Source: Candidatus Altimarinota bacterium (GTDB lineage Bacteria; Patescibacteriota; Gracilibacteria; UBA1369). From it: DNA of 64,000 nt. The notes below the pieces were generated by a model. That model ran no database searches, had not been told where the DNA came from, and was given only the letters and a program-made list of their open reading frames with translations. Position numbers and translations under genes: made by a program. Each line of letters starts with the position of its first letter. Positions within the stretch are counted from its first letter, which is position 1. The stretch spans positions 32,001 through 96,000 of the forward strand of contig OY782391.1 in NCBI GenBank assembly GCA_963677745.1, in the 5' to 3' direction. Positions 1 through 64,000 of this stretch are shown in pieces.

Positions 1-193
1 TACTTTCACTGTTTATATATTCAAGTTCAGTAAAATCAAAAACCAGATGGGGCTTATCCACAGTGTCGATAATTTCCGCAATTTCCTTCCTTTTTTCTGT
101 CAGTCCGTATGAATCCAGGTTCCCGACGAACTCTACAACCCAGTATTTTTCATTATCTTTCTTTATCTTTATTTCCAATGGAGTGTCTAACAT
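1..193 (-). CDS. STAS-domain anti-sigma factor antagonist (3' end runs off the window)
   Basis: Own translation from ATG at 193: MLDTPLEIKIKKDNEKYWVVEFVGNLDS...LVFDFTELEYINSES, containing the STAS motif D-x-x-x-L-x-Y-I-N-S. Not in the ORF track. Confidence 0.75.
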   Translation of the reverse strand, partial: MLDTPLEIKIKKDNEKYWVVEFVGNLDSYGLTEKRKEIAEIIDTVDKPHLVFDFTELEYINSES

Positions 194-253
194 TTTGGTT
201 TTATATTAAATTCTATTTATTGTAACACATCTTTTAGGCAATGGAAAGCAATC

Positions 254-279
254 AAAAAAGCCCCCTTTTGTCAGGGGGC
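254..279 (-). terminator. Intrinsic terminator after tsf
   Basis: Stem GCCCCCT/AGGGGGC (260-279) followed by a T6 run on the minus strand. Confidence 0.75.
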
Positions 280-294
280 AATTTTATAAATAAA

Positions 295-891
295 CTAAAT
301 TTCAAATCGTGCAAATCTGACTATTTTTATATTTTCACCCAACTTACTGATGTACTCTTTTACCAGTGCTTCAACTGTTCGTTCGTTATCTTTCACAAAT
401 GGCTGTTTACTGAGAGCAAACTCATCTCTGGCGCTTTTTTCTTTGTTTACTAGGATCATTTCAATCTTGTCCTCGGGCTTTCCTTCGGTTTTTAGTTGTT
501 CCCGCCAGATTTCCTTCTCCTTTTGAATAAACGCGTCGTCAATATCCTCAGGATTAATGGCTTTTGGATTGGTTGCAACAATTTGCATGGCAATATCGTT
601 CGCCAACTCTAAAAAAACCTCATTTTTAGCAACAAAATCAGTTTCACAAGCCAGTTGAACAAGGGCCCCAACCTTTTTATTGGTATGAATATACGAATAG
701 ACAACTCCCTGTCCCGTAATTCTGACAGCTTTTTCCGCAGCCTTGGCAATGCCTTTTTTTCTCAGCTCATCAATTGACTTCTGCAGATCGCCTCCATTTT
801 CTTCCAAAGCCTTTTTACATGCCATCATAGAAGCACCAGTAGCTTCACGAAGTTTCTTAACTTCATCAAGAGATACATTCATCGTTTTCAA
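295..891 (-). CDS. tsf: Translation elongation factor Ts (short form)
   Basis: VKKLREATGASMMACKKAL, CETDFVAK and LGENIKIVRFARF motifs; downstream of rpsB. Confidence 0.97.
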   Translation of the reverse strand: MKTMNVSLDEVKKLREATGASMMACKKALEENGGDLQKSIDELRKKGIAKAAEKAVRITGQGVVYSYIHTNKKVGALVQLACETDFVAKNEVFLELANDIAMQIVATNPKAINPEDIDDAFIQKEKEIWREQLKTEGKPEDKIEMILVNKEKSARDEFALSKQPFVKDNERTVEALVKEYISKLGENIKIVRFARFEI

Positions 892-908
892 TTTATTAAA
901 TAAAAATA

Positions 909-1811
909 TTAACTTACTTTATTCGAATCTTCTGTGTTTTTTGCCTCGTTAGTAGCGGTTGTGCCAGACGCAGGCGCGGTACCACCGGCAGAGGTAGTCA
1001 CATTGCCACTGGCGGAAAGGGAGTCATTTGGCATAGCTGGAGAAACATTTGCAGTTGAAGAGCCCTTCTCCTGCTTCTCCTGTTTTAATGTATCGGCTCT
1101 GTTATCATAGTCAGTCTTGGCAATACCAATTTGCCCGGTAATATTCTCTTTTGAGACTTTCGCCATCATTTCAACTGGAATGATATCTGCTATGCCGCCC
1201 AAAACAGGGATCTTCCACCAGAATCCGGAAAAAGCCAAATACATTGAATAGACACCGATAATCAAGCAACCCAACGGTACCAGTCCAAGCAGGAAAGCCA
1301 TAAACTGACCGATTACTCCGAAAAGTGAAACGATCGCCGCCAGCATGCCCACAAAGAAAAACAAAATTGCGAGCAGTAATCCCTGTTTCGAATGTAGCCT
1401 TACATAGGCACTGTCCGGCTTAATGATAATTGAAATTATTGAAACAAAAGGTATATAGGCGATAGCGGCATAAACTTTTTCTTCTTTAGACACGGGAGGC
1501 TGTGCAGCTTTCTGATCGGTAACGGAACTAAACATCTTTCCGACTGCCGAGCCCACTTGACTGGCTCCTGCCTGTCCCAGGTTTTGAATTTGATTAACTC
1601 CTGCTTTTCCCAGGTCTTTAACCTGTTGTCCGGCCTCATTGCCTACATTTTGGACCTGATTTTTCATAGCATCTCCGATTTCTGCAGTTTTCTCACCAGC
1701 AGCCTTTGAAACGTCCTGTACTGATGATTTTACTTCATCTTTTACCGATGTACCGGCGTTCGCACCTTGATCCGCATTAGCCTGCTGTTGCCCGTTATTA
1801 TCATTTTGCAT
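909..1811 (-). CDS. DUF4870-like membrane protein with low-complexity termini
   Basis: AAIAYIP...VRLHSKQGLLL...WKIPVLG core with 3 TM segments; Q/G/A-rich N-terminus and S/T-rich C-terminus. Confidence 0.7.
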   Translation of the reverse strand: MQNDNNGQQQANADQGANAGTSVKDEVKSSVQDVSKAAGEKTAEIGDAMKNQVQNVGNEAGQQVKDLGKAGVNQIQNLGQAGASQVGSAVGKMFSSVTDQKAAQPPVSKEEKVYAAIAYIPFVSIISIIIKPDSAYVRLHSKQGLLLAILFFFVGMLAAIVSLFGVIGQFMAFLLGLVPLGCLIIGVYSMYLAFSGFWWKIPVLGGIADIIPVEMMAKVSKENITGQIGIAKTDYDNRADTLKQEKQEKGSSTANVSPAMPNDSLSASGNVTTSAGGTAPASGTTATNEAKNTEDSNKVS

Positions 1812-1834
1812 AACGATATTTGTTACTTTTATGA

Positions 1835-2524
1835 TTATTTTTTAGCCCCTTTACCTTCAATTACCGCGCTTTTTACGGCATTTATTACATATGTAATCGA
1901 TGACAAAGCATCATCATTGGCAGGAATTGGATAATCTACACCATCCGGATCGGCATTTGAGTCGGTGATAGCTATCACTTTGATCTTCATCTTATTTGCT
2001 TCATTCACAATAATCCGGTCTCTGACAACATCGGCAATAAAAACAACCGCGGGTAGTCTGTCCAGTTCCCGTACCCCGCCGAAGGCATCCTGTAATTTTA
2101 CCAGCTCTTTTTTTATTCTGGCAATTTCCTTCTTGGTGAATTTTTCCAGTTCACCGGTTTTTTCCTGATCAAGCAAATCATTAAAATACTTAATCCGCTT
2201 CTTGATAGTGGAAAAATTCGTAAATAACCCCGGCATCCATTTATTGACAACATAGGGCATACCGGTTTCTTTGGCAGCATCCATAATCAGTTTTGCCGCC
2301 TGTGGTTTTGTACTCGCCAGCATAATGGTTTTACCGCCGGCGGAAGACTGGCGGATAAATTCCAGAGCATTTTCCATGGCAACTGCCGTCTTCTCCAGAT
2401 CAAATATATGAATTCCGTTTTTGGAACCATATAAAAATGGCTTCATTTTCGGGTTCCATCTTTGCGTTTGGTGACCGAAATGCATAGCCGCATCCATCAT
2501 TTCCTTAATAGAATCTTTTGACAT
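1835..2524 (-). CDS. rpsB: 30S ribosomal protein S2
   Basis: HFGHQTQRWNPKM, DSNADP and YPIPANDD motifs. Confidence 0.98.
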   Translation of the reverse strand: MSKDSIKEMMDAAMHFGHQTQRWNPKMKPFLYGSKNGIHIFDLEKTAVAMENALEFIRQSSAGGKTIMLASTKPQAAKLIMDAAKETGMPYVVNKWMPGLFTNFSTIKKRIKYFNDLLDQEKTGELEKFTKKEIARIKKELVKLQDAFGGVRELDRLPAVVFIADVVRDRIIVNEANKMKIKVIAITDSNADPDGVDYPIPANDDALSSITYVINAVKSAVIEGKGAKK

Positions 2525-2732
2525 ATATCCTTTTGGTTAATTTATCCCTTCCTCTTGCGCATTGCCACTGGTACAACCAATGGAGGATTTCGCAATCTGG
2601 AGATAAACTTGAAATAAAACATTACGAATTTATTATAACTGCATCAGAAAAGCAAGTTTTTCACCTCAGGGCTTTTGACATTTAAGGCCTAAACTGATAT
2701 TATATTATGAATAAATAGGCAAAATCATATAT

Positions 2733-3314
2733 ATGATGTTACCAAGCGGATCCAGCAAAGCGGATCCTAAAAATCAAGACCAGGGCGGCCGGCAGGGCCC
2801 ACCAGCCCCCAAAGTAGTTGAAATTACCATCACCCTGCCCACCAATGCCTATTTTTTGTCGGGTATAAGGGATTTTACGCTAAAATTGATCAAAAATATG
2901 ACCGATTTCAGTGAACAATGGGCTTATCGTTTCCAGTCGATTGTGGATGAACTATGTAACAATGCCATTGAACACGGATCAAAAGAAGGTGAAACCATCA
3001 AAATTATCTTTCAGAATGCTGCCAAAGACTATATTCAGATCATAGTGGAAGATACCGGCACAGGCAGCCATCCGCTTAAAGCTGCTGATATTTCCAAAAT
3101 TGTCAATGAACGTAAAAACCAGACTTTGCTAAACGGTTTGATTCGGGGCAGGGGATTACCTAAAATCGTCGCCGAATGGACTGATGAACTGGAATTTACC
3201 GACAATGAAAAAGGCGGACTGAGAGTCAGAGTGAAAAAATTCCTCAACGACCCCAAACTTAAACAAAACACTGGTGGCGGTCTTGAAAATCAGTCGCACA
3301 TCGTGCTTAATTAA
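2733..3314 (+). CDS. Anti-sigma factor / serine kinase (RsbW/SpoIIAB-like HATPase)
   Basis: ELCNNAIEHG N-box, VEDTGTG G1 box and GRGL G2 box; next to a STAS gene. Confidence 0.85.
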   Translation: MMLPSGSSKADPKNQDQGGRQGPPAPKVVEITITLPTNAYFLSGIRDFTLKLIKNMTDFSEQWAYRFQSIVDELCNNAIEHGSKEGETIKIIFQNAAKDYIQIIVEDTGTGSHPLKAADISKIVNERKNQTLLNGLIRGRGLPKIVAEWTDELEFTDNEKGGLRVRVKKFLNDPKLKQNTGGGLENQSHIVLN

Positions 3315-3349
3315 ATTAAATAATAAATAATTAACAAACAGAAAAAAGT

Positions 3350-3721
3350 ATGACAGACATAAACATAATCATTGAGGATTTACCGGTAAGCAGCGGCGAT
3401 AAAATAGCCAAAATTGTAACCTTCAAAGGACAGTTGGACGAAACCAATGTCGACGAGAAATCAAAAATAATCTACTCGCTGATCGAGCAGAATCCCAAAA
3501 ATCTGAATATTCTGATGGATTTGGAGGGACTTGAATACATGAACAGCAAATCAATTGGTTATTTGACTGACTGGTACAGTAAAATCTCCGAAGGAGGAGG
3601 TAAAATTGTGATAGCAAAAGCCAGACCTAACATCCTGGACATACTGGAGGTGGTCGGCCTCACACAGCTGATTACCTGTTACCCAAGCCAGGACGAAGCC
3701 AAACTTGCCTTAGTTTCATAA
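3350..3721 (+). CDS. STAS-domain anti-sigma factor antagonist (RsbV/SpoIIAA-like)
   Basis: GQLD...DLEGLEYMNSKSIG...ILEVVGL. Confidence 0.9.
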   Translation: MTDINIIIEDLPVSSGDKIAKIVTFKGQLDETNVDEKSKIIYSLIEQNPKNLNILMDLEGLEYMNSKSIGYLTDWYSKISEGGGKIVIAKARPNILDILEVVGLTQLITCYPSQDEAKLALVS

Positions 3722-3728
3722 ACTATCC

Positions 3729-4826
3729 ATGCCCCATTTTGAACCACTATATCTGGTTTATGGCGGACTGGCTCTTCTCCCGGCTATTATCTGGTTGGTA
3801 GTTCTGTATTCCAAACAGAGCAACAAAAAATACCAGATCCTGATCTTTCTCCTCGGCACCCTGACTGTGATACCGATTTTTCTGATCCAGTATTTATTTA
3901 CGCTTGTCCCCCAGATTGACTTAGTTACGTTTGCCAATGAGCATGTCACCAATCCGCATTTAAACTTTCTGATTTTATATGCCTGGGTGGCGGTAACGGA
4001 GGAAATTGTGAAACAATGGATGATTCGTTATCTGGACAGCAAGTTTTTGATTGTTCAGACCATTAATGATTCAATTCAATACAGTCTGGTCTCGGCTCTG
4101 GGATTTTCCTTTGCTGAAAATATCTTCTATTTCTATCAGATTGGTACCCAGGCGGGGATAGCCCCCTTATTGGTTGCCTATTTCTTCCGCTCAATTTTTA
4201 CCACTTGTGGACACCTGGTATTTTCGGGCTTTTTTGGATATTTTTACGGAATTGCCAAGTTTTCGATAAGCATTGTTGAACATAGCAATCTTCAGGGGAA
4301 AAAAATGTGGTTTTCCCGCCTTATCGGAAGAGTTTTGAATATTTCACGCATCCAGGCCTATCAGGAAACTACAATCCTGAAAGGACTCTTCACGGCGATT
4401 ATAGTTCACATGATTTTCAATTATTCCTTGGAAATGAATAATTACACCGGTAACTCCCTGTTTATCGGTTTTGCAGCCATATTTATAATTGTATGTTACC
4501 TGATACTGCGAAAAATTCTCAAACATCGTGCCGGTAGTTTGATACTGATCGAGGAACCGGAGGAACACCGCACTTCAACTATGGCAAAAACGGACGAAGA
4601 GGTAGTAATAGAATTACTCGGAATGTGGTTTAACAAAGGAAAATTCGTTGATGTGATGCATATTTGTGAGCGATTGCTGAAGCGCGATCCAAACAACAAG
4701 ATTGTGCAGTTGTTTAAAGCCAAAGCCATGGATCAGATGGAACAGGGGAATCCTTACAAAACGGTATTATCCAAAATGTTTCCGGACGATCAAAACAAAA
4801 ATGCTAATGCTGGGCCGCAAAAGTGA
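3729..4826 (+). CDS. PrsW-family intramembrane protease
   Basis: EEIVK, ALGFSFAEN, GHLVFS and HMIFN motifs; multiple TM segments. Confidence 0.88.
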   Translation: MPHFEPLYLVYGGLALLPAIIWLVVLYSKQSNKKYQILIFLLGTLTVIPIFLIQYLFTLVPQIDLVTFANEHVTNPHLNFLILYAWVAVTEEIVKQWMIRYLDSKFLIVQTINDSIQYSLVSALGFSFAENIFYFYQIGTQAGIAPLLVAYFFRSIFTTCGHLVFSGFFGYFYGIAKFSISIVEHSNLQGKKMWFSRLIGRVLNISRIQAYQETTILKGLFTAIIVHMIFNYSLEMNNYTGNSLFIGFAAIFIIVCYLILRKILKHRAGSLILIEEPEEHRTSTMAKTDEEVVIELLGMWFNKGKFVDVMHICERLLKRDPNNKIVQLFKAKAMDQMEQGNPYKTVLSKMFPDDQNKNANAGPQK

Positions 4827-6002
4827 TTGCCTTTTTCAAAGGATGACCTATCATTATCCTGCACTTTTTTCGAATTCTTGAAGTCATTACAACAGGCAAA
4901 AATTGCAATAGTCTGTGATTGGTTGACCAATCAGGGGGGGGCCGAAAAGGTTATTTTAGGCTTTCACGAACTTTTCCCCAATGCGCCAATCTATACTTCT
5001 CTCTATAATCCCAATAAGCTGGAATGTTTTAACAATGCGGAAGTACACACTTCCTTTATCCAGAAAATTCCTTTTGCCACCGGCCACCATCAATTCTTTC
5101 TTAACTCCATGCCGCGGGCTTTCGAAAGCTTTGATTTATCCTCCTTTGATATTGTAATTTCCAGTTCGCACTCCTGTGCCAAGGGAATTATTCTCAAACC
5201 GCACACCATGCATGTTAGCTATTGTCATTCTCCGATGCGCTATGCCTGGGATAACCATCAGAAGTATATTAAAGAATACGCCGTAAACGGTCTTTTCAAG
5301 AAATTAGCCTCTCTTTTTATTCACAGAATACGACTCTGGGATAGAATAAGCTCCGACCGTGTAGATTATTTTCTGTCCAATTCCGGTTATATAAAGAAAA
5401 GGATACGTAAATTCTACCGCCGCGACAGTACTGTGATTTATCCGTTTATTGAACCTGAAAAATTTCATTCCGGAGAGCATTCACAATACTATCTGGCCGT
5501 GGGAAGACTTACTTCTTACAAGAAGTTCGATTTGCTCGTAGACGCCTTTAATAAGAACAAATTACCGCTTAAAATAGTAGGAACGGGTGGAATGTATAAA
5601 AATCTTCGCAAAAAATCCTCAAAAAACATTGAATTTCTGGGATTTCAATCGGACCAGTCTTTGAGAGATCTTTACTCCCGGGCCAAAGCACTGATTTTTC
5701 CGCAATGTGAGGATTTCGGGATCATCCCTCTGGAGGCTATGGCCTCCGGCTGTCCGGTCATCGCCTATGCCAAGGGGGGTGCACTGGAAACCGTAAAAAA
5801 CCGTGAAACCGGTCTTCTTTTCTCAGAACAGACTGTGGACTCGCTGAACCAGGCCATCTGCGATTTTGAAAAACTTAAATTTGATGAAAACAAAATAATC
5901 AACCACGCCCATCAATTCAGTAAAATTAATTTTCAGAAAATATTTTTAAATTATCTCGAAAAAACCTGGCAGGAATACCAACTAACCCATCGGAACTTAT
6001 GA
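4827..6002 (+). CDS. GT4 glycosyltransferase
   Basis: DWL..GGAEKV, YCHSPMRYAWD, EDFGIIPLEAMASG. The true start may be slightly downstream. Confidence 0.9.
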   Translation: MPFSKDDLSLSCTFFEFLKSLQQAKIAIVCDWLTNQGGAEKVILGFHELFPNAPIYTSLYNPNKLECFNNAEVHTSFIQKIPFATGHHQFFLNSMPRAFESFDLSSFDIVISSSHSCAKGIILKPHTMHVSYCHSPMRYAWDNHQKYIKEYAVNGLFKKLASLFIHRIRLWDRISSDRVDYFLSNSGYIKKRIRKFYRRDSTVIYPFIEPEKFHSGEHSQYYLAVGRLTSYKKFDLLVDAFNKNKLPLKIVGTGGMYKNLRKKSSKNIEFLGFQSDQSLRDLYSRAKALIFPQCEDFGIIPLEAMASGCPVIAYAKGGALETVKNRETGLLFSEQTVDSLNQAICDFEKLKFDENKIINHAHQFSKINFQKIFLNYLEKTWQEYQLTHRNL

Positions 6003-6940
6003 CTTTTATGGAAATGTTTAATCTAATCAGAAGAAATCTTATAATTTTCCTTTTAACCGCACTGATCTGTTTGGGAGCGGGTCTACTTGCCCAAAAGGCC
6101 TTTTTACAGATGAAATATGAGAATTCTATATTTCTGGTTTTCGGTGTGGAAGACCGTTTGAAGGGAGGGGATCCCTATGAAAATCTTCAGGCCGCCGATC
6201 AGATTACGGAAAGTATACAGGGCTGGATCAAAGATCCCTCATTCCAAAAGGAAATTGCCGGCATTACCGGTAATGATTTTTCCATCAAAGCCAAAAAACA
6301 GGAGAAAAACAATCTGCTGATCACCTTCAACACGGCCGATTTGACCGCAAATAACTCCTACAAGGAAGCCATTTTATCACTATTAAATCAAAAGATTTCC
6401 GTTTACAACAATAATTCCGATCTTCAGATTAACCTGGCCTCACAGACCTATAATCTTGATGAAAACCGCTATCTCCCCGCAGTGGTACTGATGCTGGCTG
6501 GATTATTCGGTCTTTTGATAGGCGTCATTTTTTCATATTTGTATGAAAAAATGACGGGAAAAGTGTCTTTTCTCAAGGAGATCAGCTTTTTTTTCAGCAC
6601 GGTCCGGCCTTTTTCTTTTAAAAATGAAAAACATTTAAAAACGGGTTTTCCCTTTTTGTACAAACACCTTATGTCGGACAATCCCGGAAATCAGTTGCAA
6701 ATACTGCACTTTTCCACCCCCTCCAAAGTCCTCCAAACAATGTTTTCCGAACAGGAAAACATTAAGGGAGTCACAGAACTTTGCATTCCCGACAATCTCC
6801 AGGACGTCCGCATTGATCTGCCGACAGTTTTGATCTGCCAACCTGGAGCAACTCCCCGCGGCGGATTGGACTATCTTTCCGAATTAAATTTCTCCCGGCT
6901 GGAAATTGTCGTTTTCGACAGACTGAAATCGCAGAGATAA
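5999..6940 (+). CDS. Wzz/CapA-like polysaccharide chain-length protein
   Basis: Two TM helices flanking a soluble loop; coupled to the glycosyltransferase by an ATGA overlap. Confidence 0.55.
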   Translation: MTFMEMFNLIRRNLIIFLLTALICLGAGLLAQKAFLQMKYENSIFLVFGVEDRLKGGDPYENLQAADQITESIQGWIKDPSFQKEIAGITGNDFSIKAKKQEKNNLLITFNTADLTANNSYKEAILSLLNQKISVYNNNSDLQINLASQTYNLDENRYLPAVVLMLAGLFGLLIGVIFSYLYEKMTGKVSFLKEISFFFSTVRPFSFKNEKHLKTGFPFLYKHLMSDNPGNQLQILHFSTPSKVLQTMFSEQENIKGVTELCIPDNLQDVRIDLPTVLICQPGATPRGGLDYLSELNFSRLEIVVFDRLKSQR

Positions 6941-6971
6941 CAGACCTCCAGCAAGATAAAAGAGAATGTCG

Positions 6972-8198
6972 CTAGGCTTTGGCATGTATCCGTTTACCAA
7001 CATCCTTGGCAAATATTGATATGATCGTTGCTATCGGTATTGCCAGTATCAAACCAAGAATACCCAGAAACTGGAATCCCACCATCAAGGCGAAAATAAT
7101 TATAATGGGGCTTAGACCAACCGCCTTATTCATTAACAATGGAACAATTATGTTGTTTTCCACCTGCGAAATACCGAAATAATAGATAATTATAAACAAT
7201 GCGTGACCGGCTGATTGATTCAAGACGATTGGCAGAACCAGAACACAGGCCACCACCCTTCCGAATACCGGCACAATCATACAAATGCCTGTAATGACCG
7301 AAATCAATAATGAATATTCCACACCGGCCACAGTCAAACCTATAAATGATATAACCGCAGCTGTAATCGACACCAGCAGCTGGCCTCTGATCCAGTCACC
7401 GATCTTGATCTTAACCATCTGCAATCTCTTGGTAATGTAAGAAGAATATTTTTCCGGAAAAATCGACACACAGAAATTTTGCAGAGATTGTTCATCCACT
7501 GTCATGAAAAATACCAGAATCAAGATCAATATAAAATTCAGCAGACCGTTGGAAATTTGCATGATAATAGACCATAGATTTCCTCCAAGATTCATCAGCT
7601 GTGAAGATACGAGCTGCAAAGAATCTTTAAACTGTACGGCCACAACCTTTATATCAACAGCCCTGTACAATTCTTCCAGATAAGGCCTGATCTGTTCGCC
7701 AAACGGCAGGTTCAAGGTTGGACTTTGCGAAACTTTCAAAATAAAGTCATTAACCGCTCCCGCCAGACTGATCAGCTGTTCGGCTATCAAAGGCAATAAA
7801 TGTATGAAAAACAGTGCGACAAGCAAAAATATAAAAACGTAAATCAACAAAACGCCAATTGCCCGCGGAATTCTTTTGTCCTGTAAAAAATCGATCAGGG
7901 GATCTAGTGCCGCAGCAATAAAGAAGGACACAAAAAACAAAAGTAATGTATTGCCGATGGAGTAAAGCAGATATGCTCCCAGCAGAACCATCAAAACAGT
8001 CATGGTGGATTTAAAGATGCTCATAGGGGAAACCTCCACGATCATTTTATCTATATCCACCTTTACTTCCGGAAGACCTACGCCTTCTGCATCCAGCTTG
8101 GAATCTTTACGGAGCCTTAAAGCTTTCTCCTTCAAGCTTGTAACCTTGCCGGTAAGAATTTTTAAAAAGCCTCTCTTTGTTTTATTTTGTTTTTTCAT
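6972..8198 (-). CDS. AI-2E family transporter
   Basis: AAALDPLID, WIRGQ and QVENNIIVP...VGLSP motifs. Confidence 0.9.
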   Translation of the reverse strand: MKKQNKTKRGFLKILTGKVTSLKEKALRLRKDSKLDAEGVGLPEVKVDIDKMIVEVSPMSIFKSTMTVLMVLLGAYLLYSIGNTLLLFFVSFFIAAALDPLIDFLQDKRIPRAIGVLLIYVFIFLLVALFFIHLLPLIAEQLISLAGAVNDFILKVSQSPTLNLPFGEQIRPYLEELYRAVDIKVVAVQFKDSLQLVSSQLMNLGGNLWSIIMQISNGLLNFILILILVFFMTVDEQSLQNFCVSIFPEKYSSYITKRLQMVKIKIGDWIRGQLLVSITAAVISFIGLTVAGVEYSLLISVITGICMIVPVFGRVVACVLVLPIVLNQSAGHALFIIIYYFGISQVENNIIVPLLMNKAVGLSPIIIIFALMVGFQFLGILGLILAIPIATIISIFAKDVGKRIHAKA

Positions 8199-8199
8199 T

Positions 8200-8703
8200 T
8201 TATCCGGTTAATGCAGATATAATAACACTTACAATACTCCAGGCCAAAAATGCCAAAACCATGCCAAACAAGGCATTTGTGATAAACTTTTTACCTTTTT
8301 CTTTTTCCTGCGTCAGCCCGCCCATGATGTATAAAAACCCGCCGATAACAACAAACAGTAAAGCAATCAGACTGACGAGTCCCAACAGAAAATTACTGAA
8401 ATACTGAATAAAATAGGGAACCATTGGCAGTGAAATACGGCCGGATGTAACAGCACAGCCCAGAACTTCTTCCCTGGTCATTATACTATTCTCAAAATTA
8501 CCGCTGTTATTGAATTTATTGATTTCTTCTTCACAATCAACAGGAGCCTCTCCTTCTATGCTCTTTCCCGGCTTAGGTAAAATAGTCCCTTGCGCCTGTG
8601 CCACAACCTGAAATGACAGCAACCCAATCAGCAGCGAAACCAGAATAACGTTAATTTTCCTCATACTGTTCTTTTTTATTTGGCGCAATATTAACACAGC
8701 CAT
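8200..8703 (-). CDS. VirB2/TrbC-like pilin (CPR type)
   Basis: Signal peptide, a Cys pair and IALLFVVIGGFLYI..G...EKGKK.ITNAL.G. Confidence 0.7.
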   Translation of the reverse strand: MAVLILRQIKKNSMRKINVILVSLLIGLLSFQVVAQAQGTILPKPGKSIEGEAPVDCEEEINKFNNSGNFENSIMTREEVLGCAVTSGRISLPMVPYFIQYFSNFLLGLVSLIALLFVVIGGFLYIMGGLTQEKEKGKKFITNALFGMVLAFLAWSIVSVIISALTG

Positions 8704-8707
8704 TCTA

Positions 8708-9376
8708 TCAGGCCAGGTTTTTTATTCCAATTCTTATTTCATTTACCCCTTCGGCGATCAGTTCTTCAAATTGATCGATAAAATTCATTGAAAACCGGTC
8801 AAACCCCCTGAACCTTGAATCTAGCAATTTAAACATGGTACCTGCTTTCCGGATGGCTGTTTTTCTGATTCTTTCGTTATCAACCGGAGGAACATAGGTA
8901 TTCAGGCCAACCAATCGGATTCCGGAGGTTTTGGCAATTTCGTAGCATTCCTCAGAAATTTCCGCCGGGTTGAATCCGAACTTTTTTATTTCACTGACAA
9001 CATTCATCCTGACCAAAATATTGGTAATTTTTCCCAGCCTGGCGTTCAGATCACTGATCAGTTTTACCTGTTCTATATTCACAATTGATTCGATCAAATC
9101 AAAATTTGCCAGGATTGGAGAGATGTTGTTTTCCTCCAAATCTCCCAAAAAATATTTTTGGCATGGCAACAAATCTGGTTCCATATCTCCCAATTGCTGC
9201 AAATTGGAAAACCCAATTAACCTGACTCCGGCACTAATTAACTTGTTAATATCATTCAGCGTCAATTGCTCTGCCAACAATAAAATATTGATGTCTACTG
9301 GGTTACGAAAATTCATTTTACAATAATATTGTATTTTTGTAACGATTTCCTGTAATCTGGCAACCTGATATTCCAT
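8708..9376 (-). CDS. Degenerate YggS/PLP-homeostasis (alanine racemase N-domain) protein
   Basis: YggS layout is recognisable (KFGF, L.GL, SM, EG...IRIG) but the PLP-binding motifs are altered. Confidence 0.7.
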   Translation of the reverse strand: MEYQVARLQEIVTKIQYYCKMNFRNPVDINILLLAEQLTLNDINKLISAGVRLIGFSNLQQLGDMEPDLLPCQKYFLGDLEENNISPILANFDLIESIVNIEQVKLISDLNARLGKITNILVRMNVVSEIKKFGFNPAEISEECYEIAKTSGIRLVGLNTYVPPVDNERIRKTAIRKAGTMFKLLDSRFRGFDRFSMNFIDQFEELIAEGVNEIRIGIKNLA

Positions 9377-10763
9377 GAACATGAAAAATATTTCTAATCA
9401 CAAACTACCATTTATTGCCATAGTTGGTAAACCCAATGTGGGTAAATCAAGCCTTTTTAACCGGCTGATCGGCCGGAGAATCGCCATTACCTCCGACGAG
9501 GCGGGAACCACCAGGGACCGTGTCTTTCAGCGCACAATCATTGGCGAATATCCCGTAATCATGGTTGATACCGGAGGACTTGAATATGGCAAGAAAATCA
9601 ATCTTGAAGCTGAAATGCAGCTCCAGGCCAAATTGGCCATCGATGAAGCTGATTTAATTATTTTCCTGGTTGACGGGCGGGAGGAACCGACCGCCGATGA
9701 CGTTGCTACAGCCCAGATTCTGCGCAAACAGTCAAAAAAACTATTGCTGGTTGCCAATAAAATCGACAGCGAGAAAAGTTCCCACAGTCTTTTCTCCTGG
9801 GCTGAACTGGGCTTCGGAGAAGCCGTTTCTATTTCCGTTATCCATAATCTGGGACTGGAAAAGCTGGAGAAAATTATTGTTCAACAGCTGGATTCCGGAA
9901 ACTGGACAAAGTCCGAAGAAGATCTGGATCAGACCACTGATAAATCAATTAAAATCGCCTTGATTGGTCGTCCCAATGCCGGTAAATCCTCTCTGGTCAA
10001 TGCTTTGCTTGGCGAAAAGAGAGTGATAGTTTCGGATATTCCCGGAACTACGCGGGACGCCGTGGATATTGATCTTAAACATCAAAATCAATCTTTTACT
10101 CTTATCGATACTGCCGGCTTGCGTAAAAGGGGAAAAATCGAACCGGGAATCGAAAAATATTCCACTTTCCGCACTATCAACGCCATCGAAAGATCAGACC
10201 TTGTTTGCCTGGTTTTGGATTATTCCCAGGGCATCCGCGCCCAGGATCTGCATATTTCCTCCTACATTCTGGACGCCAAAAAGGGCCTGATAATTCTGAT
10301 CAACAAATACGACTTGATGGAGGAAAAAGAGGAGGAAAAAAACCGCATCGGCCGTATTCTAAAAAACCGTTTTGATTATCTTTCCTGGGCACCGGTACTT
10401 TTTGTGTCGGCCAAGAACCATAAAAACATTGAGCTGATTTACGATACGGCCCAACAGATCTTTGAAGAGAGAAAAAAACAAATCGACCATGAAGATCTGG
10501 TTGATTTTACGCGCGAAGTTTACCATAGACATGCCCCCCCCACCTATGGACGCAAAAAACTGGCATTTTATGATCTGATCCAGATTCCAAGTAGCACTCC
10601 GACCTTCGAGTTTATAGTCAACGATACCGACATTGTTCATTTCTCCTACAGAAGATATCTGGAAAACGCGTTCCGTGAACAATTTGGCTTTCTGGGCACC
10701 TCCCTGATTTTTAATTTCAGGGAAGTTGATAAAAAGACGTCAAGAAACACCCAGCCGCTTTAA
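9375..10763 (+). CDS. der: Ribosome biogenesis GTPase Der (EngA)
   Basis: Tandem G domains (GKPNVGKS, GRPNAGKS) plus a KH-like C-terminus (SYRRYLEN). Confidence 0.97.
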   Translation: MNMKNISNHKLPFIAIVGKPNVGKSSLFNRLIGRRIAITSDEAGTTRDRVFQRTIIGEYPVIMVDTGGLEYGKKINLEAEMQLQAKLAIDEADLIIFLVDGREEPTADDVATAQILRKQSKKLLLVANKIDSEKSSHSLFSWAELGFGEAVSISVIHNLGLEKLEKIIVQQLDSGNWTKSEEDLDQTTDKSIKIALIGRPNAGKSSLVNALLGEKRVIVSDIPGTTRDAVDIDLKHQNQSFTLIDTAGLRKRGKIEPGIEKYSTFRTINAIERSDLVCLVLDYSQGIRAQDLHISSYILDAKKGLIILINKYDLMEEKEEEKNRIGRILKNRFDYLSWAPVLFVSAKNHKNIELIYDTAQQIFEERKKQIDHEDLVDFTREVYHRHAPPTYGRKKLAFYDLIQIPSSTPTFEFIVNDTDIVHFSYRRYLENAFREQFGFLGTSLIFNFREVDKKTSRNTQPL

Positions 10764-11699
10764 TTTTTCCCACCACTGTTTTCTGAAATAATCCCTTTTG
10801 TCCTGATTGTGAAACTTCAATCTTGAACTGCTGATTTCGATTGAGGCACTTTCCGATAATTTTGAGAAGTTTTTATTATGTCTTTTGACAAAATACCTTT
10901 CCAGCCGGTTTTCCAGCCTGTTTCCCACCCCGCCATTAAAAAGAAATTCACAGAATATGGCAAACAGATTTTTACCCGTTTTCGTGTTTGTCCTCTTGAA
11001 AACGGATTTCAGAGGATCGTCAAAGTACAATTTTAACCAATTAATGTTTTTTTCAAAAATCTCCTCGAAAGAATTGCCGTTATCATAGACAGGATAAAGT
11101 CCCAGCATCCAAAAAGACATGTATATGTCCTCTTTATCCAATAAAACCGGCTCCAGATCCAATTCAGAGGCGTTTATGTAAAAACTTAAACAAAACCTGC
11201 CTTTGACGCGTTTTCCGTGCCGTCTTACGCCCAGTAATTGTGTAAAAGCTGTTAGAAAAACTCTGGCCAGGAAAATTCTTCCCGGTTTTGTAACGACCAG
11301 CAAGTCAATATCACTGTCATTTTCCACAACCTTAAACGGAAGATAATTGCAGACCGCCACCATCTCTACAAAGGGGATAGAGCGAAACCACTTACTCCAC
11401 TTACGGCATTTTTCCAGATAATCTTCCGATAATTTGCTTTTAAAAGAATATAGGGTTGTTAAATTCTGCCGGTCTTTTAAATGATATAACTGATTCTGAA
11501 AGCCCAAAATGCCATTTGGTCCCGTCATTTGGTCCAACACCAGGTCCAGATTTGAATTATTGCCGAAAACATATTTATTTATAAACTCCCGGCTGAGAGC
11601 CAGGTCAAAAATGTCAAAATAGGCAATCAATGCAATAATTCTGTTCTCCGGAGACCATTTTGCAGGTTCAAAACCGTTCATCATTTCACTTAATAACAA
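10740..11699 (-). CDS. Nucleotidyltransferase-fold protein
   Basis: IPFVEMVAVC...DSDIDLLVV motif. Confidence 0.65.
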   Translation of the reverse strand: MLLSEMMNGFEPAKWSPENRIIALIAYFDIFDLALSREFINKYVFGNNSNLDLVLDQMTGPNGILGFQNQLYHLKDRQNLTTLYSFKSKLSEDYLEKCRKWSKWFRSIPFVEMVAVCNYLPFKVVENDSDIDLLVVTKPGRIFLARVFLTAFTQLLGVRRHGKRVKGRFCLSFYINASELDLEPVLLDKEDIYMSFWMLGLYPVYDNGNSFEEIFEKNINWLKLYFDDPLKSVFKRTNTKTGKNLFAIFCEFLFNGGVGNRLENRLERYFVKRHNKNFSKLSESASIEISSSRLKFHNQDKRDYFRKQWWEKLKRLGVS

Positions 11700-11737
11700 A
11701 GCTATCTTATACTAACAGCAAGTTTAAAATCAAAAAG

Positions 11738-13948
11738 GTGAACAAATACATTGCACATCTGCTGCGCAGCATTCCGCACCGGCCAGGAATATACCGGATG
11801 AAAAACTCGGCAGGGGACATCATTTATATTGGCAAAGCCAAGGATCTTTTCAAGCGAGTCGGCAGTTATTTCAGAATGCTTGACCGGCATTCGCCCAAAA
11901 CACTGAAAATGGTCGAGAATATCGCCGACCTGGATTACACGGTAACCGGCTCTGAACTGGAAGCCTTGATTCTGGAAACCAATCTGATCAAAGAATATCG
12001 TCCCAAATACAATGTTCTCATGAAAGATGATAAGAACTATGCCTACGTCAAAATTACCACATCCGAGGATTATCCCAGAATCATGGTTGTCAGGAAAATT
12101 CTTAACGATCAGGCCAAATATTTCGGGCCAAAAACCAATGCCGGCCAAATTCATGACACTCTTAATATTCTTCGAAAGATTTTCCCTTTTCGCAACTGTA
12201 ATCTGCAAATTGAAGACCTGGGAGCTGCAGACCCGGATGATATCAATAAAAAACGGCTGGTAAAAGTTACCCGTGCCGGCATCAAGTATCCCTGTCTGGA
12301 TTTGCATATCAAGCGCTGTCTGGCACCCTGCGTCGGGAAACCAACCGAAGAAGAATACCGCGAAATAATCAACAAAATCATTGATCTGCTGGAAGGGAAA
12401 TACCAGGAAATCGTGGCACAGTTAAAGCATGATATGCAACGGGCGGCCATGGACAAAAAATTTGAACAGGCGGCAAGGCTGCGTGACAATATACTGGCAA
12501 TTGAGAGTATCTATCAAAATCAGCTGGTAAGCAGCCCCGACCGGTCTCAGGCTGACATTATCAATTACTATCCTCTGGAAAACATGGCCTATTTCAATGT
12601 TTTTCAGATCAGGGAGGGAAAACTTATCGATCAGCAAAATCTGATCATAAAAATACCTCCACTGGAAAAAAGCGTTGCCGACATTCTTCAGGCTTTCCTT
12701 CAAAATTTCTACTCAGATAATGCGGATATTCCAGCTGAAATACTCTTGCCCGGCGAACTGATCGAGCACGGTTTGTTTGAAAACTGGCTGACTAAAATAT
12801 CAGGTCACAAAATCAAAATATTATATCCTCAAAAAGGCAAAAAAGACCGCCTGCTTGATCTGTCGTTGGAAAACGCTTTCAGTTTTGCCAGGCAGTCGCG
12901 AGCCAAATGGGAAGGGAAAATAAGTGAAAACCGAGAAGAAGGTTTGGATAACCTGGGACAAATTTTAGGACTGCCCAACCTTCCCAGGAGGATTGAATGT
13001 TATGACATTTCCCACCTGGGTGGAACCAATACGGTCGCCTCCATGGTAGTGTTTGAAAAAGGATATCCAAAAACCGACCAATACCGTCACTTTAAAATCG
13101 GTCTGGAAACAGCCGGCCACCCCGATGATTTTAAAAGCATGAGAGAAGTGCTGTTCCGCCGCCTGAAATATCTCAAACCGTCGCTTGACGGCAAACTCGT
13201 CACACTCAAAAAAAACGGTGACAAATACGCAATTAAATCGGATAAAAAATTATTGCTGGAATTTTCGGTACAGAATTATACCAAACTAAAAACATATATC
13301 TCCGCTTTTAAACTTCCCTCCGCCAATTGGGAAGAAATTATTGACAAAATTATCAATAAATTCGACAGCAAACGCATTTATTTCCAGATCAGTCTCAAAC
13401 AGGTCAAAAAACTAGAAAAAATGGGTTTGCAAAAAGTGCAAATCGCCATTCCCGATTTTCCAGCACTGCCCAACAGAGAAGTGATGGTTTACGACAAAAC
13501 CCGCCATTTCAAAGATCAGTCTTTTTCAAAAACCCCCGATCTGATAGTAATTGACGGTGGAAAAGGACAGCTGACCTATGCCGTGAGAGCTCTGGAAGAA
13601 TTTCAGATAAAAATTCCGGTCATGTCTTTGGCCAAAAGGGAAGAAGAATTTTTCCTGCCCGGTCGTAAAGACTCCATAAAACTTGATCAAACCAATCCCG
13701 CCCGTCTGCTTGTCCAGCACTTGAGGGATGAAGCACATCGTTTTGCCATTGAATACAATAGAAAATTAAGGAAAAAAGACTATACTGTCTCCGAACTGGA
13801 AAAAGTGCCGGGAATCGGCAAGAAAACTACTCAGCTGTTACTGAAAAAGTTCGGATCGCTGGAAAATATCAAAACTCTTCCCGCTGAAACAATCTCCGAA
13901 GTCGTGGGCACCAAAATATCGCTTAAAATTAAATCATTTTTCAACTGA
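11738..13948 (+). CDS. uvrC: Excinuclease ABC subunit C, with internal insertion
   Basis: GIY-YIG, UVR, RIECYDISH, PDLIVIDGGKGQL, RDEAHRFA and HhH motifs; GTG start at 11738. Confidence 0.96.
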   Translation: MNKYIAHLLRSIPHRPGIYRMKNSAGDIIYIGKAKDLFKRVGSYFRMLDRHSPKTLKMVENIADLDYTVTGSELEALILETNLIKEYRPKYNVLMKDDKNYAYVKITTSEDYPRIMVVRKILNDQAKYFGPKTNAGQIHDTLNILRKIFPFRNCNLQIEDLGAADPDDINKKRLVKVTRAGIKYPCLDLHIKRCLAPCVGKPTEEEYREIINKIIDLLEGKYQEIVAQLKHDMQRAAMDKKFEQAARLRDNILAIESIYQNQLVSSPDRSQADIINYYPLENMAYFNVFQIREGKLIDQQNLIIKIPPLEKSVADILQAFLQNFYSDNADIPAEILLPGELIEHGLFENWLTKISGHKIKILYPQKGKKDRLLDLSLENAFSFARQSRAKWEGKISENREEGLDNLGQILGLPNLPRRIECYDISHLGGTNTVASMVVFEKGYPKTDQYRHFKIGLETAGHPDDFKSMREVLFRRLKYLKPSLDGKLVTLKKNGDKYAIKSDKKLLLEFSVQNYTKLKTYISAFKLPSANWEEIIDKIINKFDSKRIYFQISLKQVKKLEKMGLQKVQIAIPDFPALPNREVMVYDKTRHFKDQSFSKTPDLIVIDGGKGQLTYAVRALEEFQIKIPVMSLAKREEEFFLPGRKDSIKLDQTNPARLLVQHLRDEAHRFAIEYNRKLRKKDYTVSELEKVPGIGKKTTQLLLKKFGSLENIKTLPAETISEVVGTKISLKIKSFFN

Positions 13949-13951
13949 ACC

Positions 13952-15055
13952 ATGGATCTGACCCAATTATTACTGATTTTGCTTGTTATATCGGTAGGTT
14001 TTCTGATTTATTGGATGACCAAAAAGCCGGCTGCGTCCGAAAATCCCAGCGACAAACTCTTTCTGGATCTTCTGGAGAATCTGCGCCGCGAAATGCGAGA
14101 TTATTCTTCTCTTACCCGGCAGGAAGTCGGCTCACAGCTGGAAAAGGTCAATGAACAGCTAAACCGCGGTATTCTGGAGAATTCCAAATCTATTCAGTCG
14201 CAATTCAAGCAAACCAACGAAATTACCAATCAAATTTCCAGTCAGCTGGCCAAAATCGACGCGACCAACAAACAGGTTGTAAATTTTGCCGAACAGATGA
14301 AATCACTGGAAAACATCCTTAAAAACCCCAAGCAGAGAGGAATTTTGGGGGAATACTTTCTGGAAACACTGCTGGCCAATATTCTCCCCCCCAATGCCTA
14401 TCAGATGCAGTATCCGTTCAAAAACAGTGAAATTATCGTAGACGCCGTAATCTTTTTCAAAGATCTTATTATCCCCGTAGATTCCAAATTTTCCCTGGAA
14501 AAATACAACCGGATTATGGAGGAAAACGACACGGTACAGCGGGAAAAACTGGAAAAGGAATTTAAAAACGACGTCAAGAAGCGTATCGATGAAACCAGCA
14601 AATACATCCGGCCCAACGACGGAACAACCAATTTTGCCTTTATGTTCATCCCGGCTGAAGGAATTTACTACAACCTCCTGATCTATAAACAGGGAAACAT
14701 TGATTTGAATTCACAAAACCTGATCGAATACGCCTTCGACAAACATGTCATTATTGTTTCTCCGACCTCCTTTTACGCCTATCTGCAGACAGTAATGCAG
14801 GGACTCAAGAGCGTTGAGCTGGAAAAAAACATCCAGGAAGTGGTGAAACGTGTCGGTGAACTAAGCCGTCATCTCAACGCCTATCAGACTTACATGCAGA
14901 AACTGGGAAACAATCTTGGTACGACCGTGAATATGTATAACAGCGCTACCAAAGAATTTTCGAAAATCGATAAGGATGTCGTAAAAATCACGGCAGGGGA
15001 ATCAACCATCAATGTTGAGCTTGATCAGCTTGAGAAACCGGCATTTTCAGAATAG
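13952..15055 (+). CDS. rmuC: DNA recombination protein RmuC
   Basis: N-terminal TM, RG.LGE, VDSKF, KYIRP, FAFMFIPAEG and VSPT motifs. Confidence 0.93.
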   Translation: MDLTQLLLILLVISVGFLIYWMTKKPAASENPSDKLFLDLLENLRREMRDYSSLTRQEVGSQLEKVNEQLNRGILENSKSIQSQFKQTNEITNQISSQLAKIDATNKQVVNFAEQMKSLENILKNPKQRGILGEYFLETLLANILPPNAYQMQYPFKNSEIIVDAVIFFKDLIIPVDSKFSLEKYNRIMEENDTVQREKLEKEFKNDVKKRIDETSKYIRPNDGTTNFAFMFIPAEGIYYNLLIYKQGNIDLNSQNLIEYAFDKHVIIVSPTSFYAYLQTVMQGLKSVELEKNIQEVVKRVGELSRHLNAYQTYMQKLGNNLGTTVNMYNSATKEFSKIDKDVVKITAGESTINVELDQLEKPAFSE

Positions 15056-15644
15056 CCATAATCTGATCTTCTCCAATAGCACCTTTCCTGAGTATTTTCG
15101 GCTCATCGCCGGTGCAATCTACGATGGTCGACTCAATACCGAATTGACAATCACCGCCGTCAACAATTCCCGCGATCGGAAGACCTTTTAGTGATTCAGC
15201 GGCCTGCTCGGCGTTTCTTGGACTTTTTTGTCCTGAAATATTGGCGGAAGGCACAGCCAAAGGTTGTCCGACTTTTCTGATTATCTCCAGTGTCAGTTGA
15301 TGATTTGGCATTCTGACCCCAATCGTGCTTCCACCTGCTGACAGAATCGAACTGACGGAAGCCTTTTTACTTAAAACCAATGAAACCGGCCCTGGCCAAA
15401 ATTTATCAATAATTTTCTCGGCGGCGGACGGTATGGTTTTAACGATTTTCCTCACCATTTGAAGGTCTGAAACCTGCATCATGATCGGTTTTCCGGCCGG
15501 GCGGCCTTTTACCTCGTACAGATTTTTTATGGCCTGTTCGTTTAAACCGTCCGCCGCCAGACCGTAGACGGTCTCAGTGGGAACAATCACCAATTCGCCG
15601 TTTTTTAAAGCCTTGACCGCTTCATCTACTGTCAGCCTCTTCAT
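15009..15644 (-). CDS. tsaC: L-threonylcarbamoyladenylate synthase (YrdC/Sua5 domain)
   Basis: PTETVYGL, KGRP, WPGP, SANISG and STIVD motifs. Confidence 0.92.
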   Translation of the reverse strand: MKRLTVDEAVKALKNGELVIVPTETVYGLAADGLNEQAIKNLYEVKGRPAGKPIMMQVSDLQMVRKIVKTIPSAAEKIIDKFWPGPVSLVLSKKASVSSILSAGGSTIGVRMPNHQLTLEIIRKVGQPLAVPSANISGQKSPRNAEQAAESLKGLPIAGIVDGGDCQFGIESTIVDCTGDEPKILRKGAIGEDQIMAILKMPVSQADQAQH

Positions 15645-15695
15645 TGCTGAAATTTAATAAAATAATTCCTGTTCAGGAATTTACTTATGTAATAT

Positions 15696-17234
<1,539 letters not shown>

Positions 17235-17245
17235 CCAATAAATCT

Positions 17246-17824
17246 ATGATTCTGATTGTCGGCCTGGGCAACCCGGGTGAAAAATACGCTAAGACACGAC
17301 ACAATGTGGGATTTATACTTGTTGATTCTCTGGCCTTCAAGTATCAGGCTGAATTTAAATATGAAAAAAAATTTAATGCTGAAATTGCCGAAATCAAAGC
17401 AGGAGATTTGGGCAAAGATCAAATCTTTTTGGTAAAACCCCACACCTTTATGAACAATTCCGGGGATGCCGTACAAAAGATTGCCGCATTTTACAAAATC
17501 CCCACTTCGGACATTTGGCTGATTCATGATGAACTGGATCTGCCGTTGGGGGACTTGCGCATCAGAAAAAACGGAGGACCCGGTACCCATAACGGCCTCA
17601 AGTCAGTTATTGCGCAACTAGGTGAGAATCTTCCCCGTTTCCGCATCGGTATTGAGAGCAGGGGAACAACCGCTTCTCAGTTGCAGGACACCGCTTCCTT
17701 TGTTTTAAGCGAATTTTTCGGACAGGAGAGGGAAACGATAGTTCAGGGACTTGATAAAGCTCTTAAAGCAGTTGAAACCGCCCTTAAAGAGGGCCTCGAA
17801 ACAGCCATGAACAAATTTAATTAA
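17246..17824 (+). CDS. pth: Peptidyl-tRNA hydrolase
   Basis: GLGNPG..Y..TRHNVG, HDELD and HNGLKS motifs. Confidence 0.97.
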   Translation: MILIVGLGNPGEKYAKTRHNVGFILVDSLAFKYQAEFKYEKKFNAEIAEIKAGDLGKDQIFLVKPHTFMNNSGDAVQKIAAFYKIPTSDIWLIHDELDLPLGDLRIRKNGGPGTHNGLKSVIAQLGENLPRFRIGIESRGTTASQLQDTASFVLSEFFGQERETIVQGLDKALKAVETALKEGLETAMNKFN

Positions 17825-17888
17825 TCTTGCATTGAAATACTAATTCTATTAAACTCGCACCGCCAAAGAATCAAATAATCTTATCAAC

Positions 17889-18197
17889 ATGATAGCCATA
17901 GTGGAAATTGCCGGAAAACAATATAAAGTTGCTCCCAAAAGCCAGATACAGGTGGATTTACTGGAAGGCAAAGACGGGGATGAAATAAATATTGATAAAG
18001 TTCTTCTGAAATCCGATGATGACGGTAAAAACTGCCAGGTCGGCCAACCCTATACCGGTGACTCAATCAAGGCCAAAATCATTGAACATGTCAAAGGCGA
18101 CAAAGTCAGAGTATTCAAGTTCAAGCCAAAAACACGTTACGCCAAGACCCAGGGACATCGCCAGAACTATTCCATAATTGAACTTGAAAACTTCTAA
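17889..18197 (+). CDS. rplU: 50S ribosomal protein L21
   Basis: AIVEIAGKQYKV...GHRQ. Confidence 0.96.
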   Translation: MIAIVEIAGKQYKVAPKSQIQVDLLEGKDGDEINIDKVLLKSDDDGKNCQVGQPYTGDSIKAKIIEHVKGDKVRVFKFKPKTRYAKTQGHRQNYSIIELENF

Positions 18198-19165
18198 TTA
18201 TCGGTTTTAAATTTCTCCAGGCCAGAAAGAACACGATTTAAATCAGAGGGTAGACCGATTTCCAGGTCTACCTTTTTTTTGCTCTCCGGATGCGTGAAAG
18301 ACAAACTGTAGGCGTGCAGAAACTGTCTGGACAAACCTAATTTATCCTTGAAAACCTGATTCAGCTTGTCATTACCATAGAGTTTATCTCCGATTAAGGC
18401 ATGTTTGACAGACTGGAAATGGACACGTATCTGATGGGTTCTTCCTGTGTGCAGATTGATTTCCACCAGCGTAAAATCGCCCCAATTGGTACGATACCGG
18501 CTTCTTACGTTAAATTCGGTATTAGCCTCCTTGGCATTAATCCCGTCAACCGCTCTTTTCTTTCTGTGTAAGGGGTGTCTGCCCAGTGCCGCCAAAATCT
18601 GCCCCTGGTCTTCTTTAATATTCCCGGTTACCAGAGCCAGATATTTCTTGGTTATTTTCCTGTTTTTAAACTGATCGGACAAATCCTTGTGTACCAGATC
18701 TGTTTTGGCGATTACAATCAGTCCTGAAGTGTCTTTGTCCAATCTGTGAACTATTCCCGGCCTCATCACGCCCCCGATACCCTTCAATCCTTCTCCAACA
18801 TGGGAAAGTACTGCATTGACCAAGCTTTTTCCCATAAATTTGCCCTGTTCTGCCGGATGCACAACCACCCCCGCCTCCTTGTTCACCACCAGCAGCCACT
18901 GATCCTCATATATAACCTCCAGAGGCAGATCGATAGGCTCTATATCCATTTTAACCGGCGCAGGATAGTCCACATCAATGAATTCCCCCTCGGTTACGTG
19001 ATAACTTGGTTTTAAGATCTTTTTACCGCAGCTGACTCTCTTGTCATCCAGTAATTTCTGCAAATACTGTCTGGAAAGATCCTTTTCCAGAATAGCCAGA
19101 GCGACATCCACTCTTTTCCCCTCCAGCTCCTGTCCGATTTTATACTTTCGTCTTTCCGCAAACAT
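18194..19165 (-). CDS. RluA/RluD-family pseudouridine synthase
   Basis: S4 domain, HRLDKDTSG, TGRTHQIRVH and LHAY.L.F.HP motifs. Confidence 0.93.
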   Translation of the reverse strand: MFAERRKYKIGQELEGKRVDVALAILEKDLSRQYLQKLLDDKRVSCGKKILKPSYHVTEGEFIDVDYPAPVKMDIEPIDLPLEVIYEDQWLLVVNKEAGVVVHPAEQGKFMGKSLVNAVLSHVGEGLKGIGGVMRPGIVHRLDKDTSGLIVIAKTDLVHKDLSDQFKNRKITKKYLALVTGNIKEDQGQILAALGRHPLHRKKRAVDGINAKEANTEFNVRSRYRTNWGDFTLVEINLHTGRTHQIRVHFQSVKHALIGDKLYGNDKLNQVFKDKLGLSRQFLHAYSLSFTHPESKKKVDLEIGLPSDLNRVLSGLEKFKTDN

Positions 19166-19231
19166 AAATTTCCAATATATTAATTCTGGTATAAGATAGC
19201 CTCAAACTTATAAATATCCAACTAAATTCCT

Positions 19232-20428
19232 ATGGCAGTAGATAAAGAACTGGTCAAAAGAATCCTAAGTCGCAATGTATCCGATATAGTCGTAAAAAGT
19301 GAGCTGGAAAAGAAACTTCTCTCGGGGAAAAAATTGCGAATCAAATTCGGCATTGATCCTACCGGCTCGTTTTTGACTTTGGGACATATGGTGGTAATCA
19401 AAAAACTTCGCGAATTTCAGCAGGCCGGACATGAAATATTTCTGCTGTTCGGTAACTTTACCGCTCAGATTGGCGATCCGTCGGGCAAATCAGAGTCCAG
19501 AAAACCTCTGACCCAGGAACAGGTTGAGGACAATGCCCGTACCTACCTGGAACAGGTTGGAAAAGTACTGGATCTGAAGAACGTCGAAGTTGTCTGGAAT
19601 GCCGACTGGCTGGGAAAATTCCGTTTTGCCGATGTGCTGAGACTGGCCTCCAGCTTTACCGTTGCACAAATGCTGGAACGCGATATGTTTCAGGACCGGA
19701 TCAAAAACAATTTGCCGATCGGACTGCACGAATTCCTTTATCCGTTAATGCAGGGCTATGATTCGGTAGCCCTGAAAGCCGATGTCGAGCTGGGAGGCAA
19801 CGACCAGATGTTCAATATGATGGCAGCCCGGCCTCTTCAAAAAGCCGAAGATCAGCAGCCCCAATCCGTAATGACCATGAAAATCCTAATCGGCACGGAT
19901 GGCGTGAAGAAAATGGGAAAAAGCGAACATAACTTTATTGCTGTTCTCGACAGTCCAAAAGATATGTTTGGCAAAATAATGTCCATACCCGACCACCTGC
20001 TGCTGCAATATTTCGAAATGTGCACCGATCTGGAGGAAAAGGACCTTAAAGCTATAGGGAAACGGCTTCAGGACGGTGAAAATCCACGCGATCTAAAAGT
20101 GGAACTGGGCAAAAATATTGTCACACAGTATCACAACTCTGCTGCCGCGGAAGAAGTGGCCGGAGAATTCTTTAACGTCTTTAGCAAAAAAGGCCTGCCG
20201 GATGATCTGGAAACCATCATAATCCCTGATCAGTCGGCCAATTTAATTGATTTATTGTTAAGTCACCAGCTGGTTTCGTCAAAAAGCGAAGTCCGGCGTC
20301 TGATTGACGGTGGAGGTTTAAAGGTAGACCAGAACAAGATTTCGGATTATAATTTCATCTTGAAACTGGATCAGGACAAGATTGTACAAATTGGCAAAAG
20401 AAAATTTATAAAATTTAAGTCCGCTTAA
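19232..20428 (+). CDS. tyrS: Tyrosine--tRNA ligase
   Basis: GIDPT, YPLMQGYDS, ELGG.DQ and KMGKS motifs; S4-like C-terminus. Confidence 0.96.
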   Translation: MAVDKELVKRILSRNVSDIVVKSELEKKLLSGKKLRIKFGIDPTGSFLTLGHMVVIKKLREFQQAGHEIFLLFGNFTAQIGDPSGKSESRKPLTQEQVEDNARTYLEQVGKVLDLKNVEVVWNADWLGKFRFADVLRLASSFTVAQMLERDMFQDRIKNNLPIGLHEFLYPLMQGYDSVALKADVELGGNDQMFNMMAARPLQKAEDQQPQSVMTMKILIGTDGVKKMGKSEHNFIAVLDSPKDMFGKIMSIPDHLLLQYFEMCTDLEEKDLKAIGKRLQDGENPRDLKVELGKNIVTQYHNSAAAEEVAGEFFNVFSKKGLPDDLETIIIPDQSANLIDLLLSHQLVSSKSEVRRLIDGGGLKVDQNKISDYNFILKLDQDKIVQIGKRKFIKFKSA

Positions 20429-20429
20429 A

Positions 20430-21401
20430 TTGAAGGTCAAGGAAATTAAAAATCTGTTCTCCCTGCAAACCCTGCAAAAAATCCAGGATAATTATTCGAC
20501 AGCCCTGGGTATTCCCATTTACATTAAAAATTCCGAAGGTAAAGTGGTGACAAAACCAACCAATCCCGGCAAGCTTTGGGAATTAATCCATAAAGTAAGT
20601 TCTACCGAAAATTCATTTTCCGACCAGCTCCAGGCGGCCATCGAGAAATGCAACCGCACCGGACAGATAGTGCTTTTCGAAAGATTCCCGGACGCACAAA
20701 CCTTCCTGGCGCCTATCTATGCCAACGGGAAAATTGTTGCCTATTTTATCGGGGGACTGGTTAGATTCGGCAACCCAAACCTCGAAACAGCGGAAAAACA
20801 GGCCGGCCTTTTGGGAATCAGTATCGATCTTTATCTGGACGCTTATCTCAGTCTGCCCTTTTTCACCCGTGAACGGCTGGAAGCTTCCGCCAATCTGATC
20901 AAAATTATCGGCAGTACAATCTATAATCTTGAAAATCAGGGAGTTGAAATCAAAGAGCTGAATCAAACTATCCAGGAAAAAAACTCCGAGCTCTCCAGAA
21001 ATCTGGAGCTGACCAAAGTTCTTTTACAAACAACCGAAAACCGCTACAAACAACTTTTTGATACCGTTAATGACGGAATATATGTTTCAGACCTGGAAAC
21101 TGAAATATTTCTGGATATCAATCCCGCCGGAGCCAAGATTCTGGGGTATCAGAGTCCGGCCGACATCATTGGCAAAAACATCCGCAATCTCTATGCCTTC
21201 CCCAAAGACAGGGATAATTTTACCAATATTCTCAAGTCCAAGAAAAGTATTCATAACTGGGTAGCACATATCATAACTCCCAATGGCGAAGAACGTTATG
21301 TGGAGACAAATGCCACCATTATTACTGATCAGAAAACCAAAAAATCCTTGATTCAGGGTATTTTCCGCGACCTGAACCTTCGCCATCACCGCCCACTCTA
21401 A
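20430..21401 (+). CDS. PocR sensory domain + PAS domain protein
   Basis: LQKIQD..S.ALGI and APIY.NG...AYFIGG (PocR), a coiled coil, then RYKQLFD...DGI...IFRD (PAS). Confidence 0.7.
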   Translation: MKVKEIKNLFSLQTLQKIQDNYSTALGIPIYIKNSEGKVVTKPTNPGKLWELIHKVSSTENSFSDQLQAAIEKCNRTGQIVLFERFPDAQTFLAPIYANGKIVAYFIGGLVRFGNPNLETAEKQAGLLGISIDLYLDAYLSLPFFTRERLEASANLIKIIGSTIYNLENQGVEIKELNQTIQEKNSELSRNLELTKVLLQTTENRYKQLFDTVNDGIYVSDLETEIFLDINPAGAKILGYQSPADIIGKNIRNLYAFPKDRDNFTNILKSKKSIHNWVAHIITPNGEERYVETNATIITDQKTKKSLIQGIFRDLNLRHHRPL

Positions 21402-21413
21402 TCAGCTTTTAAA

Positions 21414-23453
21414 ATGGATACGCGGACACCGATATCAAAACTTCTTTCGACCACCAAAGCCCATTTAAACCTTCTGAAGCAGGTAGGTGTTTCTACAGTG
21501 GGAGATTTTATTAAATATTTTCCCCGAACCTATAATGATCAAAGCAATCTCAGCAGGATTATTGATATTCGTACTGACCAGGTAAACACAATTAAAGGGA
21601 CAATCAGCGCTATTGTGGAACTAAAAACCCGCTTCGGGAAAAAACTGATCAAAGCCAGATTTACCGATGAAACGGGCAGTGTGGAAGTCATCTGGTTTAA
21701 CCAGCCTTTTATTAAAAGACTTCTGCACAACGGACAATCGGTCATTTTATCGGGTAAAGCAAAATTTGAACTGGGAAAAATCACCCTGCTTAGCCCTCAA
21801 TACGAGCCGGTCCAGGAGAAACAACTGCACACCGCCAGACTGGTACCTGTTTATCATGAAACCGAGGGGCTTTCGTCAAAATGGCTAAGAGAAAAAATTC
21901 ATCCGCTGCTCAAATACATCCCCAAACTTTACCCTGAATATCTTCCCACGGAAATTCTGCAAAAATATCAGCTAATGCCTTATTCGCAGGCAATTCTGGA
22001 AACGCATTTTCCTTCCAAGCCGGAAATGCTGGAAAAAGCCAAATCACGTCTGGCTTTCGATGAATTGTTTTTACTGCAATTGAAAGCTCTCCAGAAAAAA
22101 TGGCAATGGCAAAAATCCGCCACCAAACACAGAAAAATCCTTCCCAGACATCCCGACCTTGATCTGCTGATTGGTAATCTTCCCTATGAATTGACTTCCG
22201 CCCAACAAAAAACACTATCAGAAATACTGTCTGACCTGGGAGGCTCTTATCCGATGTCCAGACTACTTCAGGGTGATGTAGGATCCGGTAAAACCATCGT
22301 GGCCGGTCTGGCTATTTTTAACACCTTGAAACATGGCTTTCAAGCCGCCCTGATGGCACCCACGGAGATTCTTGCCGAACAGCATTACCGGACAATCACC
22401 CAACTGTTTTCCAAAGAAAATTTTAATATTCAATTTTTGTCGGGAAGCGTTAAAACCGCGGACAAGAAAATTGTTCAAAGCGGACTTTCCGATGGCAGAA
22501 TAAACCTGATAATCGGAACCCACTCCCTGATCCAGGAAGAGATATCATTCGAGAACCTGGGCCTGGCTGTGATTGACGAACAACACCGGTTTGGTGTGGC
22601 CCAGAGAAGTCTTTTGAAAGCTCAGGGGGCTCCTCATTTGTTGAGTCTTTCCGCCACACCAATTCCCCGCACACTGGCGATGACCATCTATGGAGATCAG
22701 GATCTTTCCATAATTGATGAAATGCCCAAGGGCAGACTGCCCATAATTACCCGCTTAGTGCCTGAAAAAAAGCGTCGCGATGCCTATTTATGGATAGAAG
22801 ACCGTGTCAAATCCGGCCGCCAGGCTTTTGTAATCTGTCCACTGATTGATGAATCCGATACTCTGGAATTAAAATCCGTACTGACCGAATATGAAAATCT
22901 ACAAAAAAATATTTTCCCGGATTTAAAAATCGGCCTATTGCATGGGAAAATGAAAGCACAGGAAAAAGACGAAACCATGTCCAGATTCAAGGCCAATGAA
23001 TTTAATATTCTTGTATCCACCTCAGTTATAGAAGTGGGAATTGATATTCCGAATGCCACAATTATGATGATAGAAGGTGCCGAACGTTTTGGTCTTTCCC
23101 AGCTTCATCAGTTCCGCGGTCGCGTGGGAAGAGGGGAACATCAATCCTACTGTTTTCTCTTCATGCAAAACGAATCCGAAGGGGCCAAACAACGTCTGAA
23201 AGCCATGGTTGACCACCATAGCGGTTTCAAACTGGCAGAAATTGATCTTGAACTTCGGGGGCCCGGCCAGATTTTCGGGGTACAACAATCCGGCATTCCT
23301 GACCTTAAAATGGCCTCTTTAAGCGATTCTGTTACTATCAATCTGGCCAGAGAAGCGGCCCAGCAGATTATAAACACAGATCCGGAACTAAAAAATCATA
23401 CCGGGCTGGAGAAAAAAATCACCGAAATGGAAAATATTTATATAAAAGATTAA
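21414..23453 (+). CDS. recG: ATP-dependent DNA helicase RecG
   Basis: QGDVGSGKT, DEQHRFG, SATPIPR and QFRGRVGRG motifs. Confidence 0.97.
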   Translation: MDTRTPISKLLSTTKAHLNLLKQVGVSTVGDFIKYFPRTYNDQSNLSRIIDIRTDQVNTIKGTISAIVELKTRFGKKLIKARFTDETGSVEVIWFNQPFIKRLLHNGQSVILSGKAKFELGKITLLSPQYEPVQEKQLHTARLVPVYHETEGLSSKWLREKIHPLLKYIPKLYPEYLPTEILQKYQLMPYSQAILETHFPSKPEMLEKAKSRLAFDELFLLQLKALQKKWQWQKSATKHRKILPRHPDLDLLIGNLPYELTSAQQKTLSEILSDLGGSYPMSRLLQGDVGSGKTIVAGLAIFNTLKHGFQAALMAPTEILAEQHYRTITQLFSKENFNIQFLSGSVKTADKKIVQSGLSDGRINLIIGTHSLIQEEISFENLGLAVIDEQHRFGVAQRSLLKAQGAPHLLSLSATPIPRTLAMTIYGDQDLSIIDEMPKGRLPIITRLVPEKKRRDAYLWIEDRVKSGRQAFVICPLIDESDTLELKSVLTEYENLQKNIFPDLKIGLLHGKMKAQEKDETMSRFKANEFNILVSTSVIEVGIDIPNATIMMIEGAERFGLSQLHQFRGRVGRGEHQSYCFLFMQNESEGAKQRLKAMVDHHSGFKLAEIDLELRGPGQIFGVQQSGIPDLKMASLSDSVTINLAREAAQQIINTDPELKNHTGLEKKITEMENIYIKD

Positions 23454-23470
23454 TTCTTAATCAATTCAAT

Positions 23471-23749
23471 ATGAAACAAAAGATAAATCCGCATTTCGTC
23501 AAAATGTGCAAACAGGGGATAGCGGGTGCGGCAATGGGAATAGTTGCCGGATTTTTATTGGGAATAATAATCTATTTCCTGCAATATCCGCTGGTCTGGA
23601 TCGGCATTTTATTGGATGGAGCGAGAAATCCAAACCTGTGGCAGCAGCCAGGAATGTGGATCTCGGCAGTGATGCCGGGCACATTGGGAATGTCATTTGG
23701 TGCGATTATCGGAGGTATTTTCGGATCACTTTATGGCCTAAAAGACTAA
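23471..23749 (+). CDS. Small Gly-rich membrane protein
   Basis: Two GxxxG-rich hydrophobic segments. Confidence 0.6.
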   Translation: MKQKINPHFVKMCKQGIAGAAMGIVAGFLLGIIIYFLQYPLVWIGILLDGARNPNLWQQPGMWISAVMPGTLGMSFGAIIGGIFGSLYGLKD

Positions 23750-23859
23750 GGGGGCGATAGAATGGTCACTTCAAAAAAACAAACGCCTTAAAACGAAAGT
23801 TTAAATAGTATTTATAGCAAGGGATCAACAAGATTACCTCATTAAATAATTGCCAGTTT

Positions 23860-23887
23860 ATTTCGTACAAGATACATTATTCTGAAT
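23860..23887 (+). repeat. attL, dif-like 11-6-11 site
   Basis: ATTTCGTACAA GATACA TTATTCTGAAT; its first 19 nt match the right-end copy at 18 positions. Confidence 0.85.
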
Positions 23888-23900
23888 CTTGTTTTGATCT

Positions 23901-23933
23901 GCTAGGTCAATCGTTTACGATGACCTGGTTTTT
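23901..23933 (+). terminator. Intrinsic terminator-like hairpin just inside attL
   Basis: GCTAGGTCA-A-TCGT/ACGA-TGACCTGGT followed by a T run. Confidence 0.55.
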
Positions 23934-23981
23934 AATGGGCATGATGGGCATTTGCCGTTCCAGAACTCCATCATCACAATC

Positions 23982-24011
23982 ATTATAACTCACTAGGCCA
24001 CTAGAAGTCAA
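23982..24011 (-). promoter_or_regulatory. Sigma70-like leftward promoter pointing towards attL
   Basis: Minus strand TTGACT-N18-TATAAT. Confidence 0.45.
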
Positions 24012-24137
24012 GAGAATGTCAAGTAAAAGTAAACAAATACTTGGCGACGTGACTTTTAGGCCAAAATTAGCGTTTTGCGTTTCAAAAGTAACCAAGCACG
24101 TCGTCAGATACTTGGTTACTTTAACAAAAAATAAAAA

Positions 24138-24962
24138 ATGCAAAACATAGAAACAACCTTTACCGAGGGGGACAACATCATCAAAGAATACGCGACATTT
24201 GACCCGGAACGCGAGGAACAAAACAAGATCAACGCCAAAAACGCTGAGCTATTATTCAACGTCCCCTTTTTCCCTTATCAGATTAAGGTGCAAAAAGAGC
24301 ACGGGCTTTCTGATCTTGAAACAAAATTGTTTAGTTTTATTCAGTATTATGCCGGAGGGGGTGGGGAGTTTTACGCCTCAAACCCGAAGTTGGGGCAGTA
24401 TTTCGGCTGTCATAAAGACACGATTAGCACAGCGGTTGGTGTCCTGGCCAAAAAGGGGCTGGTAATAACTGGAATAAAGGTGCTCGGCAACGGGAATTCG
24501 GTCAGAAAATTGAGCGTAGGTGTAAACGCCGAGGGGGGTAGGTATAAACACCTAGGGGGGTCGGTGAAAACACCTAGGGTCATAGGTGAAAAGACCGACA
24601 TATATAAATTAAAAGAAATTAAAGTAAATACATCTCCTATCGGAGATACGGGCAAGGCCCCAAAAGAGACAAAAGAAATTCAAAAAAAACAGGAATACGG
24701 GAAGCCGGAAATTAACCAGATGCTTTCCGCCCTAAAAGCCAAGATCGGGGTCGAGGCATTCGCAGACAGCGGAATTGAAAGAAATATTGCACAGCATTGC
24801 ATCAACCTAATGGGCCGGATCGGTGTTAAGGAATTTTCCCGGCGGCTTGACTTAATTCTTGACGATGCTTTCAAACACAAAAACTGCAACCGCATTCGGT
24901 TCGTTTATTCGGAAATTAAGGGATTCATTGAGCCGGTCCGGCAGACGATCCCATCATTTTAA
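24138..24962 (+). CDS. Phage replication initiator (N-terminal winged HTH)
   Basis: LSDLETKLFSFI...FYASNPKLGQYFGC...IS.AV..L.KKGLV; internal iteron array as in lambda O. Confidence 0.75.
   Translation: MQNIETTFTEGDNIIKEYATFDPEREEQNKINAKNAELLFNVPFFPYQIKVQKEHGLSDLETKLFSFIQYYAGGGGEFYASNPKLGQYFGCHKDTISTAVGVLAKKGLVITGIKVLGNGNSVRKLSVGVNAEGGRYKHLGGSVKTPRVIGEKTDIYKLKEIKVNTSPIGDTGKAPKETKEIQKKQEYGKPEINQMLSALKAKIGVEAFADSGIERNIAQHCINLMGRIGVKEFSRRLDLILDDAFKHKNCNRIRFVYSEIKGFIEPVRQTIPSF
24517..24630 (+). repeat. Putative phage origin: four 22-bp-period iterons plus AT-rich tract
   Basis: TAGGTGTAAACGCCGAGGGGGG / TAGGTATAAACACCTAGGGGGG / TCGGTGAAAACACCTAGGGTCA / TAGGTGAAAAGACCGACA, then TATATAAATTAAAAGAAATTAAAGTAAATA. 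Confidence 0.8.
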
Positions 24963-24998
24963 AAAAACAAAAACAAAAACAAATTAATTTAAAATCAA

Positions 24999-25328
24999 AT
25001 GACAAAAGACATCGAAGTTAGACAGGAATTAATCAAGGTCCATTTAAAGGATCAGCGGACGCTGTATTTCCCGGCCACAAAGTACGCGGCTTTCTGCAAA
25101 GCTTTAAAAACAGACCAGTTTGTTGAGGTAGAGGGAATGTTAGTCAACCGCAATCTGATAATGACCGTCGAGCCGGAGCGAAACAAAGAAGATGTTCTAA
25201 TCAACCTGGACCCGGACATTCGCGAAGCCGCGCGCGAACGCTTTGCGCGTTTCAAGGCAGATCTGGGACGCTGGCCGAACACTAAGGAAAAACAAAAAAT
25301 TATTTTTAAAATACAAAACAACCAATGA
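24999..25328 (+). CDS. Phage hypothetical protein
   Basis: ORF directly after the initiator; ATGA overlap with the next ORF. Confidence 0.6.
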   Translation: MTKDIEVRQELIKVHLKDQRTLYFPATKYAAFCKALKTDQFVEVEGMLVNRNLIMTVEPERNKEDVLINLDPDIREAARERFARFKADLGRWPNTKEKQKIIFKIQNNQ

Positions 25329-25462
25329 ACAAATATAACGAAAAACAAAAAGAATTACTTTTATCAGTTTTGGAGGAATACGCGGAGGACGTTGTTTTCT
25401 TGAAAGCGGTTAATGCTTTGGCTTATGCCCTTATTCAATTAACCAAAGAGGACAAACGGTAA
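25325..25462 (+). CDS. Small phage protein (45 aa, MNKYNEKQKELL...)
   Basis: Own translation; ATGA coupling to the upstream ORF. Confidence 0.5.
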   Translation: MNKYNEKQKELLLSVLEEYAEDVVFLKAVNALAYALIQLTKEDKR

Positions 25463-25635
25463 TTACACTCCACAAATTCAGGGCAACAAAAAGGTGTGAC
25501 CAATGGTTTCGCTGCTCAAGGTGTCGGCTCGAGACTGACCGGCCAGAATCCTACTCACGAACGAATTGTCGGCCTAAAAGCATATTTGCCCCATTACATT
25601 ATTTGCATCACAAATCATTTCTTAACCACAAAAAA

Positions 25636-25953
25636 ATGAATTTGAAAAATCAGCTTATCGAATCCGTAAGAACAGGCATCATTTCGTCAATCAATGCTCA
25701 AAAGGCAGACATCGACAAAATGGCAGCCGAGCATTTCAAGACACTTGACGAACTTATGGACTGGCCAGAGGAAAAGTTCGAGGCCAAATGGACAAACTTT
25801 ATTTTAGCTTCTGGTGCTGGACCGTTTGCATTCCTGAAAGAAGTTTTGAAACAGGACAAGCGCGAGGTCGAGGCAGAAAAAATGAAGGCTGAGGCCGAGA
25901 AGGTAAAAGCGGCTCAGGAAAGCGAGGAAAAGGCAAAAACAGAAAAGAAATAA
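25636..25953 (+). CDS. Phage hypothetical protein
   Basis: ATG at 25636; charged helical C-terminus. Confidence 0.6.
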   Translation: MNLKNQLIESVRTGIISSINAQKADIDKMAAEHFKTLDELMDWPEEKFEAKWTNFILASGAGPFAFLKEVLKQDKREVEAEKMKAEAEKVKAAQESEEKAKTEKK

Positions 25954-25981
25954 ACGTCAGTTTAGAATCAGAAAATATCAG

Positions 25982-26266
25982 ATGGCAAAACACAAATTCG
26001 AAAAGGGCAATCCAGGTGGACCGGGGAGACCGAAAGGCTCCCTGTCCCTGGTGTCGATGTTAAAAGAAAGGCTTGAAAAAATCCCGGAAGGAAAAAAGAA
26101 AACCTACGCCGAACTTTTTATCGACAAGGTGCTTAAGAAATCCATAGACGACGAAGATGTCCAGGCAATGAGGGACGTTTTGAATCGCGTTGATGGTTTA
26201 CCCAAACAACCTTTGGACGTAGGCGGCGAGGTTAAGTTTATTGTCGAGCTGCATGATCGAGATTAA
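25982..26266 (+). CDS. terS: Terminase small subunit (DUF5681-like)
   Basis: KFEKGNPGGPGRPKGS N-terminal motif and RVDGLPKQ; precedes TerL. Confidence 0.75.
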   Translation: MAKHKFEKGNPGGPGRPKGSLSLVSMLKERLEKIPEGKKKTYAELFIDKVLKKSIDDEDVQAMRDVLNRVDGLPKQPLDVGGEVKFIVELHDRD

Positions 26267-27530
26267 ATTACCTTACAATTTGGATCTGGCTTCCCGACCA
26301 TTTCAGGGCGAGATTTTACGGGATCCGAGGAAAAACAAAGTCCTTATCATTCCGCGACGTCACGGCAAAACAACCCTTGCCATCGCAAAACTGGTCATGG
26401 AGGCAATCATAAACCCGAACAAGATTTATCATTATGTTTTCCCTTTCTACAAACAGGCAAAACAGGCCGTTTGGATCGCCCCGGACATGATTAATAAGCT
26501 GGTCCCGATGGAAGCCGTGTCACAAAAACACCAGGTCGATTTGATTATTTATTTTCATAACGGATCCCAGATTCACGTCAAAGGAGCTGATAACCCGGAT
26601 TCCCTGCGCTCTTTGGATTGTCACGGAGTTATCTTTGACGAGCCGGCCCAGATTAAACCCTCCATTTTCGACGAGATTTATTATCCAATCCTTGCCGCTA
26701 ATGGGGGGTGGAGCTGGTACGTTGGGACACCGAAAGGCAAAAATGCTTTTTATCAGAAATACATCACTTGCCGGAAAGACGAAAAGAATTGGCAAGTTGT
26801 CCACCTCAAAGCTTCAACTGCCGGGCTGTTTACCAAGGAGAATCTGGACAAAATCCGCTCCGAAATGACCCAGAAAGCGTTTGCACAAGAAATGGAATGC
26901 GAGTTTTTGGACGAATGCGGATCCCTGTTTCACCGGGTCCGGGAGAACGTCGGAGATACACTTGCAAGCCCGGAGCCGAACAAACAATATCTGATGGGGG
27001 TTGATCTGGCGAAATACTCAGATTTTACCGACATCACGATCCTTGACCGGCATAGTCACGAGGTTGTTCACCGGGACAGTTTCAACCAAATCGACTGGAA
27101 TTTGCAGAAAGCAAAAATCGAAAGTCTGGCCCGGAGATACAATAACGCAAAAATTCGCATCGATTCAACCGGGGTGGGGGATCCGATCACCGAAGATTTA
27201 ACCCGGGCTGGTTTGATCGTCGAGCCGTACAAATTCAACGCCACCAGCAAAAAGCAATTGCTGGAAAATCTGGTCATCATTTTGGAGGAATCAAAGGTCA
27301 AGATACCCAATGACCCCAATTTAATTGACCAATTAGAGGCCTACGAGGCATCAGTTAATGAAAGGACAGGGTCGGTCAGTTATAACGCGCCTGAGGGGCT
27401 CCACGACGACGCTGTTATCTCCCTGGCGTTAGCCTGTTGGAATCTTGGCCTTAAAATGACGATCGGAGCCGAGGGCAAGAAGTTTAATTTTTCTGTCAGT
27501 TACGACAAATTCGGCAGACCATCAATTTAA
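26253..27530 (+). CDS. terL: Terminase large subunit
   Basis: Walker A RRHGKT, Walker B VIFDE, GTPKG, nuclease domain GVDLA...HDDAVISLALA. Confidence 0.95.
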   Translation: MIEIKLPYNLDLASRPFQGEILRDPRKNKVLIIPRRHGKTTLAIAKLVMEAIINPNKIYHYVFPFYKQAKQAVWIAPDMINKLVPMEAVSQKHQVDLIIYFHNGSQIHVKGADNPDSLRSLDCHGVIFDEPAQIKPSIFDEIYYPILAANGGWSWYVGTPKGKNAFYQKYITCRKDEKNWQVVHLKASTAGLFTKENLDKIRSEMTQKAFAQEMECEFLDECGSLFHRVRENVGDTLASPEPNKQYLMGVDLAKYSDFTDITILDRHSHEVVHRDSFNQIDWNLQKAKIESLARRYNNAKIRIDSTGVGDPITEDLTRAGLIVEPYKFNATSKKQLLENLVIILEESKVKIPNDPNLIDQLEAYEASVNERTGSVSYNAPEGLHDDAVISLALACWNLGLKMTIGAEGKKFNFSVSYDKFGRPSI

Positions 27531-27931
27531 CGTACATCGTCGCAATATTCCTGGTCCTGTTGGACTTGGTTTCGGATAAAATAATAAACCCCGTCTCGAT
27601 TTTCAAAACACCCGTAGGCTTCAAGGATTGTCAGATCGGAAAGATTACTGGCGCACGTTTTATCGACGGCGTCCTGGCTTTTCCAAACAGGTGATGGGCC
27701 GATGTAAACGGGGACTGTTTCAAAAGTGATTGGGTTGATTTCGGCAAACGCTGAAAAACAATTAAAAAGGGTGTCGGCTGAAACTTCCGATACTTTTTTC
27801 AGGCATTCGGGAAACCTTGAGCTGATTTTTTCCATGGGTTTTTGTTCCGGGGGACGGGGCGTTTCGACTGGTGGGGTGCTGCAACCGACCAAAGCAAAAG
27901 CGAGCCCAATCATCAATAAATACATTTTCAT
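27527..27931 (-). CDS. Cys-rich lipoprotein (moron-like)
   Basis: Lipobox LVGC and a Pro-rich linker; opposite strand, between terL and portal. Confidence 0.7.
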   Translation of the reverse strand: MKMYLLMIGLAFALVGCSTPPVETPRPPEQKPMEKISSRFPECLKKVSEVSADTLFNCFSAFAEINPITFETVPVYIGPSPVWKSQDAVDKTCASNLSDLTILEAYGCFENRDGVYYFIRNQVQQDQEYCDDVR

Positions 27932-27985
27932 GTTTTTAAATTATTTGTTGACGGAGGCATAATACATGAATGGTGGCCAAATAGC

Positions 27986-28030
27986 TTGACATTCGACTTT
28001 CTACGAGTATCTTGCGGAATTGGCGCAGGG
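27986..28030 (+). promoter_or_regulatory. Conserved phage promoter, copy 1 (portal)
   Basis: TTGACA-N16-TATCTT-N8-GGCGCAGGG. Confidence 0.7.
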
Positions 28031-28046
28031 TTAAGCATTAGGAAAA

Positions 28047-29936
28047 ATGCCCAACCCATCAAAAGATTTACAGAATCGGATTGTCTCCGAATTACTGGAA
28101 ACCTACAAAAACTATCAGGACTTGAATAAGACCCGAAATTCAAGGCTTTTGGAAATTTACAAGGCTTTTTCTACGTACAAAGAGGAAAGAAAGGCTGATT
28201 ATATGACCGATATTAAGGTCAACAAGGCCCACGAGGTCGTCGAAAGAGTGCTGCCCCGGATCATCGCCAAAAACCCCAGGTGGATTGTCACCCCAAAAAC
28301 AAATGACTTCTACCCCGAGCAAGCGTTACCGGCTTATAGTCCAGCGGATCCGGCCAGTATAGAGGCTTACAACAAAGCTCAGGCAGATAAACGCCAGAAA
28401 ACGACAGATTACAGCCGGGCAATTCAGGATTATTTGTCGTATATCTTCGACGAATACCATTTTGAGGACGCCATCAGGGGATTCGCCAAGCCGGGGATTA
28501 TTTATGGGAAGGCCCGGGCGAAAGTGGGTTACAAATACGAAACAATCAGAAATTTTGTTGAAATTGAGACTGAGGACGGCGAAACAAAGCGCGAAATTAA
28601 GGAGGACGTAACGGGAGAATATCCGTTTATTGACGTCAAGAGCTGGACCGAAACCCTGTCCGACCCAAGATTTAAAAACGTCCAGGATTCGCCGGCCGAA
28701 TTCGAAATTATCAACGGCGTGAGGCTGTCCGAACTGCGCAGAAAGAAAAAGGAATATTTCAACCTGGATAAATTAAAAGACGTCTGCGATCTGAAAGTAA
28801 TTAACGACGATCTGGATAAATACAAACAGCAAGTTATGACCACGGCCGGCATTTCAACAGTCGGCATTTCCAATCCAATTGATAAAAACGGCCTTTCGGT
28901 CCTCAAGGCTTACACGTTATTTGACGAAAAGGACGACGGCAACGACAGACTATTTGAGGCGACCATAATCCCGGATCTGCAAATTTTGATCGGGTGGAAA
29001 GAAATTACAAAAAAGCCGTTTGTCGATTTCAGGGTTTTCGAGGACATTGAGACAAACTTTGATATTGGCTTTGTTGAGCCGATAATTGGTTTGATGGACG
29101 AAATGTCTTTCCAGAAAAACGCTGCAATTAATTTCGTCAACCAGGCGTTAAACCGAACTTTTGTCTGGTCGCCAAACTCAAACATAGATCCCCGGGATCT
29201 GATTTCCAAACCTTACGGGGTTATCCCGACAACCGGCGACGTACAGACCGCCCTTATGAACTGTCAGGAATTACCGATGCGGCAGTTACCAAGCGATTAT
29301 TTCCAGCTCCAAAATGATATTGAACGTCAAATCCAGACCCAGACATTTACCGTTGATACTTCAAATCCGAAGTCACAACAGGCTTTGACCAATACCGCTA
29401 CCGGGGCCAGAATTGAATTTTTTGAATCCAACTCAGTATTGGATCAGGTGCGGAAAAACTTTGAATCCGCCCTGTCTCAGCTCGCTTATTTGCTGCTGCA
29501 AGAAGCTTTCGAAAACATGGGCGATAACATTGTGCTCAAAAAGCTTGGAGCCGAGGAATATTGGGAAATGAACAGGGAAGTTTTGCGAAATGCTGTCACC
29601 CGATACACGATCCAGGTTGAGGTTGGATCCTCAACTTACGATGACATCGCAAACCGCCGGGCCGATGCTATGGCCTTTTGGAATGTTTTATCACAAGCCA
29701 AGGACGCCGGGGAGCCGGTCAAGCTCCGATCCGCTGTTGAGGACATTGCCGCAACCTTTGAAAAGAAAGATTTGGCCAAGTATTACGACAATTCGGTCGA
29801 TATGGCCAAAATTGCAGATACTATGCCGGGAAACCCTGCGAAATTTAATAAGGCATCGATGCCTGAATTACCTCCAACCCCAGCCGAAATGACCCAAAAG
29901 GTCGCCGGTGGTGAGTTGTTAAGCGTTAATCAATGA
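28047..29936 (+). CDS. Portal protein (P22/podovirus-like)
   Basis: 629 aa after terL; TATGARI motif, G.VEPIIGL.DE...KN and I.VEVGSST. Confidence 0.85.
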   Translation: MPNPSKDLQNRIVSELLETYKNYQDLNKTRNSRLLEIYKAFSTYKEERKADYMTDIKVNKAHEVVERVLPRIIAKNPRWIVTPKTNDFYPEQALPAYSPADPASIEAYNKAQADKRQKTTDYSRAIQDYLSYIFDEYHFEDAIRGFAKPGIIYGKARAKVGYKYETIRNFVEIETEDGETKREIKEDVTGEYPFIDVKSWTETLSDPRFKNVQDSPAEFEIINGVRLSELRRKKKEYFNLDKLKDVCDLKVINDDLDKYKQQVMTTAGISTVGISNPIDKNGLSVLKAYTLFDEKDDGNDRLFEATIIPDLQILIGWKEITKKPFVDFRVFEDIETNFDIGFVEPIIGLMDEMSFQKNAAINFVNQALNRTFVWSPNSNIDPRDLISKPYGVIPTTGDVQTALMNCQELPMRQLPSDYFQLQNDIERQIQTQTFTVDTSNPKSQQALTNTATGARIEFFESNSVLDQVRKNFESALSQLAYLLLQEAFENMGDNIVLKKLGAEEYWEMNREVLRNAVTRYTIQVEVGSSTYDDIANRRADAMAFWNVLSQAKDAGEPVKLRSAVEDIAATFEKKDLAKYYDNSVDMAKIADTMPGNPAKFNKASMPELPPTPAEMTQKVAGGELLSVNQ

Positions 29937-30208
29937 GTATTTTTGAATATTTAAAGGACAGGAACAGTCAAAAGACGTTTGAGGAAACTCAGTCCCAGGC
30001 TGAAAAGATGTTTACCTCCCAAAAGGAGGCGATCAAGGCAATCGCGGATTCTACCGGTTACGCCGAGATCCGGGCTTTCTGGGAAAGGGAAAAGGACGCT
30101 GCAATTCAAAGATTTTCAACCGCTGCCGTTGATGATCCGACCGCCCGGGCGATGTTTACGCTGGCAGACAGATTTTTGAAATTTCTGGACGTGCGCATTA
30201 AAGGCTGA
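29933..30208 (+). CDS. Small head-module protein
   Basis: ATGA-coupled to portal, a typical podovirus position. Confidence 0.65.
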   Translation: MSIFEYLKDRNSQKTFEETQSQAEKMFTSQKEAIKAIADSTGYAEIRAFWEREKDAAIQRFSTAAVDDPTARAMFTLADRFLKFLDVRIKG

Positions 30209-30209
30209 C

Positions 30210-30263
30210 GCTTGGTGGGGACAGGTTTTTATCCTAAACCTGCGCCTATCCTCCCCACCAGGC
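30210..30263 (+). ncRNA. Bulged stem-loop RNA element, candidate antisense regulator
   Basis: 12-bp outer stem, 7-bp inner stem, loop TTATCCT and 9-nt bulge CGCCTATCC; complementary motifs occur in several gene leaders. Confidence 0.55.
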
Positions 30264-30306
30264 ATGAGCCCTTAAAAGCTCCGATACTAAATAACCCACA
30301 AAAAGA

Positions 30307-30969
30307 ATGGCAGACACAAGTCAGTCTCCCGTTGCTGGGGAACAACCCGATAGGGATTCCACCACCAAGGCAACAGGGAAAGACCAAGACGAAAGTCAGG
30401 CGGAAACCAACGCTAAAAACATGGTAGAGATCGACGGCGAAAAAGTCTCCCTGGACCAGGTAAAAGAATGGAAAAAGGGACACATGATGGAAGCCGACTA
30501 TCGCAGAAAGACCCAAGAACTAGCCGAAGCGAAAAGGGAAATTGCCCGAGCCAAACAGGCCGGGGAAACCTCCCCAAGAGCCAAGGAAATGGATCCAGAG
30601 GTCAAGAAAGCAATAGAGATTCTCAAGGAGGCAGGCATGGCCACGAAAGATGATCTGCTGGCAATGAAAATCCAGGAGGAGGACCAGAAAGCATTTAGAA
30701 AGCTTTTAAAGTCAAATCCTGAATTAATCCCCCATAAAAAAGCCCTACAACAAATCGGGCTTACCGATAACCGGGCATGGGAGGACATCGCCAAAGATTA
30801 TGGATTCCTCAAAGATTCCAAACTGGAAAAAGCCAAAGCCGCAAAGCCGATTACTGGGGCAAGAATGGTCCCGGGTTCAGAAACCAAAGCGGTGGACATC
30901 GCAAAGATGACGCCCAAGGAATACGAATCCTGGAAAAAACAAAATTTAGGAGCGCGAAAGTGGCAATAA
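30307..30969 (+). CDS. Capsid scaffolding protein
   Basis: Acidic disordered N-terminus, EIDGEKVSL...ADYRRKTQELAE and C-terminal MTPKEYE.W; precedes the capsid gene. Confidence 0.8.
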   Translation: MADTSQSPVAGEQPDRDSTTKATGKDQDESQAETNAKNMVEIDGEKVSLDQVKEWKKGHMMEADYRRKTQELAEAKREIARAKQAGETSPRAKEMDPEVKKAIEILKEAGMATKDDLLAMKIQEEDQKAFRKLLKSNPELIPHKKALQQIGLTDNRAWEDIAKDYGFLKDSKLEKAKAAKPITGARMVPGSETKAVDIAKMTPKEYESWKKQNLGARKWQ

Positions 30970-31020
30970 ACAGGCGAAAACTTAGGATAAAGATTTACTA
31001 AATAATTTTTATCTTACAAT

Positions 31021-32229
31021 ATGGCTAATACGCTATCTGATGGCTTCAAGACAGTCTGGGCCAAGGAATATGAAACAATATTCTACAAGCTGAACGTCGC
31101 AAAACAAGTTTGTGATATGAGCTTCAAACCAGATCTCGCAAAAGGAAACACCCTGAAAAGAGTTTACCGCTCCGATCAGTCCGGCAATCTCCAAACTTAC
31201 GTTCGGGGAACTGCAATCACAATCAATGATGTTACCGATACCGCCGAATCCCTCACAATTTCCGCTCAGTTCGCTGATGGAATTTACAGAGACGATTTCG
31301 ACGCTATCCAGGACAACTACGATTTCGCCGCTTCTTATGGTAAGGACATCGCTACCTATTGCTCAAACCAGCTCGATGCTGACGTTTTGGGCGACTGGGA
31401 TCAGGCGACTTCTACTGTTGATGATGGCTCAATCGGTGGTACGTCCGGCAATGGTATCACCCTGACAACTTCCAATGTTCTCAAGGTGGTCGCTGCTGCA
31501 AAAAAGAAACTCAAGAAACAAAATGTCCCTGCCACCGAATTATTCGGTGTAATTTCGCCAGAATTTGAACAGGTACTTATCGAATATGGTGCTGGCCGCG
31601 ACACCAAGATGGGCGACGATGCAAACGAAGGGGGTAAAATCCTGAAATTTTACGATTTCGATTTGTATGTCTCCAATATGCTCGGCACTTCTGCCGTGCT
31701 GCAAATGGCTTCCGATCCCGGAGCCGGTGAAACCGTTGTCATCAATGGCGTTACCTTTACTGCTGCCAATCCTATTGGTGCTGTTGCCGGTAACTTCCTT
31801 GTTGGTACGTCTGCCGACGCTTCGCGTTTGGCCCTCGCAACCTTGATAAATGCTCCTGGAACTACAACCGCCGGTGGTGTTGCCGTTTCCGCTGCAAATC
31901 AAAGAAAGCTCCGCAATTGCAAAGCTACTGACGATGCTGCTTTGAACACCATGACCCTTGATTACAAAGGCTTGGGCGTTCTGACAGTATCGGAAACTTT
32001 GGCTGCTGCTGCTGATATCTGGACCCCTGCATTACAGAAACAGCATTGTCTGTTTGGTCGTAAGGGTGCTATTACGGCCGTTGTCCAGAAAGATCCGACC
32101 CCGGAAGTGAAAGAAGTGTCCGACAAGCTCGGTAAAAACGTGCTGGTTGGCATTCTCTATGGTTGGAAAACTTATGCCGACGGAGCCAAGGAATTGGTCG
32201 ATGTCGCATTGGATTCCTCAGCGTTCTAA
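31021..32229 (+). CDS. Major capsid protein (P22 coat-like) with inserted domain
   Basis: Position after scaffold, MANTL start, GNTLK, G.I..FYDFDLYVSN and C-terminal LYGWKT. Confidence 0.85.
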   Translation: MANTLSDGFKTVWAKEYETIFYKLNVAKQVCDMSFKPDLAKGNTLKRVYRSDQSGNLQTYVRGTAITINDVTDTAESLTISAQFADGIYRDDFDAIQDNYDFAASYGKDIATYCSNQLDADVLGDWDQATSTVDDGSIGGTSGNGITLTTSNVLKVVAAAKKKLKKQNVPATELFGVISPEFEQVLIEYGAGRDTKMGDDANEGGKILKFYDFDLYVSNMLGTSAVLQMASDPGAGETVVINGVTFTAANPIGAVAGNFLVGTSADASRLALATLINAPGTTTAGGVAVSAANQRKLRNCKATDDAALNTMTLDYKGLGVLTVSETLAAAADIWTPALQKQHCLFGRKGAITAVVQKDPTPEVKEVSDKLGKNVLVGILYGWKTYADGAKELVDVALDSSAF

Positions 32230-32240
32230 TTATCAACCGA

Positions 32241-32272
32241 GTGAGGGGGCGTGATAGGACGCCCAGTCTCAC
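32241..32272 (+). promoter_or_regulatory. Intergenic hairpin with GATAGG loop
   Basis: GTGAG..GGGCGT-GATAGG-ACGCCC..CTCAC. Confidence 0.5.
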
Positions 32273-32289
32273 CTAACCAAAATAAATAT

Positions 32290-32739
32290 ATGGCTAAAGT
32301 TATCGGAACAGACGTCAAACTTGTCGGGAAAGCCGTTTTCAAGGCCAACGACAGATTTGTCACGTCCCCAGATGGTAGAGTTATGGGGGGCAAAATGACC
32401 GTCACCACCAAGGCGACGGCAACTGCCATCACCCTGACCGCTGCTGAGGTTTTAGGAGGTTTAATCCTCCAGGATCCAGCCGGCGGAGCCTGCACGACCA
32501 ATCTCCCAACAGCGGCTTTATTGTCTGCTGCCCTGGGGGGGGCGGTTGCTGGCGATTCAGTTGAATTCACCATCAGGAATACCGCTGATGCTGGCGAGAC
32601 CATTACTGTTGCTGCCGGAACAGGTGGCGGCACTTCTGGGACTATGACCATCGCTCAAAGCAACACCAAGCGTTTTGTGATTATATTCACTTCCAAAAGT
32701 GCATATACAGTCTATTCGCTCGGTACGATTGTTCATTAG
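32290..32739 (+). CDS. Capsid decoration-like protein
   Basis: TLTAAEVLGGLI...NLPTAA...FTIRN..ITVAAGTG beta-rich protein after the capsid gene. Confidence 0.6.
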   Translation: MAKVIGTDVKLVGKAVFKANDRFVTSPDGRVMGGKMTVTTKATATAITLTAAEVLGGLILQDPAGGACTTNLPTAALLSAALGGAVAGDSVEFTIRNTADAGETITVAAGTGGGTSGTMTIAQSNTKRFVIIFTSKSAYTVYSLGTIVH

Positions 32740-32802
32740 TTTGCAATGGAGGGGGCTTAAAAAAGCCCTTTCCTTGGAGGCTAATCACTAATCAAAAAAA
32801 AC

Positions 32803-33168
32803 ATGGCAGATGATTACAAAATAATGAAAGTTTGGCACAAAGAACGCCAGGCGGAAATGTGGATCAAGGATTTCGCTTTTAATCCTGAAATTCACAAAAA
32901 ATTAAGCGAACTTTTCCCGAAAGATCACATTTACACCGTCCAAATGGAGGCTCTAAATGCAAAGCTCAAAAAATCACTTGAAAGCGAACAAAAACCAGTA
33001 CATAGTGAGCCCGTACAGCAAGAAACGGCTGAAACTCCCGACTACGAAAAAATGAAAATGCCCGATTTAAGGGCTTTGGCAAAATCATTGGGAATCAAGA
33101 CCCAATTCACGGACAAGAAAACAGACATTTTGGCGAAAATTAAGGATACAAACGCAACTAATCCTTAA
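32803..33168 (+). CDS. Protein with C-terminal Rho-N/HeH-like domain
   Basis: YEKMKMPDLRALAKSLGIK...KKTDILAKI. Confidence 0.6.
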   Translation: MADDYKIMKVWHKERQAEMWIKDFAFNPEIHKKLSELFPKDHIYTVQMEALNAKLKKSLESEQKPVHSEPVQQETAETPDYEKMKMPDLRALAKSLGIKTQFTDKKTDILAKIKDTNATNP

Positions 33169-33180
33169 TCCAAGTCAACA

Positions 33181-33966
33181 ATGTATATTGAAAAGTTCCA
33201 AAACGTAAACGGATCAACAATAGCGGTCACGGGAACGGCGACCAATATCTTTGATTTAATCAATACGGCCCAAGCCACCACCCTTACCAACGCAGGGTTT
33301 TCAAGCGGCGTAAATGCAATCACAATCCAGCCGGCAGGGGGCGATATTCGGGTCACTTTTGATGGCACGACCCCGACAGCGACGGCCGGTTTTCTGATTA
33401 AAGGTAATTCGACTGTTTATCTGCCAAATATTCCATTAAAAGCCCTCAAATTAATTCGAACGGGTGGATCCAATGTGAGCTGTTCAATTTTGGTTGGTAA
33501 ATCTGATATGGGCGAAAGTATGTCGGTCAGTACGCCCCAATCTGGACCCCAAACAGTCATTCGGGCGGCTGCAAATTTACCTCAAACAGCCCAGACCCCT
33601 TATTTTACAGTTACCGGGGGCAGATGCAGAATCAAGATCTATGGTGAGGTGACGACAATTGTCGAAAATACCGGGGCGGTAAATATCGATCTTTGGTCCA
33701 ATCCGGCAAACGGCACGGCAGACGCGGCTTTGTGCGCTGTTGTAAATGCTGCCAACGCTGCTGTTGGAAGCTCAATAAACATCACCGGGACGCCTGCAAA
33801 TGCGGCAATTATCAATCCATCAAGTACAGTTTTGGACCAGGCAGATTGGGTTGTTGTCCCAGCCGGAACAATTGACCTCAAGACCTCAGCATCAAAAACA
33901 GGCGCGACAAAGTGGGTTGTTCAATATGAGCCCATCGACGTTGGAGCGAGCATTGCAGCCGCTTAA
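33181..33966 (+). CDS. Putative virion structural protein (two beta-rich domains)
   Basis: T/A/G-rich; IRVTFDGTTPTATAGFLI motif; located in the head module. Confidence 0.55.
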   Translation: MYIEKFQNVNGSTIAVTGTATNIFDLINTAQATTLTNAGFSSGVNAITIQPAGGDIRVTFDGTTPTATAGFLIKGNSTVYLPNIPLKALKLIRTGGSNVSCSILVGKSDMGESMSVSTPQSGPQTVIRAAANLPQTAQTPYFTVTGGRCRIKIYGEVTTIVENTGAVNIDLWSNPANGTADAALCAVVNAANAAVGSSINITGTPANAAIINPSSTVLDQADWVVVPAGTIDLKTSASKTGATKWVVQYEPIDVGASIAAA

Positions 33967-33985
33967 ATTTAACTAAATTCGTCCA

Positions 33986-34213
33986 ATGGATAACCAAACA
34001 ACCGTCCAAAGAATCCTGAGATCCGAGCTGTCCTTTTACGGGACGATTATCGCTGCTGTTATCTCGATTGCCGCCTTTTATTTTGGGGTGACAAATCAGA
34101 TAAATTTAATTGCCCAAAAGCTTGACACTCACCTTGAGGCAACAGCTTATATGCCGCTTAAACTAACGGAAATTGGCGAAAAGGTGGCGGTACTTATTAA
34201 CCAAAATAAATGA
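33986..34213 (+). CDS. Small single-TM protein (holin-like?)
   Basis: One TM helix plus a short coiled coil. Confidence 0.5.
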   Translation: MDNQTTVQRILRSELSFYGTIIAAVISIAAFYFGVTNQINLIAQKLDTHLEATAYMPLKLTEIGEKVAVLINQNK

Positions 34214-34428
34214 GCCATCAGCGACTAAATGAATATCTCTACGATTTGGAGCGCGTCGAGGACGTCAGAAACAAACTTCCACCAGGCGACAGACGCGGCG
34301 AAGTGGATAAAGTCACAAGGCGGATCCGGGAAATGATCTGCGAGGCTGACGGGGCAATAAGTCAGCACCGAAACGTCGAAAATATGCTGGCGCGCATCAG
34401 AAACTTAATAAATATCGTCTTAAAATGA
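34210..34428 (+). CDS. Phage hypothetical protein
   Basis: ATGA overlaps on both sides. Confidence 0.6.
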   Translation: MSHQRLNEYLYDLERVEDVRNKLPPGDRRGEVDKVTRRIREMICEADGAISQHRNVENMLARIRNLINIVLK

Positions 34429-35087
34429 GCACATTATCAAGTCTGGTTTCAGACCTCAGGAATTACATAAAATCGGACCCCAACGATAAAATTTGGGGAA
34501 GTGCAATAAAAGAATCGGCGATAAATTCCGCTTATTTCCAGATCCAGAAAGACGGAGGTTTCAGATGGCCCCAGAATGAAGCGTCAACAACTCAAGTCAC
34601 AGTCGGAGGAACGGCGGAATATGCTTTGCCAACCGACTTTATCAGGCTAGAAATGGTCCAGTTTTCCGATACTTTGGGGCAACTCACCCCGACGACAAAA
34701 CAGGCTGCCATGAGAAATGGCACGACCAGCCAGGGCAGACCATCAAATTACTATCTTTGGAATCAGAAACTTGGCTTTTATTCTACCCCGGACACGGCCT
34801 ACCCGGCAAACATTTTATACCGAAAACGCCTGGCGACATTAACCGGCGTCCAGGATTCACTTTTTCCGTCCGATTTCGATAACGCGATCGTCCGATATGC
34901 GGCTTATATCCTTTGGTCAACGACCAAAAACCAGCCCAAAACAGGGCAGGCGTTGGACGATTACCGCCTGATGTTGGGAATGTTAAAAGACGCTTATTTA
35001 TATCAAGACACCGCCATGATTTCATTCCCTTATCAACGGGGAGTGTCCAGGCGGAATAAATTTGACCCCAAAATACTAGATGCGTAA
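34425..35087 (+). CDS. Head-tail adaptor (tail tubular protein A-like)
   Basis: TL..L...LR, GTAEYALPTDF, GRP..Y, .PD.AY and AIVRYAAY pattern. Confidence 0.75.
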   Translation: MSTLSSLVSDLRNYIKSDPNDKIWGSAIKESAINSAYFQIQKDGGFRWPQNEASTTQVTVGGTAEYALPTDFIRLEMVQFSDTLGQLTPTTKQAAMRNGTTSQGRPSNYYLWNQKLGFYSTPDTAYPANILYRKRLATLTGVQDSLFPSDFDNAIVRYAAYILWSTTKNQPKTGQALDDYRLMLGMLKDAYLYQDTAMISFPYQRGVSRRNKFDPKILDA

Positions 35088-37140
35088 AGTTTTCGACAAT
35101 TTGATCGGGGGACTTTCCAAAAGAGAGCCTCAACTTGTTGGAGACAACCAGTTTGTTGAGCTCCAAAACTTTTTTTATAACCAAGATAAAAGGCTCCAAA
35201 CACGTTACGGATATATGCGCTATTTCCCGATCGTTCCCGATACTTGCGTTCAGGTCGATTCGGTTGATGCGATTTCCGATTATGTCGCTTCCGATGATGC
35301 AACCAACGTGGTCACGGGCGCACCAATCCGGGGGGCCGGATCCCTGAGTTTCGACATAGACGTGAGTTTGTCGGCTACTGACCAGGCGACGGTCACCAAA
35401 TCCACCCTAGCGGTGAATATTTCCGCTGCCAAAGACTATTTCGGAATGTGGGTTAATGTCCCAACCGGGTTTAATACCAATTTGACTGCTGTTAAATACA
35501 GGCTCGGATCTGATGCCGCCAATTACTACGAATGGACCTTGCCGGCAATTACTGAGGCGACCAGCCAATATTTAAAACTGAATTTCAGCGCGGCGACAGT
35601 TGTCGGGACGCCGGTTGACGCTGCCATCACTTATGAACGCTTCCAAATGACGTATTCGGCCGGGTATTTGGATCAACTCGGGATCAGGTTTGATGCGTTA
35701 ATCTGCTATTCAGCCAGCTACAACAAGCCGGTTACCAGTTATTTTTTCAACAGGGACGAGGCCAGCGGAACAAATATCACAATTTGCGTTGCCGGTGACA
35801 ATATGTTTCTTTTTAACGAGGCGAATTTGTGCTGGGAAAGAATCCAGTCGAGCCTTAGCCAGTTTGAAACGGCGGTCGGAAAAACAACCCATCGCACACG
35901 TTGGGAATTTTTCGCTTATAACGGGTCCGGGACAATGGAGGTCGGAATGTGTAATGGCATCGATGATTATCGCGTCTGGGACGGTGTAACGGTTACCAGC
36001 TATCCGGCAATGCCTAAATGCCGATATTTTCTGGTATTTGAGGACACTATTTTCGGGGCCGGAGCAGACGCCAACCCATTGACTGTTTATTACACAAACG
36101 CCAACCCTGCCAACGCCCAAACAATTAATACCAACAATGTCGATGCCGGAAACGAGGCCGATGGACGGATTAACGGACTTTTCCCCTTGGCCCAGTCGGT
36201 GATGATCGGCAAGACGGAAAGAATTTACTATTATGACGCTGTAAATGCTGTCTGCCTTCCCCTGGATTCCCAAAATGGAATGTTTAGCCAAAGAGCAATC
36301 AGAGAAGTTGGCAACGGAATCCTTTTACAAACAAAATCGGGAGTTGATAATTTGGCCCAAAAAAGAGCGGTGACTGGAGCGGCGGCAGTTGAAAGCGAGG
36401 GTTATTCCAGCGATCTTGAAAGCTTTTTTAACTCGATTTTATACAACAATTTAAACGCCAGTTCAGGGCTTTACATAAAGGAAAACAATAATTATCACAT
36501 AAGCATAGATACGGACGGGGACAATAAGCCCGACAGGACTTTGGTTTATAGCTCGCTGATTGGGAAAACTTGGTCGCAATACATTTACCCGTCGGCCTAT
36601 ACCTACGGAGTTTATATCGACCCGACCAATTCCTACCATTATTTGATGTGTTCGGCGACCGCTGGGCTTATCTGGGAAGTGGAAAGCGGCTGGGACGATG
36701 ACGGATCCCCAATAAACTTCTGGTTTAAGACCAAAGAGCATAATTTCCAGACCCCTTATGATTGGAAAGATTTTGAGGCAGTAACCCTTTCAGGACTGAA
36801 AAATATCGGGTCCGAAATGCTGATCGACGTTTTGGTTGATGGCGAGATTTTGTATTCCGCAACGCTGGACGATTCGTTTTTGACCTCAACCAGCTCGGCC
36901 GTCACCATCGGAAGTCACCCGATTGGACTTGAAACCGTTGGTGGGGGATTGGCAGAGAGCCCGGAGGTCGCATTATACCCATATAAGATGCGATTGGGGG
37001 CGGAATTGTTCGCGTCTGGGCAAACTATCCAGATTCAAGGGACATCGGATTCTAAACCGCTTGTTTTGACTTTAGACAGAATTGAGGTCAAATACCAAAA
37101 CACTACCGATGATATGTTTCCGGCAATAAATTTCGCATAG
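35080..37140 (+). CDS. Tail nozzle / P22 gp10-like stabilisation protein
   Basis: GGL start, beta-propeller-like repeats and WDDDGSPI...KTK; follows the adaptor. Confidence 0.7.
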   Translation: MRKVFDNLIGGLSKREPQLVGDNQFVELQNFFYNQDKRLQTRYGYMRYFPIVPDTCVQVDSVDAISDYVASDDATNVVTGAPIRGAGSLSFDIDVSLSATDQATVTKSTLAVNISAAKDYFGMWVNVPTGFNTNLTAVKYRLGSDAANYYEWTLPAITEATSQYLKLNFSAATVVGTPVDAAITYERFQMTYSAGYLDQLGIRFDALICYSASYNKPVTSYFFNRDEASGTNITICVAGDNMFLFNEANLCWERIQSSLSQFETAVGKTTHRTRWEFFAYNGSGTMEVGMCNGIDDYRVWDGVTVTSYPAMPKCRYFLVFEDTIFGAGADANPLTVYYTNANPANAQTINTNNVDAGNEADGRINGLFPLAQSVMIGKTERIYYYDAVNAVCLPLDSQNGMFSQRAIREVGNGILLQTKSGVDNLAQKRAVTGAAAVESEGYSSDLESFFNSILYNNLNASSGLYIKENNNYHISIDTDGDNKPDRTLVYSSLIGKTWSQYIYPSAYTYGVYIDPTNSYHYLMCSATAGLIWEVESGWDDDGSPINFWFKTKEHNFQTPYDWKDFEAVTLSGLKNIGSEMLIDVLVDGEILYSATLDDSFLTSTSSAVTIGSHPIGLETVGGGLAESPEVALYPYKMRLGAELFASGQTIQIQGTSDSKPLVLTLDRIEVKYQNTTDDMFPAINFA

Positions 37141-37148
37141 ATTTTCCC

Positions 37149-37194
37149 TAGACAATGGGGAAAAAGATAGTATCTTCACGAGATAGGCGCAGGG
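37149..37194 (+). promoter_or_regulatory. Conserved phage promoter, copy 2 (tail fibre)
   Basis: TAGACA-N16-TATCTT-N9-GGCGCAGGG. Confidence 0.65.
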
Positions 37195-37210
37195 ATAAAA
37201 ATTCGATAAA

Positions 37211-39664
37211 ATGGCAGTAACAATTCCTTTGGAGGACAATTACGAGGCAATATTGACCCAAGCCCTCGCCGCCGATGCCGCATCGCTGACAGTTTACGTC
37301 TCAAAAACGCCTGTTTGCACAATCCCGGCCGGAAAAGAGGTCGTTATCACAATCGACCCGGGCAGGGGATTTTTATATCAAGAAAATTGTTTGATGGAAT
37401 CTTATGATGCCGTCAATAAAACAATCACACTCAAAACAGCCGGACGTGCGGTCGCCAGGTATGCCGGAGATACAGCTACGGCTTTGCCCCATGCTGTTGG
37501 AGCTAAAATTATCATTTCCGACAATTACTGGGTTTGGGAAAATACCAATGATTATTTGCCCCTTGCCGGCGGAATAATGACCGGGCCAATTCAATTCGGC
37601 GATGCTCTAACCCAGATCCGCCATGATGCCGGCGATATGAAATTCAAATCTGATTCACAGGCCGAGGTTACACTTTCCCAGTTGGCCAGCGGCGCAGGCG
37701 TAAACGACAAAACCAAGGTAAGCGCGGCCGATACTACGGAGGGATATTTATTCAGCAAACTGGCGTTTTCGCTTGGTTTGTCCGGGACGATTTTAAACCC
37801 GGGGGCGAATGAATCTTATCAGATCGGAATCGACACGACCGAGCCAACTTTATTTTCACAAACAGGCGCGGCAAATAAAGTCCCAGTTGGAACACCCAGC
37901 GGTTTGTTGGATCCGTCTTGGATTCCCCAAGAAAACCCTGAAACTGGTGTCTCTGGCAATGTTATTACTGACAAAGAAATACTGAATATTTCCAATTCTA
38001 GCGGTAGAATGGAAGGAACGGACGCGGACGCCATCGCAACGGCAGCCGGATTTATTGGGATCGCCAATAGCGCGGCCGGGGGTGCTGATGTAAGTTTAAA
38101 TTATACGCCTTTCGGCCCAGTTGTTGATATCCCTACGCTGGCAATGGCTGAATATGCAAACGGCGTTTTAACTGCCGCAACTCCAACAAACGTCGTGGAG
38201 GACATTGATACCGATGCCCCTACTGCAATTGCCGAAAGAAGAGCGCAGACATTTACTACTGCAAATAACACCTGGGAGGATAACATCGCCACAGTTTCCT
38301 TACAGCTTACCAAAACTGGTGCGCCATCGGGTAATTCAATTGTCAGGCTTCACGCTACATCGGGCGGACTTCCGATCTCCCGTGTCGCAAATGAAAGCCA
38401 GGCTGCAAGCGACACCGCCGATGCTGTTGCAAACTCAGCCCATTGGAGGGCTCAGACCTTTACCCCTACCGTCGGAGGTTATCTTTCTGATGTCGATATA
38501 TATTTAACGAAAGTTGGTTCGCCTGGTGGAAATTCTACTGTCACTTTAACCGCTGTTGCTGCTGGTGTCCCAACTGGTGCGGCCTTAGCTACCGCAACGG
38601 TCCGGGCAAATTCGGGAATTGCAACGGGGACCATTACCTTTACTTTCCCAACGCCTTATTTACTGGTTGCAGGGACTACCTATGCCATTGTTCATTCACC
38701 CGGAACTGTATCGGCTGGCAACACTTTGTCCTGGGACTATCAGAATTCTGATGCTTATGCTGGTGGAAATTCTGCCTATTCAACCAATTCAGGGGGGGCT
38801 TGGACCGCAAGTGCCTATGATCGGAGGTTTACAGTTTACACCAATGGGGAATTGGGGAGGGCAACAGTTGCCAACGCCTCAATTGCTACTGGAATTAATC
38901 TATTTACGTTCGCGACACCCGTCGCTGTTTCTGCAAATACTGTTTACGCGCTTGTTTATGAAGCTGGCGGAACTTCTGCCGGTAATGTGGTTGCCTGGGA
39001 TTATAAAAACGGCGATGTTTACGCAGGCGGACAATCCGCAAAATCAACCGATTCGGGTCAGAATTGGACTGCCGAAGCTGGTTATGACCGCTGGTTTAGA
39101 ATGCAATATGGTGCGATTTACGGGCTTCCGGCTTTTGTAAGTACGGCAACTGGTGGATTAACACTTTTACCTGCCGCTACTGGGTCGGGAGATTTCAATC
39201 GCAGAATCGGATTTATGGTAAGTAACAACAAACTGCTATTAAGTGCCGGAATTCAGCACATTTACGCTACTTTTAATTTTACCGCCGATGCGCCGGCTAC
39301 TGTTGATACAGAAATTACAATTGGATTTAGGCCAATGATGATTTTTGCAAGTGGACGAAATGGGGCAGGGACGACCGTTACAAATGGCTCAATGGGACAT
39401 TGGATGCAGGGTGGAAGTTCAATGTCTTTGGAAAACAAGGGAACTTTCATCTCTGCCAATGGGGCCAGTCAGTTTTTTGGATATGCTACTGGGAGCCTTT
39501 TATATTTTGACAACGACAGTAACCCAGCGGCAGCAAATTTTATCTATGTCACCATGACCGTCCAGGCAACTTCTGCCAATACCGTTACAATTCGGAGAGT
39601 GGTTACAGAGGACACGGCAGGCTCAATGACGCCCTATATTTATCTACACATAATCGGTTGGTAA
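37211..39664 (+). CDS. Tail fibre/spike with nested duplicated beta-sandwich domain
   Basis: N-terminal HAVGA anchor and YLPLAGG.MTG; two homologous AQTFT...YDR.F domains. Confidence 0.75.
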   Translation: MAVTIPLEDNYEAILTQALAADAASLTVYVSKTPVCTIPAGKEVVITIDPGRGFLYQENCLMESYDAVNKTITLKTAGRAVARYAGDTATALPHAVGAKIIISDNYWVWENTNDYLPLAGGIMTGPIQFGDALTQIRHDAGDMKFKSDSQAEVTLSQLASGAGVNDKTKVSAADTTEGYLFSKLAFSLGLSGTILNPGANESYQIGIDTTEPTLFSQTGAANKVPVGTPSGLLDPSWIPQENPETGVSGNVITDKEILNISNSSGRMEGTDADAIATAAGFIGIANSAAGGADVSLNYTPFGPVVDIPTLAMAEYANGVLTAATPTNVVEDIDTDAPTAIAERRAQTFTTANNTWEDNIATVSLQLTKTGAPSGNSIVRLHATSGGLPISRVANESQAASDTADAVANSAHWRAQTFTPTVGGYLSDVDIYLTKVGSPGGNSTVTLTAVAAGVPTGAALATATVRANSGIATGTITFTFPTPYLLVAGTTYAIVHSPGTVSAGNTLSWDYQNSDAYAGGNSAYSTNSGGAWTASAYDRRFTVYTNGELGRATVANASIATGINLFTFATPVAVSANTVYALVYEAGGTSAGNVVAWDYKNGDVYAGGQSAKSTDSGQNWTAEAGYDRWFRMQYGAIYGLPAFVSTATGGLTLLPAATGSGDFNRRIGFMVSNNKLLLSAGIQHIYATFNFTADAPATVDTEITIGFRPMMIFASGRNGAGTTVTNGSMGHWMQGGSSMSLENKGTFISANGASQFFGYATGSLLYFDNDSNPAAANFIYVTMTVQATSANTVTIRRVVTEDTAGSMTPYIYLHIIGW

Positions 39665-39665
39665 T

Positions 39666-40001
39666 ATGAAACAATACTTTGCAAAACACAAAAACGGAAA
39701 CATCACGGTCTGTAACTGGCCTATCAAAGAAACAGGGGCTGATTCTTACGAATTTGAGATCAACGAACTGGATCTAAAAGACGTCCAAAATGGCGAGAAG
39801 GATTGGCGCATCGAGGGTGGAAAGTTGACGGTTGTTGCATCAACCAGAAAGGCAGACTTTTTAGCCGCCCAGAAAGCGGCTCAAGATGCTCAAATTACCA
39901 TGGAGGAACAGGAAAAAAATCGGAAATTAGAGCTTGTCCAAAAGATTACCGAAGGGAAGGCAAGCCCAGCAGAACAACAAGAATTCGTTAATTTAATCTA
40001 A
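39666..40001 (+). CDS. Putative tail fibre assembly chaperone
   Basis: Small protein directly after the fibre; WRIEGGKL followed by a helical C-terminus. Confidence 0.5.
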   Translation: MKQYFAKHKNGNITVCNWPIKETGADSYEFEINELDLKDVQNGEKDWRIEGGKLTVVASTRKADFLAAQKAAQDAQITMEEQEKNRKLELVQKITEGKASPAEQQEFVNLI

Positions 40002-40003
40002 AA

Positions 40004-42865
40004 ATGGTTGCAGAAACAATCACAACGGGAAACTGGGGCAGAAACAAAAAAAGATTACCGCCGGCGGTTGAATCAATGCCGGATCAACAGGTAAAAAGGG
40101 GAGTTGATTTAGCCGGAACTCAAGTCCAAACGCCAGACGGAGCCTACACAATGAAACCAGCGAGCGCAGGCGGTTTACCCATGGCAAGGGTCGGACAAAC
40201 GATCCCGGAACTGAGACAGCCCAGACTTCCGGCAACAGTCGCCACCTCAGATAATCCGTTAATTCAAAAAGGACAGCCGGTCACTACCGCAACAACCGAC
40301 CCCAGACAAAAGGAGGTCGAAATTATGGTAAAAAGAGCGAAAAACGAAAGCCTCAATGACGAAGATTTGCGCTTTTTGGCCAACAAAGAACTGGAATCGC
40401 GGAATGTAACTACCCCCGTCGCAGCTACCTCACCAACCCCGGTGGTTACACCTGACGACATCAACGCAATGACCCCTGAACAAAGACAGGCTTACGAACA
40501 AAGCGGATTTAATGACATCAGGGACCAGCAAATCGGGGCAATCGACGAATTCGGCCAGGCACAGCAAGATGTGTTTGGAAAAAGGATCGCCGCTGCCGAA
40601 GATCAACTCGCAGAAACAAAGTCACAAACGGAGCTGCAAAATAACGAACTTTTAAAAGCTTTCGAGGCAGAACAACGCCAGGCGGCGGAAGGCTCAAAAC
40701 AAGACATAATAGAGGCCGGAGCCGAAGGAATGAACACTTTACAACGCAGCGCGGCAAGACGTGGAATGAGCCGGTCCAGCGATACTGAGGGGGCCATCGC
40801 GAAAGCAACTGCCAACACTCAAAAACTTGTCGGACAAATTGAACTCGCAACAAATTCGGCAATCAGGACTTATCAGGTTGAACTTTTGGATAAACTGGAC
40901 CAAAAGATGACCAAATTACAGGACAGGGTCACAAATCTTGGTGATGCTGCCGCCGATGCTGAATTGTCGGTTATGAAAGAAAAGCAGAAAACCTATGTCG
41001 ATTTAATGAGCCAGGATCCGACCAATCCCAAAAACATGATCGCCCTTGCCGATAAATTAAAAACTCAGCAATTGGCAGAACTCAAGGAAAACAACGAGGC
41101 CGCAAAAGCCCTTAGAGCTGATGCAAAAGCCAATTTCCAATTTATGATTTCCAGTTTTGGAAGCCAGGCGTTTGCCAATACGTCACCTGAGGAAATGGCA
41201 AATCTTGCCGCAAATCTCGGCGTCCCAGTAAGCACATTATCGAAAATGCCTGCCACCCTGAAAGAACAGGAAAATGACTGGGAAAAACTCAAATATTCCG
41301 CTGATCGTCAATGGGACGCTCAAAAATACGCTCAGGACAGGGAGGATAAATTTGCCATTGAGGATTTGAAAACAAGTAACGATTGGCAGAAATTACTTTG
41401 GCAGGCTGCCCGTGATGACGAAAAATCCAGCAAACAATTGGATAATATTTTGGCATCGGTTGGCATAGATTATGCAGACAAAGCGTCCGGGGCAACACCA
41501 AGCGCGATGACTTACGATGTCCCCGTTCCTCACCCGGTAAGCGGCGACGCTGTTGTTTCTGTGAATACCAACTTAGCCTTGGCGAAGCCCGAAGGTTACA
41601 AATATTCTACCAGCGGTGGTCCTTTGGCCGGTCAATGCGCCTGGTATGCTGAACAACTCACAAATTTGGGAGGCAAAAACTGGACCATCGGTAATACGCT
41701 TTCGGAAAAACAAAATAATCTCGCCGGAAAGGTCAAACAAGGATTGGCGTTTTATCCAGGACAGGACGAAATAAAGGTTGGTCAGACTTTAATTACCAGC
41801 GATTCCCAGACTTATGGCCACGCTGCCGTTGTGAACGGAATTACTGCCGATGGAAAACTGATTTTGACTGAATCAAACTATGCCGGTCCGCTCAAAGTCA
41901 CAAATACCAGAACGGTTGACCCCAACGATCCGAAGATTATCGGAATCCTGAAAACCACCCCGAAACCCCAATATCAGATCGCCAAGGCGGCGGTCAACGC
42001 GATCGGATCCGTCACCGACAAACTGGGACCGCTTGGGAAACTTGTTTCAGGGATTGGAAAAGAAAACCCCAATATCGGCGAATCAATTGCACAGACTTTG
42101 GCCGGTTTCTTGCCCTCAGGGGAGACCCCGGAACAACCGACGGAAACACCGACCGAACAACCGGGACAAAATGCTTTGAACGAAACGCAAATCAGGGGAA
42201 TTGACAGCCTTTCAGCGGACGAAAAAGCATTACTCAGACAGCAAGCCCCGGAGGTTTGGAATATGTATTTGCAGAGCGGAGGGGCAAAAGACCAGGCGAG
42301 CGCGTCTGATGTCAGAATGACCAGAAAAGAGGTTTATTCCATGCCGGTAGTCAAGAACTTTGAGGCGTTAAACGACACTTTCGAAAAGATGGATTCCTCC
42401 TACAAGGCATATAAAAAAGGCTCCATTGCCAAGGGCGGCGTCGATCAGGCGTTGGTGATGATGTTTAATAAGATGCTGGATCCGACCTCAGCCGTTAGGG
42501 AGGGCGAATATGCAAGAACAGCGCAGGGACAGTCTGCCCTTGATCGAGCCCAGCAGTATGTCGCCCAGTTATCTCAGGGGGGCGCAGGTATTACAGACAA
42601 AACCAGATCCGACATGGTTGACCTTGCGAAAGAATTACAGGGCGCGGCGCAGCAACAGTTTAACAGCCAAATGAAATTTTACGTCGATCTGGCCCCGGAA
42701 CTTGGCACGACACCTCAAAATCTCCTTGGTGCTTATTATCAGTATTACCAGCCCGGACAGACGGGAGGTCAGAGCGTAAAAGTCCAAGGCCCAGACGGCA
42801 ATTTGTATGAAATGACCCCGGAGGACGCTCAACTTGCAGTCCAACAGGGCGGAAAAATAATCTAA
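40004..42865 (+). CDS. Virion ejection-like protein with CHAP peptidoglycan hydrolase domain
   Basis: Long helical/coiled-coil protein; GQCAWYA...YGHAAVV...ESNY CHAP motifs near 41630-41950. Confidence 0.75.
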   Translation: MVAETITTGNWGRNKKRLPPAVESMPDQQVKRGVDLAGTQVQTPDGAYTMKPASAGGLPMARVGQTIPELRQPRLPATVATSDNPLIQKGQPVTTATTDPRQKEVEIMVKRAKNESLNDEDLRFLANKELESRNVTTPVAATSPTPVVTPDDINAMTPEQRQAYEQSGFNDIRDQQIGAIDEFGQAQQDVFGKRIAAAEDQLAETKSQTELQNNELLKAFEAEQRQAAEGSKQDIIEAGAEGMNTLQRSAARRGMSRSSDTEGAIAKATANTQKLVGQIELATNSAIRTYQVELLDKLDQKMTKLQDRVTNLGDAAADAELSVMKEKQKTYVDLMSQDPTNPKNMIALADKLKTQQLAELKENNEAAKALRADAKANFQFMISSFGSQAFANTSPEEMANLAANLGVPVSTLSKMPATLKEQENDWEKLKYSADRQWDAQKYAQDREDKFAIEDLKTSNDWQKLLWQAARDDEKSSKQLDNILASVGIDYADKASGATPSAMTYDVPVPHPVSGDAVVSVNTNLALAKPEGYKYSTSGGPLAGQCAWYAEQLTNLGGKNWTIGNTLSEKQNNLAGKVKQGLAFYPGQDEIKVGQTLITSDSQTYGHAAVVNGITADGKLILTESNYAGPLKVTNTRTVDPNDPKIIGILKTTPKPQYQIAKAAVNAIGSVTDKLGPLGKLVSGIGKENPNIGESIAQTLAGFLPSGETPEQPTETPTEQPGQNALNETQIRGIDSLSADEKALLRQQAPEVWNMYLQSGGAKDQASASDVRMTRKEVYSMPVVKNFEALNDTFEKMDSSYKAYKKGSIAKGGVDQALVMMFNKMLDPTSAVREGEYARTAQGQSALDRAQQYVAQLSQGGAGITDKTRSDMVDLAKELQGAAQQQFNSQMKFYVDLAPELGTTPQNLLGAYYQYYQPGQTGGQSVKVQGPDGNLYEMTPEDAQLAVQQGGKII

Positions 42866-42870
42866 AAACC

Positions 42871-44427
42871 ATGCCAAGCGTATTCTCAAAATATCAACCA
42901 GTCAGCTCAGCATCAAGCGTTTTCAGTAAATATAAACCCGTTGAAAAGAGCGGATTTATTGGTGCAAAAGCCCCGGCCCAGACAAACAACGGGGATTGGG
43001 TTTCCAGTACCTTATTGGGACTGGGTAATTTAGGGGCTCAGGCGGCATCAGAAGCGGCCAGATTTGGGGGAAATGCTCTAAATGCTGCCGGACAGATCGT
43101 CGATCCTGTCACAAACATTAATCGCGTCGCCCAGACAGTCAGTCGCATTGGCGGAGGTGACGGAAGCGTAAATATTATCCCGAAAGAATTACAGCTTGTC
43201 GAAGGGGCAACCGGCCTGGTTAAAAAAGGAACAGACTATCTAGCCGACACGGCCGAAAAGACCTCACAGCTTTCAAGCGGAAAAGGGGAGGACGACATTT
43301 CAACACAGGCAGGCCGGGCATTGGGCGTCGGGGCTGGCATAATTGGTACCATGGCCCTAACCCCTCAGGTTTCAATTGATAAAATCAAAAACATTTCCCC
43401 ATTTTTAGGTAAAATCATTCCACAATCGCTGGTTGATACTGCCGTTCAGTCTGGGGGAATTAAAGGCGAAGCCCCAAGCTGGCAAGATTACGCAACGGGA
43501 GCCGCTTTCGATTCCGTTCTTTATGGAGGTGGAAAATTGCTGAGAATGCTATCAAAAAAAGGACTTGCCGGGATCCCCAATTTTACCAATACCCAAAAAG
43601 GCCGATTGGCAGAACAAGGGCTTACAATGGACAAAATCGGAGACACTCTTTATGACCTCGATTTACCAGTTACGAACAACCGGGAGGCTATCAAGTCCAC
43701 AATTTCAAACAAAGTGGCCAAGCTTTCCGGGATCCTCGATGATGCAATCGATTCGGCGGACAACGTCCCTGGACTGGTTAAACGTGGACAGGGTTTTGGG
43801 GCCGTCAAAAGTGCCGATCTAATCGACGGATTACGGGAAAAGACGCTGGACGAACTGGGAAACCTCAAGTTTGGCCAGGCTCAGCAAGTTTCGAATTCAA
43901 TTGAAAACGTCCTGGACGAATTCCAGAAAACGGTCGGGTCCAGGGAATATTTAACCAATGCCCAAACTCAGGCGTTGAAAAAGAAATTAGGCGGAGCATT
44001 GGAAAGTTTTTATAATTCAAACGCCCAGGAAAAAGCCCTGGACGTGGCAAATGATGTTATCAGGGGCAATGCTCAAAAAATCATCGAAAAAAATGTCAAA
44101 GGAGCGGCAGAATTGAACGCCCAGATGTCACCTTTATTGGCAGTACAAAACAGACTGGAAAAGGCCGGAAAATCAAGCGGTTATCTGGGGAATATCATCA
44201 CGGGAACAGGGGCAATGGCCGGGGATTTTGCCAAAGGGAATCTGCCCGGAGCGATGAAAAATGCAGGGATCGCAATTGGCCTGAAAAATCTAATCACCAG
44301 CGATCTTGCTAAAACCGGCCTCGCGAAATTCTCAAAAAGTACCGAAAAGGGTGCATTGGCTCAAATCGGCAAAATCACAAACCCATTAATCAGGACATTA
44401 ATTTTGAAAGGAATTAGCGGCAAGTAA
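42871..44427 (+). CDS. Putative DNA ejection (internal virion) protein
   Basis: G/A-rich helical 518-aa protein with an SVFSKY repeat at the N-terminus; position after the CHAP protein. Confidence 0.55.
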   Translation: MPSVFSKYQPVSSASSVFSKYKPVEKSGFIGAKAPAQTNNGDWVSSTLLGLGNLGAQAASEAARFGGNALNAAGQIVDPVTNINRVAQTVSRIGGGDGSVNIIPKELQLVEGATGLVKKGTDYLADTAEKTSQLSSGKGEDDISTQAGRALGVGAGIIGTMALTPQVSIDKIKNISPFLGKIIPQSLVDTAVQSGGIKGEAPSWQDYATGAAFDSVLYGGGKLLRMLSKKGLAGIPNFTNTQKGRLAEQGLTMDKIGDTLYDLDLPVTNNREAIKSTISNKVAKLSGILDDAIDSADNVPGLVKRGQGFGAVKSADLIDGLREKTLDELGNLKFGQAQQVSNSIENVLDEFQKTVGSREYLTNAQTQALKKKLGGALESFYNSNAQEKALDVANDVIRGNAQKIIEKNVKGAAELNAQMSPLLAVQNRLEKAGKSSGYLGNIITGTGAMAGDFAKGNLPGAMKNAGIAIGLKNLITSDLAKTGLAKFSKSTEKGALAQIGKITNPLIRTLILKGISGK

Positions 44428-44658
44428 AAACAGGAAAATTGCCAAAATAGACAGGGTCAGATAAACGGCGATGGAGTGTTTGCGGATCCATTTTATCAGT
44501 TTTTCATGTTTCTTGGAAAAGGCCGGCCAATTCTTTTCGGCGTGCTGTTCGGTCAGCGACCAAGCGATTATTAGCAGAATTACACAAATCAGCCCAAGGG
44601 CCAATGACGGGAAAAAGCCTGTAAAAATGCCGACGCCTGCCGCGAATATATATTCCAT
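44398..44658 (-). CDS. Small membrane protein (moron cluster)
   Basis: Two hydrophobic segments; likely ATG at 44658. Confidence 0.55.
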   Translation of the reverse strand: MEYIFAAGVGIFTGFFPSLALGLICVILLIIAWSLTEQHAEKNWPAFSKKHEKLIKWIRKHSIAVYLTLSILAIFLFLLAANSFQN

Positions 44659-44668
44659 GGTTTTTTGA

Positions 44669-45088
44669 TTAAATATCGTCGTCTGAATCGTCATCATCAA
44701 TTTGGGTCTGCCCCTCGCGCCCGTTATACCTCACCAGGGCTCGATAAGCCGCGTCCTCGATCATGTTTGGGAGCCAAGTAGCTGAAAGATGGTTTAAAAT
44801 GATTAAACCGATAATCCACCACAAATTAGCCCAGATCCAGCCAAATACAATAAACAGGATTCCAACAACAAAAGCCCCGAGCCTGCTCCAACCCGTGTCA
44901 GTCCCAATATCGATGCTGCCGCCGGTCCAGTCTAAAATCATGGGTTGAAAGATGGCAACGGCAAAAATGAAGCCGACGATCCATAACAAAGCTTTCCAGG
45001 CTGGTTTTGTATTTTCGAACAACCATTTAATTTCGTTGGCAATTCTTTTGAAAATCCCGATTTTTTTTGGTTCGACTTCTTTGGTCAT
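44669..45088 (-). CDS. Membrane protein (moron cluster)
   Basis: Two to three TM segments; ATG at 45088 overlaps the upstream stop (ATGA). Confidence 0.6.
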   Translation of the reverse strand: MTKEVEPKKIGIFKRIANEIKWLFENTKPAWKALLWIVGFIFAVAIFQPMILDWTGGSIDIGTDTGWSRLGAFVVGILFIVFGWIWANLWWIIGLIILNHLSATWLPNMIEDAAYRALVRYNGREGQTQIDDDDSDDDI

Positions 45089-45315
45089 TCGCTTTCTATT
45101 AATTGTCTTTCGTCCTGGTGATGATAATGCTCTACCCGGGGAGTTCCCTGATCTTTCAATGCTTTCGCGACCGATTTCCATTTATCAACCTCGTGACAGA
45201 GTTCCTTTATGCGTTCCTCGTAAGAATAGATCAGAAAGCCAATAATTCCTAAAAAACCACCACAAACAACCCAGAAAAAAGGGTGAGCAATAATGTCTCT
45301 AAGTGTAAGGGTCAT
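45085..45315 (-). CDS. Single-TM coiled-coil protein (moron cluster)
   Basis: TM helix plus a short coiled coil. Confidence 0.55.
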   Translation of the reverse strand: MTLTLRDIIAHPFFWVVCGGFLGIIGFLIYSYEERIKELCHEVDKWKSVAKALKDQGTPRVEHYHHQDERQLIESE

Positions 45316-45449
45316 TTTTTTGATTATTTCAATTTATCCTATTTAAACACAATCATTTGCTATTGGTCAAATGTATTGTCTGAATCATGCCTTGATCCGT
45401 TTTGGTGGGGGTATATGATCGAAAAAATAAATTAAATAACCCACAAATT

Positions 45450-46232
45450 ATGGCAAGAAAACAGCCGGTCCAGCTTTCCTTGATACCTCACGAGATCCAG
45501 TCAAATATCGTCACACAAAGAGCCGTTGACGGATATATTAACGCCACGGCCATGTGTAAGGCGGCCGGGAGGGAGTTTTCAGAATATAAGAGGAACAAAG
45601 CTACTATTGCCTTTATTGACGCCCTTTCTGCCGAGCTGGGAATTTCACAGGACGGCTTAATTCAGTCCATTGTCGGAGGCGTCCCGGAATATCAGGGGAC
45701 TTGGATTCACCCTCAAGTCGCAATCCATTTGGCCCAATGGCTTTCCCCTCAATTTGCTGTCCAGGTATCAAAGTGGGTTTTTGAGTGGCTTTCTGGTGGA
45801 GGAAAGGACACTATGCCCTATCACCTGAGGCGGTACATAGCCAACAGGGGAAATATTCCTCACACTCACTTTTCTATTCTGAATGAGGTTATATTTGGGC
45901 TGGTCGCTCCGTTGGAAAGCCAGGGGTACACATTGCCCGAAAAACTGGTCCCGGACATCTCAGAGGGAAAAATGTTTTCGTCCTGGTTGATCTCAAAGGG
46001 CATAGATCCTAAAAAATTTCCCAGATATTACCATCGTTACGAGGACGGCCGGGTCGTAGATGCCCGATTATATCCCAACGAGGTTTTGGCCGAATTTAGA
46101 CAGCATTTTAATGAGGTTTGGCTGCCGGAAAGGTCAAAACTGTATTTTCAGGAAAGAGACCCAGAGGCTTTGCCATATCTGGAACAGGTGCTAATCGCCA
46201 TCGGTTACAACAAGCCAAAACAACTCAATTGA
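45450..46232 (+). CDS. KilA-N domain DNA-binding protein
   Basis: DGYINATAMCKAAG...QGTWIHPQVAIHLAQWLSPQFAVQV. Confidence 0.88.
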   Translation: MARKQPVQLSLIPHEIQSNIVTQRAVDGYINATAMCKAAGREFSEYKRNKATIAFIDALSAELGISQDGLIQSIVGGVPEYQGTWIHPQVAIHLAQWLSPQFAVQVSKWVFEWLSGGGKDTMPYHLRRYIANRGNIPHTHFSILNEVIFGLVAPLESQGYTLPEKLVPDISEGKMFSSWLISKGIDPKKFPRYYHRYEDGRVVDARLYPNEVLAEFRQHFNEVWLPERSKLYFQERDPEALPYLEQVLIAIGYNKPKQLN

Positions 46233-46253
46233 CGGGGACGGATAATCATTAGC

Positions 46254-46298
46254 TTGCATTTTAAGAATTCCAGCGTATCTTTCGGAATTGGCGCAGGG
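46254..46298 (+). promoter_or_regulatory. Conserved phage promoter, copy 3 (before lysis module)
   Basis: TTGCAT-N16-TATCTT-N8-GGCGCAGGG. Confidence 0.65.
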
Positions 46299-46312
46299 TA
46301 AGAAGTCAATTT

Positions 46313-47167
46313 ATGGCTATCACTTACCTGAGAACACCCGTTTATCGCGGAACAAATGTCGCTGGACAAACTGCAATGGTCAACGGCCAGCCTTATGTTA
46401 TGAGGGGTGCATCTTCTGGCGTGGCAACCCGGACGCTTCCAAACTATGTGCAAGGACGCCCAGTCACCGAAGATGACATCTCCAACGCCCGAAATGCTCA
46501 GGCCCAGGCTGTCGCAACAGTCGGCAATTACACCCCGGACGGGATCCAGATTAATAAAGTCCGCCAAGGGTGGCTTTCAAATCAAAACCCAGAATTGAGG
46601 GGAGGTATTGCCGAGGTTTCTGTTAATGGCAAGCCAATTCGCGTACCAAACGCGCTTTTACAACAAATGATGTTTACCGACGCCTGGAATCAGGGCCGGA
46701 GCAATGAAGTCGGCGATTTTTTCAATGGCAGAGCAAACCCGGATCCGAAAACTTATGGTTACACAAATTATGACGCGACCCAACAGCGTTTTGACAAGAT
46801 TTTAGCCGCAAATCCGCAATGGACAAATGACGCGCCGCTGAATCCTTACAAGGCGGCCGAGGAAAAAGCCCAGGCAGCCGCCGGCCGGTATCAAAAAATT
46901 ATGGACCAGATGGGACAACCCATGAAAGAAAGCCGGGCAGCAGGGGGACAATTTATGGGTGGCGACACTATGGGTGGCTTAAAAAGCGAGGCCGACAAGG
47001 CGTTGGCCGAGGCCCAATCATATTCCCCAGAACTTAACGCGCGCCGGGGCCGGTATTTTGGGGAATTGCAGGGTACGCGAATGCTCGAAGCACAAAGAAA
47101 AGCTTTTGAGGGTGGCGTTAAACCAACCTATTCAAATTTACCGATTCAGGAAAGAATTATTAAATAA
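46313..47167 (+). CDS. Phage late hypothetical protein (possible virion protein)
   Basis: 284 aa, Q/G/N-rich, behind a conserved promoter. Confidence 0.6.
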   Translation: MAITYLRTPVYRGTNVAGQTAMVNGQPYVMRGASSGVATRTLPNYVQGRPVTEDDISNARNAQAQAVATVGNYTPDGIQINKVRQGWLSNQNPELRGGIAEVSVNGKPIRVPNALLQQMMFTDAWNQGRSNEVGDFFNGRANPDPKTYGYTNYDATQQRFDKILAANPQWTNDAPLNPYKAAEEKAQAAAGRYQKIMDQMGQPMKESRAAGGQFMGGDTMGGLKSEADKALAEAQSYSPELNARRGRYFGELQGTRMLEAQRKAFEGGVKPTYSNLPIQERIIK

Positions 47168-47177
47168 CAAATCCAAA

Positions 47178-47375
47178 ATGAAAGATAAATTAATAAAATC
47201 AGCCTTAATCGCATTGGGCGGAGCTTTGATTACTGTTTTGCCCCTTTTAACTGTTGAAATAACCGACTGGCTCACAAAGTCCGATCCTATTGATTGGAAA
47301 ACGCCGGTTGCAATGGCGATAACTGCCGCTGGAACGTGGGCGGTAAACACAATCCGCGAGCTTATTAAAAAATAA
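47178..47375 (+). CDS. Holin-like protein
   Basis: Two TM segments and a basic C-terminus, immediately upstream of the amidase. Confidence 0.7.
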   Translation: MKDKLIKSALIALGGALITVLPLLTVEITDWLTKSDPIDWKTPVAMAITAAGTWAVNTIRELIKK

Positions 47376-47379
47376 ATAT

Positions 47380-47994
47380 ATGCAGGCAATTTTCATTGAG
47401 GCCGGCCATGGAAAGTCTCTTTTAGGCATAAAAAAAGACGTCGGAGCGGTGGGAAAATTTGGCTCAAACGTCTATACTGAAAGATCAATTGTCCTGGAAC
47501 TGGCCCGGCGCATCATCACGATTTTAAAAGCCAAGCCAGAACTCAAACATTGTTTGATTCAAGGGAATGGTGTCGAAACTGATGCGACGATCAGAGCGAA
47601 AATGAAATACGTAAATACAGTAATTCAAGAAAATCGGTTTTTACCTTCCAAGTGTCTTGGTGTTGCAATCCACATGAACGCCAGCGGATCAAATCAACCA
47701 GGCGGATTTGAGACATGGTATCAAGTAAACGGGAAAAGCAAGCCACTTGCTGAATATATGGTTAGGGCTTGGCAAGAATACAAAATCACACCTTTGAGGC
47801 CGAGGCCGCTGAATAACAATAAAAATGGGCGTTACGGGCGATTCTATACCGACGACGCGCTTTGTCCTTACGTCATTATCGAAACTTCTTTTATTTCCAA
47901 TCTTGAGGACGTCAAATCAATTATCTCGAATTATGACCGGGCGGCCGAATGTTTGGCACATGGCATAATGGAGTTTATCAGAGCAAATGGCTAA
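47380..47994 (+). CDS. Endolysin, N-acetylmuramoyl-L-alanine amidase (Amidase_3)
   Basis: IFIEAGHG, ER, AIHMNA and IIETSFISN zinc/catalytic motifs. Confidence 0.88.
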   Translation: MQAIFIEAGHGKSLLGIKKDVGAVGKFGSNVYTERSIVLELARRIITILKAKPELKHCLIQGNGVETDATIRAKMKYVNTVIQENRFLPSKCLGVAIHMNASGSNQPGGFETWYQVNGKSKPLAEYMVRAWQEYKITPLRPRPLNNNKNGRYGRFYTDDALCPYVIIETSFISNLEDVKSIISNYDRAAECLAHGIMEFIRANG

Positions 47995-48379
47995 AAAAAA
48001 CCGTTACTCGCAAACAATCCATCACGTCGTCCCAAGTTCCAGACGGGACGAGGGGTTTGACACTTCAAATAAACGCAATTTAAGGGATCTCCGCAAAACC
48101 TACCATGAAAACTGGCATCGTCTTTTTGCAAACAAAACGCCGGCTGAGATTATTGATTCGGTTGTCCAGATGCAGCACAATGTCATAAATCAAAAGGTCA
48201 GACGGGTAATTGAGGGGCTTTGCGATTTACCAAAATCTGATTTTTACATTCCAGACGTGTTGACCGAATATGCCGACGAAGATTTCGACCCGATGGACGT
48301 TGAGCTGGTCCGGGGAGAATTAAAAAAGCGGATCCAAGAATTACTTGACTGGATCGACGGTTTTAACGGTGATGTTTAG
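47987..48379 (+). CDS. HNH-like endonuclease
   Basis: TIHHVVPSSR...NL......H..WH.LF. Confidence 0.65.
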   Translation: MAKKNRYSQTIHHVVPSSRRDEGFDTSNKRNLRDLRKTYHENWHRLFANKTPAEIIDSVVQMQHNVINQKVRRVIEGLCDLPKSDFYIPDVLTEYADEDFDPMDVELVRGELKKRIQELLDWIDGFNGDV

Positions 48380-49241
48380 AGTGGATTTCCTGTAAATATT
48401 TGTCGGTAACGTGGGTATAAACCTGGGTTGTCGTTATTGAGGCGTGGCCCAAAAGTTGCTGAATTGCAGGCAGGGGAGCACCATTCCTTAAAAGCTCAGT
48501 TGCAAATGTATGGCGCAAACTATGGGGAGTAACTTTTTTCTTTATTCCGGCTTTCAGGGCGTAGGTTTTTACAATTATTTCGATCATCGCAACGCCCAGG
48601 CGTTTACCATTCCCGGAAACAAACAGCGCGTTTGATTTATCAGTCCTAAGGGACAAATACCGATCAAGACTTTTTCGGGCGACGTCCGAGATAAAAACAA
48701 GCCGATATTTTCGGCCTTTTCCTAAAACCCGGACATTGTTACTCAGCACATCGTCCCGATTCAAACTGGACAACTCCCGGACCCGGCAGCCGGTAGAATA
48801 CAAAACCCGGATTATCGCCGTGTTACGAATCGACCTGAACAAATCACAATCTTTTATCTCAAGTAATTTTTTCAGCTCCGGCATTTCCAAATAACACGGC
48901 TCCGGCCTGCTATATTTACAGGTTTCTATTTTATAGTATTTCAGCGTCGGGAAGTCCCGAATAAAACAAAATTTCAGAAATTGTCGGAGGACGATCAGGT
49001 GATACTGGACAGAGTTAAAACCGAGCCCCTTTTCCCTTAGTTTTAGGCGGAAACTATCAATATCCGAGCAATCTATCAGCTTTATATCTTTTCCCCGTAA
49101 AACCTCTAAAAACGCATATAAACAAGACTTGTAGTTTCTGAGCGTAAAAGGGGAGTAATTTTTGATAATTTCTAAATACTCTAGATATTTGTCAATCAAG
49201 TCAAGCACATGGTAAATCCGCCCGTCCACTATTTCACACAT
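48363..49241 (-). CDS. XerC/XerD-like tyrosine recombinase (probable integrase)
   Basis: YLEYLEI.KNYS..TLRNY SAM-like N-terminus; TGCRVREL, GKG.K.R, TPHSLRHTFAT and LLGH....TTQVYTHV. Confidence 0.92.
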   Translation of the reverse strand: MCEIVDGRIYHVLDLIDKYLEYLEIIKNYSPFTLRNYKSCLYAFLEVLRGKDIKLIDCSDIDSFRLKLREKGLGFNSVQYHLIVLRQFLKFCFIRDFPTLKYYKIETCKYSRPEPCYLEMPELKKLLEIKDCDLFRSIRNTAIIRVLYSTGCRVRELSSLNRDDVLSNNVRVLGKGRKYRLVFISDVARKSLDRYLSLRTDKSNALFVSGNGKRLGVAMIEIIVKTYALKAGIKKKVTPHSLRHTFATELLRNGAPLPAIQQLLGHASITTTQVYTHVTDKYLQEIHSKHHR

Positions 49242-49266
49242 ATTTAAACAAAGATTAAATAATTTA

Positions 49267-49434
49267 TTACAAATTTATTAACTTTTGTTTGGATATTGTT
49301 TTTGCGAGCGTAATTATTTCGTCTGCCTGGTCGGTCCCGACTGCATCGTTTAATTGGTCGAAAATTTCGATCATAGAAAGTGTCAGCTCCAACGCCTTGA
49401 GTTTTAAGACGTGAATTTTTTGTTTATTTGTCAT
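49267..49434 (-). CDS. Small phage protein (55 aa)
   Basis: Own translation MTNKQKIHVLKLKALE...; fills the gap in the leftward operon. Confidence 0.4.
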   Translation of the reverse strand: MTNKQKIHVLKLKALELTLSMIEIFDQLNDAVGTDQADEIITLAKTISKQKLINL

Positions 49435-49621
49435 CTGGTTTGTGAAGTTTAAAGGTGGATTTTCTAAGCCGGATCCTGTTTAGAATAATGACCCTCGTTT
49501 TTGGGGTAGGTTGGCAGGGATTGTCCAGGGGATTTGCCGTCCTTAGCGAGCAGTTTTGACATTCCAAAACATCGAATCCTTCGGAGGTTTTAAATCCTGT
49601 CAGGATAAATCGGTGTTTCAT
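49424..49621 (-). CDS. Small phage protein with CxxC
   Basis: ORF track; ATGA-coupled to the upstream ORF. Confidence 0.45.
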   Translation of the reverse strand: MKHRFILTGFKTSEGFDVLECQNCSLRTANPLDNPCQPTPKTRVIILNRIRLRKSTFKLHKPDDK

Positions 49622-49791
49622 GGCATTAAAAGGGTTAAACCCTCGCGCGAGATCATTGTTTTTCTGTCCGATCTGGACAGGTGGTTTCGCAGCCTGAATT
49701 CGTTGATTTTTAAGATTGCATAGAACGCCTGTTTGGAGACGCCTAAATATTTTGCCGCCATTTCGGCGTCAAACCATCGTTTTGGTTTCAT
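49618..49791 (-). CDS. Excisionase-like HTH protein (57 aa)
   Basis: Own translation MKPKRWFDAEMAAKYLGVSKQAFYAIL..., a Xis/HTH_17 pattern; near the recombinase. Confidence 0.6.
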   Translation of the reverse strand: MKPKRWFDAEMAAKYLGVSKQAFYAILKINEFRLRNHLSRSDRKTMISREGLTLLMP

Positions 49792-49801
49792 AAGTTTTGG
49801 A

Positions 49802-49999
49802 TTATTTTATTTTTTGTTTAGCGAGCCATTTAAGCGATTCCCTTGCGAGTTTTAACTTTTGTCGGTTGTTTTCGAGTGTTCGGGGATTGGGTCTGATCCC
49901 AACCTGGTAAATTTGCCATTCTAAATGCTCGATTCTTTCCTTTAAAAGATATTTTAAGAGTGCTTTTGGGTTGTCGATTGGCTTTGTTTTTGGTGTCAT
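49802..49999 (-). CDS. Phage hypothetical protein
   Basis: ORF in the leftward operon. Confidence 0.5.
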   Translation of the reverse strand: MTPKTKPIDNPKALLKYLLKERIEHLEWQIYQVGIRPNPRTLENNRQKLKLARESLKWLAKQKIK

Positions 50000-50344
50000 T
50001 TTTTGTTTGATAAGAAAATTTGACGATTTGGGTTGGCGTGAGCCCGGTTTCAGCCTGAATGAAAAGGATCGGGGCGTTCTTTCTAAGCAAGTCGAAAAGA
50101 CGCTCCCGGGTTTCGGTGAGCATTTTGTTTTTTTGGTTATATGTTAATGAAAGGGGAGAAAAATTAACGGGGGAGGTCTGTCATGTTAATTGCGGCTAAC
50201 TTGTTTTTTCCAATTCTTTCTTGGCTTTTTCAAGATCATCGGCAAGATACCTCAACGCGAAAATGTGTTCGTCCAGGGAATCGCAAAACCGCTGGGCGTT
50301 AATCACGGTGGCCAATAACAATAAGAATTTTTGAGTGTTTTCGT

Positions 50345-50749
50345 TCATTTTTTTGGGGTTAATAAATCCGAGTTTTCGTATATGTTTCCGATAAGTTCAA
50401 TGTCATAATCATAAAACTCACCTGCCCTATCCCGATATGTCGAAAGGGGGAAATACAACACAGAATTGTTGAACGCCCAAGTGTATTGATTGTATTCAAT
50501 GGCAAGGACTTTCCATTCAAAGTCGGGTTCTCCATGCTTCCAGTTTTCTTTCAGATTGTTTATGCGAACAAGGTCGCCTTCAAAAATTTCTTTTCCGTTT
50601 TTGTCGGTCAGGCCGGTAAACTGCATATAAACACAGTCAATAGTCGGATCAACGGCCGGCCTGATTCTGATTGCCTGTTCAAGGGAAAAAGGCTCTCCCA
50701 TTGTTTTGTCTGCCTTATTCCAAGCTCTAAATTTTATCGTTCTGGTCAT
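50345..50749 (-). CDS. YopX-family protein
   Basis: IKFRAW, MQFTGL.DKNGKEIFEGD and IGNIYEN. Confidence 0.92.
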   Translation of the reverse strand: MTRTIKFRAWNKADKTMGEPFSLEQAIRIRPAVDPTIDCVYMQFTGLTDKNGKEIFEGDLVRINNLKENWKHGEPDFEWKVLAIEYNQYTWAFNNSVLYFPLSTYRDRAGEFYDYDIELIGNIYENSDLLTPKK

Positions 50750-51044
50750 TGGTTGGTTGATTAATTGGTTTGATTTGGACTTCCAGATCTACAAGATATT
50801 TTTTTAGTAAAAAAATCGTTTTCGGATTCTGATAATCAAGCTGGTTGGCCTTGATCTGGTTACAGGTTTTGCATAGAAAGCGGAAGTTTTCGGCATCTTC
50901 GTAAACCGCGTCGATCTGCAGAAGTTGCCGCATTAATTGGACCGGGATAATATGATCGACTGTTTCAGCTTGGCGGCCGCATGGACAAAGATGGGTTTCC
51001 GCTTCTTGCTGCCAAAGAAACAGTTTGGAGTGTTTCTTTTTCAT
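50727..51044 (-). CDS. HNH endonuclease
   Basis: CPCG...TVDHIIP...N...LCKTCN..K. Confidence 0.85.
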   Translation of the reverse strand: MKKKHSKLFLWQQEAETHLCPCGRQAETVDHIIPVQLMRQLLQIDAVYEDAENFRFLCKTCNQIKANQLDYQNPKTIFLLKKYLVDLEVQIKPINQPTNDQNDKI

Positions 51045-52521
51045 TTATTTGTAGGTGTCAAGAATACCTTTTCTGATAGCTTCCCATTGTTCCTCGGTCA
51101 ATACCACGTCCAGCAGGCCAGTCGTAATTATCGGCTGGGGGATTTCAGCCATACCCTCTCTACGATTTGACCAATGGTTTTGGTGTTCCTCGTATTCTTG
51201 CCGCTGGGCATCGTATTTGGGATTATCTTCTTGTTTTGTGATTCGCAATTTGTAGTACATATTTTGGGGGTTAATTTGGATTATTTTTAATCGACTTTGA
51301 ACGTGTTCAAAATTTCCTCGGCTCTTTTTAAACTGTGCAGGTCGGATTGGAATTTTTCTATTGCCTGAGCTAAAACATTTTGAACAGAATCTCTTTGCAT
51401 AATTTTCTGGTGCGGCAATAGGGGGACTTTAGGCAGTTTTATGGAGCTGGGTTTGGGACCACTTCGGGGGTTAGGCAGTCCGGCTGCCTTACGTTTTGCC
51501 CACCAGGCTTTTTTTGCGGCCGCCTGCCTTTCCCTGGCGGACGTTGGGTTATCAGTTCCCATTTCCCCGGGATCCGATTCGTCAATAACATCGCTTTCAA
51601 ATTTAGCCTGTTGTCTCCGGGCTGGGGCAGTCATCATAAGGTATTGACGCCGGACCTCCATATAAAGGGATTTGTCGTCGGCCAGTTCACATTCAAGCGC
51701 ATCAAAGCTGGTCAGTCCGTCCAAAACACGTTTCGCGTGGTGTTTCGCTTTGTTTTCCCGTTCTTCGGACGCTCTTTCTTCTTCGTTTTTAGTCATTGTT
51801 TATTTCGTTAAAAGTTGGACTTCGGTCGGTGTCGGCATAGGGCTCGATCAGTTTATAGGCCGCATCGATCCGGCCCCGGGCATGAGCTGTAACGTCGTTA
51901 ATTTCCTTAAATAAAACGACCTCGCCCGATTCCAGCCGGCAGATAAGCTCTTTTGTGCAGGTCAGGGTTTGGGCCAGTTCGTCCTTGGCGTCCTGGTTGT
52001 TTGTTTGGTCAAACAGTTCTTGAGCTTCCGCATGGTGAGCATAAAGGCTGTCTAAAGGGTTTTTCATGGTTTTATTAGTGAATGAATTATGCGACGAAAC
52101 CAATTTCCCGGGAGGGGCTTTCCTTTTAAAAGGCCGACGGCTGTTTTTGTTCGCCTGATTGCCGCAACTCGGACCGTTGACCTGGTGGATTTTAGAGCCT
52201 TCCGATATTTGTTTCGTTTTGTAGGATCCTTTGGGGTTTTGATAAATCGAGCCCCTTTATTTTGGGTTGTTTTCATCTTAGGTTTTTAAGTGTTTCATTA
52301 AGCAAGTAACGGATCAGGTCAATTTCGCTTTCTATGCGATAACCTTCATAGGAAGCGGCCTCAGCGGTGGCCAAAACGTCCCGGGCTCTTTCAAGCCGGC
52401 ATTCATTATCGTGCCGAAGCCGGCCGGCCGGTTGTTCCTCGATGATGTCCTGGACCCGGGCAATTTCTTGTCTCGCTTCCTCCAATTCGGGTTTGATAAA
52501 GGATAGGGATAATTGGGTCAT
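51045..52521 (-). other. Run of small early-region hypothetical genes (51045-51260, 51287-51796, 51789-~52067, 52064-52276, 52273-52521)
   Basis: Tightly packed, often stop/start-overlapping minus-strand ORFs; no family recognised. Confidence 0.55.
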
Positions 52522-52715
52522 TCTTCTGGTTTGTAACAGTATAAAAAGCCGTAGTCGTTGGTTGCCGTCTTGCCACCTATTTCCTTGCAGTTAGAAAGTT
52601 CTGCAAGGTTTAATTGATGTCGTTTGGCTTGTAATTCCTCCCTTGTTTCGAGAGTTGAGCAGCCAAAAAGAAAAAGGGCCGTTGCCGCTAAAAGAAAAAT
52701 TACTTTTTTGGGCAT
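52518..52715 (-). CDS. Small lipoprotein
   Basis: MPKKVIFLLAATALFLFGC lipobox. Confidence 0.6.
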   Translation of the reverse strand: MPKKVIFLLAATALFLFGCSTLETREELQAKRHQLNLAELSNCKEIGGKTATNDYGFLYCYKPEE

Positions 52716-52883
52716 TTGATTGGCTTAATTTTTAAGTGAGCAAGGCGGTAGCCGGCGAGCGGCCAGTTGTGTTTCTCAGTTAGGGCAAGCCTGCGTGAAA
52801 GGAAAACGTCAGTCGGTATTCCATTAGGTAAAATTAAAAACCAAAGATGCCATTGTTTAACTTTTTTCATAAATTTTGTTTGT

Positions 52884-53222
52884 TTAAGAATATTGTTTGA
52901 TAATTTCGATAGCTTCGTCTGCCCCGTAGCAAATATGGGCGGCCACGTTGTCGCATTTATTCAGATCGTCGATCCATATTTGTTGGGTGTCGCTGACTTT
53001 GCTTTGTTTTCGTCGTTTCATTTCAATAAAAACAAGACTGTCTTTGACAATCACCAGTAAATCGGGCAGTCCGGGGCGTAAGCCCTGCCGATAGTTTTTA
53101 GCCTTTTGGGCGTTGCTGGTGGTGTAGGTTGAATTGGGGATCGCGGTAAACTTAAACCCGTTATATTCCAGCCATTCGACAAACGCTGCCTGTTCCTCGG
53201 CCTCTTTTGGTGTTTCATTCAT
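52884..53222 (-). CDS. VRR-NUC domain nuclease (Holliday junction resolvase-like)
   Basis: EQAAFV.WL, G..PGLPDL, FIEMK and S..Q..W. Confidence 0.88.
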   Translation of the reverse strand: MNETPKEAEEQAAFVEWLEYNGFKFTAIPNSTYTTSNAQKAKNYRQGLRPGLPDLLVIVKDSLVFIEMKRRKQSKVSDTQQIWIDDLNKCDNVAAHICYGADEAIEIIKQYS

Positions 53223-53503
53223 GGCCGGAGGGTTAGAATGTCTGGAAAAAGATCATAAAGTTTTCTTGCCTGGACAACCGATTGTCGAGCTGCCTTTTTT
53301 TTGTGTAATTTTGCATGGCATTTAGAGCAGCAAATTAAAAGGTTGTCTTTATGATTCAAATTCGGGTGTTTGGGGGCTTCGGAGCGGAAAACAATATGAT
53401 GGACTTCCCAAAAGAATGTCCGGCTTGTTCCGCACATCTGGCAGCTTAGAAACCCCTGTTGATCGATCAGTTCTTTCTTGGCTTCCGCTGCCGTTTCTAG
53501 CAT
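53219..53503 (-). CDS. HNH endonuclease
   Basis: CQMCG...EVHHIVFRS...NL...CSKCH..LH. Confidence 0.88.
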   Translation of the reverse strand: MLETAAEAKKELIDQQGFLSCQMCGTSRTFFWEVHHIVFRSEAPKHPNLNHKDNLLICCSKCHAKLHKKKAARQSVVQARKLYDLFPDILTLRP

Positions 53504-53972
53504 TGGTCGAGCGGTTTAATTGTGACCTCGAAATGCATATTTTCCGGGTAGGCTTCCAACCCGATCACCTGGGCAAACAAAGCGCGCTCGACTTCCATTT
53601 CGACGCCTATCTGGCCCCGGTTTTTTAGGGATTTGTTGTTCTTAACCAACACCTCGTTGGTGATAAATTTAATTTCTTGCATTGAAAATTTTTGTTATGT
53701 GTTAATTTTTGGGTAAATCTGCCTTATGCCGCATGATTCGATACACCAAATCACTTGGGCGTTGATCTTTTCAGCGGTGCGGATTGCCTCGTTTTCATAA
53801 TGAGATTCAAAAACGATTTGTCCGTCCTTCCGCACCTGGTATGAATTGGCCTCAAGGTCGGCCTGGTCGCGCTTTTTTTGTGATTCCTCCCAGATTTTCC
53901 GTTCCTGTTTGTCTTTCAGGCTTTCGGCTTCTGCGCCCTGCCATTGCTCAAACTTTTGTGTTTTTTTGGTCA

Positions 53973-54119
53973 TCAAGTTGTTGTTATTGGTGGATCCTCG
54001 GAAAGTAGTCCTTTACTTTTCAGGTATGCAATATGGGGGGAGGGCTTGGCCGGGACATAACGGCAGTTCCCCATTTTCTTTGCATTTTTCGCCCTCCGCC
54101 TATCTGCTCTATTTGTCAT
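53973..54119 (-). CDS. Small arginine-rich-motif protein (48 aa)
   Basis: Own translation MTNRADRRRAKNAKKMG...; its TGA overlaps the ATG of the next gene. Confidence 0.5.
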   Translation of the reverse strand: MTNRADRRRAKNAKKMGNCRYVPAKPSPHIAYLKSKGLLSEDPPITTT

Positions 54120-54642
54120 CAATTATTTGGTTAAAGTGTTTTTTGAGCGACGTTCGGGACGGGGCAGCTTGAGCCGGAGCAGGGGAGATTCAATTGTCCG
54201 TCAAACGTGACGTGTCCACGGACCTGACGGGCGAAACAATAGGTCAGCGGCAAACCCTCGTTATGCGCCTGGACAAAGTCCCAGCCGCAAGGTGCGGAGG
54301 CGTTACCGAGCCAGAAAAGAGCGACGAACATGGAAGCGATTAGTTTTTTCATTTTGATTGGGTTAATGAAATAAAAACTATTCACGAAATTTAATGCCCC
54401 AAATAAAAACTGTAATTGAGGCGGCGGCGAGCAGGGTCGCCAGTAGTGCGAAGCCAAACAGGGCAGCGGAAATTGTGTAAGTGATAAACATTAAGTAAGC
54501 TCCCCAAACGCAATTAAATAAAAGCAGGGAAAGCGTGCATGAGTGGATAGCGAATTTCATTTTGTTTTGGTTATTAATTAAGACGCCCGGGGCTGGCCCG
54601 GGTCGGGTAGGGCTGGTCAAGCCCCTTTGATTACGGTTGAAA

Positions 54643-55176
54643 CTACGGGAACAAAATCATGTTTTTTACTTTCGCGCGCCGGTTATAGCCGCAAAACTTC
54701 TTTTTTCCGCATGAAGTCGTCCAGTCTGGCTGGTTATAGACTTTCCAATGATATTCAGCGATTTCTTTAATCGAGATTTCCTTTTTCAGGATCCGGGCGA
54801 TCATTTCCTTATGGTAATAAGAATTCAGCCCGAAAGAATAATCCCAGCTCCCGTCCCGGTTGCGGTTCGGGTGTTTGATAAACGGGTCGAAACTTCCGTT
54901 TTCCGCTGCCATTGTCAGGATAAAGTCTTTATCTCCGCCGGAGACTTCCCAGAATATTCGGAGGGCATCTTGGGCAATCGCTCCTTTCCAGCTTCGGAAT
55001 ACTGGAAAGTTATTAACTGGGTTATCGTCTCCGATAAGGCCAACAGCTCCTTTATCAGGTTGTAGTGCGCCCGGAGCGTTCGCCAAATCATCACTTGCCC
55101 CGTCCCCAGGCAAAGAATCGCCAGGGCGAGAAATGACAGCAGAATTTCCATCGGAAGAGGGGTTAAAGTTTAACAT
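54643..55176 (-). CDS. Lysozyme-like / lytic transglycosylase domain (probably expressed as a frameshift fusion)
   Basis: TMAAENG with candidate catalytic Glu, NRDGSWDYSFGLN; starts with a disordered linker. Confidence 0.6.
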   Translation of the reverse strand: MLNFNPSSDGNSAVISRPGDSLPGDGASDDLANAPGALQPDKGAVGLIGDDNPVNNFPVFRSWKGAIAQDALRIFWEVSGGDKDFILTMAAENGSFDPFIKHPNRNRDGSWDYSFGLNSYYHKEMIARILKKEISIKEIAEYHWKVYNQPDWTTSCGKKKFCGYNRRAKVKNMILFP

Positions 55177-55205
55177 GCCGGTTTTCGGCTTAGCCGGCGT
55201 GCCGG

Positions 55206-55523
55206 TTAAAAAGAACAGTCCTGGTCCCGTTTCTTGGCCAGATCGTTTCTGTCGATGTTTTCAAGTTTCACCCCGTTCATATCATCTTCGAGTTTAAGAG
55301 AAGCTAAATTTTTTATTAATTCGCATCTTTTAACAGCGGTTTCATGCTCGAAATTTTCGAGGATTAACTGAGCAGCAGGGGATTGGGCCTGATAATTGTC
55401 TTTCGCCTGGACATCAGGTTGAGATATCCAAATATAAGCGCAGAAAGCCAGGACGACGATTGCCGTCAGTCCGATTACATTTTGCTTAATAGATAAGCCG
55501 TTTTTTGTTTTTTCAGTATTCAT
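55206..55523 (-). CDS. Single-TM membrane-anchored protein
   Basis: Basic N-terminus, TM helix, helical region; ends TCT TTT TAA. Confidence 0.65.
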   Translation of the reverse strand: MNTEKTKNGLSIKQNVIGLTAIVVLAFCAYIWISQPDVQAKDNYQAQSPAAQLILENFEHETAVKRCELIKNLASLKLEDDMNGVKLENIDRNDLAKKRDQDCSF

Positions 55524-55527
55524 TGTT

Positions 55528-55710
55528 TTATTTTTTAGTGGTTAATTTCCTTGCTGCTCTGTTGCAGCGATCGCAGCCGCTAACTTGCCAAGGTTCGTAA
55601 ACCTTTTCCCCACAATAGCGACATTCGTAGGGGGACATTGATAGGCGGCATTCAAAGCATTTGGTTTCCCAAATTCTTAAAGAATTGCCGCATTTACAGG
55701 TTCTAATCAT
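55528..55710 (-). CDS. Small Cys-rich zinc-finger protein
   Basis: Four Cys pairs in 60 aa. Confidence 0.5.
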   Translation of the reverse strand: MIRTCKCGNSLRIWETKCFECRLSMSPYECRYCGEKVYEPWQVSGCDRCNRAARKLTTKK

Positions 55711-56060
55711 GGCAAATTGAATTATGTTGCCTGACGTTGTTCTGGATCTGGTTTAGGGATTCGACCTGATGGACAAGCCGGAAAACCTGTTCAAAGTCCA
55801 GGGGATTGGTAATGTCGGCCAAATTTGATTTGACCTTTTGTTGATCTTGCATGATAATTGTTGGTGAATGAATGATTAAGGCCGTTTGCAGACGGTCTTT
55901 TTTAGTGCGCCATCGCTGGCGCGTGGTATTTGCAAAGCATTTCGCGACCCTGATCTTCGCCGTCGTCATCGTAAATGACGGCTTCGGTGACAGCGTGATT
56001 TTTGCAATTGGGAAAGTCGCAGGCGACATAGTCGCCGGCATCTTGTAATTTGTGCATAAT

Positions 56061-56732
56061 TTAGAAGTTAGGAGGTGAAATATCGCGGTCCGGGACGACA
56101 ATGTCGTTTAACCAAAGTTCTTTATCGGTTGCGGATCCGTCTTTTGGAGCGCGGTAATAAACCCTATCGCCGTTCTTAACTACTGCATACCAGGATCGGC
56201 CCTCAAAAGCCCCGGTTACCATATCGTTACCGTCTTTGTCCTTGCCCTGGTAAGTCCAGTATTTATTCTTTCCTTCCCGGGCCTGTTTTGCGGCTCTAGT
56301 AGGGGAATTGCCGTCCTCTTTTTGGTCATCTTTCTGGGTGTTTTTCCAGACATCTTTGCCTATTTCCAGATAGGAGCCAATCTTGGTGAGGGCATCGGTC
56401 ATGGCCCCTTTCAGGGCGTCGCCCTTGTCCTCGTTGTCGTTTCCACCAAACTGTTCAAGCTCGATGTCATATTCTTGGACGGTAAAAGTTGCCTTGACAG
56501 TAAGCATTCGGGAAACTTTTTGCTCACCTTGTTTTGTCGTATATTCGCGATTTTCCTCGCCCAAACATTCGGCCTTTAATTTCCAGCCGCCTATTCCAAA
56601 CACTTGGTTTAGACGTTCGGTTACATAGATGGCGTTAATTGAGGAAAGGTGTCGTTTGGTCGGGTGCGGTTTGATTGCTTCGGGCGGTAAAGGCTCTCGA
56701 AGCATCGCCGCCAGATTTTCAGGTAGTTTCAT
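56061..56732 (-). CDS. Rad52/Sak-like single-strand annealing protein
   Basis: LREPLP, YVTERLNQVFG..GW and KGAMTDAL.K....L.IG. Confidence 0.85.
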   Translation of the reverse strand: MKLPENLAAMLREPLPPEAIKPHPTKRHLSSINAIYVTERLNQVFGIGGWKLKAECLGEENREYTTKQGEQKVSRMLTVKATFTVQEYDIELEQFGGNDNEDKGDALKGAMTDALTKIGSYLEIGKDVWKNTQKDDQKEDGNSPTRAAKQAREGKNKYWTYQGKDKDGNDMVTGAFEGRSWYAVVKNGDRVYYRAPKDGSATDKELWLNDIVVPDRDISPPNF

Positions 56733-56800
56733 TGGATTAATTGGTTACAGAAAAAGACCTGTCATTGAGGCAGGGGCAATTTCTTTCGTTTATAGAGGCT

Positions 56801-57049
56801 TTACGCCTTTTTTGTGTAGCGATTCCCAGTCTTGCGATTAGGGAAGCTATAACGGGATTTGCGTTTAAAAGCGTCCATTTTGGCTAACAGTTCAGGCGCA
56901 AACCTTGCAGCGAGCGTATAATTTAGAAGCTCGGTAATGGTGGTCTGATCTTGGACAGCCTTTTTTTTCATAGAATCAATAATCGACCTATGAATTCGGA
57001 ATCGACTTTCTTTCGCGTCCTCCCGTGGGAACAGTCCGATTATTGGCAT
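56801..57049 (-). CDS. Ribbon-helix-helix-like DNA-binding protein (candidate regulator)
   Basis: SRFRIHRSIIDSMKKKAVQDQTTITELLNYTL pattern; first gene of the leftward operon. Confidence 0.55.
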   Translation of the reverse strand: MPIIGLFPREDAKESRFRIHRSIIDSMKKKAVQDQTTITELLNYTLAARFAPELLAKMDAFKRKSRYSFPNRKTGNRYTKKA

Positions 57050-57075
57050 AAGAGATGGAAATTAATTTGTTGGTA

Positions 57076-57104
57076 TTGACCGCATGGCGGCTGCGGAATA
57101 TAAT
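57076..57104 (+). promoter_or_regulatory. Near-consensus sigma70 promoter pointing out through attR
   Basis: TTGACC-N17-TATAAT. An overlapping minus-strand TTGCAA-N16-TATTAT (57127-57100) could drive the leftward operon. Confidence 0.65.
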
Positions 57105-57153
57105 ATCACCGTATTTGATCTTTGCAATCCAGGGATTCCCAGACTTCTCTAGC

Positions 57154-57181
57154 ATTTCGCACAAGATACATTGTGCAAAAT
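57154..57181 (+). repeat. attR, dif-like 11-6-11 site
   Basis: ATTTCGCACAA GATACA TTGTGCAAAAT; the arms are inverted repeats matching at 10 of 11 positions. Confidence 0.88.
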
Positions 57182-57223
57182 AAACATATATTCAAAAGTT
57201 ACTGTTCCCCGTTAATTATCGTC

Positions 57224-58888
57224 CTATGAATAGTTGCCATGGTTTACAGGCACATTCAATCTCTTTGCCAGATTTTCAACTGTCATATTCTTCAGTGAAT
57301 CTGAATTTTGAGTTTCCAGAAATTTATAACAAGCAGCCGCTTTGCTTCCGCTGTCAAGACCCAGCATGAAATTTACAAACCTTACTCTGTTTTGAATAGC
57401 CAGCAAATCCCCATAATCCCCTTTTGGAGTGCCTTCATTATTGTTTTTGCCGCTAATTATCATCATCAGATTTCTAAATACAATGGCCTGCGTCGGATTC
57501 ATCGGCACCTTGGCAATATCGGTCGGAACAAAGAGTTTTGATGCCATCTCATACATGGCACGATTGGAAATAATCGAATTTAGTTCAGGACTTACGTAGC
57601 CACGCTCCGGACTATTGGAAGATTCCATTTCGTGGCCAAGATACAATATATTAACCTCTTTTTTAAATTCATTTTCACCAACAACAGCTGATCCGTTAAT
57701 CACACTGTCATTAAAAATATAGACGTTTTTAGGCTTTCCCTGTTCATCCAACAAAGGTTTTCCGTTCTCCATCAATTGTCTTACCTGAAATTCCGATACC
57801 TGACCTTCTCCGCTTTTACTCGGAAATTTAATCTGATATACCCCCGGCCTGATCTGATTGATGGCAATTTCAGTGTTTTCCGACAATTTGCTACCGGCTG
57901 AAATGTCAACATAGCCATAATCGGAACCGTTGAAGGTGGAAGGAGCGGTTGAAGCCACGGTTTTCGTTGCTTCCTCCTGTTTTTTCTGCTGTTCTTCCAG
58001 TTCTTTCGCTTTTGCTTCAGCCAATTTAGCCAATTCCTCATTCCATTTTTCCTCAGTCATCGTTTCGTCGCCCATCCAGGCCACCATATCCGTATTTAAA
58101 TCCTTGACTGTTTTCTTGGCCACCAGCATTTGTTTGTAGTCGCCCATCAGATCAGCAAACAGGCTTTCTATACTTGTTTTCAGGGGCTCAATGGCTACTT
58201 TATCTCCAAGATCGGAAAATACTCCTTCCTTGAATCCTTTTAGCAGACCATCCTTCAATTTTGCCTGTTCCGACCCTTCCGCATTAAAATAATCCTCGAT
58301 CTTGATGCGATTGTCAGGATTGTCAAAAAACGCAGCGCTTTTAACATTTATTTCTTCGGCTTTCTTTGCTTTACCCGCTTCCCTCTTTTCCGGATCCTCC
58401 TCCTTGGTCAGGTCTGTGTAAATTTGGTCGACATACTTGGTAATTCTTTTAAGCATCAATTCATTCCGGATATTCTCCAATTCTTTTTCCTGATTTTTCA
58501 AAACAAATTCTTCAATGGACATACTGCTTCTGACCGGCTTGCCGTTTTCATCCAATGCAGTCAGGTATTGATCCCGCCAACCATCCGGTTTGCGGTAACT
58601 CTCCGTATTCCATTTAAAATCCCTGAATACTTTTTCATAGGCTTTTTCAGGATTTTGCAGCATCTCCTCTTCCTGATTTTTCTTTTCTTCCTGCTCATTC
58701 ATTTTGGCTCTGACTTCTTCGCGCACGCTGGAAATCCTTTCAGCTTTTTTAGTCTGAAAACTTTCGCGTTTTTTCTCACGCAATCTGTTCAGCATCGCCA
58801 AATTATCGGCTGCCAAACCGGGCATTTTCCGCGGTTCTCCTGGGGCTTGTTCGATCGGGTGCGTTTCTAATGGTTTGGCTGGGGACAT
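57224..58888 (-). CDS. Hypothetical E/K-rich protein
   Basis: 554-aa ORF, coiled-coil rich; no family recognised. Confidence 0.7.
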   Translation of the reverse strand: MSPAKPLETHPIEQAPGEPRKMPGLAADNLAMLNRLREKKRESFQTKKAERISSVREEVRAKMNEQEEKKNQEEEMLQNPEKAYEKVFRDFKWNTESYRKPDGWRDQYLTALDENGKPVRSSMSIEEFVLKNQEKELENIRNELMLKRITKYVDQIYTDLTKEEDPEKREAGKAKKAEEINVKSAAFFDNPDNRIKIEDYFNAEGSEQAKLKDGLLKGFKEGVFSDLGDKVAIEPLKTSIESLFADLMGDYKQMLVAKKTVKDLNTDMVAWMGDETMTEEKWNEELAKLAEAKAKELEEQQKKQEEATKTVASTAPSTFNGSDYGYVDISAGSKLSENTEIAINQIRPGVYQIKFPSKSGEGQVSEFQVRQLMENGKPLLDEQGKPKNVYIFNDSVINGSAVVGENEFKKEVNILYLGHEMESSNSPERGYVSPELNSIISNRAMYEMASKLFVPTDIAKVPMNPTQAIVFRNLMMIISGKNNNEGTPKGDYGDLLAIQNRVRFVNFMLGLDSGSKAAACYKFLETQNSDSLKNMTVENLAKRLNVPVNHGNYS

Positions 58889-58915
58889 TTTTTGGCATTA
58901 AATCCCCATATTATA

Positions 58916-60523
58916 TCATTTTTCCAGTCTTTTCACCATATACGTCCCTTCCTGATGATAACCCAGCTTTCGGTAATATTCTCTCACCCCAATGCCGGAA
59001 ATAACTGCCAGCTTGTGAAAACCGTTTTTTAAAGCAATGTCCTCCGCGGTCTTCATCATTCTTCGGCCCAAGCCTATGTGCTGTGAAACATCCCGTTCCT
59101 TGCTATCTATGGACACCAGTTCACCATAAGCATGCACCTCTCTTATCAAGGCAGCTCCCTCCAGTTCCGTAATAAAATGTTTCTTGCCCTGCAGAGAATA
59201 TGAAGAAAACCTCAATCTGAGCAAAGAACATAATTTATCGCTGTCGGGCTGATCATAACTGATAAAAAACTCCTGTCCGCCCGATGCTTCAAATTGCCTT
59301 ATATTCATGCTCAAATCTGACAAATTGACTTTCTGCTCCTTAATTTCACGGCTGCGTATATCACGCGACGTAATGCCGCGCAAAGCCATTTCTGTTTCCA
59401 CAAATTGCCTGAGATTGGAGAGTTTGGAGCCGGCAATAACGGTATCCGAGGGGATGTCCCTGTAAATTCTGGTAACTCTCACATATTCCGGCCAGAGCTG
59501 GGTCATTTTTATCATCAATTCTATCAGTTCTGTATCACTGTAACTTTTATATTTCCCGTTACGGTAAACCTGTTCCAGCTGAGACCAGGGCACCACAATG
59601 CAGGGATATACTTTCATCCAGTCAGGCCTGTAGGCGGGGTTTGCAAACAACTCCTTCATGTCCGCCAGATCAATTTCGGGTGTAGAGCCGTACAAATTCG
59701 GCATCATATGAACATTAATCTTGAAAGCTGCGTCTCGCAACAATTGCATGGCCAGCTTCGTTTCGGCAATGCCATGACCACGTCTGTTCATTTCCAAGAC
59801 TCTGTCATTTAGAGACTGTACCCCGATTTCCACTTTGGTGCAACCTAGCCGCCTCAGATGCAAAATTTCTTTCTCATTCACATGATCAGGCCTTGTTTCG
59901 AAAGATAAACCAATACAGCGGTTATCGGCCTTTTCATTGCGCTTTTGAGCCTCCAATAAGGTTGTGGCCGGGGGGAGCGGGTAATTTAAAGCATTGAAAA
60001 TGCTTTTGGTAAAATCATTCTGATAGCGCTTCGGATAAAATGAAAACGTCCCCCCGGCCACAACCAGATCTATTTTGTCTGTTTTATGACCGGTTGTCTT
60101 CAAGGAAAAAAGTCTGTTTTTGACCTGCCGGTAGGAGGAAAACTTATTCAGTATTGCTCTCATCATGGCCGGCTCATTGGAAAGATAACTCTTGGGCATT
60201 CCCGGTTCCGTCGGACAAAAAAGACACTTTCCCGGACAGGGAAAAGATTTAGTAAGTACAGTAATATTGGCGATACCCGATTTGGTGCGGACTGAACGCC
60301 GTCTGAGAAACTTTAAAAAATCCGGATTTTCAGCCAGACTCCCCTCTTTAACCATTTCCCGGTAAATTCGTATCAATTCCACATTGGTAACCGATGAAAC
60401 CCGGTACTTTGAACTGATCTCATTTTTGAGACTTTGCAGCTGCTGCTGGCTGGAAAGCTTTTCGGAGTAAGCCCTCTCAATCAACTCTCTATAGGCATTT
60501 TCATTAACTTTTCGCTTCAACAT
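58916..60523 (-). CDS. elp3: Elp3-like radical SAM / acetyltransferase tRNA U34 carboxymethyltransferase
   Basis: CPGKCLFCP, ETRPD, VEIGVQS, KVYPC, RELH-like REVH.YG, QHIGLG and ISGIGVREYYRKLGY. Confidence 0.92.
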   Translation of the reverse strand: MLKRKVNENAYRELIERAYSEKLSSQQQLQSLKNEISSKYRVSSVTNVELIRIYREMVKEGSLAENPDFLKFLRRRSVRTKSGIANITVLTKSFPCPGKCLFCPTEPGMPKSYLSNEPAMMRAILNKFSSYRQVKNRLFSLKTTGHKTDKIDLVVAGGTFSFYPKRYQNDFTKSIFNALNYPLPPATTLLEAQKRNEKADNRCIGLSFETRPDHVNEKEILHLRRLGCTKVEIGVQSLNDRVLEMNRRGHGIAETKLAMQLLRDAAFKINVHMMPNLYGSTPEIDLADMKELFANPAYRPDWMKVYPCIVVPWSQLEQVYRNGKYKSYSDTELIELMIKMTQLWPEYVRVTRIYRDIPSDTVIAGSKLSNLRQFVETEMALRGITSRDIRSREIKEQKVNLSDLSMNIRQFEASGGQEFFISYDQPDSDKLCSLLRLRFSSYSLQGKKHFITELEGAALIREVHAYGELVSIDSKERDVSQHIGLGRRMMKTAEDIALKNGFHKLAVISGIGVREYYRKLGYHQEGTYMVKRLEK

Positions 60524-60604
60524 AAATTCTCTGGTTTTCCTTGCTATGACGCCCTAAACTGATAAAGTAATTCTCGTGAAAAAGCAATTATTTCAGCATA
60601 AAAA

Positions 60605-61336
60605 GTGAAAAAAGCAAAAATTGCCAAAATCCTGGAAGACGTCAAGAAATCCTATAATCTGATTGCAGATGAATTTTCCGATACCCGCAATTACAGTTGG
60701 GAGGATTTCAATTATTTTAAACAGTACTTGTTTGAAAATGCCGAAATAGTTGATTTGGGCTGCGGAAACGGCAGACTTGTCAATTTTCTGGAAAAATACT
60801 ACCTGGGAAAGCCATATCGTTACGTGGGACTTGATAATAGCGAGGCGCTCCTGAAAAAAGCCCTGGATCTGCATCCCCACCAGGTATTTTTACCGGGCGA
60901 CCAAATGGAGATACCTTTGTCCGAAAACCAGGCTGATTTGGTCTTTGACATCGCCGCCTTTCATCACATTCCGTCAGTCAATTTGAGAAAACAATCGCTT
61001 TTGGAAATTAAAAGGGTACTTAAACCCGGCGGCATTTTGGTTTTGACAGTCTGGAACCTTTGGCAGAGAAAATACTTATGGCCCAATCTAAAAGCCTGGC
61101 TGGAATTTCTGATTAGTTTCGGAGGCATTGCTCCAAATGATCTTTTTATCCCCTGGAAAAACTCCCGCGGAAAAGTTGTTTCTTCACGCTATTATCATAA
61201 TTTCTTGCCGGTAGAATTAAACAATCTGGTTAAAAAGGCCGGATTTTCCGTAATCAAGGCCTTCCCCTCACGCAACGGACATAAGACCTCTCTTTTTAAT
61301 AGCTACAACTATATTTTGATCGCCAAAAATGAATAA
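60605..61336 (+). CDS. Class I SAM methyltransferase, Trm9/ALKBH8-like
   Basis: Y..IA..FS.TR...W, DLGCGNG, IAAFHH, RVLKPGG, VW and RYYH.F. Confidence 0.75.
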   Translation: MKKAKIAKILEDVKKSYNLIADEFSDTRNYSWEDFNYFKQYLFENAEIVDLGCGNGRLVNFLEKYYLGKPYRYVGLDNSEALLKKALDLHPHQVFLPGDQMEIPLSENQADLVFDIAAFHHIPSVNLRKQSLLEIKRVLKPGGILVLTVWNLWQRKYLWPNLKAWLEFLISFGGIAPNDLFIPWKNSRGKVVSSRYYHNFLPVELNNLVKKAGFSVIKAFPSRNGHKTSLFNSYNYILIAKNE

Positions 61337-62206
61337 TAAGGTAGATATTCTGGGAATTCCGTTTACATCTCTATCTGAAGAGGAAGTCCTGAATTTTATT
61401 AAAAATCATCTTAACAATCACTCCTCTCCCCCTCTTTTTGTTGCTACCCCCAATCCTGAAATGCTTCTGGAATCACATAAGAACTTGTTGTTTAAAAAAA
61501 ATATTCAACAGGCGGGATTGAATCTTCCGATGGTAACGGGCTAATCTGGGCCAACCGCTTTTTGTCAAAAATGTCAGGAAGGAAAAACAAAATAATGATT
61601 GCACTGTATGGAGCATTTAGTCTGCCTGCCTTTCTTTTTCATCGAAAGGTAACCGGACAGCGTTTCCAAAAAGCAATTCACGGTTCGGATCTGACCATGA
61701 AAATATGCCAGGATTCCGTAATTGGCAGCCAGGGGATTTTTCTCCTTGGTAACAAGTATGGTCTTCGGGCCAATACAGCAGAATTAGCGGCAAAAAAGCT
61801 GCAAAAAATGTTCCCCGCAATCAACATTTCCGGCTATCTGGACGCCACAGCCTCCGACTCTCATATTATCAGTAAAATCAATCAAAGCGGAGCCAAGATA
61901 CTGCTGGTTGCTTTTGGAGCTCCGATCCAGGAGCTGTGGATAGCCAGGAACCTTTCTGCGATGCCTGATATCAGGTTAGCCATGGGCATCGGGGGAACGT
62001 TTGATTTCATTGCCGGTATTGTGCCACGGGCACCGGTTTTAATGAGAAAACTGGGTCTTGAATGGCTCTACAGACTATATAAACAGCCGAAAAGGCTGGG
62101 CAGAATTATTAATGCCACCCTGGTTTTTCCCTATACTGTGATTAAAGACCGCCTGAATTCCTCTACCCCGGCAAATCCTGATAAACACAAAATTTCCGGC
62201 ATTTAG
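61329..62206 (+). pseudogene. WecB/TagA/CpsF glycosyltransferase split by a 1-nt frameshift near 61528
   Basis: TPNPE in the first ORF; GSDL, VAFGAP.QE, GIGGTFD and RAP...GLEWLYRL in the second; adding one base restores NLPDGNGLIWA. Confidence 0.8.
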
Positions 62207-62606
62207 CCTGTCTCAAAGAATCCAGCTCCAGTAGTTGTTCCTCGATCAAATCTATTTTTCGCTGAAAATATTGATCCGAATAAATTTGCTTTAGTATTTC
62301 CTGTTTTTCACGTTTTTCCAAATCACTTAAATCCTTCAATTTTTCAATTTGCCGTCTTTCACTTTGAAAAACTATCAAATCGCTTGCATACTCCGCCTTC
62401 AGCATTTCAATCCTGGTCTGAATTTTTCTTTCCTCCTGTTCAAATTGATAAACGCCGGCAAATGTTTCATATTTTAATACGGTGGGACTTGATACCTGAT
62501 CCCCTGCTTTCAAACCGGCAATTCTCGTAAAATAAAACAGTAACGCCACCGCTACCAGCGCCCCCACAAAAACAATTTGCAAAATATTGTCTTTAGTCCT
62601 GTCCAT
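62163..62606 (-). CDS. Hypothetical single-TM coiled-coil protein
   Basis: N-terminal TM and a helical body. Confidence 0.55.
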   Translation of the reverse strand: MDRTKDNILQIVFVGALVAVALLFYFTRIAGLKAGDQVSSPTVLKYETFAGVYQFEQEERKIQTRIEMLKAEYASDLIVFQSERRQIEKLKDLSDLEKREKQEILKQIYSDQYFQRKIDLIEEQLLELDSLRQAKCRKFCVYQDLPG

Positions 62607-62686
62607 AAATAGATTTAAGACCTATTTATATACTATTTCTGGAAAATTGCAAAATCCAGTGCTATTCTATTTCAGCAAAGTTAAAC

Positions 62687-62762
62687 GGGCCCTTAGCTCA
62701 GCTGGTAGAGCGCGGCATTCGCATTGCCGAGGTCGGGAGTTCGAGTCTCCTAGGGTCCACCA
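62687..62762 (+). tRNA. tRNA-Ala(CGC)
   Basis: GGGCCCTTAGCTCAGCTGGTAGAGC, anticodon arm CGGCA-TT-CGC-AT-TGCCG, GTTCGAGTC and encoded CCA. Confidence 0.95.
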
Positions 62763-63176
62763 TTATTTCCCCAGTTTTCTAATTGAAAAAAAGCCTTTTT
62801 TCTTCGCTTGTTCTTTTTCTTTTTCTTTTTCTAAAGCCTTTTTTGCCTCTTCCTTTTCTTTTTCAGACGGCTCACAGTAACATTCTTCCTCTCCACAATC
62901 CTTGCAGACAGCATCTTCTTTGACCTCTTCAAATCTGGTCCTGATTTTTTCCACAATTTGATGTATGAAGCCCAGACTGGCCGTCATCTCTGACAGCGCT
63001 TTCATCGGCTCCATTACAACTTCCCGTACTCTTTCCGAAACCTCCTTAAAGTTTGCGGTCATTTTGCTTACATCCCTCAAGACCAGCGTCAGATTTAGAA
63101 ACAAAACGCACAAAAAGATAACTAGAATCACAAATCCTCCTCCCAATGCGATATATAGAAAATCCAATGACGTCAT
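62763..63176 (-). CDS. Single-TM coiled-coil protein (DUF948-like)
   Basis: N-terminal TM followed by a heptad region. Confidence 0.55.
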   Translation of the reverse strand: MTSLDFLYIALGGGFVILVIFLCVLFLNLTLVLRDVSKMTANFKEVSERVREVVMEPMKALSEMTASLGFIHQIVEKIRTRFEEVKEDAVCKDCGEEECYCEPSEKEKEEAKKALEKEKEKEQAKKKGFFSIRKLGK

Positions 63177-63178
63177 AA

Positions 63179-64000
63179 TTATTTTGTTTTTAATATTTTA
63201 ATTAGTATTTCATTGGCTAGTTCAGGATTAGCCTGCCCCCTGGTTGCCTTCATGACTTGTCCGACCAGGGCCTTAAAGGCATTCTCCTTGCCACCAAGAT
63301 AATCTTGCACCGATTTTTGATTTTCTGCAACTACTTGCTGACAGATTTTTTCCAGTTCTAACGAATCCCCTATCGACTTCAGCCCCTTTTCGTCAATTAT
63401 CTTCTGAGGATCTCCGCCCTGCAGATACATTGTTTCAAATACTTCGCCCTTGGCAATATTCATGGAGGTCTGGCCTTCGTTTACCAGTTTAATCAGTGCA
63501 GCCAGATGTTCCGCAGAAATTTTGCAGCTTTGTATGGTCAAACCGTCTTTTTTAAGTCTTCCGACCAGAATACTCATCACGAAACTGGCAGACTTTTTGG
63601 AGTCGCCGGAAATTTCCACCACCCGGTCAAAATATACAGCCAGATCCCTATCTTCAATCAAAAACAATGCTTCCGCTTCGCTCAAACCGAATTCCGACAA
63701 ATAGCGCTGATATTTTTTTTCAGGAAGTTCAGGAATTTCCAATCGTAATTTCTCAATAAAATCATCCGCCAGCACAATAGGCGGCAAGTCCGGCTCGGGA
63801 AAATATCGATAATCATCAGATCCTTCCTTGATTCTCATGAAATAGGTTTGCCCGGAAATGTCATCAAAACCAACCGTAATATTCTGCTGAAGAGTCTGAT
63901 TATCCGACCAAAGTTGTTTCTGACGTTCTATTTCATATTTAATGGCCGTTTCCAGAGATCGAAAAGAATTCAGGTTTTTTATTTCGGCGCGCGGGTACAG
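63179..64000 (-). CDS. gatB: Asp/Glu-tRNA amidotransferase subunit B (5' end outside the window)
   Basis: EIKNLNSF, KE...DYRYFPEPDLPP and VGQVMKATRGQANP. Confidence 0.96.
   Translation of the reverse strand: MYPRAEIKNLNSFRSLETAIKYEIERQKQLWSDNQTLQQNITVGFDDISGQTYFMRIKEGSDDYRYFPEPDLPPIVLADDFIEKLRLEIPELPEKKYQRYLSEFGLSEAEALFLIEDRDLAVYFDRVVEISGDSKKSASFVMSILVGRLKKDGLTIQSCKISAEHLAALIKLVNEGQTSMNIAKGEVFETMYLQGGDPQKIIDEKGLKSIGDSLELEKICQQVVAENQKSVQDYLGGKENAFKALVGQVMKATRGQANPELANEILIKILKTK

Follow-up and report, generated by a model that had tools for sequence, protein, structure and literature searches.

The prophage and its border sites

The window (the whole stretch of DNA that was analysed, 64,000 nucleotides) contains a prophage of 33,294 bp from repeat to repeat, which is located between recG and the gene of a 554-aa host protein. 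Its late and structural genes are encoded on the plus strand and its early and recombination genes on the minus strand, where the phage xer represents the last gene of the block. The features of the locus and their Pfam and PHROGs matches are the following:

21414..23453, plus strand: recG, host gene, conserved left neighbour of the candidate dif
23860..23887, plus strand: attL, composed of the host dif left arm (ATTTCGTACAA), the spacer GATACA and a phage-derived degenerate right arm (TTATTCTGAAT)
23888..57153: prophage body (Pfam and PHROGs matches)
26241..27530, plus strand: terminase large subunit (PF03237, PF17289; phrog_2, 3.5e-35)
28047..29936, plus strand: probable portal, 629 aa (from its position after the terminase only)
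30307-30969, plus strand: scaffold (phrog_3927)
31021-32229, plus strand: major head protein (phrog_267, 1.1e-22)
32251-32739, plus strand: scaffold-like ORF (phrog_673)
34425..35087, plus strand: SU10-type head-tail adaptor (PF24175, 3.9e-17)
35080..44427, plus strand: large proteins of 686, 817, 111, 953 and 518 aa with putative virion or tail roles (PF05257, PF13313)
45402..46232, plus strand: KilA-N / BstA-like protein (PF04383, 2.8e-25; phrog_6287, 4e-60)
47380..47994, plus strand: endolysin, N-acetylmuramoyl-L-alanine amidase (PF01520, 3.7e-17; phrog_435)
48363..49241, minus strand: Xer-family tyrosine recombinase, 292 aa (PF00589, 5e-38, and PF02899)
49830..57049, minus strand: early leftward block with a Rad52-like annealing protein, VRR-NUC, two HNH, YopX and small ORFs
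56061-56732, minus strand: the Rad52-like annealing protein of the early leftward block
57154..57181, plus strand: attR, the presumed regenerated intact dif, composed of a phage-derived left arm (ATTTCGCACAA), GATACA and the host right arm (TTGTGCAAAAT)
57224..58888, minus strand: 554-aa host protein of no known family, right neighbour of the candidate dif

The matches for terminase, head, scaffold, SU10-type adaptor, amidase and recombinase qualify the element, as judged from its gene content, as a temperate tailed phage (Caudoviricetes). The original prediction had spoken of a 33-kb podovirus, of which the tailed nature and the size stand, whereas the short tail is plausible in view of the SU10-type adaptor and of the lack of Pfam or PHROGs matches to tape-measure, tube or sheath proteins in the prophage. 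The tail type is accordingly putative, as is the assignment of the 629-aa portal, for which neither Pfam nor PHROGs returned a family match. A CHAP domain is present in the 953-aa virion or tail protein. The KilA-N / BstA-like gene is located in a stretch that is unmatched in the related phage described below and probably represents defence cargo. No relative of the capsid was detected among 50,697 deposited phage records.

In the window sequence, attL (23860-23887) reads ATTTCGTACAA-GATACA-TTATTCTGAAT and attR (57154-57181) reads ATTTCGCACAA-GATACA-TTGTGCAAAAT. Both 28-bp sites with their 11-6-11 organization agree exactly with the original description, and they are the sole places in the whole 1,335,835-bp (1.34-Mb) genome that match either 28-mer with up to seven mismatches allowed. 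Their common 19-nt core, which includes one Y position, has two matches in the window versus 0.00 expected from 100 shuffles. The proposed asymmetry of the two sites is likewise borne out: by hand reading, the arms of attR are off a perfect inverted repeat at one of 11 positions, and the degenerate right arm of attL matches the right arm of dif at seven of 11. Inverted repeats of the 11-6-11 type with at most one arm mismatch occur 65 times in the genome compared to 10-13 times in three shuffles, and most of the 65 resemble terminators. The palindromy of the att sites by itself is unremarkable; what is notable is their exact sequence, the duplication at both phage/host borders and the conservation in relatives.

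Conservation and chromosomal position of the empty site

The definition of dif used here comprises ~28 bp with two 11-nt inverted repeats flanking a 6-nt spacer (PMC8371274). The empty site that the original prediction expected at this locus in related genomes is indeed present in phage-free relatives, where recG and the 57224 homologue enclose it, and it was found with at most three mismatches in all 11 recG loci that were fetched. Homologues of the 554-aa protein are encoded convergently to recG in 8/40 relatives; in all eight the two genes are adjacent, and a prophage-like insert is absent. At the same threshold, the consensus pattern matches 28 of 41 genomes at exactly one place in each, including 22/24 genomes of the same family and 5/16 from other families of the order; 2/24 and 11/16, respectively, have no site at up to three mismatches, and a reversed-pattern control gave no match in any of the 41 genomes. 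Of the 27 site-bearing relatives, 22 have recG upstream of the site and in the same orientation, at a distance of 27 bp to 3.4 kb, and in the remaining five recG and the site are found on different contigs. A second half-site is carried only by the host genome of the prophage (G000) among 36 family genomes, and this second copy is the attL made by the prophage.

In a comparison of 11 genomes, the 28 bp form an island of conservation: their mean majority frequency is 0.96, and that of the two 40-nt flanks is 0.48 and 0.51. In the family consensus the two arms mirror each other perfectly, and attR deviates from this consensus by one mismatch. The spacer GATACA is present in 20 of the 28 matching genomes (hand count), and the orientation of this asymmetric spacer is kept across relatives. 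The site is intergenic, with recG and the 554-aa gene converging on it, and its G+C content of 9/28 (0.32; hand count) compares with 0.474 for the genome. The E. coli string quoted in the original prediction is the reverse complement of the K12 dif as given in PMC2731167, and it equals the lineage consensus at 19 of 28 positions (hand count).

The chromosomal position was assessed with a two-level skew fit after the prophage had been cut out of the genome. In G000 the fit places one switch at 30 or 56 kb, two near-equal solutions between which it cannot choose, and the other at 678 kb; the site is located at 55.86 kb. For the opposite switch the transition is sharp and falls into an AT-rich gap of 342 bp that precedes dnaN (G000:C1:711177-711518), so that the site and the dnaN-gap switch delimit replichores of ~680 and 622 kb. 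The raw cumulative GC skew of G000 falls monotonically and exhibits extremes only after subtraction of the genome-wide mean of -0.078. Moreover, dnaA is found at 233.5 kb, away from the origin-like switch, at which no clustering of E. coli-type DnaA boxes was seen, and gene orientation in G000 shows no replichore bias. A second closed genome from another genus (G020; 1,492,597 bp) harbors the site at 653,593 within the range of its skew change point (622-664 kb), and its skew switches back at dnaN (1,360,493). Two closed genomes hence support a location of the site at a GC-skew switch of the terminus type, across from an origin-like switch linked to dnaN, with the terminus deduced from detrended skew in G000.

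The host Xer (319 aa) is encoded at 880 kb and is not linked to the site, and an FtsK with a gamma domain is encoded in the lineage. On the NCBIfam XerA equivalog the host Xer scores 222.2 versus a cut-off of 220; it scores about equally high on the XerD and XerC models, yet below their cut-offs. A single PF00589 (tyrosine recombinase) gene is present in 13/40 relatives, including genomes rated 100% complete, which together with the palindromic consensus arms fits the single symmetric Xer of the original prediction. Its central claim of a host chromosomal dif is supported by every sequence test applied, i.e., the empty site of the relatives, its conservation relative to the flanks, the single copy of the motif, the skew switch and the presence of FtsK-gamma and Xer. 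The host is an uncultivated, Peregrinibacteria-like CPR bacterium with a tiny genome, and the prophage site is most likely its dif.

The phage recombinase and the proposed integration reaction

The 292-aa recombinase is the sole integrase candidate of the prophage, in which Pfam and PHROGs gave no match to other recombinase families. It is intact, with a SAM-like N-terminal domain (PF02899) and a catalytic domain (PF00589), and it exceeds the cut-off of the NCBIfam XerA equivalog (XerA_Arch; 236.1 bits versus 220) and stays below those for XerC (234.3 versus 335) and XerD (228.4 versus 330). The nearest solved structures are XerA 5HXY (6e-39) and XerD 1A0P. Alignment to the host Xer and to XerA brings its motifs GCR, GKGRKYR, HSLRH, LGH and VYTH into register, and these would supply the catalytic R-K-H-R-H-Y residues as in other members of the family. 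The identity to the host Xer amounts to 40% over the full length including the C-terminal tail, and the phage protein forms a long branch outside the Xer clade of the host family. Relatives were detected in 1101 of 50,697 deposited phage records, all of them with less than 60% identity; in 218 of these the match spans 80% or more of the query, and the best deposited phage homologue is 38% identical. Phages with other integration sites commonly carry Xer-like integrases as well.

The attP architecture that had been reconstructed from the two borders is found in a related phage, the IMG/VR contig G041 (35,949 bp), whose mapping reveals a circular permutation of the prophage body. Both prophage ends are joined mid-contig in the order attR-side flank (65/68 identical), ATTTTGTACAA-GATACA-TTATTCTGAAT and attL-side flank. 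The degenerate arm is identical to that of attL (11/11), and the phage Xer is 83% identical between the two phages. G041, the contig of a related phage in free or concatemeric form, contains the predicted attP composed of a dif-like arm, the identical spacer and a degenerate arm. Further related phages with such an attP were not found beyond G041.

We consider it probable that a tailed phage has integrated into the chromosomal dif of its host by means of an attP that mimics dif, that the phage Xer most likely performs the integration, and that the degenerate arm protects the prophage. The dif would be the single-copy 11-6-11 terminus site at which host Xer and FtsK resolve chromosome dimers, and attP would combine a dif-type arm with a degenerate one around the same 6-bp spacer, GATACA. 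Strand exchange inside the spacer, most likely catalyzed by the phage Xer (48363-49241), would generate attL and attR. The attR product would be an intact dif, and dimer resolution would therefore be kept, while attL would be impaired by its degenerate arm, which should stop host Xer and FtsK from excising the prophage whenever the cell divides. What is read from sequence comprises both border sites, the empty site of the relatives, the attP carried by the related phage, the location at the terminus and the genes for phage Xer, host Xer and FtsK-gamma, and to these the proposal adds dif function, the identity of the acting recombinase, strand exchange in the spacer and stabilization by the degenerate arm as presumed parts. 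Stabilization by a modified flanking dif has precedents in Legionella LME-1 (PMC9765430) and the gonococcal island (PMC5357621).

That the conserved palindrome behind recG is instead something other than dif, e.g., an operator, a terminator or an attB of long standing, and that the true dif is elsewhere or absent, is highly improbable. The 65 palindromes of the genome, the atypical skew of the lineage and the tight linkage to one gene, which is unusual for a dif under the criteria in PMC2731167, would be compatible with this explanation, but the site is single-copy and conserved in sequence across genera where its flanks are not, its asymmetric spacer keeps orientation, it shares the above 19 positions with the E. 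coli dif (PMC2731167) and its position in both closed genomes is across from the dnaN-linked switch. A GC-rich stem with a T run behind it is likewise missing, and no other dif-like candidate was seen in the genome.

The role of the two Xer proteins allows for more than one scenario. A rather unlikely one is that the phage carries an Xer paralogue specialized for the degenerate arm, which would act in one synapse with the host Xer on the dif-type arms and allow FtsK-independent integration; the FtsK-activated host Xer would be blind to the hybrid attL, and the prophage would therefore stay at the terminus undeleted. If true, a lineage of CPR tailed phages would have turned host dimer resolution into a lysogeny system, thereby representing a new class of Xer-exploiting elements (a tailed phage with a helper Xer) and providing the first dif/Xer system to be defined in the candidate phyla radiation. 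We also regard it as unlikely that integration and excision both require a mixed complex with the phage Xer on the degenerate arm of attP, and later attL, and the host Xer on the dif-type arms. The full-length homology of the two proteins including the C-terminal tail, the presence of one arm of each kind in attP, the identity of the degenerate arm in two phages and the need for three of the four synapse arms to be bindable by the host Xer argue for such a complex. However, the degenerate arm equals the dif arm at 7/11 positions (hand count), and one protein could therefore bind both, as ordinary integrases do on imperfect core sites; the phage Xer branches outside the host clade, and copies of the degenerate arm are at chance level (3 matches versus 2.6 expected). 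Integration by the single host Xer, comparable to CTX, VGJ, TLC and Legionella LME-1, with a phage Xer that serves, e.g., only multimer resolution or excision, appears quite unlikely. Such a true IMEX would agree with the att architecture, in which a dif-like arm and the spacer are paired with a degenerate second arm and an intact dif is regenerated (PMC5357621, PMC9765430), and with the distance of 7.9 kb between xer and attP, which do not adjoin, but the phage retains an intact Xer-type recombinase conserved between two phages and no other integrase, and the known IMEX are, in the accounts cited here, described without their own recombinase.

Comparison with known systems

For a phage that enters the host dif most likely by its own Xer, the closest precedent is the Legionella LME-1/XerL system. 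Just like LME-1 (PMC9765430), the prophage is a phage-like integrative element in a conserved, single-copy and dyad-symmetric site near a skew inflection; its att site is a partial dif, integration leaves an intact dif on one side and a modified dif on the other, a single Xer is encoded by the host, and the att site of the element reveals the dif of the lineage. In contrast to LME-1, which is treated there as an IMEX using the host XerL, the present phage has its own Xer-family gene, its host is a CPR bacterium, its arms resemble the canonical dif (those of Legionella are said to be without homology to known Xer-binding motifs), and the system is known from sequence alone.

The IMEX, namely the filamentous phages CTX, VGJ and TLC, the gonococcal genetic island and EludIMEX-1 (PMC5357621), share integration at dif, an attP with conserved arm, spacer and divergent arm, the regeneration of an intact dif and a modified flanking site that is tied to stability, as documented for the gonococcal island. 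The original prediction had likened the element to such Xer exploiters. The dif-mimicking att site and the regenerated dif are in line with this analogy, whereas the phage's own Xer-family recombinase had been overlooked, and the analogy to exploiters of the host Xer is therefore probably only partly apt. IMEX as described in PMC5357621 use the host XerC/XerD, have no integrase of their own and are mostly small, non-tailed phages or islands, unlike the 33-kb tailed phage with an Xer homologue in a single-Xer host. Since it carries its own Xer, the element is best described as IMEX-like in architecture and probably driven by the phage Xer.

The two-domain recombinase of ~290 aa is shared with ordinary temperate tailed phages that have XerC/XerD-like (arm-domain-less) integrases. 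The usual targets of these phages are tRNA genes or other loci, in contrast to the chromosomal dif itself, which is mimicked here by attP. Single-recombinase systems such as XerS/difSL, XerH/difH and the archaeal XerA/dif (PMC2731167, PMC8371274) also combine one Xer gene with an 11-6-11 dif, and the host and phage proteins both exceed the XerA equivalog cut-off; unlike in these systems, the gene to which the candidate dif is linked is recG, and the host xer is encoded elsewhere (at 880 kb).

The att sites and their counterpart in relatives

The borders of the prophage are marked by two 28-bp sites of 11-6-11 architecture, and a renewed reading of the sequence returned both with the coordinates and letters of the original prediction:

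23860-23887, attL, left border, degenerate arm present (exact sequence reading)
57154-57181, attR, right border, intact dif-type site with 1 mismatch versus the consensus (exact sequence reading)

The predicted asymmetry between a near-intact attR and an attL with one degenerate arm, the right one, is thereby borne out. The left arms differ at position 7 (T in attL, C in attR) and the right arms throughout, which is the pattern expected after a crossover inside the 6-bp spacer. The 19-nt core common to both sites occurs 2 times in the window versus 0.00 expected from shuffles, and no further relative of either 28-mer is present at <=7 mismatches in the whole 1,335,835-bp single-contig host genome (G000), in which the window occupies C1:32001-96000. 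Palindromes of the 11-6-11 type with <=1 arm mismatch are not rare in this genome (65 versus 10-13 in shuffles, the majority terminator-like), so that the weight lies on the particular sequence and context of the att sites. Five sequencing runs from two studies contain the attL junction at full word share. In four runs (two per study), represented by contigs only, one contig each passes through attL; contigs drop rare variants, and the absence of the forms attB (empty host site) and attP (phage site) is therefore uninformative on excision.

The dif consensus of the host lineage, ATTTTGCACAA-GATACA-TTGTGCAAAAT, was found at <=3 mismatches in 28 of the 41 genomes and at one place in each, in agreement with the predicted uniqueness of the motif; the second copy in G000 is the other prophage border. 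The matches include 22 of the 24 same-family genomes and five of the 16 from other families of the order, the genomes without a match being two fragmented ones of the same family and 11 from other families. A reversed-pattern control gave 0 matches in the 41 genomes. The empty site anticipated at the recG locus of relatives was recovered in all 11 recG loci fetched, between or beside recG and the homologue of the 554-aa gene (57224..58888, - strand), which adjoin in convergent orientation in relatives. In 22 of the 27 site-bearing relatives it follows recG on the same strand, 27 bp to 3.4 kb farther downstream, and in the remaining five the two are located on separate contigs. The majority frequency amounts to 0.96 over the 28 bp versus 0.48 and 0.51 in the flanks. 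Its position is intergenic and its G+C content is 32%, versus 47% in the genome; it equals the E. coli dif at 19 of 28 positions (hand count; dif as printed in PMC2731167).

The short motif TCAAA, about 10 nt past the right arm (+11 to +15), shows partial conservation across the 11 relatives (L002-L012) and occupies the same offset in the window (57192-57196). It might represent an accessory element or a part of the neighbour gene's terminator.

Terminus position and the Xer system of the host

The raw cumulative GC skew of G000 falls monotonically because of a net C excess on one strand (mean skew -0.078), with superimposed levels of about -0.13 and -0.03. A two-level fit with the prophage removed places one switch at 30 or 56 kb (near-equal fit) and the other at 678 kb; the site is located at 55.86 kb. 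The second switch is sharp, with a 342-bp AT-rich gap between divergent genes directly upstream of dnaN (G000:C1:711177-711518, L117:15177-15518), which is an origin-like arrangement. The site lies opposite this dnaN-linked switch and delimits replichores of about 680 and 622 kb. In G020, the closed genome of a relative from another genus, a skew level of about -0.02 extends to ~640 kb and one of about -0.10 begins past 660 kb, the change point being placed at 622-664 kb. The site of G020 is located at 653,593 and dnaN at 1,360,493, where the skew reverts. The expected proximity to the skew terminus is thus supported in G020 and, after detrending (30 or 56 kb), in G000. In the tables and text of PMC2731167 and PMC9765430, it is normal for dif to lie tens of kb away from the skew extreme. 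E. coli-type DnaA boxes and gene-strand bias were also tried as origin and terminus markers; neither was informative, unlike the dnaN-linked AT-rich gap. The excess of C over G on one strand extends over the whole chromosome of G000, and G020 exhibits the same two-level pattern with no interior extreme in the raw curve. A stronger form of C-over-G skew has been reported for some Microgenomates, and Peregrinibacteria are described as typical, in PMC7143001.

The nearest public relatives of the host Xer (319 aa; 65-73% identity) stem from metagenome-assembled genomes labelled Peribacteria, Peregrinibacteria or Patescibacteria, which identifies the host as a CPR bacterium of that group. Three PF00589 genes are present in G000, namely, those of the phage Xer, the 319-aa Xer (880 kb) and a 270-aa protein (239 kb). 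The proposal of a single Xer agrees with the presence of only one PF00589 gene in 13 of 40 relatives, some of them rated 100% complete, which indicates that the core system is a single Xer. The host also encodes an FtsK with a gamma domain. The 270-aa protein (G000:C1:238714-239526) is a second host tyrosine recombinase, XerA- and integron-integrase-like and located 5 kb from dnaA; only a part of the relatives encode recombinases of comparable size. Elsewhere in the window, the GTG start listed for the obg ORF (15753-17234) overlaps the opposite-strand tRNA-Leu(CAA) (15696-15782) by 30 nt, and the true start is probably farther downstream.

The prophage, its recombinase and a related phage

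The repeat-to-repeat unit of 33,294 bp represents a tailed-phage genome on the basis of family matches:

48363-49241, - strand, phage Xer-type tyrosine recombinase (292 aa) with SAM-like N-terminal and catalytic domains
prophage, + strand, large terminase, scaffold, major head protein, SU10-type adaptor, large virion proteins (one CHAP) and amidase endolysin
prophage, - strand, Rad52-like protein, VRR-NUC, two HNH proteins and YopX

Family searches of the prophage returned no match to tape-measure, tail-tube or sheath families; the short tail implied by the earlier assignment to podoviruses is plausible. None of 50,697 deposited phage records contains a relative of the capsid. More distant capsid relatives (L114-L116; 51% identity) were set aside as short fragments that carry no site of the att type.

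The original prediction of an element exploiting Xer is supported as regards the targeting of dif and overlooked the prophage's own recombinase gene. The encoded protein scores 236.1 bits against the NCBIfam XerA equivalog (cut-off 220) and reaches similar scores with the XerC and XerD models, under the respective cut-offs. Its closest solved structures are XerA 5HXY (6e-39) and E. coli XerD 1A0P, and no second recombinase family was matched within the prophage. The phage Xer shares 40% identity with the 319-aa host Xer over the full length, and 30% with the 270-aa recombinase. In a tree of 23 rows that include a 60-aa fragment, it pairs with a single phage relative on a long branch; this branch falls into an unresolved group together with Patescibacteria-type Xers, outside the clade of the host family. 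By these comparisons the phage protein is homologous to the host Xer and no recent copy. Matches were found in 1101 of 50,697 phage records with a top identity of 38%. Xer-like integrases are thus common in phages and the gene by itself is ordinary; it is the target and the mimicry that set the element apart. The sole matches in genome contigs are a 38% relative (L023) and a 33% relative, and a metagenome scan with a two-sequence alignment of the phage Xer gave no match. L023 was set aside; it has 26% G+C, hardly any long code-11 ORFs and no convincing dif-like site. This contig of a metagenome-assembled genome (20,891 bases) contains only nine ORFs of >=100 codons in ~21 kb under table 11 and probably uses an alternative genetic code.

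The IMG/VR contig G041 (35,949 bp) encodes a Xer 83% identical to that of the prophage, and mapping showed it to be a circular permutation of the latter (window 46253-57173, then 23860-44659). Its mid-contig join consists of the attR-side phage flank (65/68 identical), ATTTTGTACAA-GATACA-TTATTCTGAAT and the attL-side phage flank. The degenerate arm TTATTCTGAAT equals that of the prophage at 11/11 positions. A related phage hence contains the attP architecture that had been reconstructed, in which a dif-type arm is followed by the identical spacer and degenerate arm. The source of G041 may be a circular, concatemeric or tandem form, each of which would display the hybrid site. A 21-nt stretch of spacer and degenerate arm had no match in metagenomes or genome contigs and, among viral contigs, matched G041 only; the second half-site was found in G000 only among 36 family genomes. 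The searches yielded only two phages of the dif-targeting kind, the host prophage and G041.

Four viral contigs with the 19-nt core (L025, L026, L027 and L029) were not counted as evidence; no tyrosine recombinase is encoded on these incomplete contigs, and a few matches to this core in the viral collection are presumably due to chance, by a rough and unchecked estimate. The IMG/VR contigs L025 (43,972 bp; site at 5223-5250) and L029 (59,985 bp; site at 6182-6209), both incomplete, have ATTTTGTACAA-GATACA in common, next to which stands a right arm that is AT-rich and divergent. The two may represent dif mimics that lack a recombinase, or may have matched by chance. The sole prophage stretch unmatched in G041 (window 44660-46250) coincides with the contig ends of the latter. 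It encodes a 170-aa ORF and a KilA-N protein with a match to the BstA abortive-infection family (phrog_6287, 4e-60), and probably represents defence cargo.

Integration at the candidate dif

Copy number, recG-linked conservation, G+C content and terminus position all agree with the predicted host chromosomal dif, and we regard it as very probable that the site has this function. The opposite reading, that it is no dif, can draw on the location of dnaA at 233.5 kb (G000:C1:233548-234030), ~478 kb away from the origin-like switch; set against a single-copy conserved site at the skew switch in two closed genomes, it is highly improbable. The sequences show that attB corresponds to the dif-like site of the lineage and attP to a mimic of it. 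Strand exchange would take place within the identical 6-bp spacer, and the phage Xer is the presumptive integrase, because it is the sole candidate, intact and conserved between the two phages. Integration at dif driven by this enzyme is in our view the probable course of events. A mixed complex that needs both the phage and the host Xer is unlikely, and it is slightly less likely still that the host Xer alone integrates the phage as in an integrative mobile element that exploits Xer (IMEX). Under phage-Xer-driven integration, the degenerate arm would shield the prophage from deletion by the host Xer/FtsK; a protective role of a modified flanking dif has been reported for LME-1 (PMC9765430) and a gonococcal island (PMC5357621). 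The evidence for dif and phage integration is computational throughout.

The consensus provides a concrete and testable dif candidate for a Peregrinibacteria-like family and a part of its order, linked to recG and accompanied by support for a single-Xer and FtsK-gamma system in an uncultivated lineage. The site could serve as a terminus marker for closed CPR genomes in which the raw cumulative skew is uninformative, and the prophage is one of the rare cases in the candidate phyla radiation in which a temperate phage and its host are resolved as a pair. A literature search of partial coverage found no dif for Patescibacteria and no paper on chromosome dimer resolution at dif in this group. Nor did it list, within this coverage, a tailed phage at dif that encodes a Xer of its own; cases may exist outside it. 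Elements known in dif comprise filamentous, micro- and double-jelly-roll phages, islands and LME-1, and a tailed phage of 33 kb that encodes a Xer homologue would widen this range. The prophage works like an IMEX but possesses its own recombinase, which the IMEX lack, and it is therefore not filed among them. Its closest precedent is LME-1/XerL of Legionella, a phage-like element whose att, according to PMC9765430, revealed a single-recombinase dif.

What the first reader, a model, noticed from the sequence alone, without database searches (positions are those of the whole stretch)
30210..30263. Candidate multi-target regulatory RNA: bulged hairpin whose loop and bulge are complementary to leaders of many structural genes
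Seen: the intergenic element folds into a 12-bp stem (30210-21/30252-63), a 7-bp inner stem, loop TTATCCT and 9-nt bulge CGCCTATCC. The reverse complement of 30226-30251 is GGATAGGCGCAGGTTTAGGATAAAAA. Same-strand matches lie within about 50 nt upstream of start codons: tail fibre GATAGGCGCAGG-GATAAAAA (37182-37201); capsid AGGCG-aaaac-TTAGGATAAA (30972-30991, matching the bulge and the loop region at the exact spacing but not CAGGT); 33181 gene GGCG-aaaat-TAAGGATA (33132-33148); portal GGCGCAGG..TTAGGAAAAA (28022-28047); decoration gene GATAGGaCGC in a hairpin loop (32253-32262); 46313 gene GGCGCAGG (46290). Weaker cases precede terL (26220-26236), the nozzle (~35049) and 42871 (~42848). Known: P4 CI RNA and P1 C4 RNA are processed stem-loops that use bulge and loop to recognise bipartite targets. 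Inference: this is an analogous RNA that co-ordinates morphogenesis genes in cis or trans. I do not know of such a system in a CPR prophage late operon.
Basis: partly seen in the sequence, partly recalled or inferred. Interest (0 to 1): 0.9.

Follow-up and report, generated by a model that had tools for sequence, protein, structure and literature searches.

The report
Hairpin complementary to phage late leaders
A very stable, conserved RNA hairpin between the portal and scaffold genes of a prophage shows in its loop and bulge the exact complement of a short motif that opens several late-gene messages, and the two change together in related phages, which points to an undescribed RNA-based control of virion genes.

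Summary
The hairpin is real at 30210-30263: 12-bp outer stem, 7-bp inner stem, 7-nt loop, 9-nt 3' bulge; -38.5 kcal/mol, z -5.5. In a relative that is 74% identical in DNA, the hairpin lies in the longest perfectly conserved stretch (77 nt).

Its loop and bulge are complementary to leaders of the portal, capsid, tail-fibre and 46313 genes (4 of 24 leaders; P about 0.001-0.006 against shuffled cores). The decoration, nozzle and 42871 matches are not above chance. The 33181 block is conserved but weak.

Three targets are near-identical sigma-70-like promoters. In them the motif begins 8-9 nt after the -10 hexamer, at the predicted 5' end of the mRNA.

Related phages give the decisive evidence. 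A hairpin at the same position occurs in 27 of 34 close relatives. Its stems covary, with many G.U pairs on the + strand. In 15 of 22 the loop is complementary to the phage's own capsid leader, although the motif differs between clades (five sequence classes). Swapping hairpins between phages abolishes the fit (0 of 20,000 permutations).

No Rfam family matches and no RNA data exist. Best reading: an antisense loop that pairs with late-mRNA leaders. It works like P1 c4 / P4 CI but is not a member of that family. The main rival is one DNA site bound by a protein.

The parts
30210..30263 (+). HP1, the bulged hairpin. Outer stem 30210-21/30252-63, inner stem 30222-28/30236-42, loop 30229-35 (TTATCCT), 3' bulge 30243-51 (CGCCTATCC). 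A basal extension reaches 30204-30269. It starts 2 nt after the stop codon of the 91-aa ORF.
   Evidence: Fold. Lies inside a 77-nt run of perfect identity (30197-30273) with a relative that is 74% identical overall. The same architecture with different stems is seen in L094.
29933..30208 (+). Conserved 91-aa ORF downstream of the portal gene. HP1 lies in its 3' untranslated region.
   Evidence: ORF list. No Pfam or PHROG hit. In relatives a homologous reading frame ends just before the hairpin.
27986..28040 (+). Portal promoter-like site and leader motif M: -35 TTGACA 27986-91, -10 TATCTT 28008-13, M GGCGCAGG 28022-29. The block 28017-40 is conserved.
   Evidence: best sigma-70-like match in 27500-47400; 24-nt identity run in the relative, whose -35/-10 spacer differs.
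30972..30991 (+). Capsid-leader motif M. AGGCG (30972-76) matches the bulge and TTAGGATAAA (30982-91) matches the loop. The 5 nt between them do not match the inner stem.
   Evidence: Best-scoring window of the whole prophage for the loop probe. 25-nt identity run 30967-30991 in the relative.
37149..37201 (+). Tail-fibre promoter-like site and M: -35 TAGACA 37149-54, -10 TATCTT 37171-76, GATAGGCGCAGG 37182-93, GGATAAAAA 37193-37201.
   Evidence: The relative L004 keeps and extends the complement to 14 nt while its -35 and -10 hexamers differ.
46254..46297 (+). Promoter-like site before gene 46313, which lies upstream of the amidase gene: TTGCAT 46254-59, TATCTT 46276-81, M GGCGCAGG 46290-97.
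   Evidence: One of only three copies of the extended motif in the 1.34-Mb genome.
33132..33148 (+). M-like block GGCGAAAATTAAGGATA before gene 33181. Its second half is held in a local hairpin, TTAAGGAT/ATCCTTAA. Doubtful target.
   Evidence: 28-nt identity run 33122-49 in the relative. Duplex energy is not above background.
30266..30281 (+). HP2, a small candidate hairpin GAGC...GCTC directly 3' of HP1. Its 5' arm overlaps the basal extension of HP1.
   Evidence: Seen by eye in 16 relatives, with arm variants GAGTC/GATTC, GAGCC/GGTTC and GAGTT/AACTC. RNAalifold on the MAFFT alignment gave no consensus.

Best explanation
HP1 is an RNA hairpin made on the + strand as the 3' untranslated end of the portal / 91-aa-ORF message. 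Its single-stranded apical loop, and in this clade also its 3' bulge, base-pairs with a short motif M. M lies at or near the 5' end of late-gene leaders: portal, capsid, tail fibre and the 46313/lysis unit here. Pairing can happen in cis, because M lies both upstream and downstream of HP1 on the same strand, or in trans if HP1 survives as a stable decay product. Through it one RNA couples the translation or stability of several virion-gene messages.

Shown: the structure, its conservation, stem covariation with G.U pairs, and complementarity that co-varies with the leaders across phage clades.

Inferred: that the hairpin acts as RNA on RNA, and that M is the transcript's 5' end (from its position after -10 hexamers).

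Not known: the sign of the effect. My guess is repression or thresholding of late messages, as with P1 c4. Protection of 5' ends, as in FasX-ska, is the alternative.
For: 1. Structure and selection. MFE is -38.5 kcal/mol, z -5.5. The longest perfect run in 5.5 kb of alignment at 74% identity is the 77 nt around HP1.

2. A hairpin of <=-22 kcal/mol at the same place (-690 to -870 from the capsid ATG) occurs in 27 of the 34 closest non-redundant relatives examined.

3. In an alignment of 10 of these, 20 pairs are predicted and 13 have compensatory double changes. 90.5% of cells are paired against 71.7% in shuffles (0/500). The covariation score is 0.631 against 0.249 (0/500), and slid controls give 41-56%.

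4. That alignment has 26 G.U cells against 6 A.C cells, so the + strand RNA is the folded species.

5. Of the 22 hairpins with a loop of >=6 nt, the loop's duplex with the phage's own capsid leader is in the top 1.5% of all + strand windows of its locus in 15, and is the single best window in 10. The same test on 29 more distant relatives gives 2 below 0.03, the chance level.

6. The motif differs by clade while the fit is kept:
- TTAGGATAAA with loop TTATCCT (window, L004)
- GCTATGGG with CCCATAGC (7 phages)
- GCTGTGGAA with TTCCACAGC (3 phages)
- AAGGGGCA with TGCCCCTT (2 phages)
- a GGGGAGGG tract with CCCCCTCC, an imperfect purine/pyrimidine match (L106)

7. Portal leaders behave the same way: GGCGCAGG with CCTGCGCC here, and GGCACAGA with TCTGTGCC in L095.

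8. Pairing each loop with another phage's leader loses the fit. The mean is -13.8 for own pairs against -9.4 +/- 0.67, and 0 of 20,000 permutations reach it.

9. The tail-fibre promoter of L004 has different -35 and -10 hexamers but keeps M, with 14 nt complementary to HP1.

10. All 7 promoter-type M sites of this clade start 3-9 nt after a -10-like hexamer. Over all classes 18 of 38 sites do, against 21% of 3000 random positions.

11. In the capsid leader the matching positions are those that are unpaired in HP1 (bulge and loop), and the mismatching 5 nt face the inner stem.
Against: - There is no expression data. No run on record as RNA holds the locus, so transcript ends, processing and pairing are all unobserved.
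- Complementarity between two places on one strand is formally the same as an inverted copy of one double-stranded site. Loop/leader covariation therefore does not by itself separate RNA pairing from a co-evolving DNA-binding protein.
- A test for G.U over A.C in the flanks of the matches was uninformative (36 against 47).
- 7 of the 22 hairpins with long loops show no significant fit to their own capsid leader. These include the next-closest relatives L094 (0.08), L127 (0.045), L095 and L117. L095 and L127 fit the portal leader instead.
- In the window, the 24 leaders as a group are not enriched (p 0.17), and three of the four good targets are paralogous promoter copies.
- Some phages carry 2-3 tandem M copies about 16 nt apart, which also looks like a protein-binding array.
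- The pattern scan finds no more sigma-70-like sites than in shuffles (30 against 26.5), so the promoter calls rest on the shared motif and not on the scan.
- The motif classes are few (five), and members of a class are related, so the number of independent co-changes is about 5-7, not 15.
Confidence: 0.55

Rival explanations
1. M is a double-stranded DNA site, an operator or late-promoter element around +1, bound by a phage-encoded protein. HP1 happens to carry one more copy in inverted orientation. Loop and leaders change together because all copies track the specificity of the protein.
For: M sits just downstream of -10 hexamers, where repressors act. The promoters look constitutive for a sigma-70-type polymerase (TTGACA-16-TATCTT), so a prophage would need to keep them shut. 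Some phages have tandem M copies. The G.U test on the flanks gave no support for RNA pairing. The prophage encodes an HTH protein (24138-24962) and a KilA-N protein (45402-46232).
Against: M is not palindromic in any class. The inverted copy always lies in the apical loop of a hairpin whose stems covary and hold 26 G.U against 6 A.C cells, so the selection is on a + strand RNA fold and not on duplex DNA. In the window the spacing between the two half-matches varies between targets: 0, 5 and 8 nt in the tail-fibre, capsid and portal leaders, against 5 nt in HP1. That suits flexible pairing better than a rigid protein site. The capsid-leader copies mostly lack a -10 hexamer.
Confidence: 0.2
2. 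HP1 is only an mRNA-end element: a 3' stabiliser, an RNase III-type processing site or an unusual terminator between the portal and scaffold units. Its complementarity to the leaders has no function of its own.
For: HP1 lies in an intergenic position right after a stop codon. Its two stems separated by a one-sided internal loop resemble, from my recall, T7 RNase III sites. A second small hairpin and T-rich tracts follow in several relatives.
Against: This reading does not explain why the loop sequence, which should be free to vary in such elements, is invariant within clades (CCA.AGC in 10 of 10). It also does not explain why the loop matches the phage's own capsid leader in 15 of 22 phages across five different motifs. 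No T-run follows HP1 in the window, and the terminator scan does not list it.
Confidence: 0.12
3. HP1 acts as single-stranded DNA, for example as a priming, replication or packaging signal, with the loop imitating the template strand of the M sites.
For: The hairpin would also form in single-stranded DNA, and its loop has the sequence of the template strand at the M promoters (sequence logic only).
Against: Frequent G.U (G.T) pairs in the stems are poorly tolerated in DNA hairpins. The element lies inside the late transcription unit, far from the terminase and replication genes. No comparable system is known to me.
Confidence: 0.03
4. The matches are chance, or a by-product of purine-rich Shine-Dalgarno-like leaders meeting a pyrimidine-rich loop.
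For: Loops are pyrimidine-rich and leaders purine-rich. Complementary 7-mers are more common on the + strand than same-sense ones (137 against 52).
Against: 12-14-nt exact matches occur. Shuffled-core P is 0.001-0.006. Own-versus-foreign leader permutation gives 0 of 20,000. The negative control in distant relatives is at chance. M lies 18-39 nt from the start codons, too far for a Shine-Dalgarno role.
Confidence: 0.03

Closest known systems
P1/P7 c4 antisense RNA (immI operon)
   Same: A phage-encoded structured RNA that acts by base pairing through exposed single-stranded regions on messages of its own phage. [quoted passage not shown] From recall: its two loops recognise a bipartite target, target copies lie on both sides of the RNA gene, and P1 and P7 differ by matched changes in RNA and target. 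This parallels the clade-specific loop/leader classes here.
   Different: No match to any Rfam model. HP1 lies in the head-gene module, not in an immunity operon. Its targets are portal, capsid, tail-fibre and lysis-unit leaders, not an antirepressor. Outside the window's clade it has a single loop rather than two. Processing and trans action are unknown.
P4 CI RNA (recalled, no call)
   Same: As I recall, this is a stem-loop RNA cut from the same transcript that carries its targets, with complementary sequences both upstream and downstream of it. The order M - HP1 - M here is the same layout.
   Different: As I recall, CI causes premature termination of an early and replication operon in the lysogen. 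Here no terminator is evident at the targets and the genes are late ones. No family match was found.
STnc6030 antisense RNA of Salmonella prophage BTP1
   Same: A prophage RNA that base-pairs with the message of a virion gene (tailspike), lowers its stability and translation, and gives superinfection exclusion (review PMC12197685, passages read). It is precedent for RNA control of structural-gene messages.
   Different: It is a cis-antisense transcript from the opposite strand of one gene. HP1 is co-oriented with its targets, pairs through an 8-14-nt loop or bulge seed, and has several targets.
FasX small RNA and ska mRNA (Streptococcus pyogenes)
   Same: An exposed pyrimidine-rich segment pairs with the 5' end of a message and protects it from decay (PMC4691137, passages read). 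This is a model for what pairing at a 5'-terminal M could do.
   Different: It is a host-encoded stand-alone sRNA, unrelated in sequence, and the direction of the effect here is unknown.
Intergenic RNase III processing hairpins of T7-like phages (recalled)
   Same: Long irregular hairpins with a one-sided internal loop between late genes of podophages. The gene order portal - scaffold - capsid is the same.
   Different: Those hairpins are not known to carry loops complementary to gene leaders. No single-subunit RNA polymerase gene was found in three relatives' records, although that search also rang in none of its control genomes.

Membership tests
C4-type / CI-type phage antisense RNAs (Rfam families) | Sequence and structure match to the curated covariance model | tested here: not met
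   cmscan of the window at gathering score gave only two tRNAs. 29900-30600 at E<=10 gave only weak microRNA-like noise. Eight relatives' loci at E<=1 gave one microRNA-like hit at E 0.098. That C4-type models are in Rfam 15 is my recollection.
C4-type / CI-type phage antisense RNAs | Exposed single-stranded regions complementary to a target on the phage's own messages, bipartite in c4 | tested here: met
   The loop and bulge match the capsid leader at the same 5-nt spacing as in HP1. In the other clades only one loop takes part.
C4-type / CI-type phage antisense RNAs | Matched changes of RNA and target between related phages | tested here: met
   Five loop/leader classes. Own-versus-foreign permutation gives 0 of 20,000.
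C4-type / CI-type phage antisense RNAs | Lies in an immunity operon and controls an antirepressor or early operon in the lysogen | tested here: not met
   HP1 lies between the portal / 91-aa ORF and the scaffold gene, with the terminase, capsid and tail genes around it.
C4-type / CI-type phage antisense RNAs | Processed to a small stable RNA that acts in trans | not testable with these tools
   No run on record as RNA holds the locus.
Intrinsic (factor-independent) terminator | G+C-rich hairpin followed directly by a run of T | tested here: not met
   The sequence after 30263 is ATGAGCCCTTAAAAGC. HP1 is not among the 26 terminator-like sites of the scan.
RNase III processing site | Cleavage by RNase III within an irregular hairpin of about 20 bp | not testable with these tools
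   The shape is compatible: 12 + 7 bp with a one-sided 9-nt internal loop. No cleavage data exist.

The most novel reading that the evidence does not exclude
HP1 is the specificity determinant of an RNA-based immunity or exclusion system that acts on late genes. A stable hairpin RNA, made from leaky late transcription in the lysogen, pairs with the 5'-terminal motif of every late message, both its own and that of an incoming related phage, and shuts them down. The sharply different but internally matched loop/leader classes among close relatives would then be heteroimmunity groups, as with P1 and P7, but operating on morphogenesis and lysis genes in phages of ultra-small bacteria.
Probability: 0.2. 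Interest if true: 0.85.

Novelty: new variant of a known kind. Interest (0 to 1): 0.72.

Why it matters
Late-gene control in tailed phages is textbook protein work: activators, antiterminators and sigma factors. A hairpin inside the head-gene cluster whose loop recognises the leaders of the portal, capsid, tail-fibre and lysis units would be an RNA layer of control over virion assembly.

The element is conserved with matched changes in at least 15 uncultured phages. The window's genome is small (1.34 Mb), and four of the ten genome-collection relatives of the capsid gene lie in Patescibacteria-type MAGs. Almost nothing is known about gene regulation in such organisms.

The loop/leader classes give ready-made compensatory pairs for reporter tests, so the idea can be tested directly. 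If the classes are specificity groups, they would also give a sequence-readable marker of cross-immunity among uncultured phages.

Tried and rejected
- Rfam at gathering and relaxed thresholds, on the window and on eight relatives, gave nothing relevant.
- Public runs: no RNA holder is listed, so read laying was not used, because contigs cannot show RNA ends.
- Portal protein search in genome contigs found no relative.
- Degenerate DNA patterns for the hairpin found only the already known relative's contig plus two chance hits in coding DNA without any hairpin: L002 and L174.
- The G.U-versus-A.C test on the flanks of the matches was uninformative.
- The test of leader enrichment by orientation with crude ORF calls was noisy: 29 of 137 complementary against 5 of 52 same-sense 7-mers in leaders. 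I do not lean on it.
- RNAalifold on the five hairpins of the window's own clade (A3), and on the HP2 region (A4), gave no consensus because MAFFT put the arms out of register.
- Single-subunit RNA polymerase (PF00940) was absent from three relatives' records, but the family rang in no control genome either, so this is weak.
- The idea that M is a T7-type promoter was dropped, because the sites have ordinary -35 and -10 hexamers.
- The idea that M is a Shine-Dalgarno site or a start codon of tiny upstream ORFs was dropped. The distance to the ATG is 18-39 nt, and three motif classes contain no start codon.
- An invertible segment bounded by HP1 and the capsid leader was dropped. The repeats are only 8-12 bp, there are several direct copies, and no invertase gene lies nearby.
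- The decoration, nozzle and 42871 'targets' were rejected.
- Four paper searches for a prior description found none (listings only). Supplementary files were not consulted.

Full report
THE ELEMENT

- outer stem of 12 bp: 30210-21 with 30252-63
- inner stem of 7 bp: 30222-28 with 30236-42
- 7-nt loop TTATCCT
- one-sided 9-nt bulge CGCCTATCC on the 3' side

With short flanks the MFE is -38.5 kcal/mol (z -5.48), and none of 200 dinucleotide shuffles folds as well. The hairpin begins two bases after the stop codon of a 91-aa ORF that follows the portal gene, and it lies 44 nt upstream of the scaffold gene's start codon.

The neighbourhood is a podophage-like late module on the + strand:
- large terminase 26241-27530
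- portal 28047-29936
- scaffold 30307-30969
- major capsid protein 31021-32229
- tail and fibre genes up to about 44.4 kb
- a KilA-N gene, gene 46313 and an amidase
- an integrase on the other strand at 48363-49241

Host genes (Obg, Pth, TyrRS, RecG) end at about 23.5 kb. The genome is one contig of 1.34 Mb. No Rfam family matches the hairpin.

THE MATCHES IN THE WINDOW

I scored the 26-nt core (30226-30251) against 24 leaders (-50..+3) with RNAduplex.
- Four leaders fall in the top ~1% of all windows of the phage: tail fibre -28.3, portal -23.1, capsid -21.2 and gene 46313 -20.8.
- terL, at -17.9, is in the top 3%.
- Genes 33181, 32251 (decoration), 35080 (nozzle) and 42871 are at background.
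- The 24 leaders as a group are not shifted (p 0.17).
- Against 1000 dinucleotide shuffles of the core, four or more leaders at <=-20 occurred with P 0.006, and the sum of the best four with P 0.001.

WHAT THE TARGETS ARE

The portal, tail-fibre and 46313 sites are near-copies of one promoter-like unit. Each has a -35-like hexamer (TTGACA, TAGACA or TTGCAT), 16 nt of unrelated spacer, GTATCTT, 8-9 nt, and then GGCGCAGGG. This extended unit occurs three times in the whole 1.34-Mb genome, always on the + strand and always 23-29 nt before a start codon. The portal site is the best sigma-70-like match in 27500-47400, although the scan as a whole finds no more such sites than in shuffles.

The motif, which I call M, therefore begins about where transcription should start. 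The capsid site has no such promoter. There, AGGCG and TTAGGATAAA match the bulge and the loop with the same 5-nt gap as in the hairpin, and the five bases between them do not match the inner stem.

THE CLOSEST RELATIVE

An IMG/VR contig (L001/L004) has a portal protein 84% identical and a capsid protein 92% identical to the window's. It is 74% identical in DNA over 27900-33400. The longest perfect run in that alignment is 77 nt, at 30197-30273, which is the hairpin.

Other non-coding blocks that stand out are the capsid leader (30967-30991), the portal leader (28017-28040) and a block before gene 33181 (33122-33149).

The relative's tail-fibre promoter has other hexamers (TTGCGA ... TATAGT) and another spacer. 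It still keeps GATAGGCGCAGGGATAAA, and its exact complement to the hairpin extends to 14 nt.

- the TTAGGAAAAA part of the portal match

WIDER RELATIVES

The capsid protein has 330 homologues at E<=1e-10. With an alignment of 32 of them I fetched 80 viral, 10 genomic and 80 metagenomic loci. Four of the ten genomic loci lie in Patescibacteria-type MAGs. Of all the loci, 108 are non-redundant and have at least 880 nt upstream of the capsid gene.

Among the 34 closest (capsid identity 43-92%), 27 have a hairpin of <=-22 kcal/mol at -690 to -870 from the capsid start, directly after the small ORF. Of these, 22 have an apical loop of at least 6 nt.

The stems differ completely between phages but stay paired. 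In an alignment of ten:
- 20 pairs are predicted, and 13 of them show compensatory double changes
- 90.5% of cells pair, against 71.7% in shuffles (0 of 500)
- the covariation score is 0.631 against 0.249 (0 of 500)
- sliding the partner by 1-3 columns drops pairing to 41-56%

G.U pairs fill 26 cells, and in one column 9 of 10 sequences have one. Only 6 cells are A.C, which is what a G.U pair on the opposite strand would look like here. So the fold is selected in a + strand RNA. The loop core CCA.AGC is invariant in these ten.

In L094 (capsid 75% identical) the window's whole architecture recurs with other stem sequences. Only one base of the loop differs, and the bulge keeps GCGCCTAT.

LOOP AND LEADER CHANGE TOGETHER

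In an unbiased search I looked for the longest exact complement between each capsid leader (-70..-1) and the 1.25 kb upstream of it. For WIN, L004, L005, L006, L008, L011, L012, L018, L098, L099, L124 and L125 the top match, or one tied for top, falls in the hairpin loop. These matches are 8-12 nt long.

The motif is not the same in all phages:

| Class | Leader motif | Loop | Phages |
|---|---|---|---|
| A | TTAGGATAAA | TTATCCT | window, L004 |
| B | GCTATGGG(A/G)A | CCCATAGC | L005, L006, L008, L010, L011, L098, L126 |
| C | GCTGTGGAA | TTCCACAGC | L018, L124, L125 |
| D | AAGGGGCA | TGCCCCTT | L012, L099 |
| E | GGGGAGGG tract | CCCCCTCC (imperfect match) | L106 |

Class C differs from class B by an A-to-G change in the leader that is matched by a T-to-C change in the loop.

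Portal leaders follow suit:
- GGCGCAGG with CCTGCGCC in the window
- GCGCAGGGG, after TATAAT plus 4 nt, with AAACCTGCGCC in L127
- GGCACAGA with TCTGTGCC in L095, two changes, both matched

Quantitatively, the loop probe's duplex with the phage's own capsid leader is in the top 1.5% of all + strand windows of its own locus in 15 of 22 phages, and is the best window of all in 10. The seven without a significant fit are L094, L095, L117, L127, L016, L017 and L032.

In 29 more distant relatives (capsid <=47% identical) that have some hairpin with a long loop, only 2 fall below 0.03, which is chance. This serves as a negative control.

Pairing each loop with its own leader gives a mean of -13.8 kcal/mol, against -9.4 +/- 0.67 for random re-pairings. 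None of 20,000 permutations reaches the observed value, and the class-by-class matrix is dominated by its diagonal. Because members of a class are related, the number of independent co-changes is about five to seven.

WHERE M LIES

In classes A and D, M starts 3-9 nt after good -10 hexamers, for example TATAAT + 7-9 nt + AAGGGGCA(A/G) in L099. Over all classes, 18 of 38 M sites have such a hexamer at that distance, against 21% of 3000 random positions. Most capsid-leader copies of classes B and C have none.

M is 18-39 nt from the start codon in portal, capsid and fibre leaders. In class B phages a third copy overlaps the start codon of a gene about 4.36 kb upstream of the capsid gene. Some phages have two or three tandem copies before the capsid gene.

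So M is a leader element. It is often the predicted 5' end of a late message, and sometimes it lies inside a longer transcript.

READING

Three facts matter most. The element is a selected + strand RNA fold. It displays the complement of M in its unpaired part. The two co-vary.

The simplest account is base pairing between the hairpin RNA and late-gene leaders. This could happen in cis, because M lies 2.2 kb upstream and 0.7 kb downstream on the same strand. It could happen in trans if the very stable hairpin outlives its message.

The pairing is inferred, not observed: no run on record as RNA holds this locus. The sign of the effect is open. There are two candidates:
- Repression or thresholding of late messages. 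This fits the P1 c4 precedent (PMC8546580, passages read) and BTP1 STnc6030, which acts on a tailspike message (PMC12197685, passages read).
- Protection of 5' ends, as with FasX and ska (PMC4691137, passages read).

The sharp, internally matched motif classes among close relatives suggest specificity groups. That is the basis of my most novel reading.

RIVALS

An inverted copy of one double-stranded site for a co-evolving protein would give the same loop/leader covariation. It would also fit M's operator-like place after the -10 hexamer and the tandem copies. Against it:
- the copy always lies in the loop of an RNA-type fold rich in G.U pairs
- M is not palindromic in any class
- the spacing between the two half-matches varies among the window's targets (0, 5 and 8 nt)

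My G.U-versus-A.C test on the flanks of the matches could not decide between the two readings (36 against 47).

A plain processing or 3'-stabilising hairpin does not explain the loop. There is no T-run for an intrinsic terminator.

I put RNA-RNA pairing at 0.55, the DNA-site reading at 0.2, a plain mRNA-end element at 0.12, and the rest below 0.05 each.

COMPARISON WITH WHAT IS KNOWN, AND NOVELTY

The element works like the c4 / CI type of phage antisense RNA in three ways: exposed regions, targets on both sides of it, and matched changes between phages. It is not a member of that family. No covariance model matches. It lies in the head-gene module, not an immunity operon. Its targets are morphogenesis and lysis-unit leaders.

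Four full-text searches found no description of such an element (listings only). A 2025 review of phage small RNAs, of which I read passages, names no RNA that targets several late leaders.

I rate it a new variant of a known kind. It rests on comparative evidence alone, and compensatory loop/leader swaps can test it directly.

Noticed in passing
window 30266-30281; relatives' loci: A small second hairpin (GAGC...GCTC) directly follows HP1. In 16 relatives its arms vary in step (GAGTC/GATTC, GAGCC/GGTTC, GAGTT/AACTC, AGAGC/GCTCT). Its 5' arm overlaps the basal 3' arm of HP1, so the two folds may exclude each other. T-rich tracts follow in several relatives. The conserved TGAGC could instead be a -35 element for the scaffold gene.
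   Followed up: partly
window 33110-33180: Before gene 33181, inside the 3' end of the HNH-like ORF 32803-33168, a 28-nt block is identical in the 74%-identical relative. It resembles the capsid-leader motif, and its TTAAGGAT pairs locally with ATCCTTAA 13 nt downstream. The loop of this local hairpin differs between the two phages.
   Followed up: partly
window 32240-32275: A hairpin lies directly after the capsid gene's stop codon (-18.7 kcal/mol). The relative has a different hairpin at the same place (-21.5, loop TTCG). It is likely a message-end structure for the abundant capsid mRNA.
   Followed up: partly
L005:64, L006:846, L011:5652, L013:2071, L098:5594: In class B phages a third copy of the leader motif (AAAGCTATGG) overlaps the ATG of a gene about 4.36 kb upstream of the capsid gene; its product begins M-D-I-K-Q-A-A-I-K-E in L013 and L098. 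If transcription starts at the motif, this message would be nearly leaderless.
   Followed up: no
L124:946-975, L125:820-865, L012:6354-6375, L099:3905-3936: The capsid leaders of some relatives carry two or three tandem copies of the motif, about 14-17 nt apart.
   Followed up: no
window 27527-27931 (- strand): A 134-aa ORF on the opposite strand lies between the terminase and portal genes, with no Pfam hit. The portal promoter-like site lies just beyond its 5' end, so this may be a divergent unit.
   Followed up: no
window 23500-57200: Prophage layout. Host genes end with RecG at 23453. Late genes on the + strand run to about 48.4 kb. The integrase (48363-49241) and some 25 small ORFs, including a Rad52-like gene (56061-56732), lie on the - strand. 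tRNA-Leu is at 15696-15782 and tRNA-Ala at 62687-62762. Attachment sites were not looked for.
   Followed up: no
window 26180-26250 and L004:5629-5660: The terL leaders of the window (TAGGCGGCGAGGTTAAG) and of the relative (GGGATAAAG) each show partial complementarity to HP1, but to different parts of it: the bulge and the loop respectively. The window's leader scores -17.9 (top 3%).
   Followed up: partly

Follow-up and report, generated by a model that had tools for sequence, protein, structure and literature searches.

To our knowledge, hardly anything is known about how the phages of ultra-small bacteria regulate their genes, and the same applies to the translation of internal cistrons without Shine-Dalgarno pairing. 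Several described systems can be set beside the locus considered here. Anti-antisense sRNA activators act on hairpins that hide the Shine-Dalgarno site, and they mostly need Hfq. Synthetic toehold switches have their single-stranded toehold on the 5' side of the hairpin by which the start codon is gated. In CopA/CopT and RNAI/RNAII, the seeds are presented in loops and no chaperone is involved; the partners are transcribed from opposite strands and are fully complementary. In the coat–replicase pair of MS2, the downstream start is hidden in a structure melted by upstream translation. The c4 antisense RNA, whose original description is reportedly that of Citron and Schuster in 1990, is processed by RNase P.

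As presented in the excerpted text of its source, the immI region of P1/P7 comprises the operon c4-icd-ant1/2 with a C4 binding site (PMC8198154). The excerpted text of a phage sRNA review names the phage-derived StxS as an activator of rpoS via the 5' UTR and mentions the capsid 0 times (PMC12197685). No title or abstract describing an element like the one presented below was found among the papers listed by literature searches.

The locus is a prophage head operon within the window, i.e., the whole analysed stretch of 64 kb, and belongs to a host with a genome of 1.34 Mb. A preliminary description had placed target motifs of an upstream hairpin, here called element E, in two leaders of this operon, and these motifs are indeed complementary to its loop and bulge. 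The relevant features are the following:

27986–28029, + strand: portal-operon promoter TTGACA-N16-TATCTT, then GGCGCAGG (28022–28029)
29933–30208, + strand: small conserved gene (91 aa, no family), its stop codon abutting E
30210–30263, + strand: hairpin element E, with a 12-bp outer stem, a 7-bp inner stem, the loop UUAUCCU (30229–30235) and the 3' bulge CGCCUAUCC (30243–30251), which includes CGCC
30307–30969, + strand: scaffolding protein gene (phrog_3927 head scaffolding protein, E-value 9.9e-08), between E and site A
30973–30989, + strand: site A motif GGCGAAAACTTAGGATA in the scaffold–capsid intergenic leader, −48 to −32 of ATG 31021
30983–31016, + strand: leader hairpin A, 13 bp with an 8-nt loop, 3' arm at −17 to −5 of the capsid start
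31021–32229, + strand: major capsid protein gene (phrog_267 and phrog_283 major head protein)
33125–33184, + strand: leader structure B, with an upper hairpin (33139–33147/33161–33169) and a lower helix (33125–33134/33174–33184)
33132–33148, + strand: site B motif GGCGAAAATTAAGGATA in the 3' end of ORF 32803–33168, −49 to −33 of ATG 33181
37149–37176, + strand: promoter-like TAGACA-N16-TATCTT before gene 37211–39664
37182–37201, + strand: site C GATAGGCGCAGGGATAAAAA, newly found, 10 nt before ATG 37211
46254–46297, + strand: third such promoter, TTGCAT-N16-TATCTT-N8-GGCGCAGG, upstream of gene 46313–47167

The hairpin element and its complementary sites

Element E begins 2 nt past the stop codon (30206–30208) of the small gene and has a predicted folding energy of −31.2 kcal/mol (z −4.56). 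It lies on the same strand and in the same operon as its putative targets, 2.2 kb downstream of the promoter 27986–28013, and no + strand terminator-like site was called between the two. The letters 3' of E are CAUGAGCCC, and the intrinsic terminator test gave no + strand terminator-like site with a U tract at E, A or B. In Rfam, nothing in the window reached the gathering score and no family matched up to an E-value of 5 in 29900–33400, where ARAGORN found no tRNA-like fold either. Judged against 2000 shuffles of itself, the E core was the better complement of 21 phage leaders, with a longest match of 12 nt (P 0.0025) and a sum of 30 for the three best (P 0.0005).

Hairpins A and B are A/U-rich. 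The pairing of TAGGATAAA (30983–30991) with TTTATCTTA (31008–31016), ending 4 nt before the capsid ATG, was confirmed as the core of hairpin A (one G-U included), and the full predicted stem is longer, joining 30983–30995 with 31004–31016 in 13 bp, of which three are G-U pairs. Its energy is −10.1 kcal/mol (z −5.08), and 0/200 shuffles were equally stable. In leader B, ATTAAGGAT (33139–33147) pairs perfectly with ATCCTTAAT (33161–33169), just as described before, in 9 bp with a 13-nt loop; together with the lower helix, the structure reaches −13.5 kcal/mol (z −4.68; again 0/200 shuffles). The earlier statement that both hairpins close just before the start codon suits A, while B is looser, ending 11 nt before ATG 33181. 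The lower helix of B is predicted to pair the start codon itself (33126–33128 with 33181–33183), so that the occluded region in the predictions is −17 to −5 for A and −20 to −12 plus AUG for B. Among the 22 leaders, the mean unpaired probability at −20 to −1 was lowest for 33181 (0.27) and third lowest for 31021 (0.35). The GGCG said to be unpaired in both leaders is so in the predicted fold of A, but in B two of its Gs are paired by the predicted lower helix.

The sequence common to both leaders is indeed GGCGAAAAnTnAGGATA, which occurs exactly in the window, on both strands, only at 30973–30989 and 33132–33148, and its second copy falls within the coding end of ORF 32803–33168, as had been noticed. 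The motif stands at a nearly equal offset from the two starts (−48 and −49), and its 15/17 likeness ranks second of 231 leader pairs (22 leaders), behind a pair of identical promoters. The pattern GGCG-N8-GGATA occurs in the 64 kb only in A, in B and antisense in E, i.e., 3 times against 0.33 expected, with 0/100 shuffles reaching 3; the patterns were defined post hoc, after inspection of the data.

Positions 30982–30991 of site A form a 10-nt Watson-Crick complement of E 30228–30237 (11 nt in the nearest relative, G061), to which GGCG:CGCC is added. Site B matches E by 6+4 nt with one mismatch, plus GGCG:CGCC; its longest contiguous complement is 6 nt, and eight other leaders equal it. The GAUAGGA loop of a post-capsid hairpin was also considered as a partner of E; its 6-nt match to the bulge is absent in G061 and was taken as chance.

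Site C complements E 30239–30250 (12 nt) and E 30226–30234 (9 nt). Its pairing with E has an estimated net energy of −13.2 kcal/mol, stronger than that of A or B, and the site is unguarded by a hairpin. Given the promoter at 37149–37176, the transcript of gene 37211–39664 would begin with site C. In G061, it is retained as a 14-nt complement inside a diverged spacer. At the portal-operon promoter, GGCGCAGG 28022–28029 is an 8-nt complement of E 30239–30246. The promoter at 46254 was missed by a simple promoter scan, its first hexamer matching in 3/6 positions, and the pattern of promoter plus GGCGCAGG was found in 0/35 family genomes and, among viral contigs, only in G061. No + strand promoter-like site was found between 29413 and 32978; the promoter-like match at 32978–33006 is at chance level (30 found vs. 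26.5 expected), and neither A nor B passed the sigma-70 test.

Conservation in related phages

In comparison with G061, element E lies within a 77-nt exact run, which is the longest in a 6-kb alignment with 70% identity, while motif B is in a 28-nt run (33122–33149, rank 8) and motif A in a 25-nt run (30967–30991, rank 9). Hairpin A is kept in G061/L001 as 12 bp with another top and loop, and the two-storey fold of leader B is also predicted in G061 despite a differing spacer. The arms of both hairpins are conserved and the loops are variable. The conservation of B is in part coding. Identical codons at conserved residues (13/16 in the last 20 codons vs. 27/45 elsewhere) show no clear excess. 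The four public DNA runs that cover the stretch have zero differences among them and hence offer no natural variants. The small gene has an identical gene order in all relatives, and its protein has two further homologues, P0002 and P0003.

In a third phage (L045), the nested fold of E is retained with covarying stems, and its complement to the phage's own capsid leader is just 6 nt (P 0.6). In a second clade (L068, L055 and L077), a hairpin occupies the same gene junction, and its loop is complementary to the phage's own capsid leader in different letters, over 12, 9 and 9 nt, respectively. Shuffle P values for these complements range from <0.0003 to 0.007, and no other 70-nt window has complements of such length; the net energy of pairing was computed as −6.6 to −7.7 kcal/mol. 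One compensatory change (G-to-A/C-to-U) separates L055 from L077. The targets in this clade, at −40 to −30 of the capsid leader, overlap or sit inside a small leader hairpin, and the complementary words occupy loops whose hairpins are long and perfect (that of E and, in L068, that of the portal leader). Because the second clade repeats the layout with different letters and a compensatory change, the pairing of E with the capsid leader is, judging from sequence, probably functional.

The signal is confined to two clades with five phages in all, which are related; six further capsid lineages were examined and have no such hairpin. A scan of viral contigs for the A/B motif gave 37 stretches, with two copies only on the relative's contig, which was also the only one to match the E pattern. 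In genome contigs, 12 matches to the E pattern lack the hairpin and were taken as chance, and no relatives of the capsid protein were found there; a comparison of this protein with 60 related genomes gave one match, at 33%. The flank pattern of the second clade occurs in at least 117 stretches, and among the matches listed only one, already known, encodes a capsid protein.

A gating model and its alternatives

We propose, with a probability of roughly 35%, that A and B gate the translation of two virion genes in a late operon of the prophage and are opened by pairing with E. Shine-Dalgarno motifs precede only 1–2% of 1134 long ORFs in the host (GGAGG in 12/1134 and GAGG in 20/1134 upstream regions), and initiation without such pairing would depend on open, A-rich leaders. 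The AGGA of the leaders, which sits 33–36 nt before the start, failed the Shine-Dalgarno test, and since the host almost never uses such sites, it is not a ribosome-binding site. A gate would consist of an A/U-rich hairpin whose 3' arm shuts the region just before the start codon, and the motif complementary to the E loop UUAUCCU and bulge CGCC would be carried by its 5' arm and the upstream GGCG. Transcribed upstream from the same strand, right after the stop codon of the small gene, E may act in cis at long distance or, once processed, in trans. Its pairing and the closure of the leader hairpin would be mutually exclusive, and where E wins, the 3' arm would be released and initiation would rise (“anti-antisense activation”). 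Further partners of E may be site C, which is unguarded and would begin the 37211 transcript, and, with weaker pairing, the GGCGCAGG copies at the 5' ends of two more phage transcripts. Activation fits better than occlusion because the targets in A, B and the second clade, at about −40 to −26, lie upstream of the ribosome footprint.

The “toehold switch” reading of A and B given in the preliminary description is partly supported. Against the GGCG as a toehold stand its length of just 4 nt and the 5-nt non-complementary gap between it and the stem. The idea that E by itself opens the hairpins did not hold in the calculations: the net energy comes to roughly 0 kcal/mol at A and to +8.8 at B, i.e., opening is not favoured at equilibrium, and both hairpins stay closed when the leaders are cofolded with E. 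These energies are accessibility-corrected equilibrium estimates, from a model that includes neither kissing geometry nor ribosomes; RNAduplex runs with the whole 54-nt E were dropped, as G+C-rich stems dominated the output. Neither Hfq nor ProQ was found in the host as a pairing helper. To open A and B, E would presumably be helped, e.g., by ribosomes terminating at its base or by co-transcriptional folding.

The same energies argue for the possible, though unlikely, alternative that A and B are local translational-control structures at which E is not used. Ribosomes finishing ORF 32803–33168 would then melt the structure hiding the AUG of B (translational coupling), and hairpin A would shorten the distance from the scaffold stop to the capsid start or protect the mRNA. 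Both hairpin arms of B are within the upstream ORF, with the stop codon 33166–33168 in the 3' arm, and translation of this ORF alone could open the structure; the start codon is predicted to be paired both in the window and in G061, and the complement of B to E is at background level. Local control nevertheless leaves unexplained why two leaders, one coding and the other non-coding, carry a motif with 15/17 likeness at the same offset, why the two-part motif recurs antisense in E with unchanged spacing, and why loop–leader complementarity covaries in the second clade.

In another reading, which we consider improbable, the pairing is real and leads to repression or RNA cleavage, for instance through RNase III cutting the duplexes to process a polycistronic late RNA, or through blocking of the short leader at C. 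Site C, for which the strongest pairing is predicted, takes up −29 to −10 of a leader of roughly 27 nt; the host has RNase III, and RNase E/G was looked for there and not found. Moreover, c4 of P1, the nearest described counterpart, is a repressor according to the excerpted text of its source (PMC8198154). The position of A, B and the second-clade sites beyond the usual ribosome footprint is difficult to reconcile with repression, and there is no obvious logic in repressing the capsid gene from its own operon. Duplexes of 9–12 bp are also short as substrates of RNase III, which counts against cleavage.

It is quite improbable that GGCG-N8-GGATA and GGCGCAGG are sites for a phage or host protein binding DNA or RNA, the E copy being a third, inverted DNA site. 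The three copies do have identical spacing, and GGCGCAGG, which follows the −10 box of three promoters by 8–9 nt and is kept in G061, could be an operator; but the altered spacing between GGCG and GATAAA at C suits bulged RNA pairing and not a rigid protein site, the second-clade words stand in hairpin loops, as expected for RNA kissing and not for DNA sites, and the stems of E covary as an RNA or DNA hairpin. Chance combined with coding constraint is equally improbable: A/U-rich leaders fold easily, 6–10-nt complements arise randomly (we estimate about one 10-mer complement to the 54-nt element per 25 kb), B is within coding sequence and L045 has no significant complement, but the shuffle and positional controls, the conservation and the repetition in the second clade with different letters contradict it.

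Returning to gating by E, we would only tentatively, and with some doubt, extend it to the suggestion that E-type hairpins are undescribed co-transcribed “hub” riboregulators of head-assembly operons in phages of ultra-small, Shine-Dalgarno-independent (CPR-like) bacteria. The hairpin at the stop codon of the small gene would pair with capsid, portal and tail gene leaders and thereby set the ratios of virion proteins. Possibly, E keeps a downstream start near the ribosomes terminating at its base; alternatively, the gated leaders would be opened only during translation of the operon. Conserved and covarying pairing of a hairpin with the capsid leader would amount to a post-transcriptional circuit for virion stoichiometry that is open to testing and, if the reading is true, to a natural chaperone-free riboregulator of structural genes.

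Comparison with known riboregulators

The predicted start-hiding structure of B, which could be melted by upstream translation, resembles the MS2 coat–replicase pair; MS2, however, is an RNA phage with a single cistron pair and is not known to have a shared motif or a hub hairpin. In the second clade, the target opposite the E loop lies within or beside the loop of a leader hairpin, as in CopA/CopT and RNAI/RNAII, but the complement is limited to 9–12 nt and both partners are encoded on one strand.

The logic proposed for A and B is the same as that of toehold switches. They differ in that the toehold has 4 nt with a 5-nt mismatch before the stem, the loop has no ribosome-binding site, the start codon is outside hairpin A and the trigger E is locked in a hairpin of −31 kcal/mol. 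DsrA, RprA and ArcZ acting on rpoS, and RNAIII acting on hla, have the arrangement proposed here, in that the leader hairpin shuts off the initiation region with its 3' arm and the regulatory RNA binds to the 5' arm. With regard to this anti-antisense class, the predictions for our locus include both the occlusion and the 5'-arm complementarity, but not an E that outcompetes the hairpin, since the computed energies disfavour opening; furthermore, the host hardly uses Shine-Dalgarno sites, Hfq was not found in it, and E is co-transcribed with its targets.

The closest likeness is to c4 of P1/P7, a structured RNA that precedes its targets within one operon, is read from their strand and pairs with sites in the downstream leader. 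It represses an anti-repressor gene, whereas the putative targets of E are virion structural genes. There is no sequence relation between the two, and E and its leaders have no Rfam C4 match or tRNA-like fold. Thus, the locus shares with the c4 class the upstream encoding on the same strand, and differs from it in Rfam C4 homology and tRNA-like processing.

The hairpin element and its prophage setting

The element at 30210-30263 is a nested hairpin (dG -31.2 kcal/mol, z -4.56) that starts 2 nt past the small-gene stop codon and displays the loop UUAUCCU and the 3' bulge CGCCUAUCC; it lacks a U tract, and Rfam gave no match. It belongs to a prophage at about 23.9-49.2 kb of the window, inside a single-contig host genome of 1.34 Mb. 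In addition to large tail genes, the prophage includes the following features.

Prophage features (window coordinates)
26241-27530, large terminase
27986-28029, +, sigma-70-like promoter with GGCGCAGG, before the portal gene
28047-29936, 629-aa gene at the portal position; no family match, "portal" by position only
29933-30208, small 91-aa gene
30210-30263, +, hairpin element
30307-30969, scaffold gene
31021-32229, major capsid gene
32290-32739, head protein
32803-33168, Rho_N-like protein
33181-33966, gene without assigned function
34425-35087, SU10-type adaptor
37149-37193, +, sigma-70-like promoter with GGCGCAGG
46254-46297, +, sigma-70-like promoter with GGCGCAGG
48363-49241, minus, integrase, marking the integrase end of the prophage

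In a 6-kb DNA alignment (70% identical columns) with the nearest relative, G061 (loci L001/L028, capsid protein 92% identical), the motif regions of the 33181 and capsid leaders fall into exact runs of 28 and 25 nt (ranks 8 and 9). The comparisons indicate that the hairpin is a conserved structured element, because it lies inside a 77-nt exact run, the longest in that alignment, and because locus L045 (capsid 75% identical) has an equally nested hairpin at the same place, with changes in both stems and with UAUCCC retained as the loop and GCGCCUAU as the bulge.

The 91-aa protein family has four members only in a search of 5.8 billion proteins; one homologue, P0003, named nicotinate-nucleotide pyrophosphorylase by one source, looks mis-annotated. 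The tRNA-Leu gene at 15696-15782 does not adjoin the prophage (23900-49241), host obg, tyrS and recG lying in between. Most capsid relatives (L002-L004, L046-L055, L068-L072, L076-L077) have long ORFs only with TGA as sense, for which code 25 was applied, and are therefore phages of recoded hosts; unlike them, the window prophage uses the standard code.

Complementarity to phage leaders

The pattern GGCG-N8-GGATA occurs three times in the 64 kb with both strands counted, namely in the capsid leader, in the 33181 leader and in the antisense of the element (GGCGCAGGTTTAGGATA), against 0.33 expected, and 0/100 shuffles reach three. The capsid leader carries a 10-nt perfect complement to the 31-nt core of the element. 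A third and far stronger site, new to this analysis and absent from the preliminary description, combines 12-nt and 9-nt complements at 37182-37201, directly 3' of a promoter-like site and 10 nt before the ATG at 37211; in G061 (L078 1464-1484) it persists as 14 complementary nt within a spacer that has diverged. For 21 leaders and 2000 dinucleotide shuffles of the core, P is 0.0025 for the 12-nt maximum and 0.0005 for the sum of the three longest complements (30). The 33181 leader offers only 6 contiguous complementary nt, equalled by eight other leaders. Directly before the ATG at 42871, TAAAAACC (42863-42870) is an 8-nt complement to 30224-30231, which is within chance expectation.

The three sigma-70-like promoters are of one type (-35, N16, TATCTT), and the + strand of 27.9-46.4 kb has GTATCTT only in these three copies; G061 has four such promoters with GGCGCAGG. 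Since GGCGCAGG stands 8-9 nt past the -10 boxes, the element has the capacity to pair, in addition, with several phage transcripts at what are probably their 5' ends. The conserved start region may serve as an operator or as a common 5' leader.

Leader hairpins and their proposed opening

Both leader hairpins and the shared motif were found exactly where the preliminary description had placed them, and the motif has exact matches in the window at these two leaders only. The capsid hairpin is longer than had been stated, with 13 bp (dG -10.1 kcal/mol, z -5.08), and the 33181 leader folds at -13.5 kcal/mol (z -4.68); 0/200 shuffles are as good in either case. Among 22 phage gene starts, the unpaired probability at -20 to -1 is lowest for 33181 (0.27) and third-lowest for 31021 (0.35). 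The two leaders agree at 15/17 positions (offsets -48 and -49), second among 231 leader pairs, the sole better pair being two identical promoters.

The AGGA of the motif is not a ribosome-binding site, because it sits 33-36 nt upstream of the start codons and Shine-Dalgarno motifs are nearly absent from the host (1-2% of 1134 long-ORF upstream regions: GGAGG 12, GAGG 20). The anti-SD tail of the 16S rRNA is normal, and G is depleted upstream of these ORFs. Open A-rich leaders appear to be what matters for initiation in this host. In its genome (97.9% complete), Hfq, ProQ and RNase E/G were not found, and RNase III is present.

The preliminary description supposed that the element opens both hairpins like a toehold switch, thereby activating translation. 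Pseudoknot-free cofolding leaves the element and both hairpins intact, and the energy estimates do not support this mechanism.

RNAup-like sums (duplex energy plus both opening costs, kcal/mol)
Capsid leader, loop only: +4.9
Capsid leader, two-part pairing (GGCG:CGCC plus arm): -0.1
33181 leader, two-part pairing: +8.8
37182-37201 site: -13.2
46290 site: -5.8
Portal site: -0.5

Therefore, at equilibrium, the element should bind the 37182-37201 site and not invade the two hairpins unaided. Invasion might be aided by folding kinetics, or by ribosomes as they terminate next to the element at the adjoining stop codon.

At 33181, plain translational coupling can also be considered: ribosomes completing ORF 32803-33168 would unfold this leader and so expose the AUG. 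Both hairpin arms and the upstream strand of a predicted lower helix, which pairs the start codon with 33126-33128, lie within this ORF. The two-storey fold is also predicted in the relative despite a differing spacer sequence. Nucleotide conservation here is weakly above the coding prediction, as over the last 20 codons 13/16 conserved residues have identical codons vs 27/45 elsewhere. Pairing of the element with the 33181 leader is less well supported than pairing with the capsid leader.

G+C-rich hairpins also stand 3' of the capsid gene (32241-32272) and of the next gene (32748-32777). The loop GAUAGGA of the former matches the bulge of the element over 6 nt, which we took as chance because G061 has the loop UUCG there.

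A second phage clade and known systems

A second clade (capsid identity 55-57%, TGA read as sense) has a long hairpin at the equivalent junction of small gene and scaffold gene, its base overlapping or closely following the small-gene stop codon, and its loop is complementary to the -30 to -40 region of the capsid leader in the same phage. The complement spans 12 nt in L068, 9 nt in L055 (= L076; GCUAUGGGA with UCCCAUAGC) and 9 nt in L077 (GCUAUGGAA with UUCCAUAGC), the last two being distinguished by a compensatory change that affects both partners of the pairing. Shuffle P values for L068, L055 and L077 are <0.0003, 0.006 and 0.007, and these lengths are reached by 0 of 80, 49 and 48 other 70-nt windows. 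Each locus contains a single copy of the 7-mer and a single copy of its complement in L055 and L068, and the net energies (-6.6 to -7.7 kcal/mol) are favourable. In L077 a hairpin encloses the target; in L055 and L068 the target shares nucleotides with the 5' arm of a small hairpin in the leader. A 10-bp hairpin predicted in the L068 portal leader carries the same word in its loop; L055 keeps the word there, in an MFE fold without that hairpin. The second clade evidently repeats, in different letters, the architecture of the preliminary description, and neither a DNA-binding site nor chance readily accounts for the likeness.

In L045 the element shows only a 6-nt complement to its own capsid leader (P 0.6), and a hairpin-loop partner of this kind is absent in six other capsid lineages (L003/L048 group, L052, L069, L071, L072, L075). 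In L071, a 12-nt A/U-rich perfect complement links 2630-2641, the junction of small-gene stop and scaffold start, to the capsid leader at -14 to -3, which may be another version of this long-range contact or may reflect chance in low-complexity sequence.

That the element addresses the capsid leader through RNA pairing is well supported by conservation, by the shuffle and positional controls and by the second clade with its covariation. The targets lie 5' of the ribosome footprint, which favours activation rather than occlusion. The accessible part of the literature searched gives no description of such an element, and "capsid" has 0 occurrences in the accessible part of a phage-sRNA review (PMC12197685). 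On the features tested, the element belongs neither to the c4 family nor to the anti-antisense activators; as far as the accessible part of its source goes, the c4 antisense RNA of P1 (PMC8198154) is the closest system in layout, and anti-antisense sRNA activators are the closest in logic.

Follow-up and report, generated by a model that had tools for sequence, protein, structure and literature searches.

The prophage described here carries its attachment site within a control cassette of about 550 bp, in which the joined site attP stands between two near-consensus sigma-70 promoters that face each other, and in the integrated state the two promoters are parted and point outwards into host DNA. 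The reading that best accounts for this arrangement, and that has about an even chance of being right, is a state-dependent coupling of promoters to operons on both sides of attP, in which the rightward side would be conditional on a hairpin and an 82-aa protein is the likely regulator. The window, by which the whole analysed stretch of 64,000 nucleotides is meant, covers positions 32001-96000 of a host genome that is a single contig of 1,335,835 bp, and the prophage within it measures 33.3 kb (genome positions 55860-89181). The elements at the two prophage ends and the adjoining host genes are the following, in window coordinates.

57076..57104, + strand: predicted promoter P(+), TTGACC-17-TATAAT, directed outwards through attR in the prophage and across attP to the rightward operon in the circle
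23982..24011, - strand: predicted promoter P(-), TTGACT-18-TATAAT, 11/12, directed outwards through attL in the prophage and across attP to the leftward operon in the circle
57154..57181, no strand: attR, host-type dif-like site of 11+6+11 nt, ATTTCGCACAA GATACA TTGTGCAAAAT
23860..23887, no strand: attL, left arm and centre like attR, right arm degenerate and phage-type (TTATTCTGAAT)
23901..23936, + strand: terminator-like hairpin of 12 pairs with one bulge, then UUUUUAAU, for + strand transcripts entering across att
56801..57049, - strand: 82-aa gene that opens the leftward operon and may encode a ribbon-helix-helix regulator or a directionality factor
57224..58888, - strand: host gene of 554 aa, whose 3' end P(+) would enter antisense
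23471..23749, + strand: host membrane-like ORF of 92 aa, after recG (21414-23453), which P(-) would enter antisense

ORFs and family searches describe the element as a podovirus-like, temperate phage of a Candidatus Peregrinibacteria host with two gene blocks. To the rightward block (24138-48379) belong an initiator-like gene and a DUF5681 gene, genes for the large terminase, the major head protein, the scaffold, an SU10-type adaptor and large tail proteins (with a CHAP domain), and also a KilA-N/BstA-like gene and one for an amidase. The leftward block runs from 57049 down to 48363 and comprises the 82-aa gene, a Rad52-like gene, two HNH genes, a VRR-NUC gene, a YopX gene and, in its distal part, an ORF with a weak HTH_17 match followed by a Xer-family integrase, which is 40% identical to a Xer-like protein of the host, one of its two tyrosine recombinases. 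The replication and recombination features are these.

24138..24962, + strand: replication initiator-like gene with an HTH_36 N-terminus (1.1e-7), a conserved C-terminal domain and matches to five PHROG initiator families
24516..24581, no strand: putative origin, formed by three iteron-like 22-bp repeats in tandem within the initiator gene
48363..49241, - strand: tyrosine integrase of the Xer family, last in the leftward operon and 8 kb away from att (NF040815, 236 bits, cut-off 220)
49618..49791, - strand: 57-aa ORF, possible excisionase; HTH_17 is matched weakly, at an E of 0.0082 that falls short of the cut-off

With a DNA-binding domain at the N-terminus and iteron-like repeats within the gene, the initiator-like gene has the make-up of a lambda O-type initiator. 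A search of 204 other genomes from the order gave no match to it. Scans of viral_contigs, run singly with the initiator and with the Rad52-like protein, gave none either, and nor did the large terminase against genome_contigs. Compared with P0002-P0010, the initiator-like protein ends in a strongly conserved domain of ~90 residues, many of them invariant, and elsewhere this domain is joined to unrelated N-termini, some of them with precomputed PF04492, PF14297 or PF09114 hits. The KilA-N protein (45402-46232, + strand) matches the PHROG family of BstA abortive-infection proteins at E 4e-60 and is a candidate for a prophage-borne defence in a CPR genome. Between the terminase gene and the following 629-aa ORF, which by position only we take to be the portal gene, lies a 134-aa ORF (27527-27931, - strand) with a lipoprotein-like signal recognised by eye; since it is absent from the related phage it has the appearance of a moron-type insertion.

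The att sites are a 28-nt repeat pair (57154-57181 and 23860-23887), and in the genome itself the only copies are attR and the degenerate attL. The left flank, recG with the 92-aa ORF, was matched in 38 of the 41 genomes searched and the right-flank query in 24 of 41, the latter matches being short beyond G000 and nearly all of them about 30 nt long at 57154-57183. In the relatives inspected this stretch lies within ~150 nt of the left-flank genes as an empty site, and homologues of the 554-aa gene end beside it in 9 of the 14 relatives' loci tested. In addition, attL is identical at 27 of 28 positions to the attP of a related viral contig, G205. At the level of sequence the att assignment is confirmed by the repeat, by the empty sites with both flanking genes in relatives and by the joined ends in G205. 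After integration attR is a whole host-type site and attL a whole phage-type site, and since attR is complete and attL resembles the attP of G205, one functional-looking site appears to be preserved. At position 7 attR carries a C where attL and the attP of G205 carry a T, a pattern unlike that of a crossover inside the 6-bp centre, so that the exchange may have taken place within the first 6 nt, or else the arm of the host may differ from that of its relatives. Contigs from four runs (two studies) all cross attR as they would in an integrated prophage, and none has a free end at att; as contigs drop rare variants and the runs only possibly include the source sample, they are uninformative on excision. 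The joined site is intergenic, and the sole ORF that spans it differs in frame between the prophage and G205.

The host site itself is a near-perfect palindrome of 28 bp (11+6+11) located between recG with the 92-aa ORF and the convergent 554-aa gene (loci L002-L020), and it is 88-100% conserved across many genera of the family. Its 12-nt core was found in 19 family genomes out of 36 searched and is single-copy in 16 of them, the exceptions being G000 with two copies (attL and attR), G007 with a control hit and G018 with a second hit in a coding region. The 23-mer of the site is found exactly in 13 MAG records titled Peregrinibacteria, Peribacteria, Gracilibacteria or Patescibacteria. By these properties it looks like a candidate dif of the Peregrinibacteria lineage. 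Along the 1.34-Mb genome the cumulative GC skew declines monotonically and nowhere reverses, so that it offers no terminus signal. A AAACGCCTTAAAACGAAAGTT-like motif at 23775-23800 recurs 3' of the recG/92-aa unit in several genera. Rfam gave no match at the dif-like site, at the junction or in the non-coding stretch of the related phage.

An earlier note on this DNA had drawn attention to a near-consensus promoter about 50 nt before attR, and the sequence bears this out: the + strand hexamers TTGACC (57076-57081) and TATAAT (57099-57104), with a 17-nt spacer, match the sigma-70 consensus at 11 of 12 positions, and the -10 element ends 50 nt upstream of the att repeat at 57154-57181. The weight of such a match was assessed by scanning the whole genome for sigma-70 hexamers with a spacer of 16-18 nt, with the reversed hexamers as control. 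Sites of at least 11/12 numbered 84, against 17 for the reversed motif; 68 of the 84 lay outside ORFs (control 2 of 17), as judged by a crude ORF set covering 92% of the genome, and 55 of the 84 were followed by a same-strand ORF start 5-300 nt 3' (control 2 of 17), the median distance in the genome from the -10 element to the start codon being 35.5 nt. An 11/12 match is therefore far above chance in this genome, on account of both the excess and the intergenic, gene-proximal placement. Such counts indicate that canonical sigma-70 promoters are in use in this organism and its lineage, and a site of the quality of P(+) is highly likely to be a promoter. In the prophage it would meet only the 3' end of an antisense host gene, as the same note had it, namely the 554-aa gene on the minus strand (57224-58888).

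Overlooked at that time was the mirror promoter P(-), which sits 95 nt inside attL, and so were the hairpin at 23901-23936, a weaker minus-strand site at 57127..57100 and the 82-aa gene. P(+) and P(-) are the sole 11/12 sites within the 33.3-kb prophage, and both ends thus carry an outward-facing promoter-like site, 50 and 95 nt from the att repeats. At the control rate (17 matches in 2.67 Mb of strand), one 11/12 site in each of the outward 110-nt end windows is expected at ~5e-7. As long as the phage is integrated, no gene on the same strand follows either site; once the ends are joined, the two sites face the two operons. In the joined form the predicted start sites are convergent and ~157 nt apart, so that interference and antisense pairing are to be expected. 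The leaders in the circle would be ~320 nt from P(+) to the initiator and ~220 nt from P(-), which is atypical here in comparison with the median of 35.5 nt.

The same face-to-face arrangement is seen in G205, an IMG/VR viral contig of 35,949 nt, classed as linear by IMG/VR and with a CheckV completeness estimate of 63%. It is colinear with a circularly permuted prophage: contig positions 1488-12784 correspond to window 46252-57172 and positions 12766-35665 to 23860-44658, and the two match segments overlap by the 19-nt core, which is the joined (attP) form. Its terminase and integrase are 84% and 83% identical to those of the prophage. P(+) is found at 6333..6361 on the + strand and P(-) at 6564..6535 on the - strand, with the att core (6411-6438) between them, so that they face each other across attP. 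All 29 of the 29 nucleotides of P(+) are identical in G205, and the 26 nt upstream of it are 58% identical; for P(-) both hexamers and the 18-nt spacing are retained with five changed spacer bases, a pattern of conservation that suits promoters. Homology between prophage and G205 ends at ~24026, just past the -35 element of P(-), and is also lost between 56045 and 56790. With homology lost on both flanks, the 82-aa gene, P(+), attP and P(-) make up one conserved module of ~550 bp between unrelated neighbours, and as a single relative was examined, 84-100% identical over the cassette, this conservation is weak evidence.

Past the junction of G205 there is no recognisable initiator among the 14 further ORFs, only ~320 nt of non-coding DNA and small ORFs. 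The non-coding stretch of the related phage (L023, 6575-6900; ~326 nt), which replaces the initiator module, is G+C-rich and folds more stably than its shuffled versions, with z of -4.1 on the + strand and -3.5 on the - strand. A third relative is represented by P0012, a protein 89% identical to the 82-aa protein, on a contig of 33,129 nt. G205 was the sole match when viral_contigs were scanned with the attL 21-mer, and neither the exact attL 21-mer nor the exact 29-nt P(+) was matched in metagenome_contigs. Convergent pairs of at least 10/12 occurred at many loci of distant TerL relatives (34-45% and 22-25% identical). Among the seven regions inspected, the two pairs traced to a reading frame (L029, L031) had their minus-strand member within a coding region and the rest were AT-rich, and the pairs were rejected as uninformative.

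The path of a P(+) transcript in the circle leads through the hairpin at 23901-23936, which has a dG of -15.3 kcal/mol and a z of -4.0, with folds as good in 0 of 200 shuffles. The same hairpin is present in G205 (-13.1 kcal/mol, z -3.2; identity in 33 of 37 alignment columns). Standing ~120 nt from the predicted P(+) start and ahead of the initiator, it would end or gate the P(+) transcript, and in the prophage it would also halt read-in from the recG side of the host. Further candidate elements of control are listed below.

57100..57127, - strand: weaker promoter-like site, TTGCAA-16-(TG)TATTAT, 9/12, the -10 of which overlaps the -10 of P(+)
27986..28013, + strand: internal promoter-like site of 10/12, TTGACA-16-TATCTT, upstream of the 629-aa ORF that comes after the terminase gene, kept in G205
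55830..55907, + strand: small antisense unit, TTGACC-17-GATAAT, 10/12 (55830-55858), then a 9-pair hairpin and six U's (55878-55905)

The 9/12 site (57127..57100) is kept in G205, and its distance of 51 nt to the 82-aa gene is typical of this genome; still being linked in the prophage, this site could serve the leftward operon in both states. In the antisense unit the hairpin begins 20 nt past the promoter-like site, and the predicted RNA of ~40 nt is antisense to the leftward operon. The related phage (G205; L023 4791-4862) keeps this unit with an 11/12 promoter and the same terminator, and the RNA could be an antisense immunity or regulatory RNA. Just 5' of the initiator ATG, at 24083-24122, there is a 12-bp inverted repeat (AAAGTAACCAAG / CTTGGTTACTTT) with a 14-nt spacer; it belongs to the module absent from the related phage and may be an operator or a leader hairpin. 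The junction also holds short repeats, namely TTTGATCT, ATGGGCAT twice and GTCAAG twice.

The earlier note had seen no CI-like HTH/S24 repressor anywhere in the element. Six-frame HMM searches of the whole genome agree with this, in that HTH_3 was matched only at 272 and 905 kb and Peptidase_S24 only at 5, 526 and 944 kb, all outside the element, and repressor families had no match among 59 ORFs. The 82-aa protein and the antisense unit at 55830-55907 are, however, other candidates for trans-acting control. The 82-aa protein has a strand-helix-helix pattern by eye, is co-conserved with the cassette and falls in an Atlas cluster with RHH_9 (score 0.93, rank 15), which is a lead only. Modelled as a homodimer it reached 0.63, against 0.00 for the best of three controls, with runs agreeing in at least 94% of contacts and a partner pLDDT of at least 72; of 30 proteins with a solved pair structure 20 attained that mark, as did 1 of 23 with a solved single-chain structure. 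The symmetric contacts of the dimer model (16:16, 18:14) would suit an antiparallel pairing of strands; modelled as a monomer, the protein is helical throughout and the model is of low information. The protein has no match in Pfam (E up to 10), to PF19839 in six frames or in NCBIfam or PHROG, a PDB profile search gave no relevant match, and only three proteins of its type were found in a large database. It is probably a regulator of the cassette.

The central proposal of the earlier note was that integration silences replication physically by parting the initiator from its promoter. The geometry agrees with that proposal: the leader in the excised circle from P(+) to the initiator ATG at 24138 is ~320 nt, and, as had been said, there is no comparable + strand promoter in 23888-24137, the best site in 23880-24145 being 8/12. 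P(+) is also separated by integration from everything beyond att. Set against physical silencing of the initiator are the hairpin, the converging P(-), the candidate regulators, the proximal 9/12 site of the leftward operon, the internal 10/12 sites and a related phage, G205, that has no recognisable initiator; the proposal is borne out in part only. As to whether att lies between promoter and initiator in relatives, it lies beyond P(+) in G205, with no recognisable initiator behind it. Since G205 keeps the cassette without the initiator, the arrangement is not about the initiator.

From these elements and their orientation, the att sites, the attP form in G205 and the pattern of conservation, all of which can be read off the DNA directly, we infer promoter activity, read-through across attP and an effect on lysogeny in the following manner. 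The cassette places attP between the two face-to-face promoters, and in the circle P(+) (57076) would read over attP into the rightward block with its initiator, packaging, structural and lysis genes, while P(-) (24011) would read over attP into the leftward block with the 82-aa protein, the recombination and nuclease genes, the possible excisionase and the integrase, so that the two transcripts would converge and overlap. The Xer-like integrase would integrate the phage into the dif-like palindrome of the host and thereby part P(+) from P(-); in the prophage both promoters would point out into the antisense strands of host genes, leaving both operons without their strongest promoter, and excision would re-couple both promoters with their operons. 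The hairpin past attP probably makes the rightward coupling conditional, that is, attenuated or dependent on antitermination. A stronger form of this coupling would have lysogeny maintained without a classical repressor, with both divergent operons driven only from across attP, integration as the step that shuts off replication together with the early and late genes, excision as the on-switch and the convergent pair deciding upon infection; this form we consider unlikely.

The cassette could instead be a switch of convergent promoters and antisense RNA under ordinary trans-acting control, which is possible, if rather doubtful. Here the P(+) RNA of ~120 nt would end at the hairpin and be antisense to the P(-) leader, acting through transcriptional interference or RNA pairing during infection, lysogeny would be kept by the 82-aa protein, the small antisense RNA or both, and the position of attP between the promoters would be incidental or serve the control of recombination. 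Several observations suit it: the hairpin with its U-run ~120 nt from the predicted P(+) start is kept in G205, the promoters stand face to face, the dimer-like 82-aa protein is co-conserved with the cassette, the proximal leftward promoter stays linked in the prophage, and the antisense unit at 55830-55907 is conserved. A precedent is phage 186, which has face-to-face pR and pL and an Apl protein that binds att and the pR-pL region (PMC7498355). Such a switch leaves unexplained, however, why integration turns both promoters outward; termination may moreover be partial, as the U-run of the hairpin is short (5 U, and 4 in G205), and the 82-aa protein lacks HMM support as a DNA binder. Decidedly improbable is the repressor-free model of the earlier note, in which integration parts the initiator from its sole promoter and excision alone starts replication. 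Its geometry fits, the sites before the initiator reach at most 8/12, the element is free of HTH_3 and S24 matches and the initiator-like gene has iteron-like repeats, but the cassette is kept in G205 without an initiator, a hairpin and a converging promoter stand in the path, there are candidate regulators, and the integrase with the possible excisionase would still require a trigger.

The outward promoters might also act in the prophage itself, either as insulators against host read-through or by modulating recombination at attL/attR or the dif-like site. The recG/92-aa unit is oriented into the rightward operon and the 554-aa gene into the leftward one, both sense to the phage operons, and no host terminator-like site was found between either flank and att; the + strand hairpin of the phage just inside attL would also stop read-in. 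This explanation is very unlikely in view of G205, which is un-integrated and has the same promoters without any host read-in, and 11/12 promoters would be costly as roadblocks. That the promoter matches are due to chance and have no function can scarcely be credited: the region is AT-rich and non-coding and there is a single close relative, but outward sites at both ends have an expectation of ~5e-7 and the hexamers are conserved amid variable neighbours.

If the state-dependent coupling of promoters to operons is real, recombination-gated transcription would occur also in tailed phages and would organise the whole genome in both directions, and a first look would be gained at the control of lysogeny in a temperate phage of uncultivated Peregrinibacteria. 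Regardless of coupling, the analysis provides a well-bounded prophage in a 1.3-Mb CPR genome with a relative in excised form, together with evidence for canonical sigma-70 promoters in the lineage and a candidate dif site.

With regard to integration, the phage may be compared with IMEX such as the CTX phage, which integrate at dif by using host recombinases. As in IMEX and in the single-recombinase dif systems of XerA and XerH, the target is a single-copy site of 11+6+11 and after integration one end is host-type and the other degenerate; the difference is that this phage encodes its own Xer-like integrase and that the dif function of the host site is predicted. Lambda sib retroregulation, the PR'-tR'-Q late control of lambda and the convergent promoters of pCF10 are other parallels. 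In coliphages 186 and P2 convergent early promoters lie a short distance apart, and the promoters of the present phage are likewise face to face and close together, with ~157 nt between the predicted starts. In 186 the small Apl protein acts at att and between the face-to-face early promoters (PMC7498355). In that phage att stands apart from the switch and CI is encoded, whereas in the present element the two promoters flank att and the searches gave no CI-type gene. The mycobacteriophages BPs and Brujita and those of cluster P have attP inside the repressor gene, so that integration truncates the protein (PMC4557955 and PMC3694055). They resemble the present phage in being temperate and tailed and in that the position of attP makes integration alter expression, which is here predicted; they differ in that attP is here intergenic and that promoter-operon units are split.

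Within the library and terms searched, no tailed phage with promoters converging across attP was found, and the closest counterparts of the coupling come from conjugative elements. In Tn916 (PMC5812530) the transfer genes are promoterless when integrated and after excision are read through the joined ends from a promoter at the other end. The likeness is that excision places genes 3' of the other-end promoter and that the transcript crosses the attachment site (PMC5812530); Tn916 is, however, a conjugative transposon with one direction of read-through and a promoter inside an operon, as opposed to a tailed phage with two opposed end promoters, known from sequence alone. Pcirc of ICEclc is strong and constitutive, directed outwards when integrated and fused upstream of the integrase gene after excision (PMC5812530), and the integrase promoter of ICEKp1 and ICEEc1 is switched by state (PMC13023037). 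Shared with these elements are an outward end promoter in the integrated state and its placement upstream of element genes once the ends join; their target is the att-adjacent integrase, which favours re-integration, whereas in the present phage the integrase is 8 kb off and a convergent pair faces whole operons. The sequence of the phage has outward end promoters, and joining of its ends puts element genes downstream of them on the same strand. A coupling of this kind in the circular form, known from conjugative elements, would be unusual for a tailed phage.
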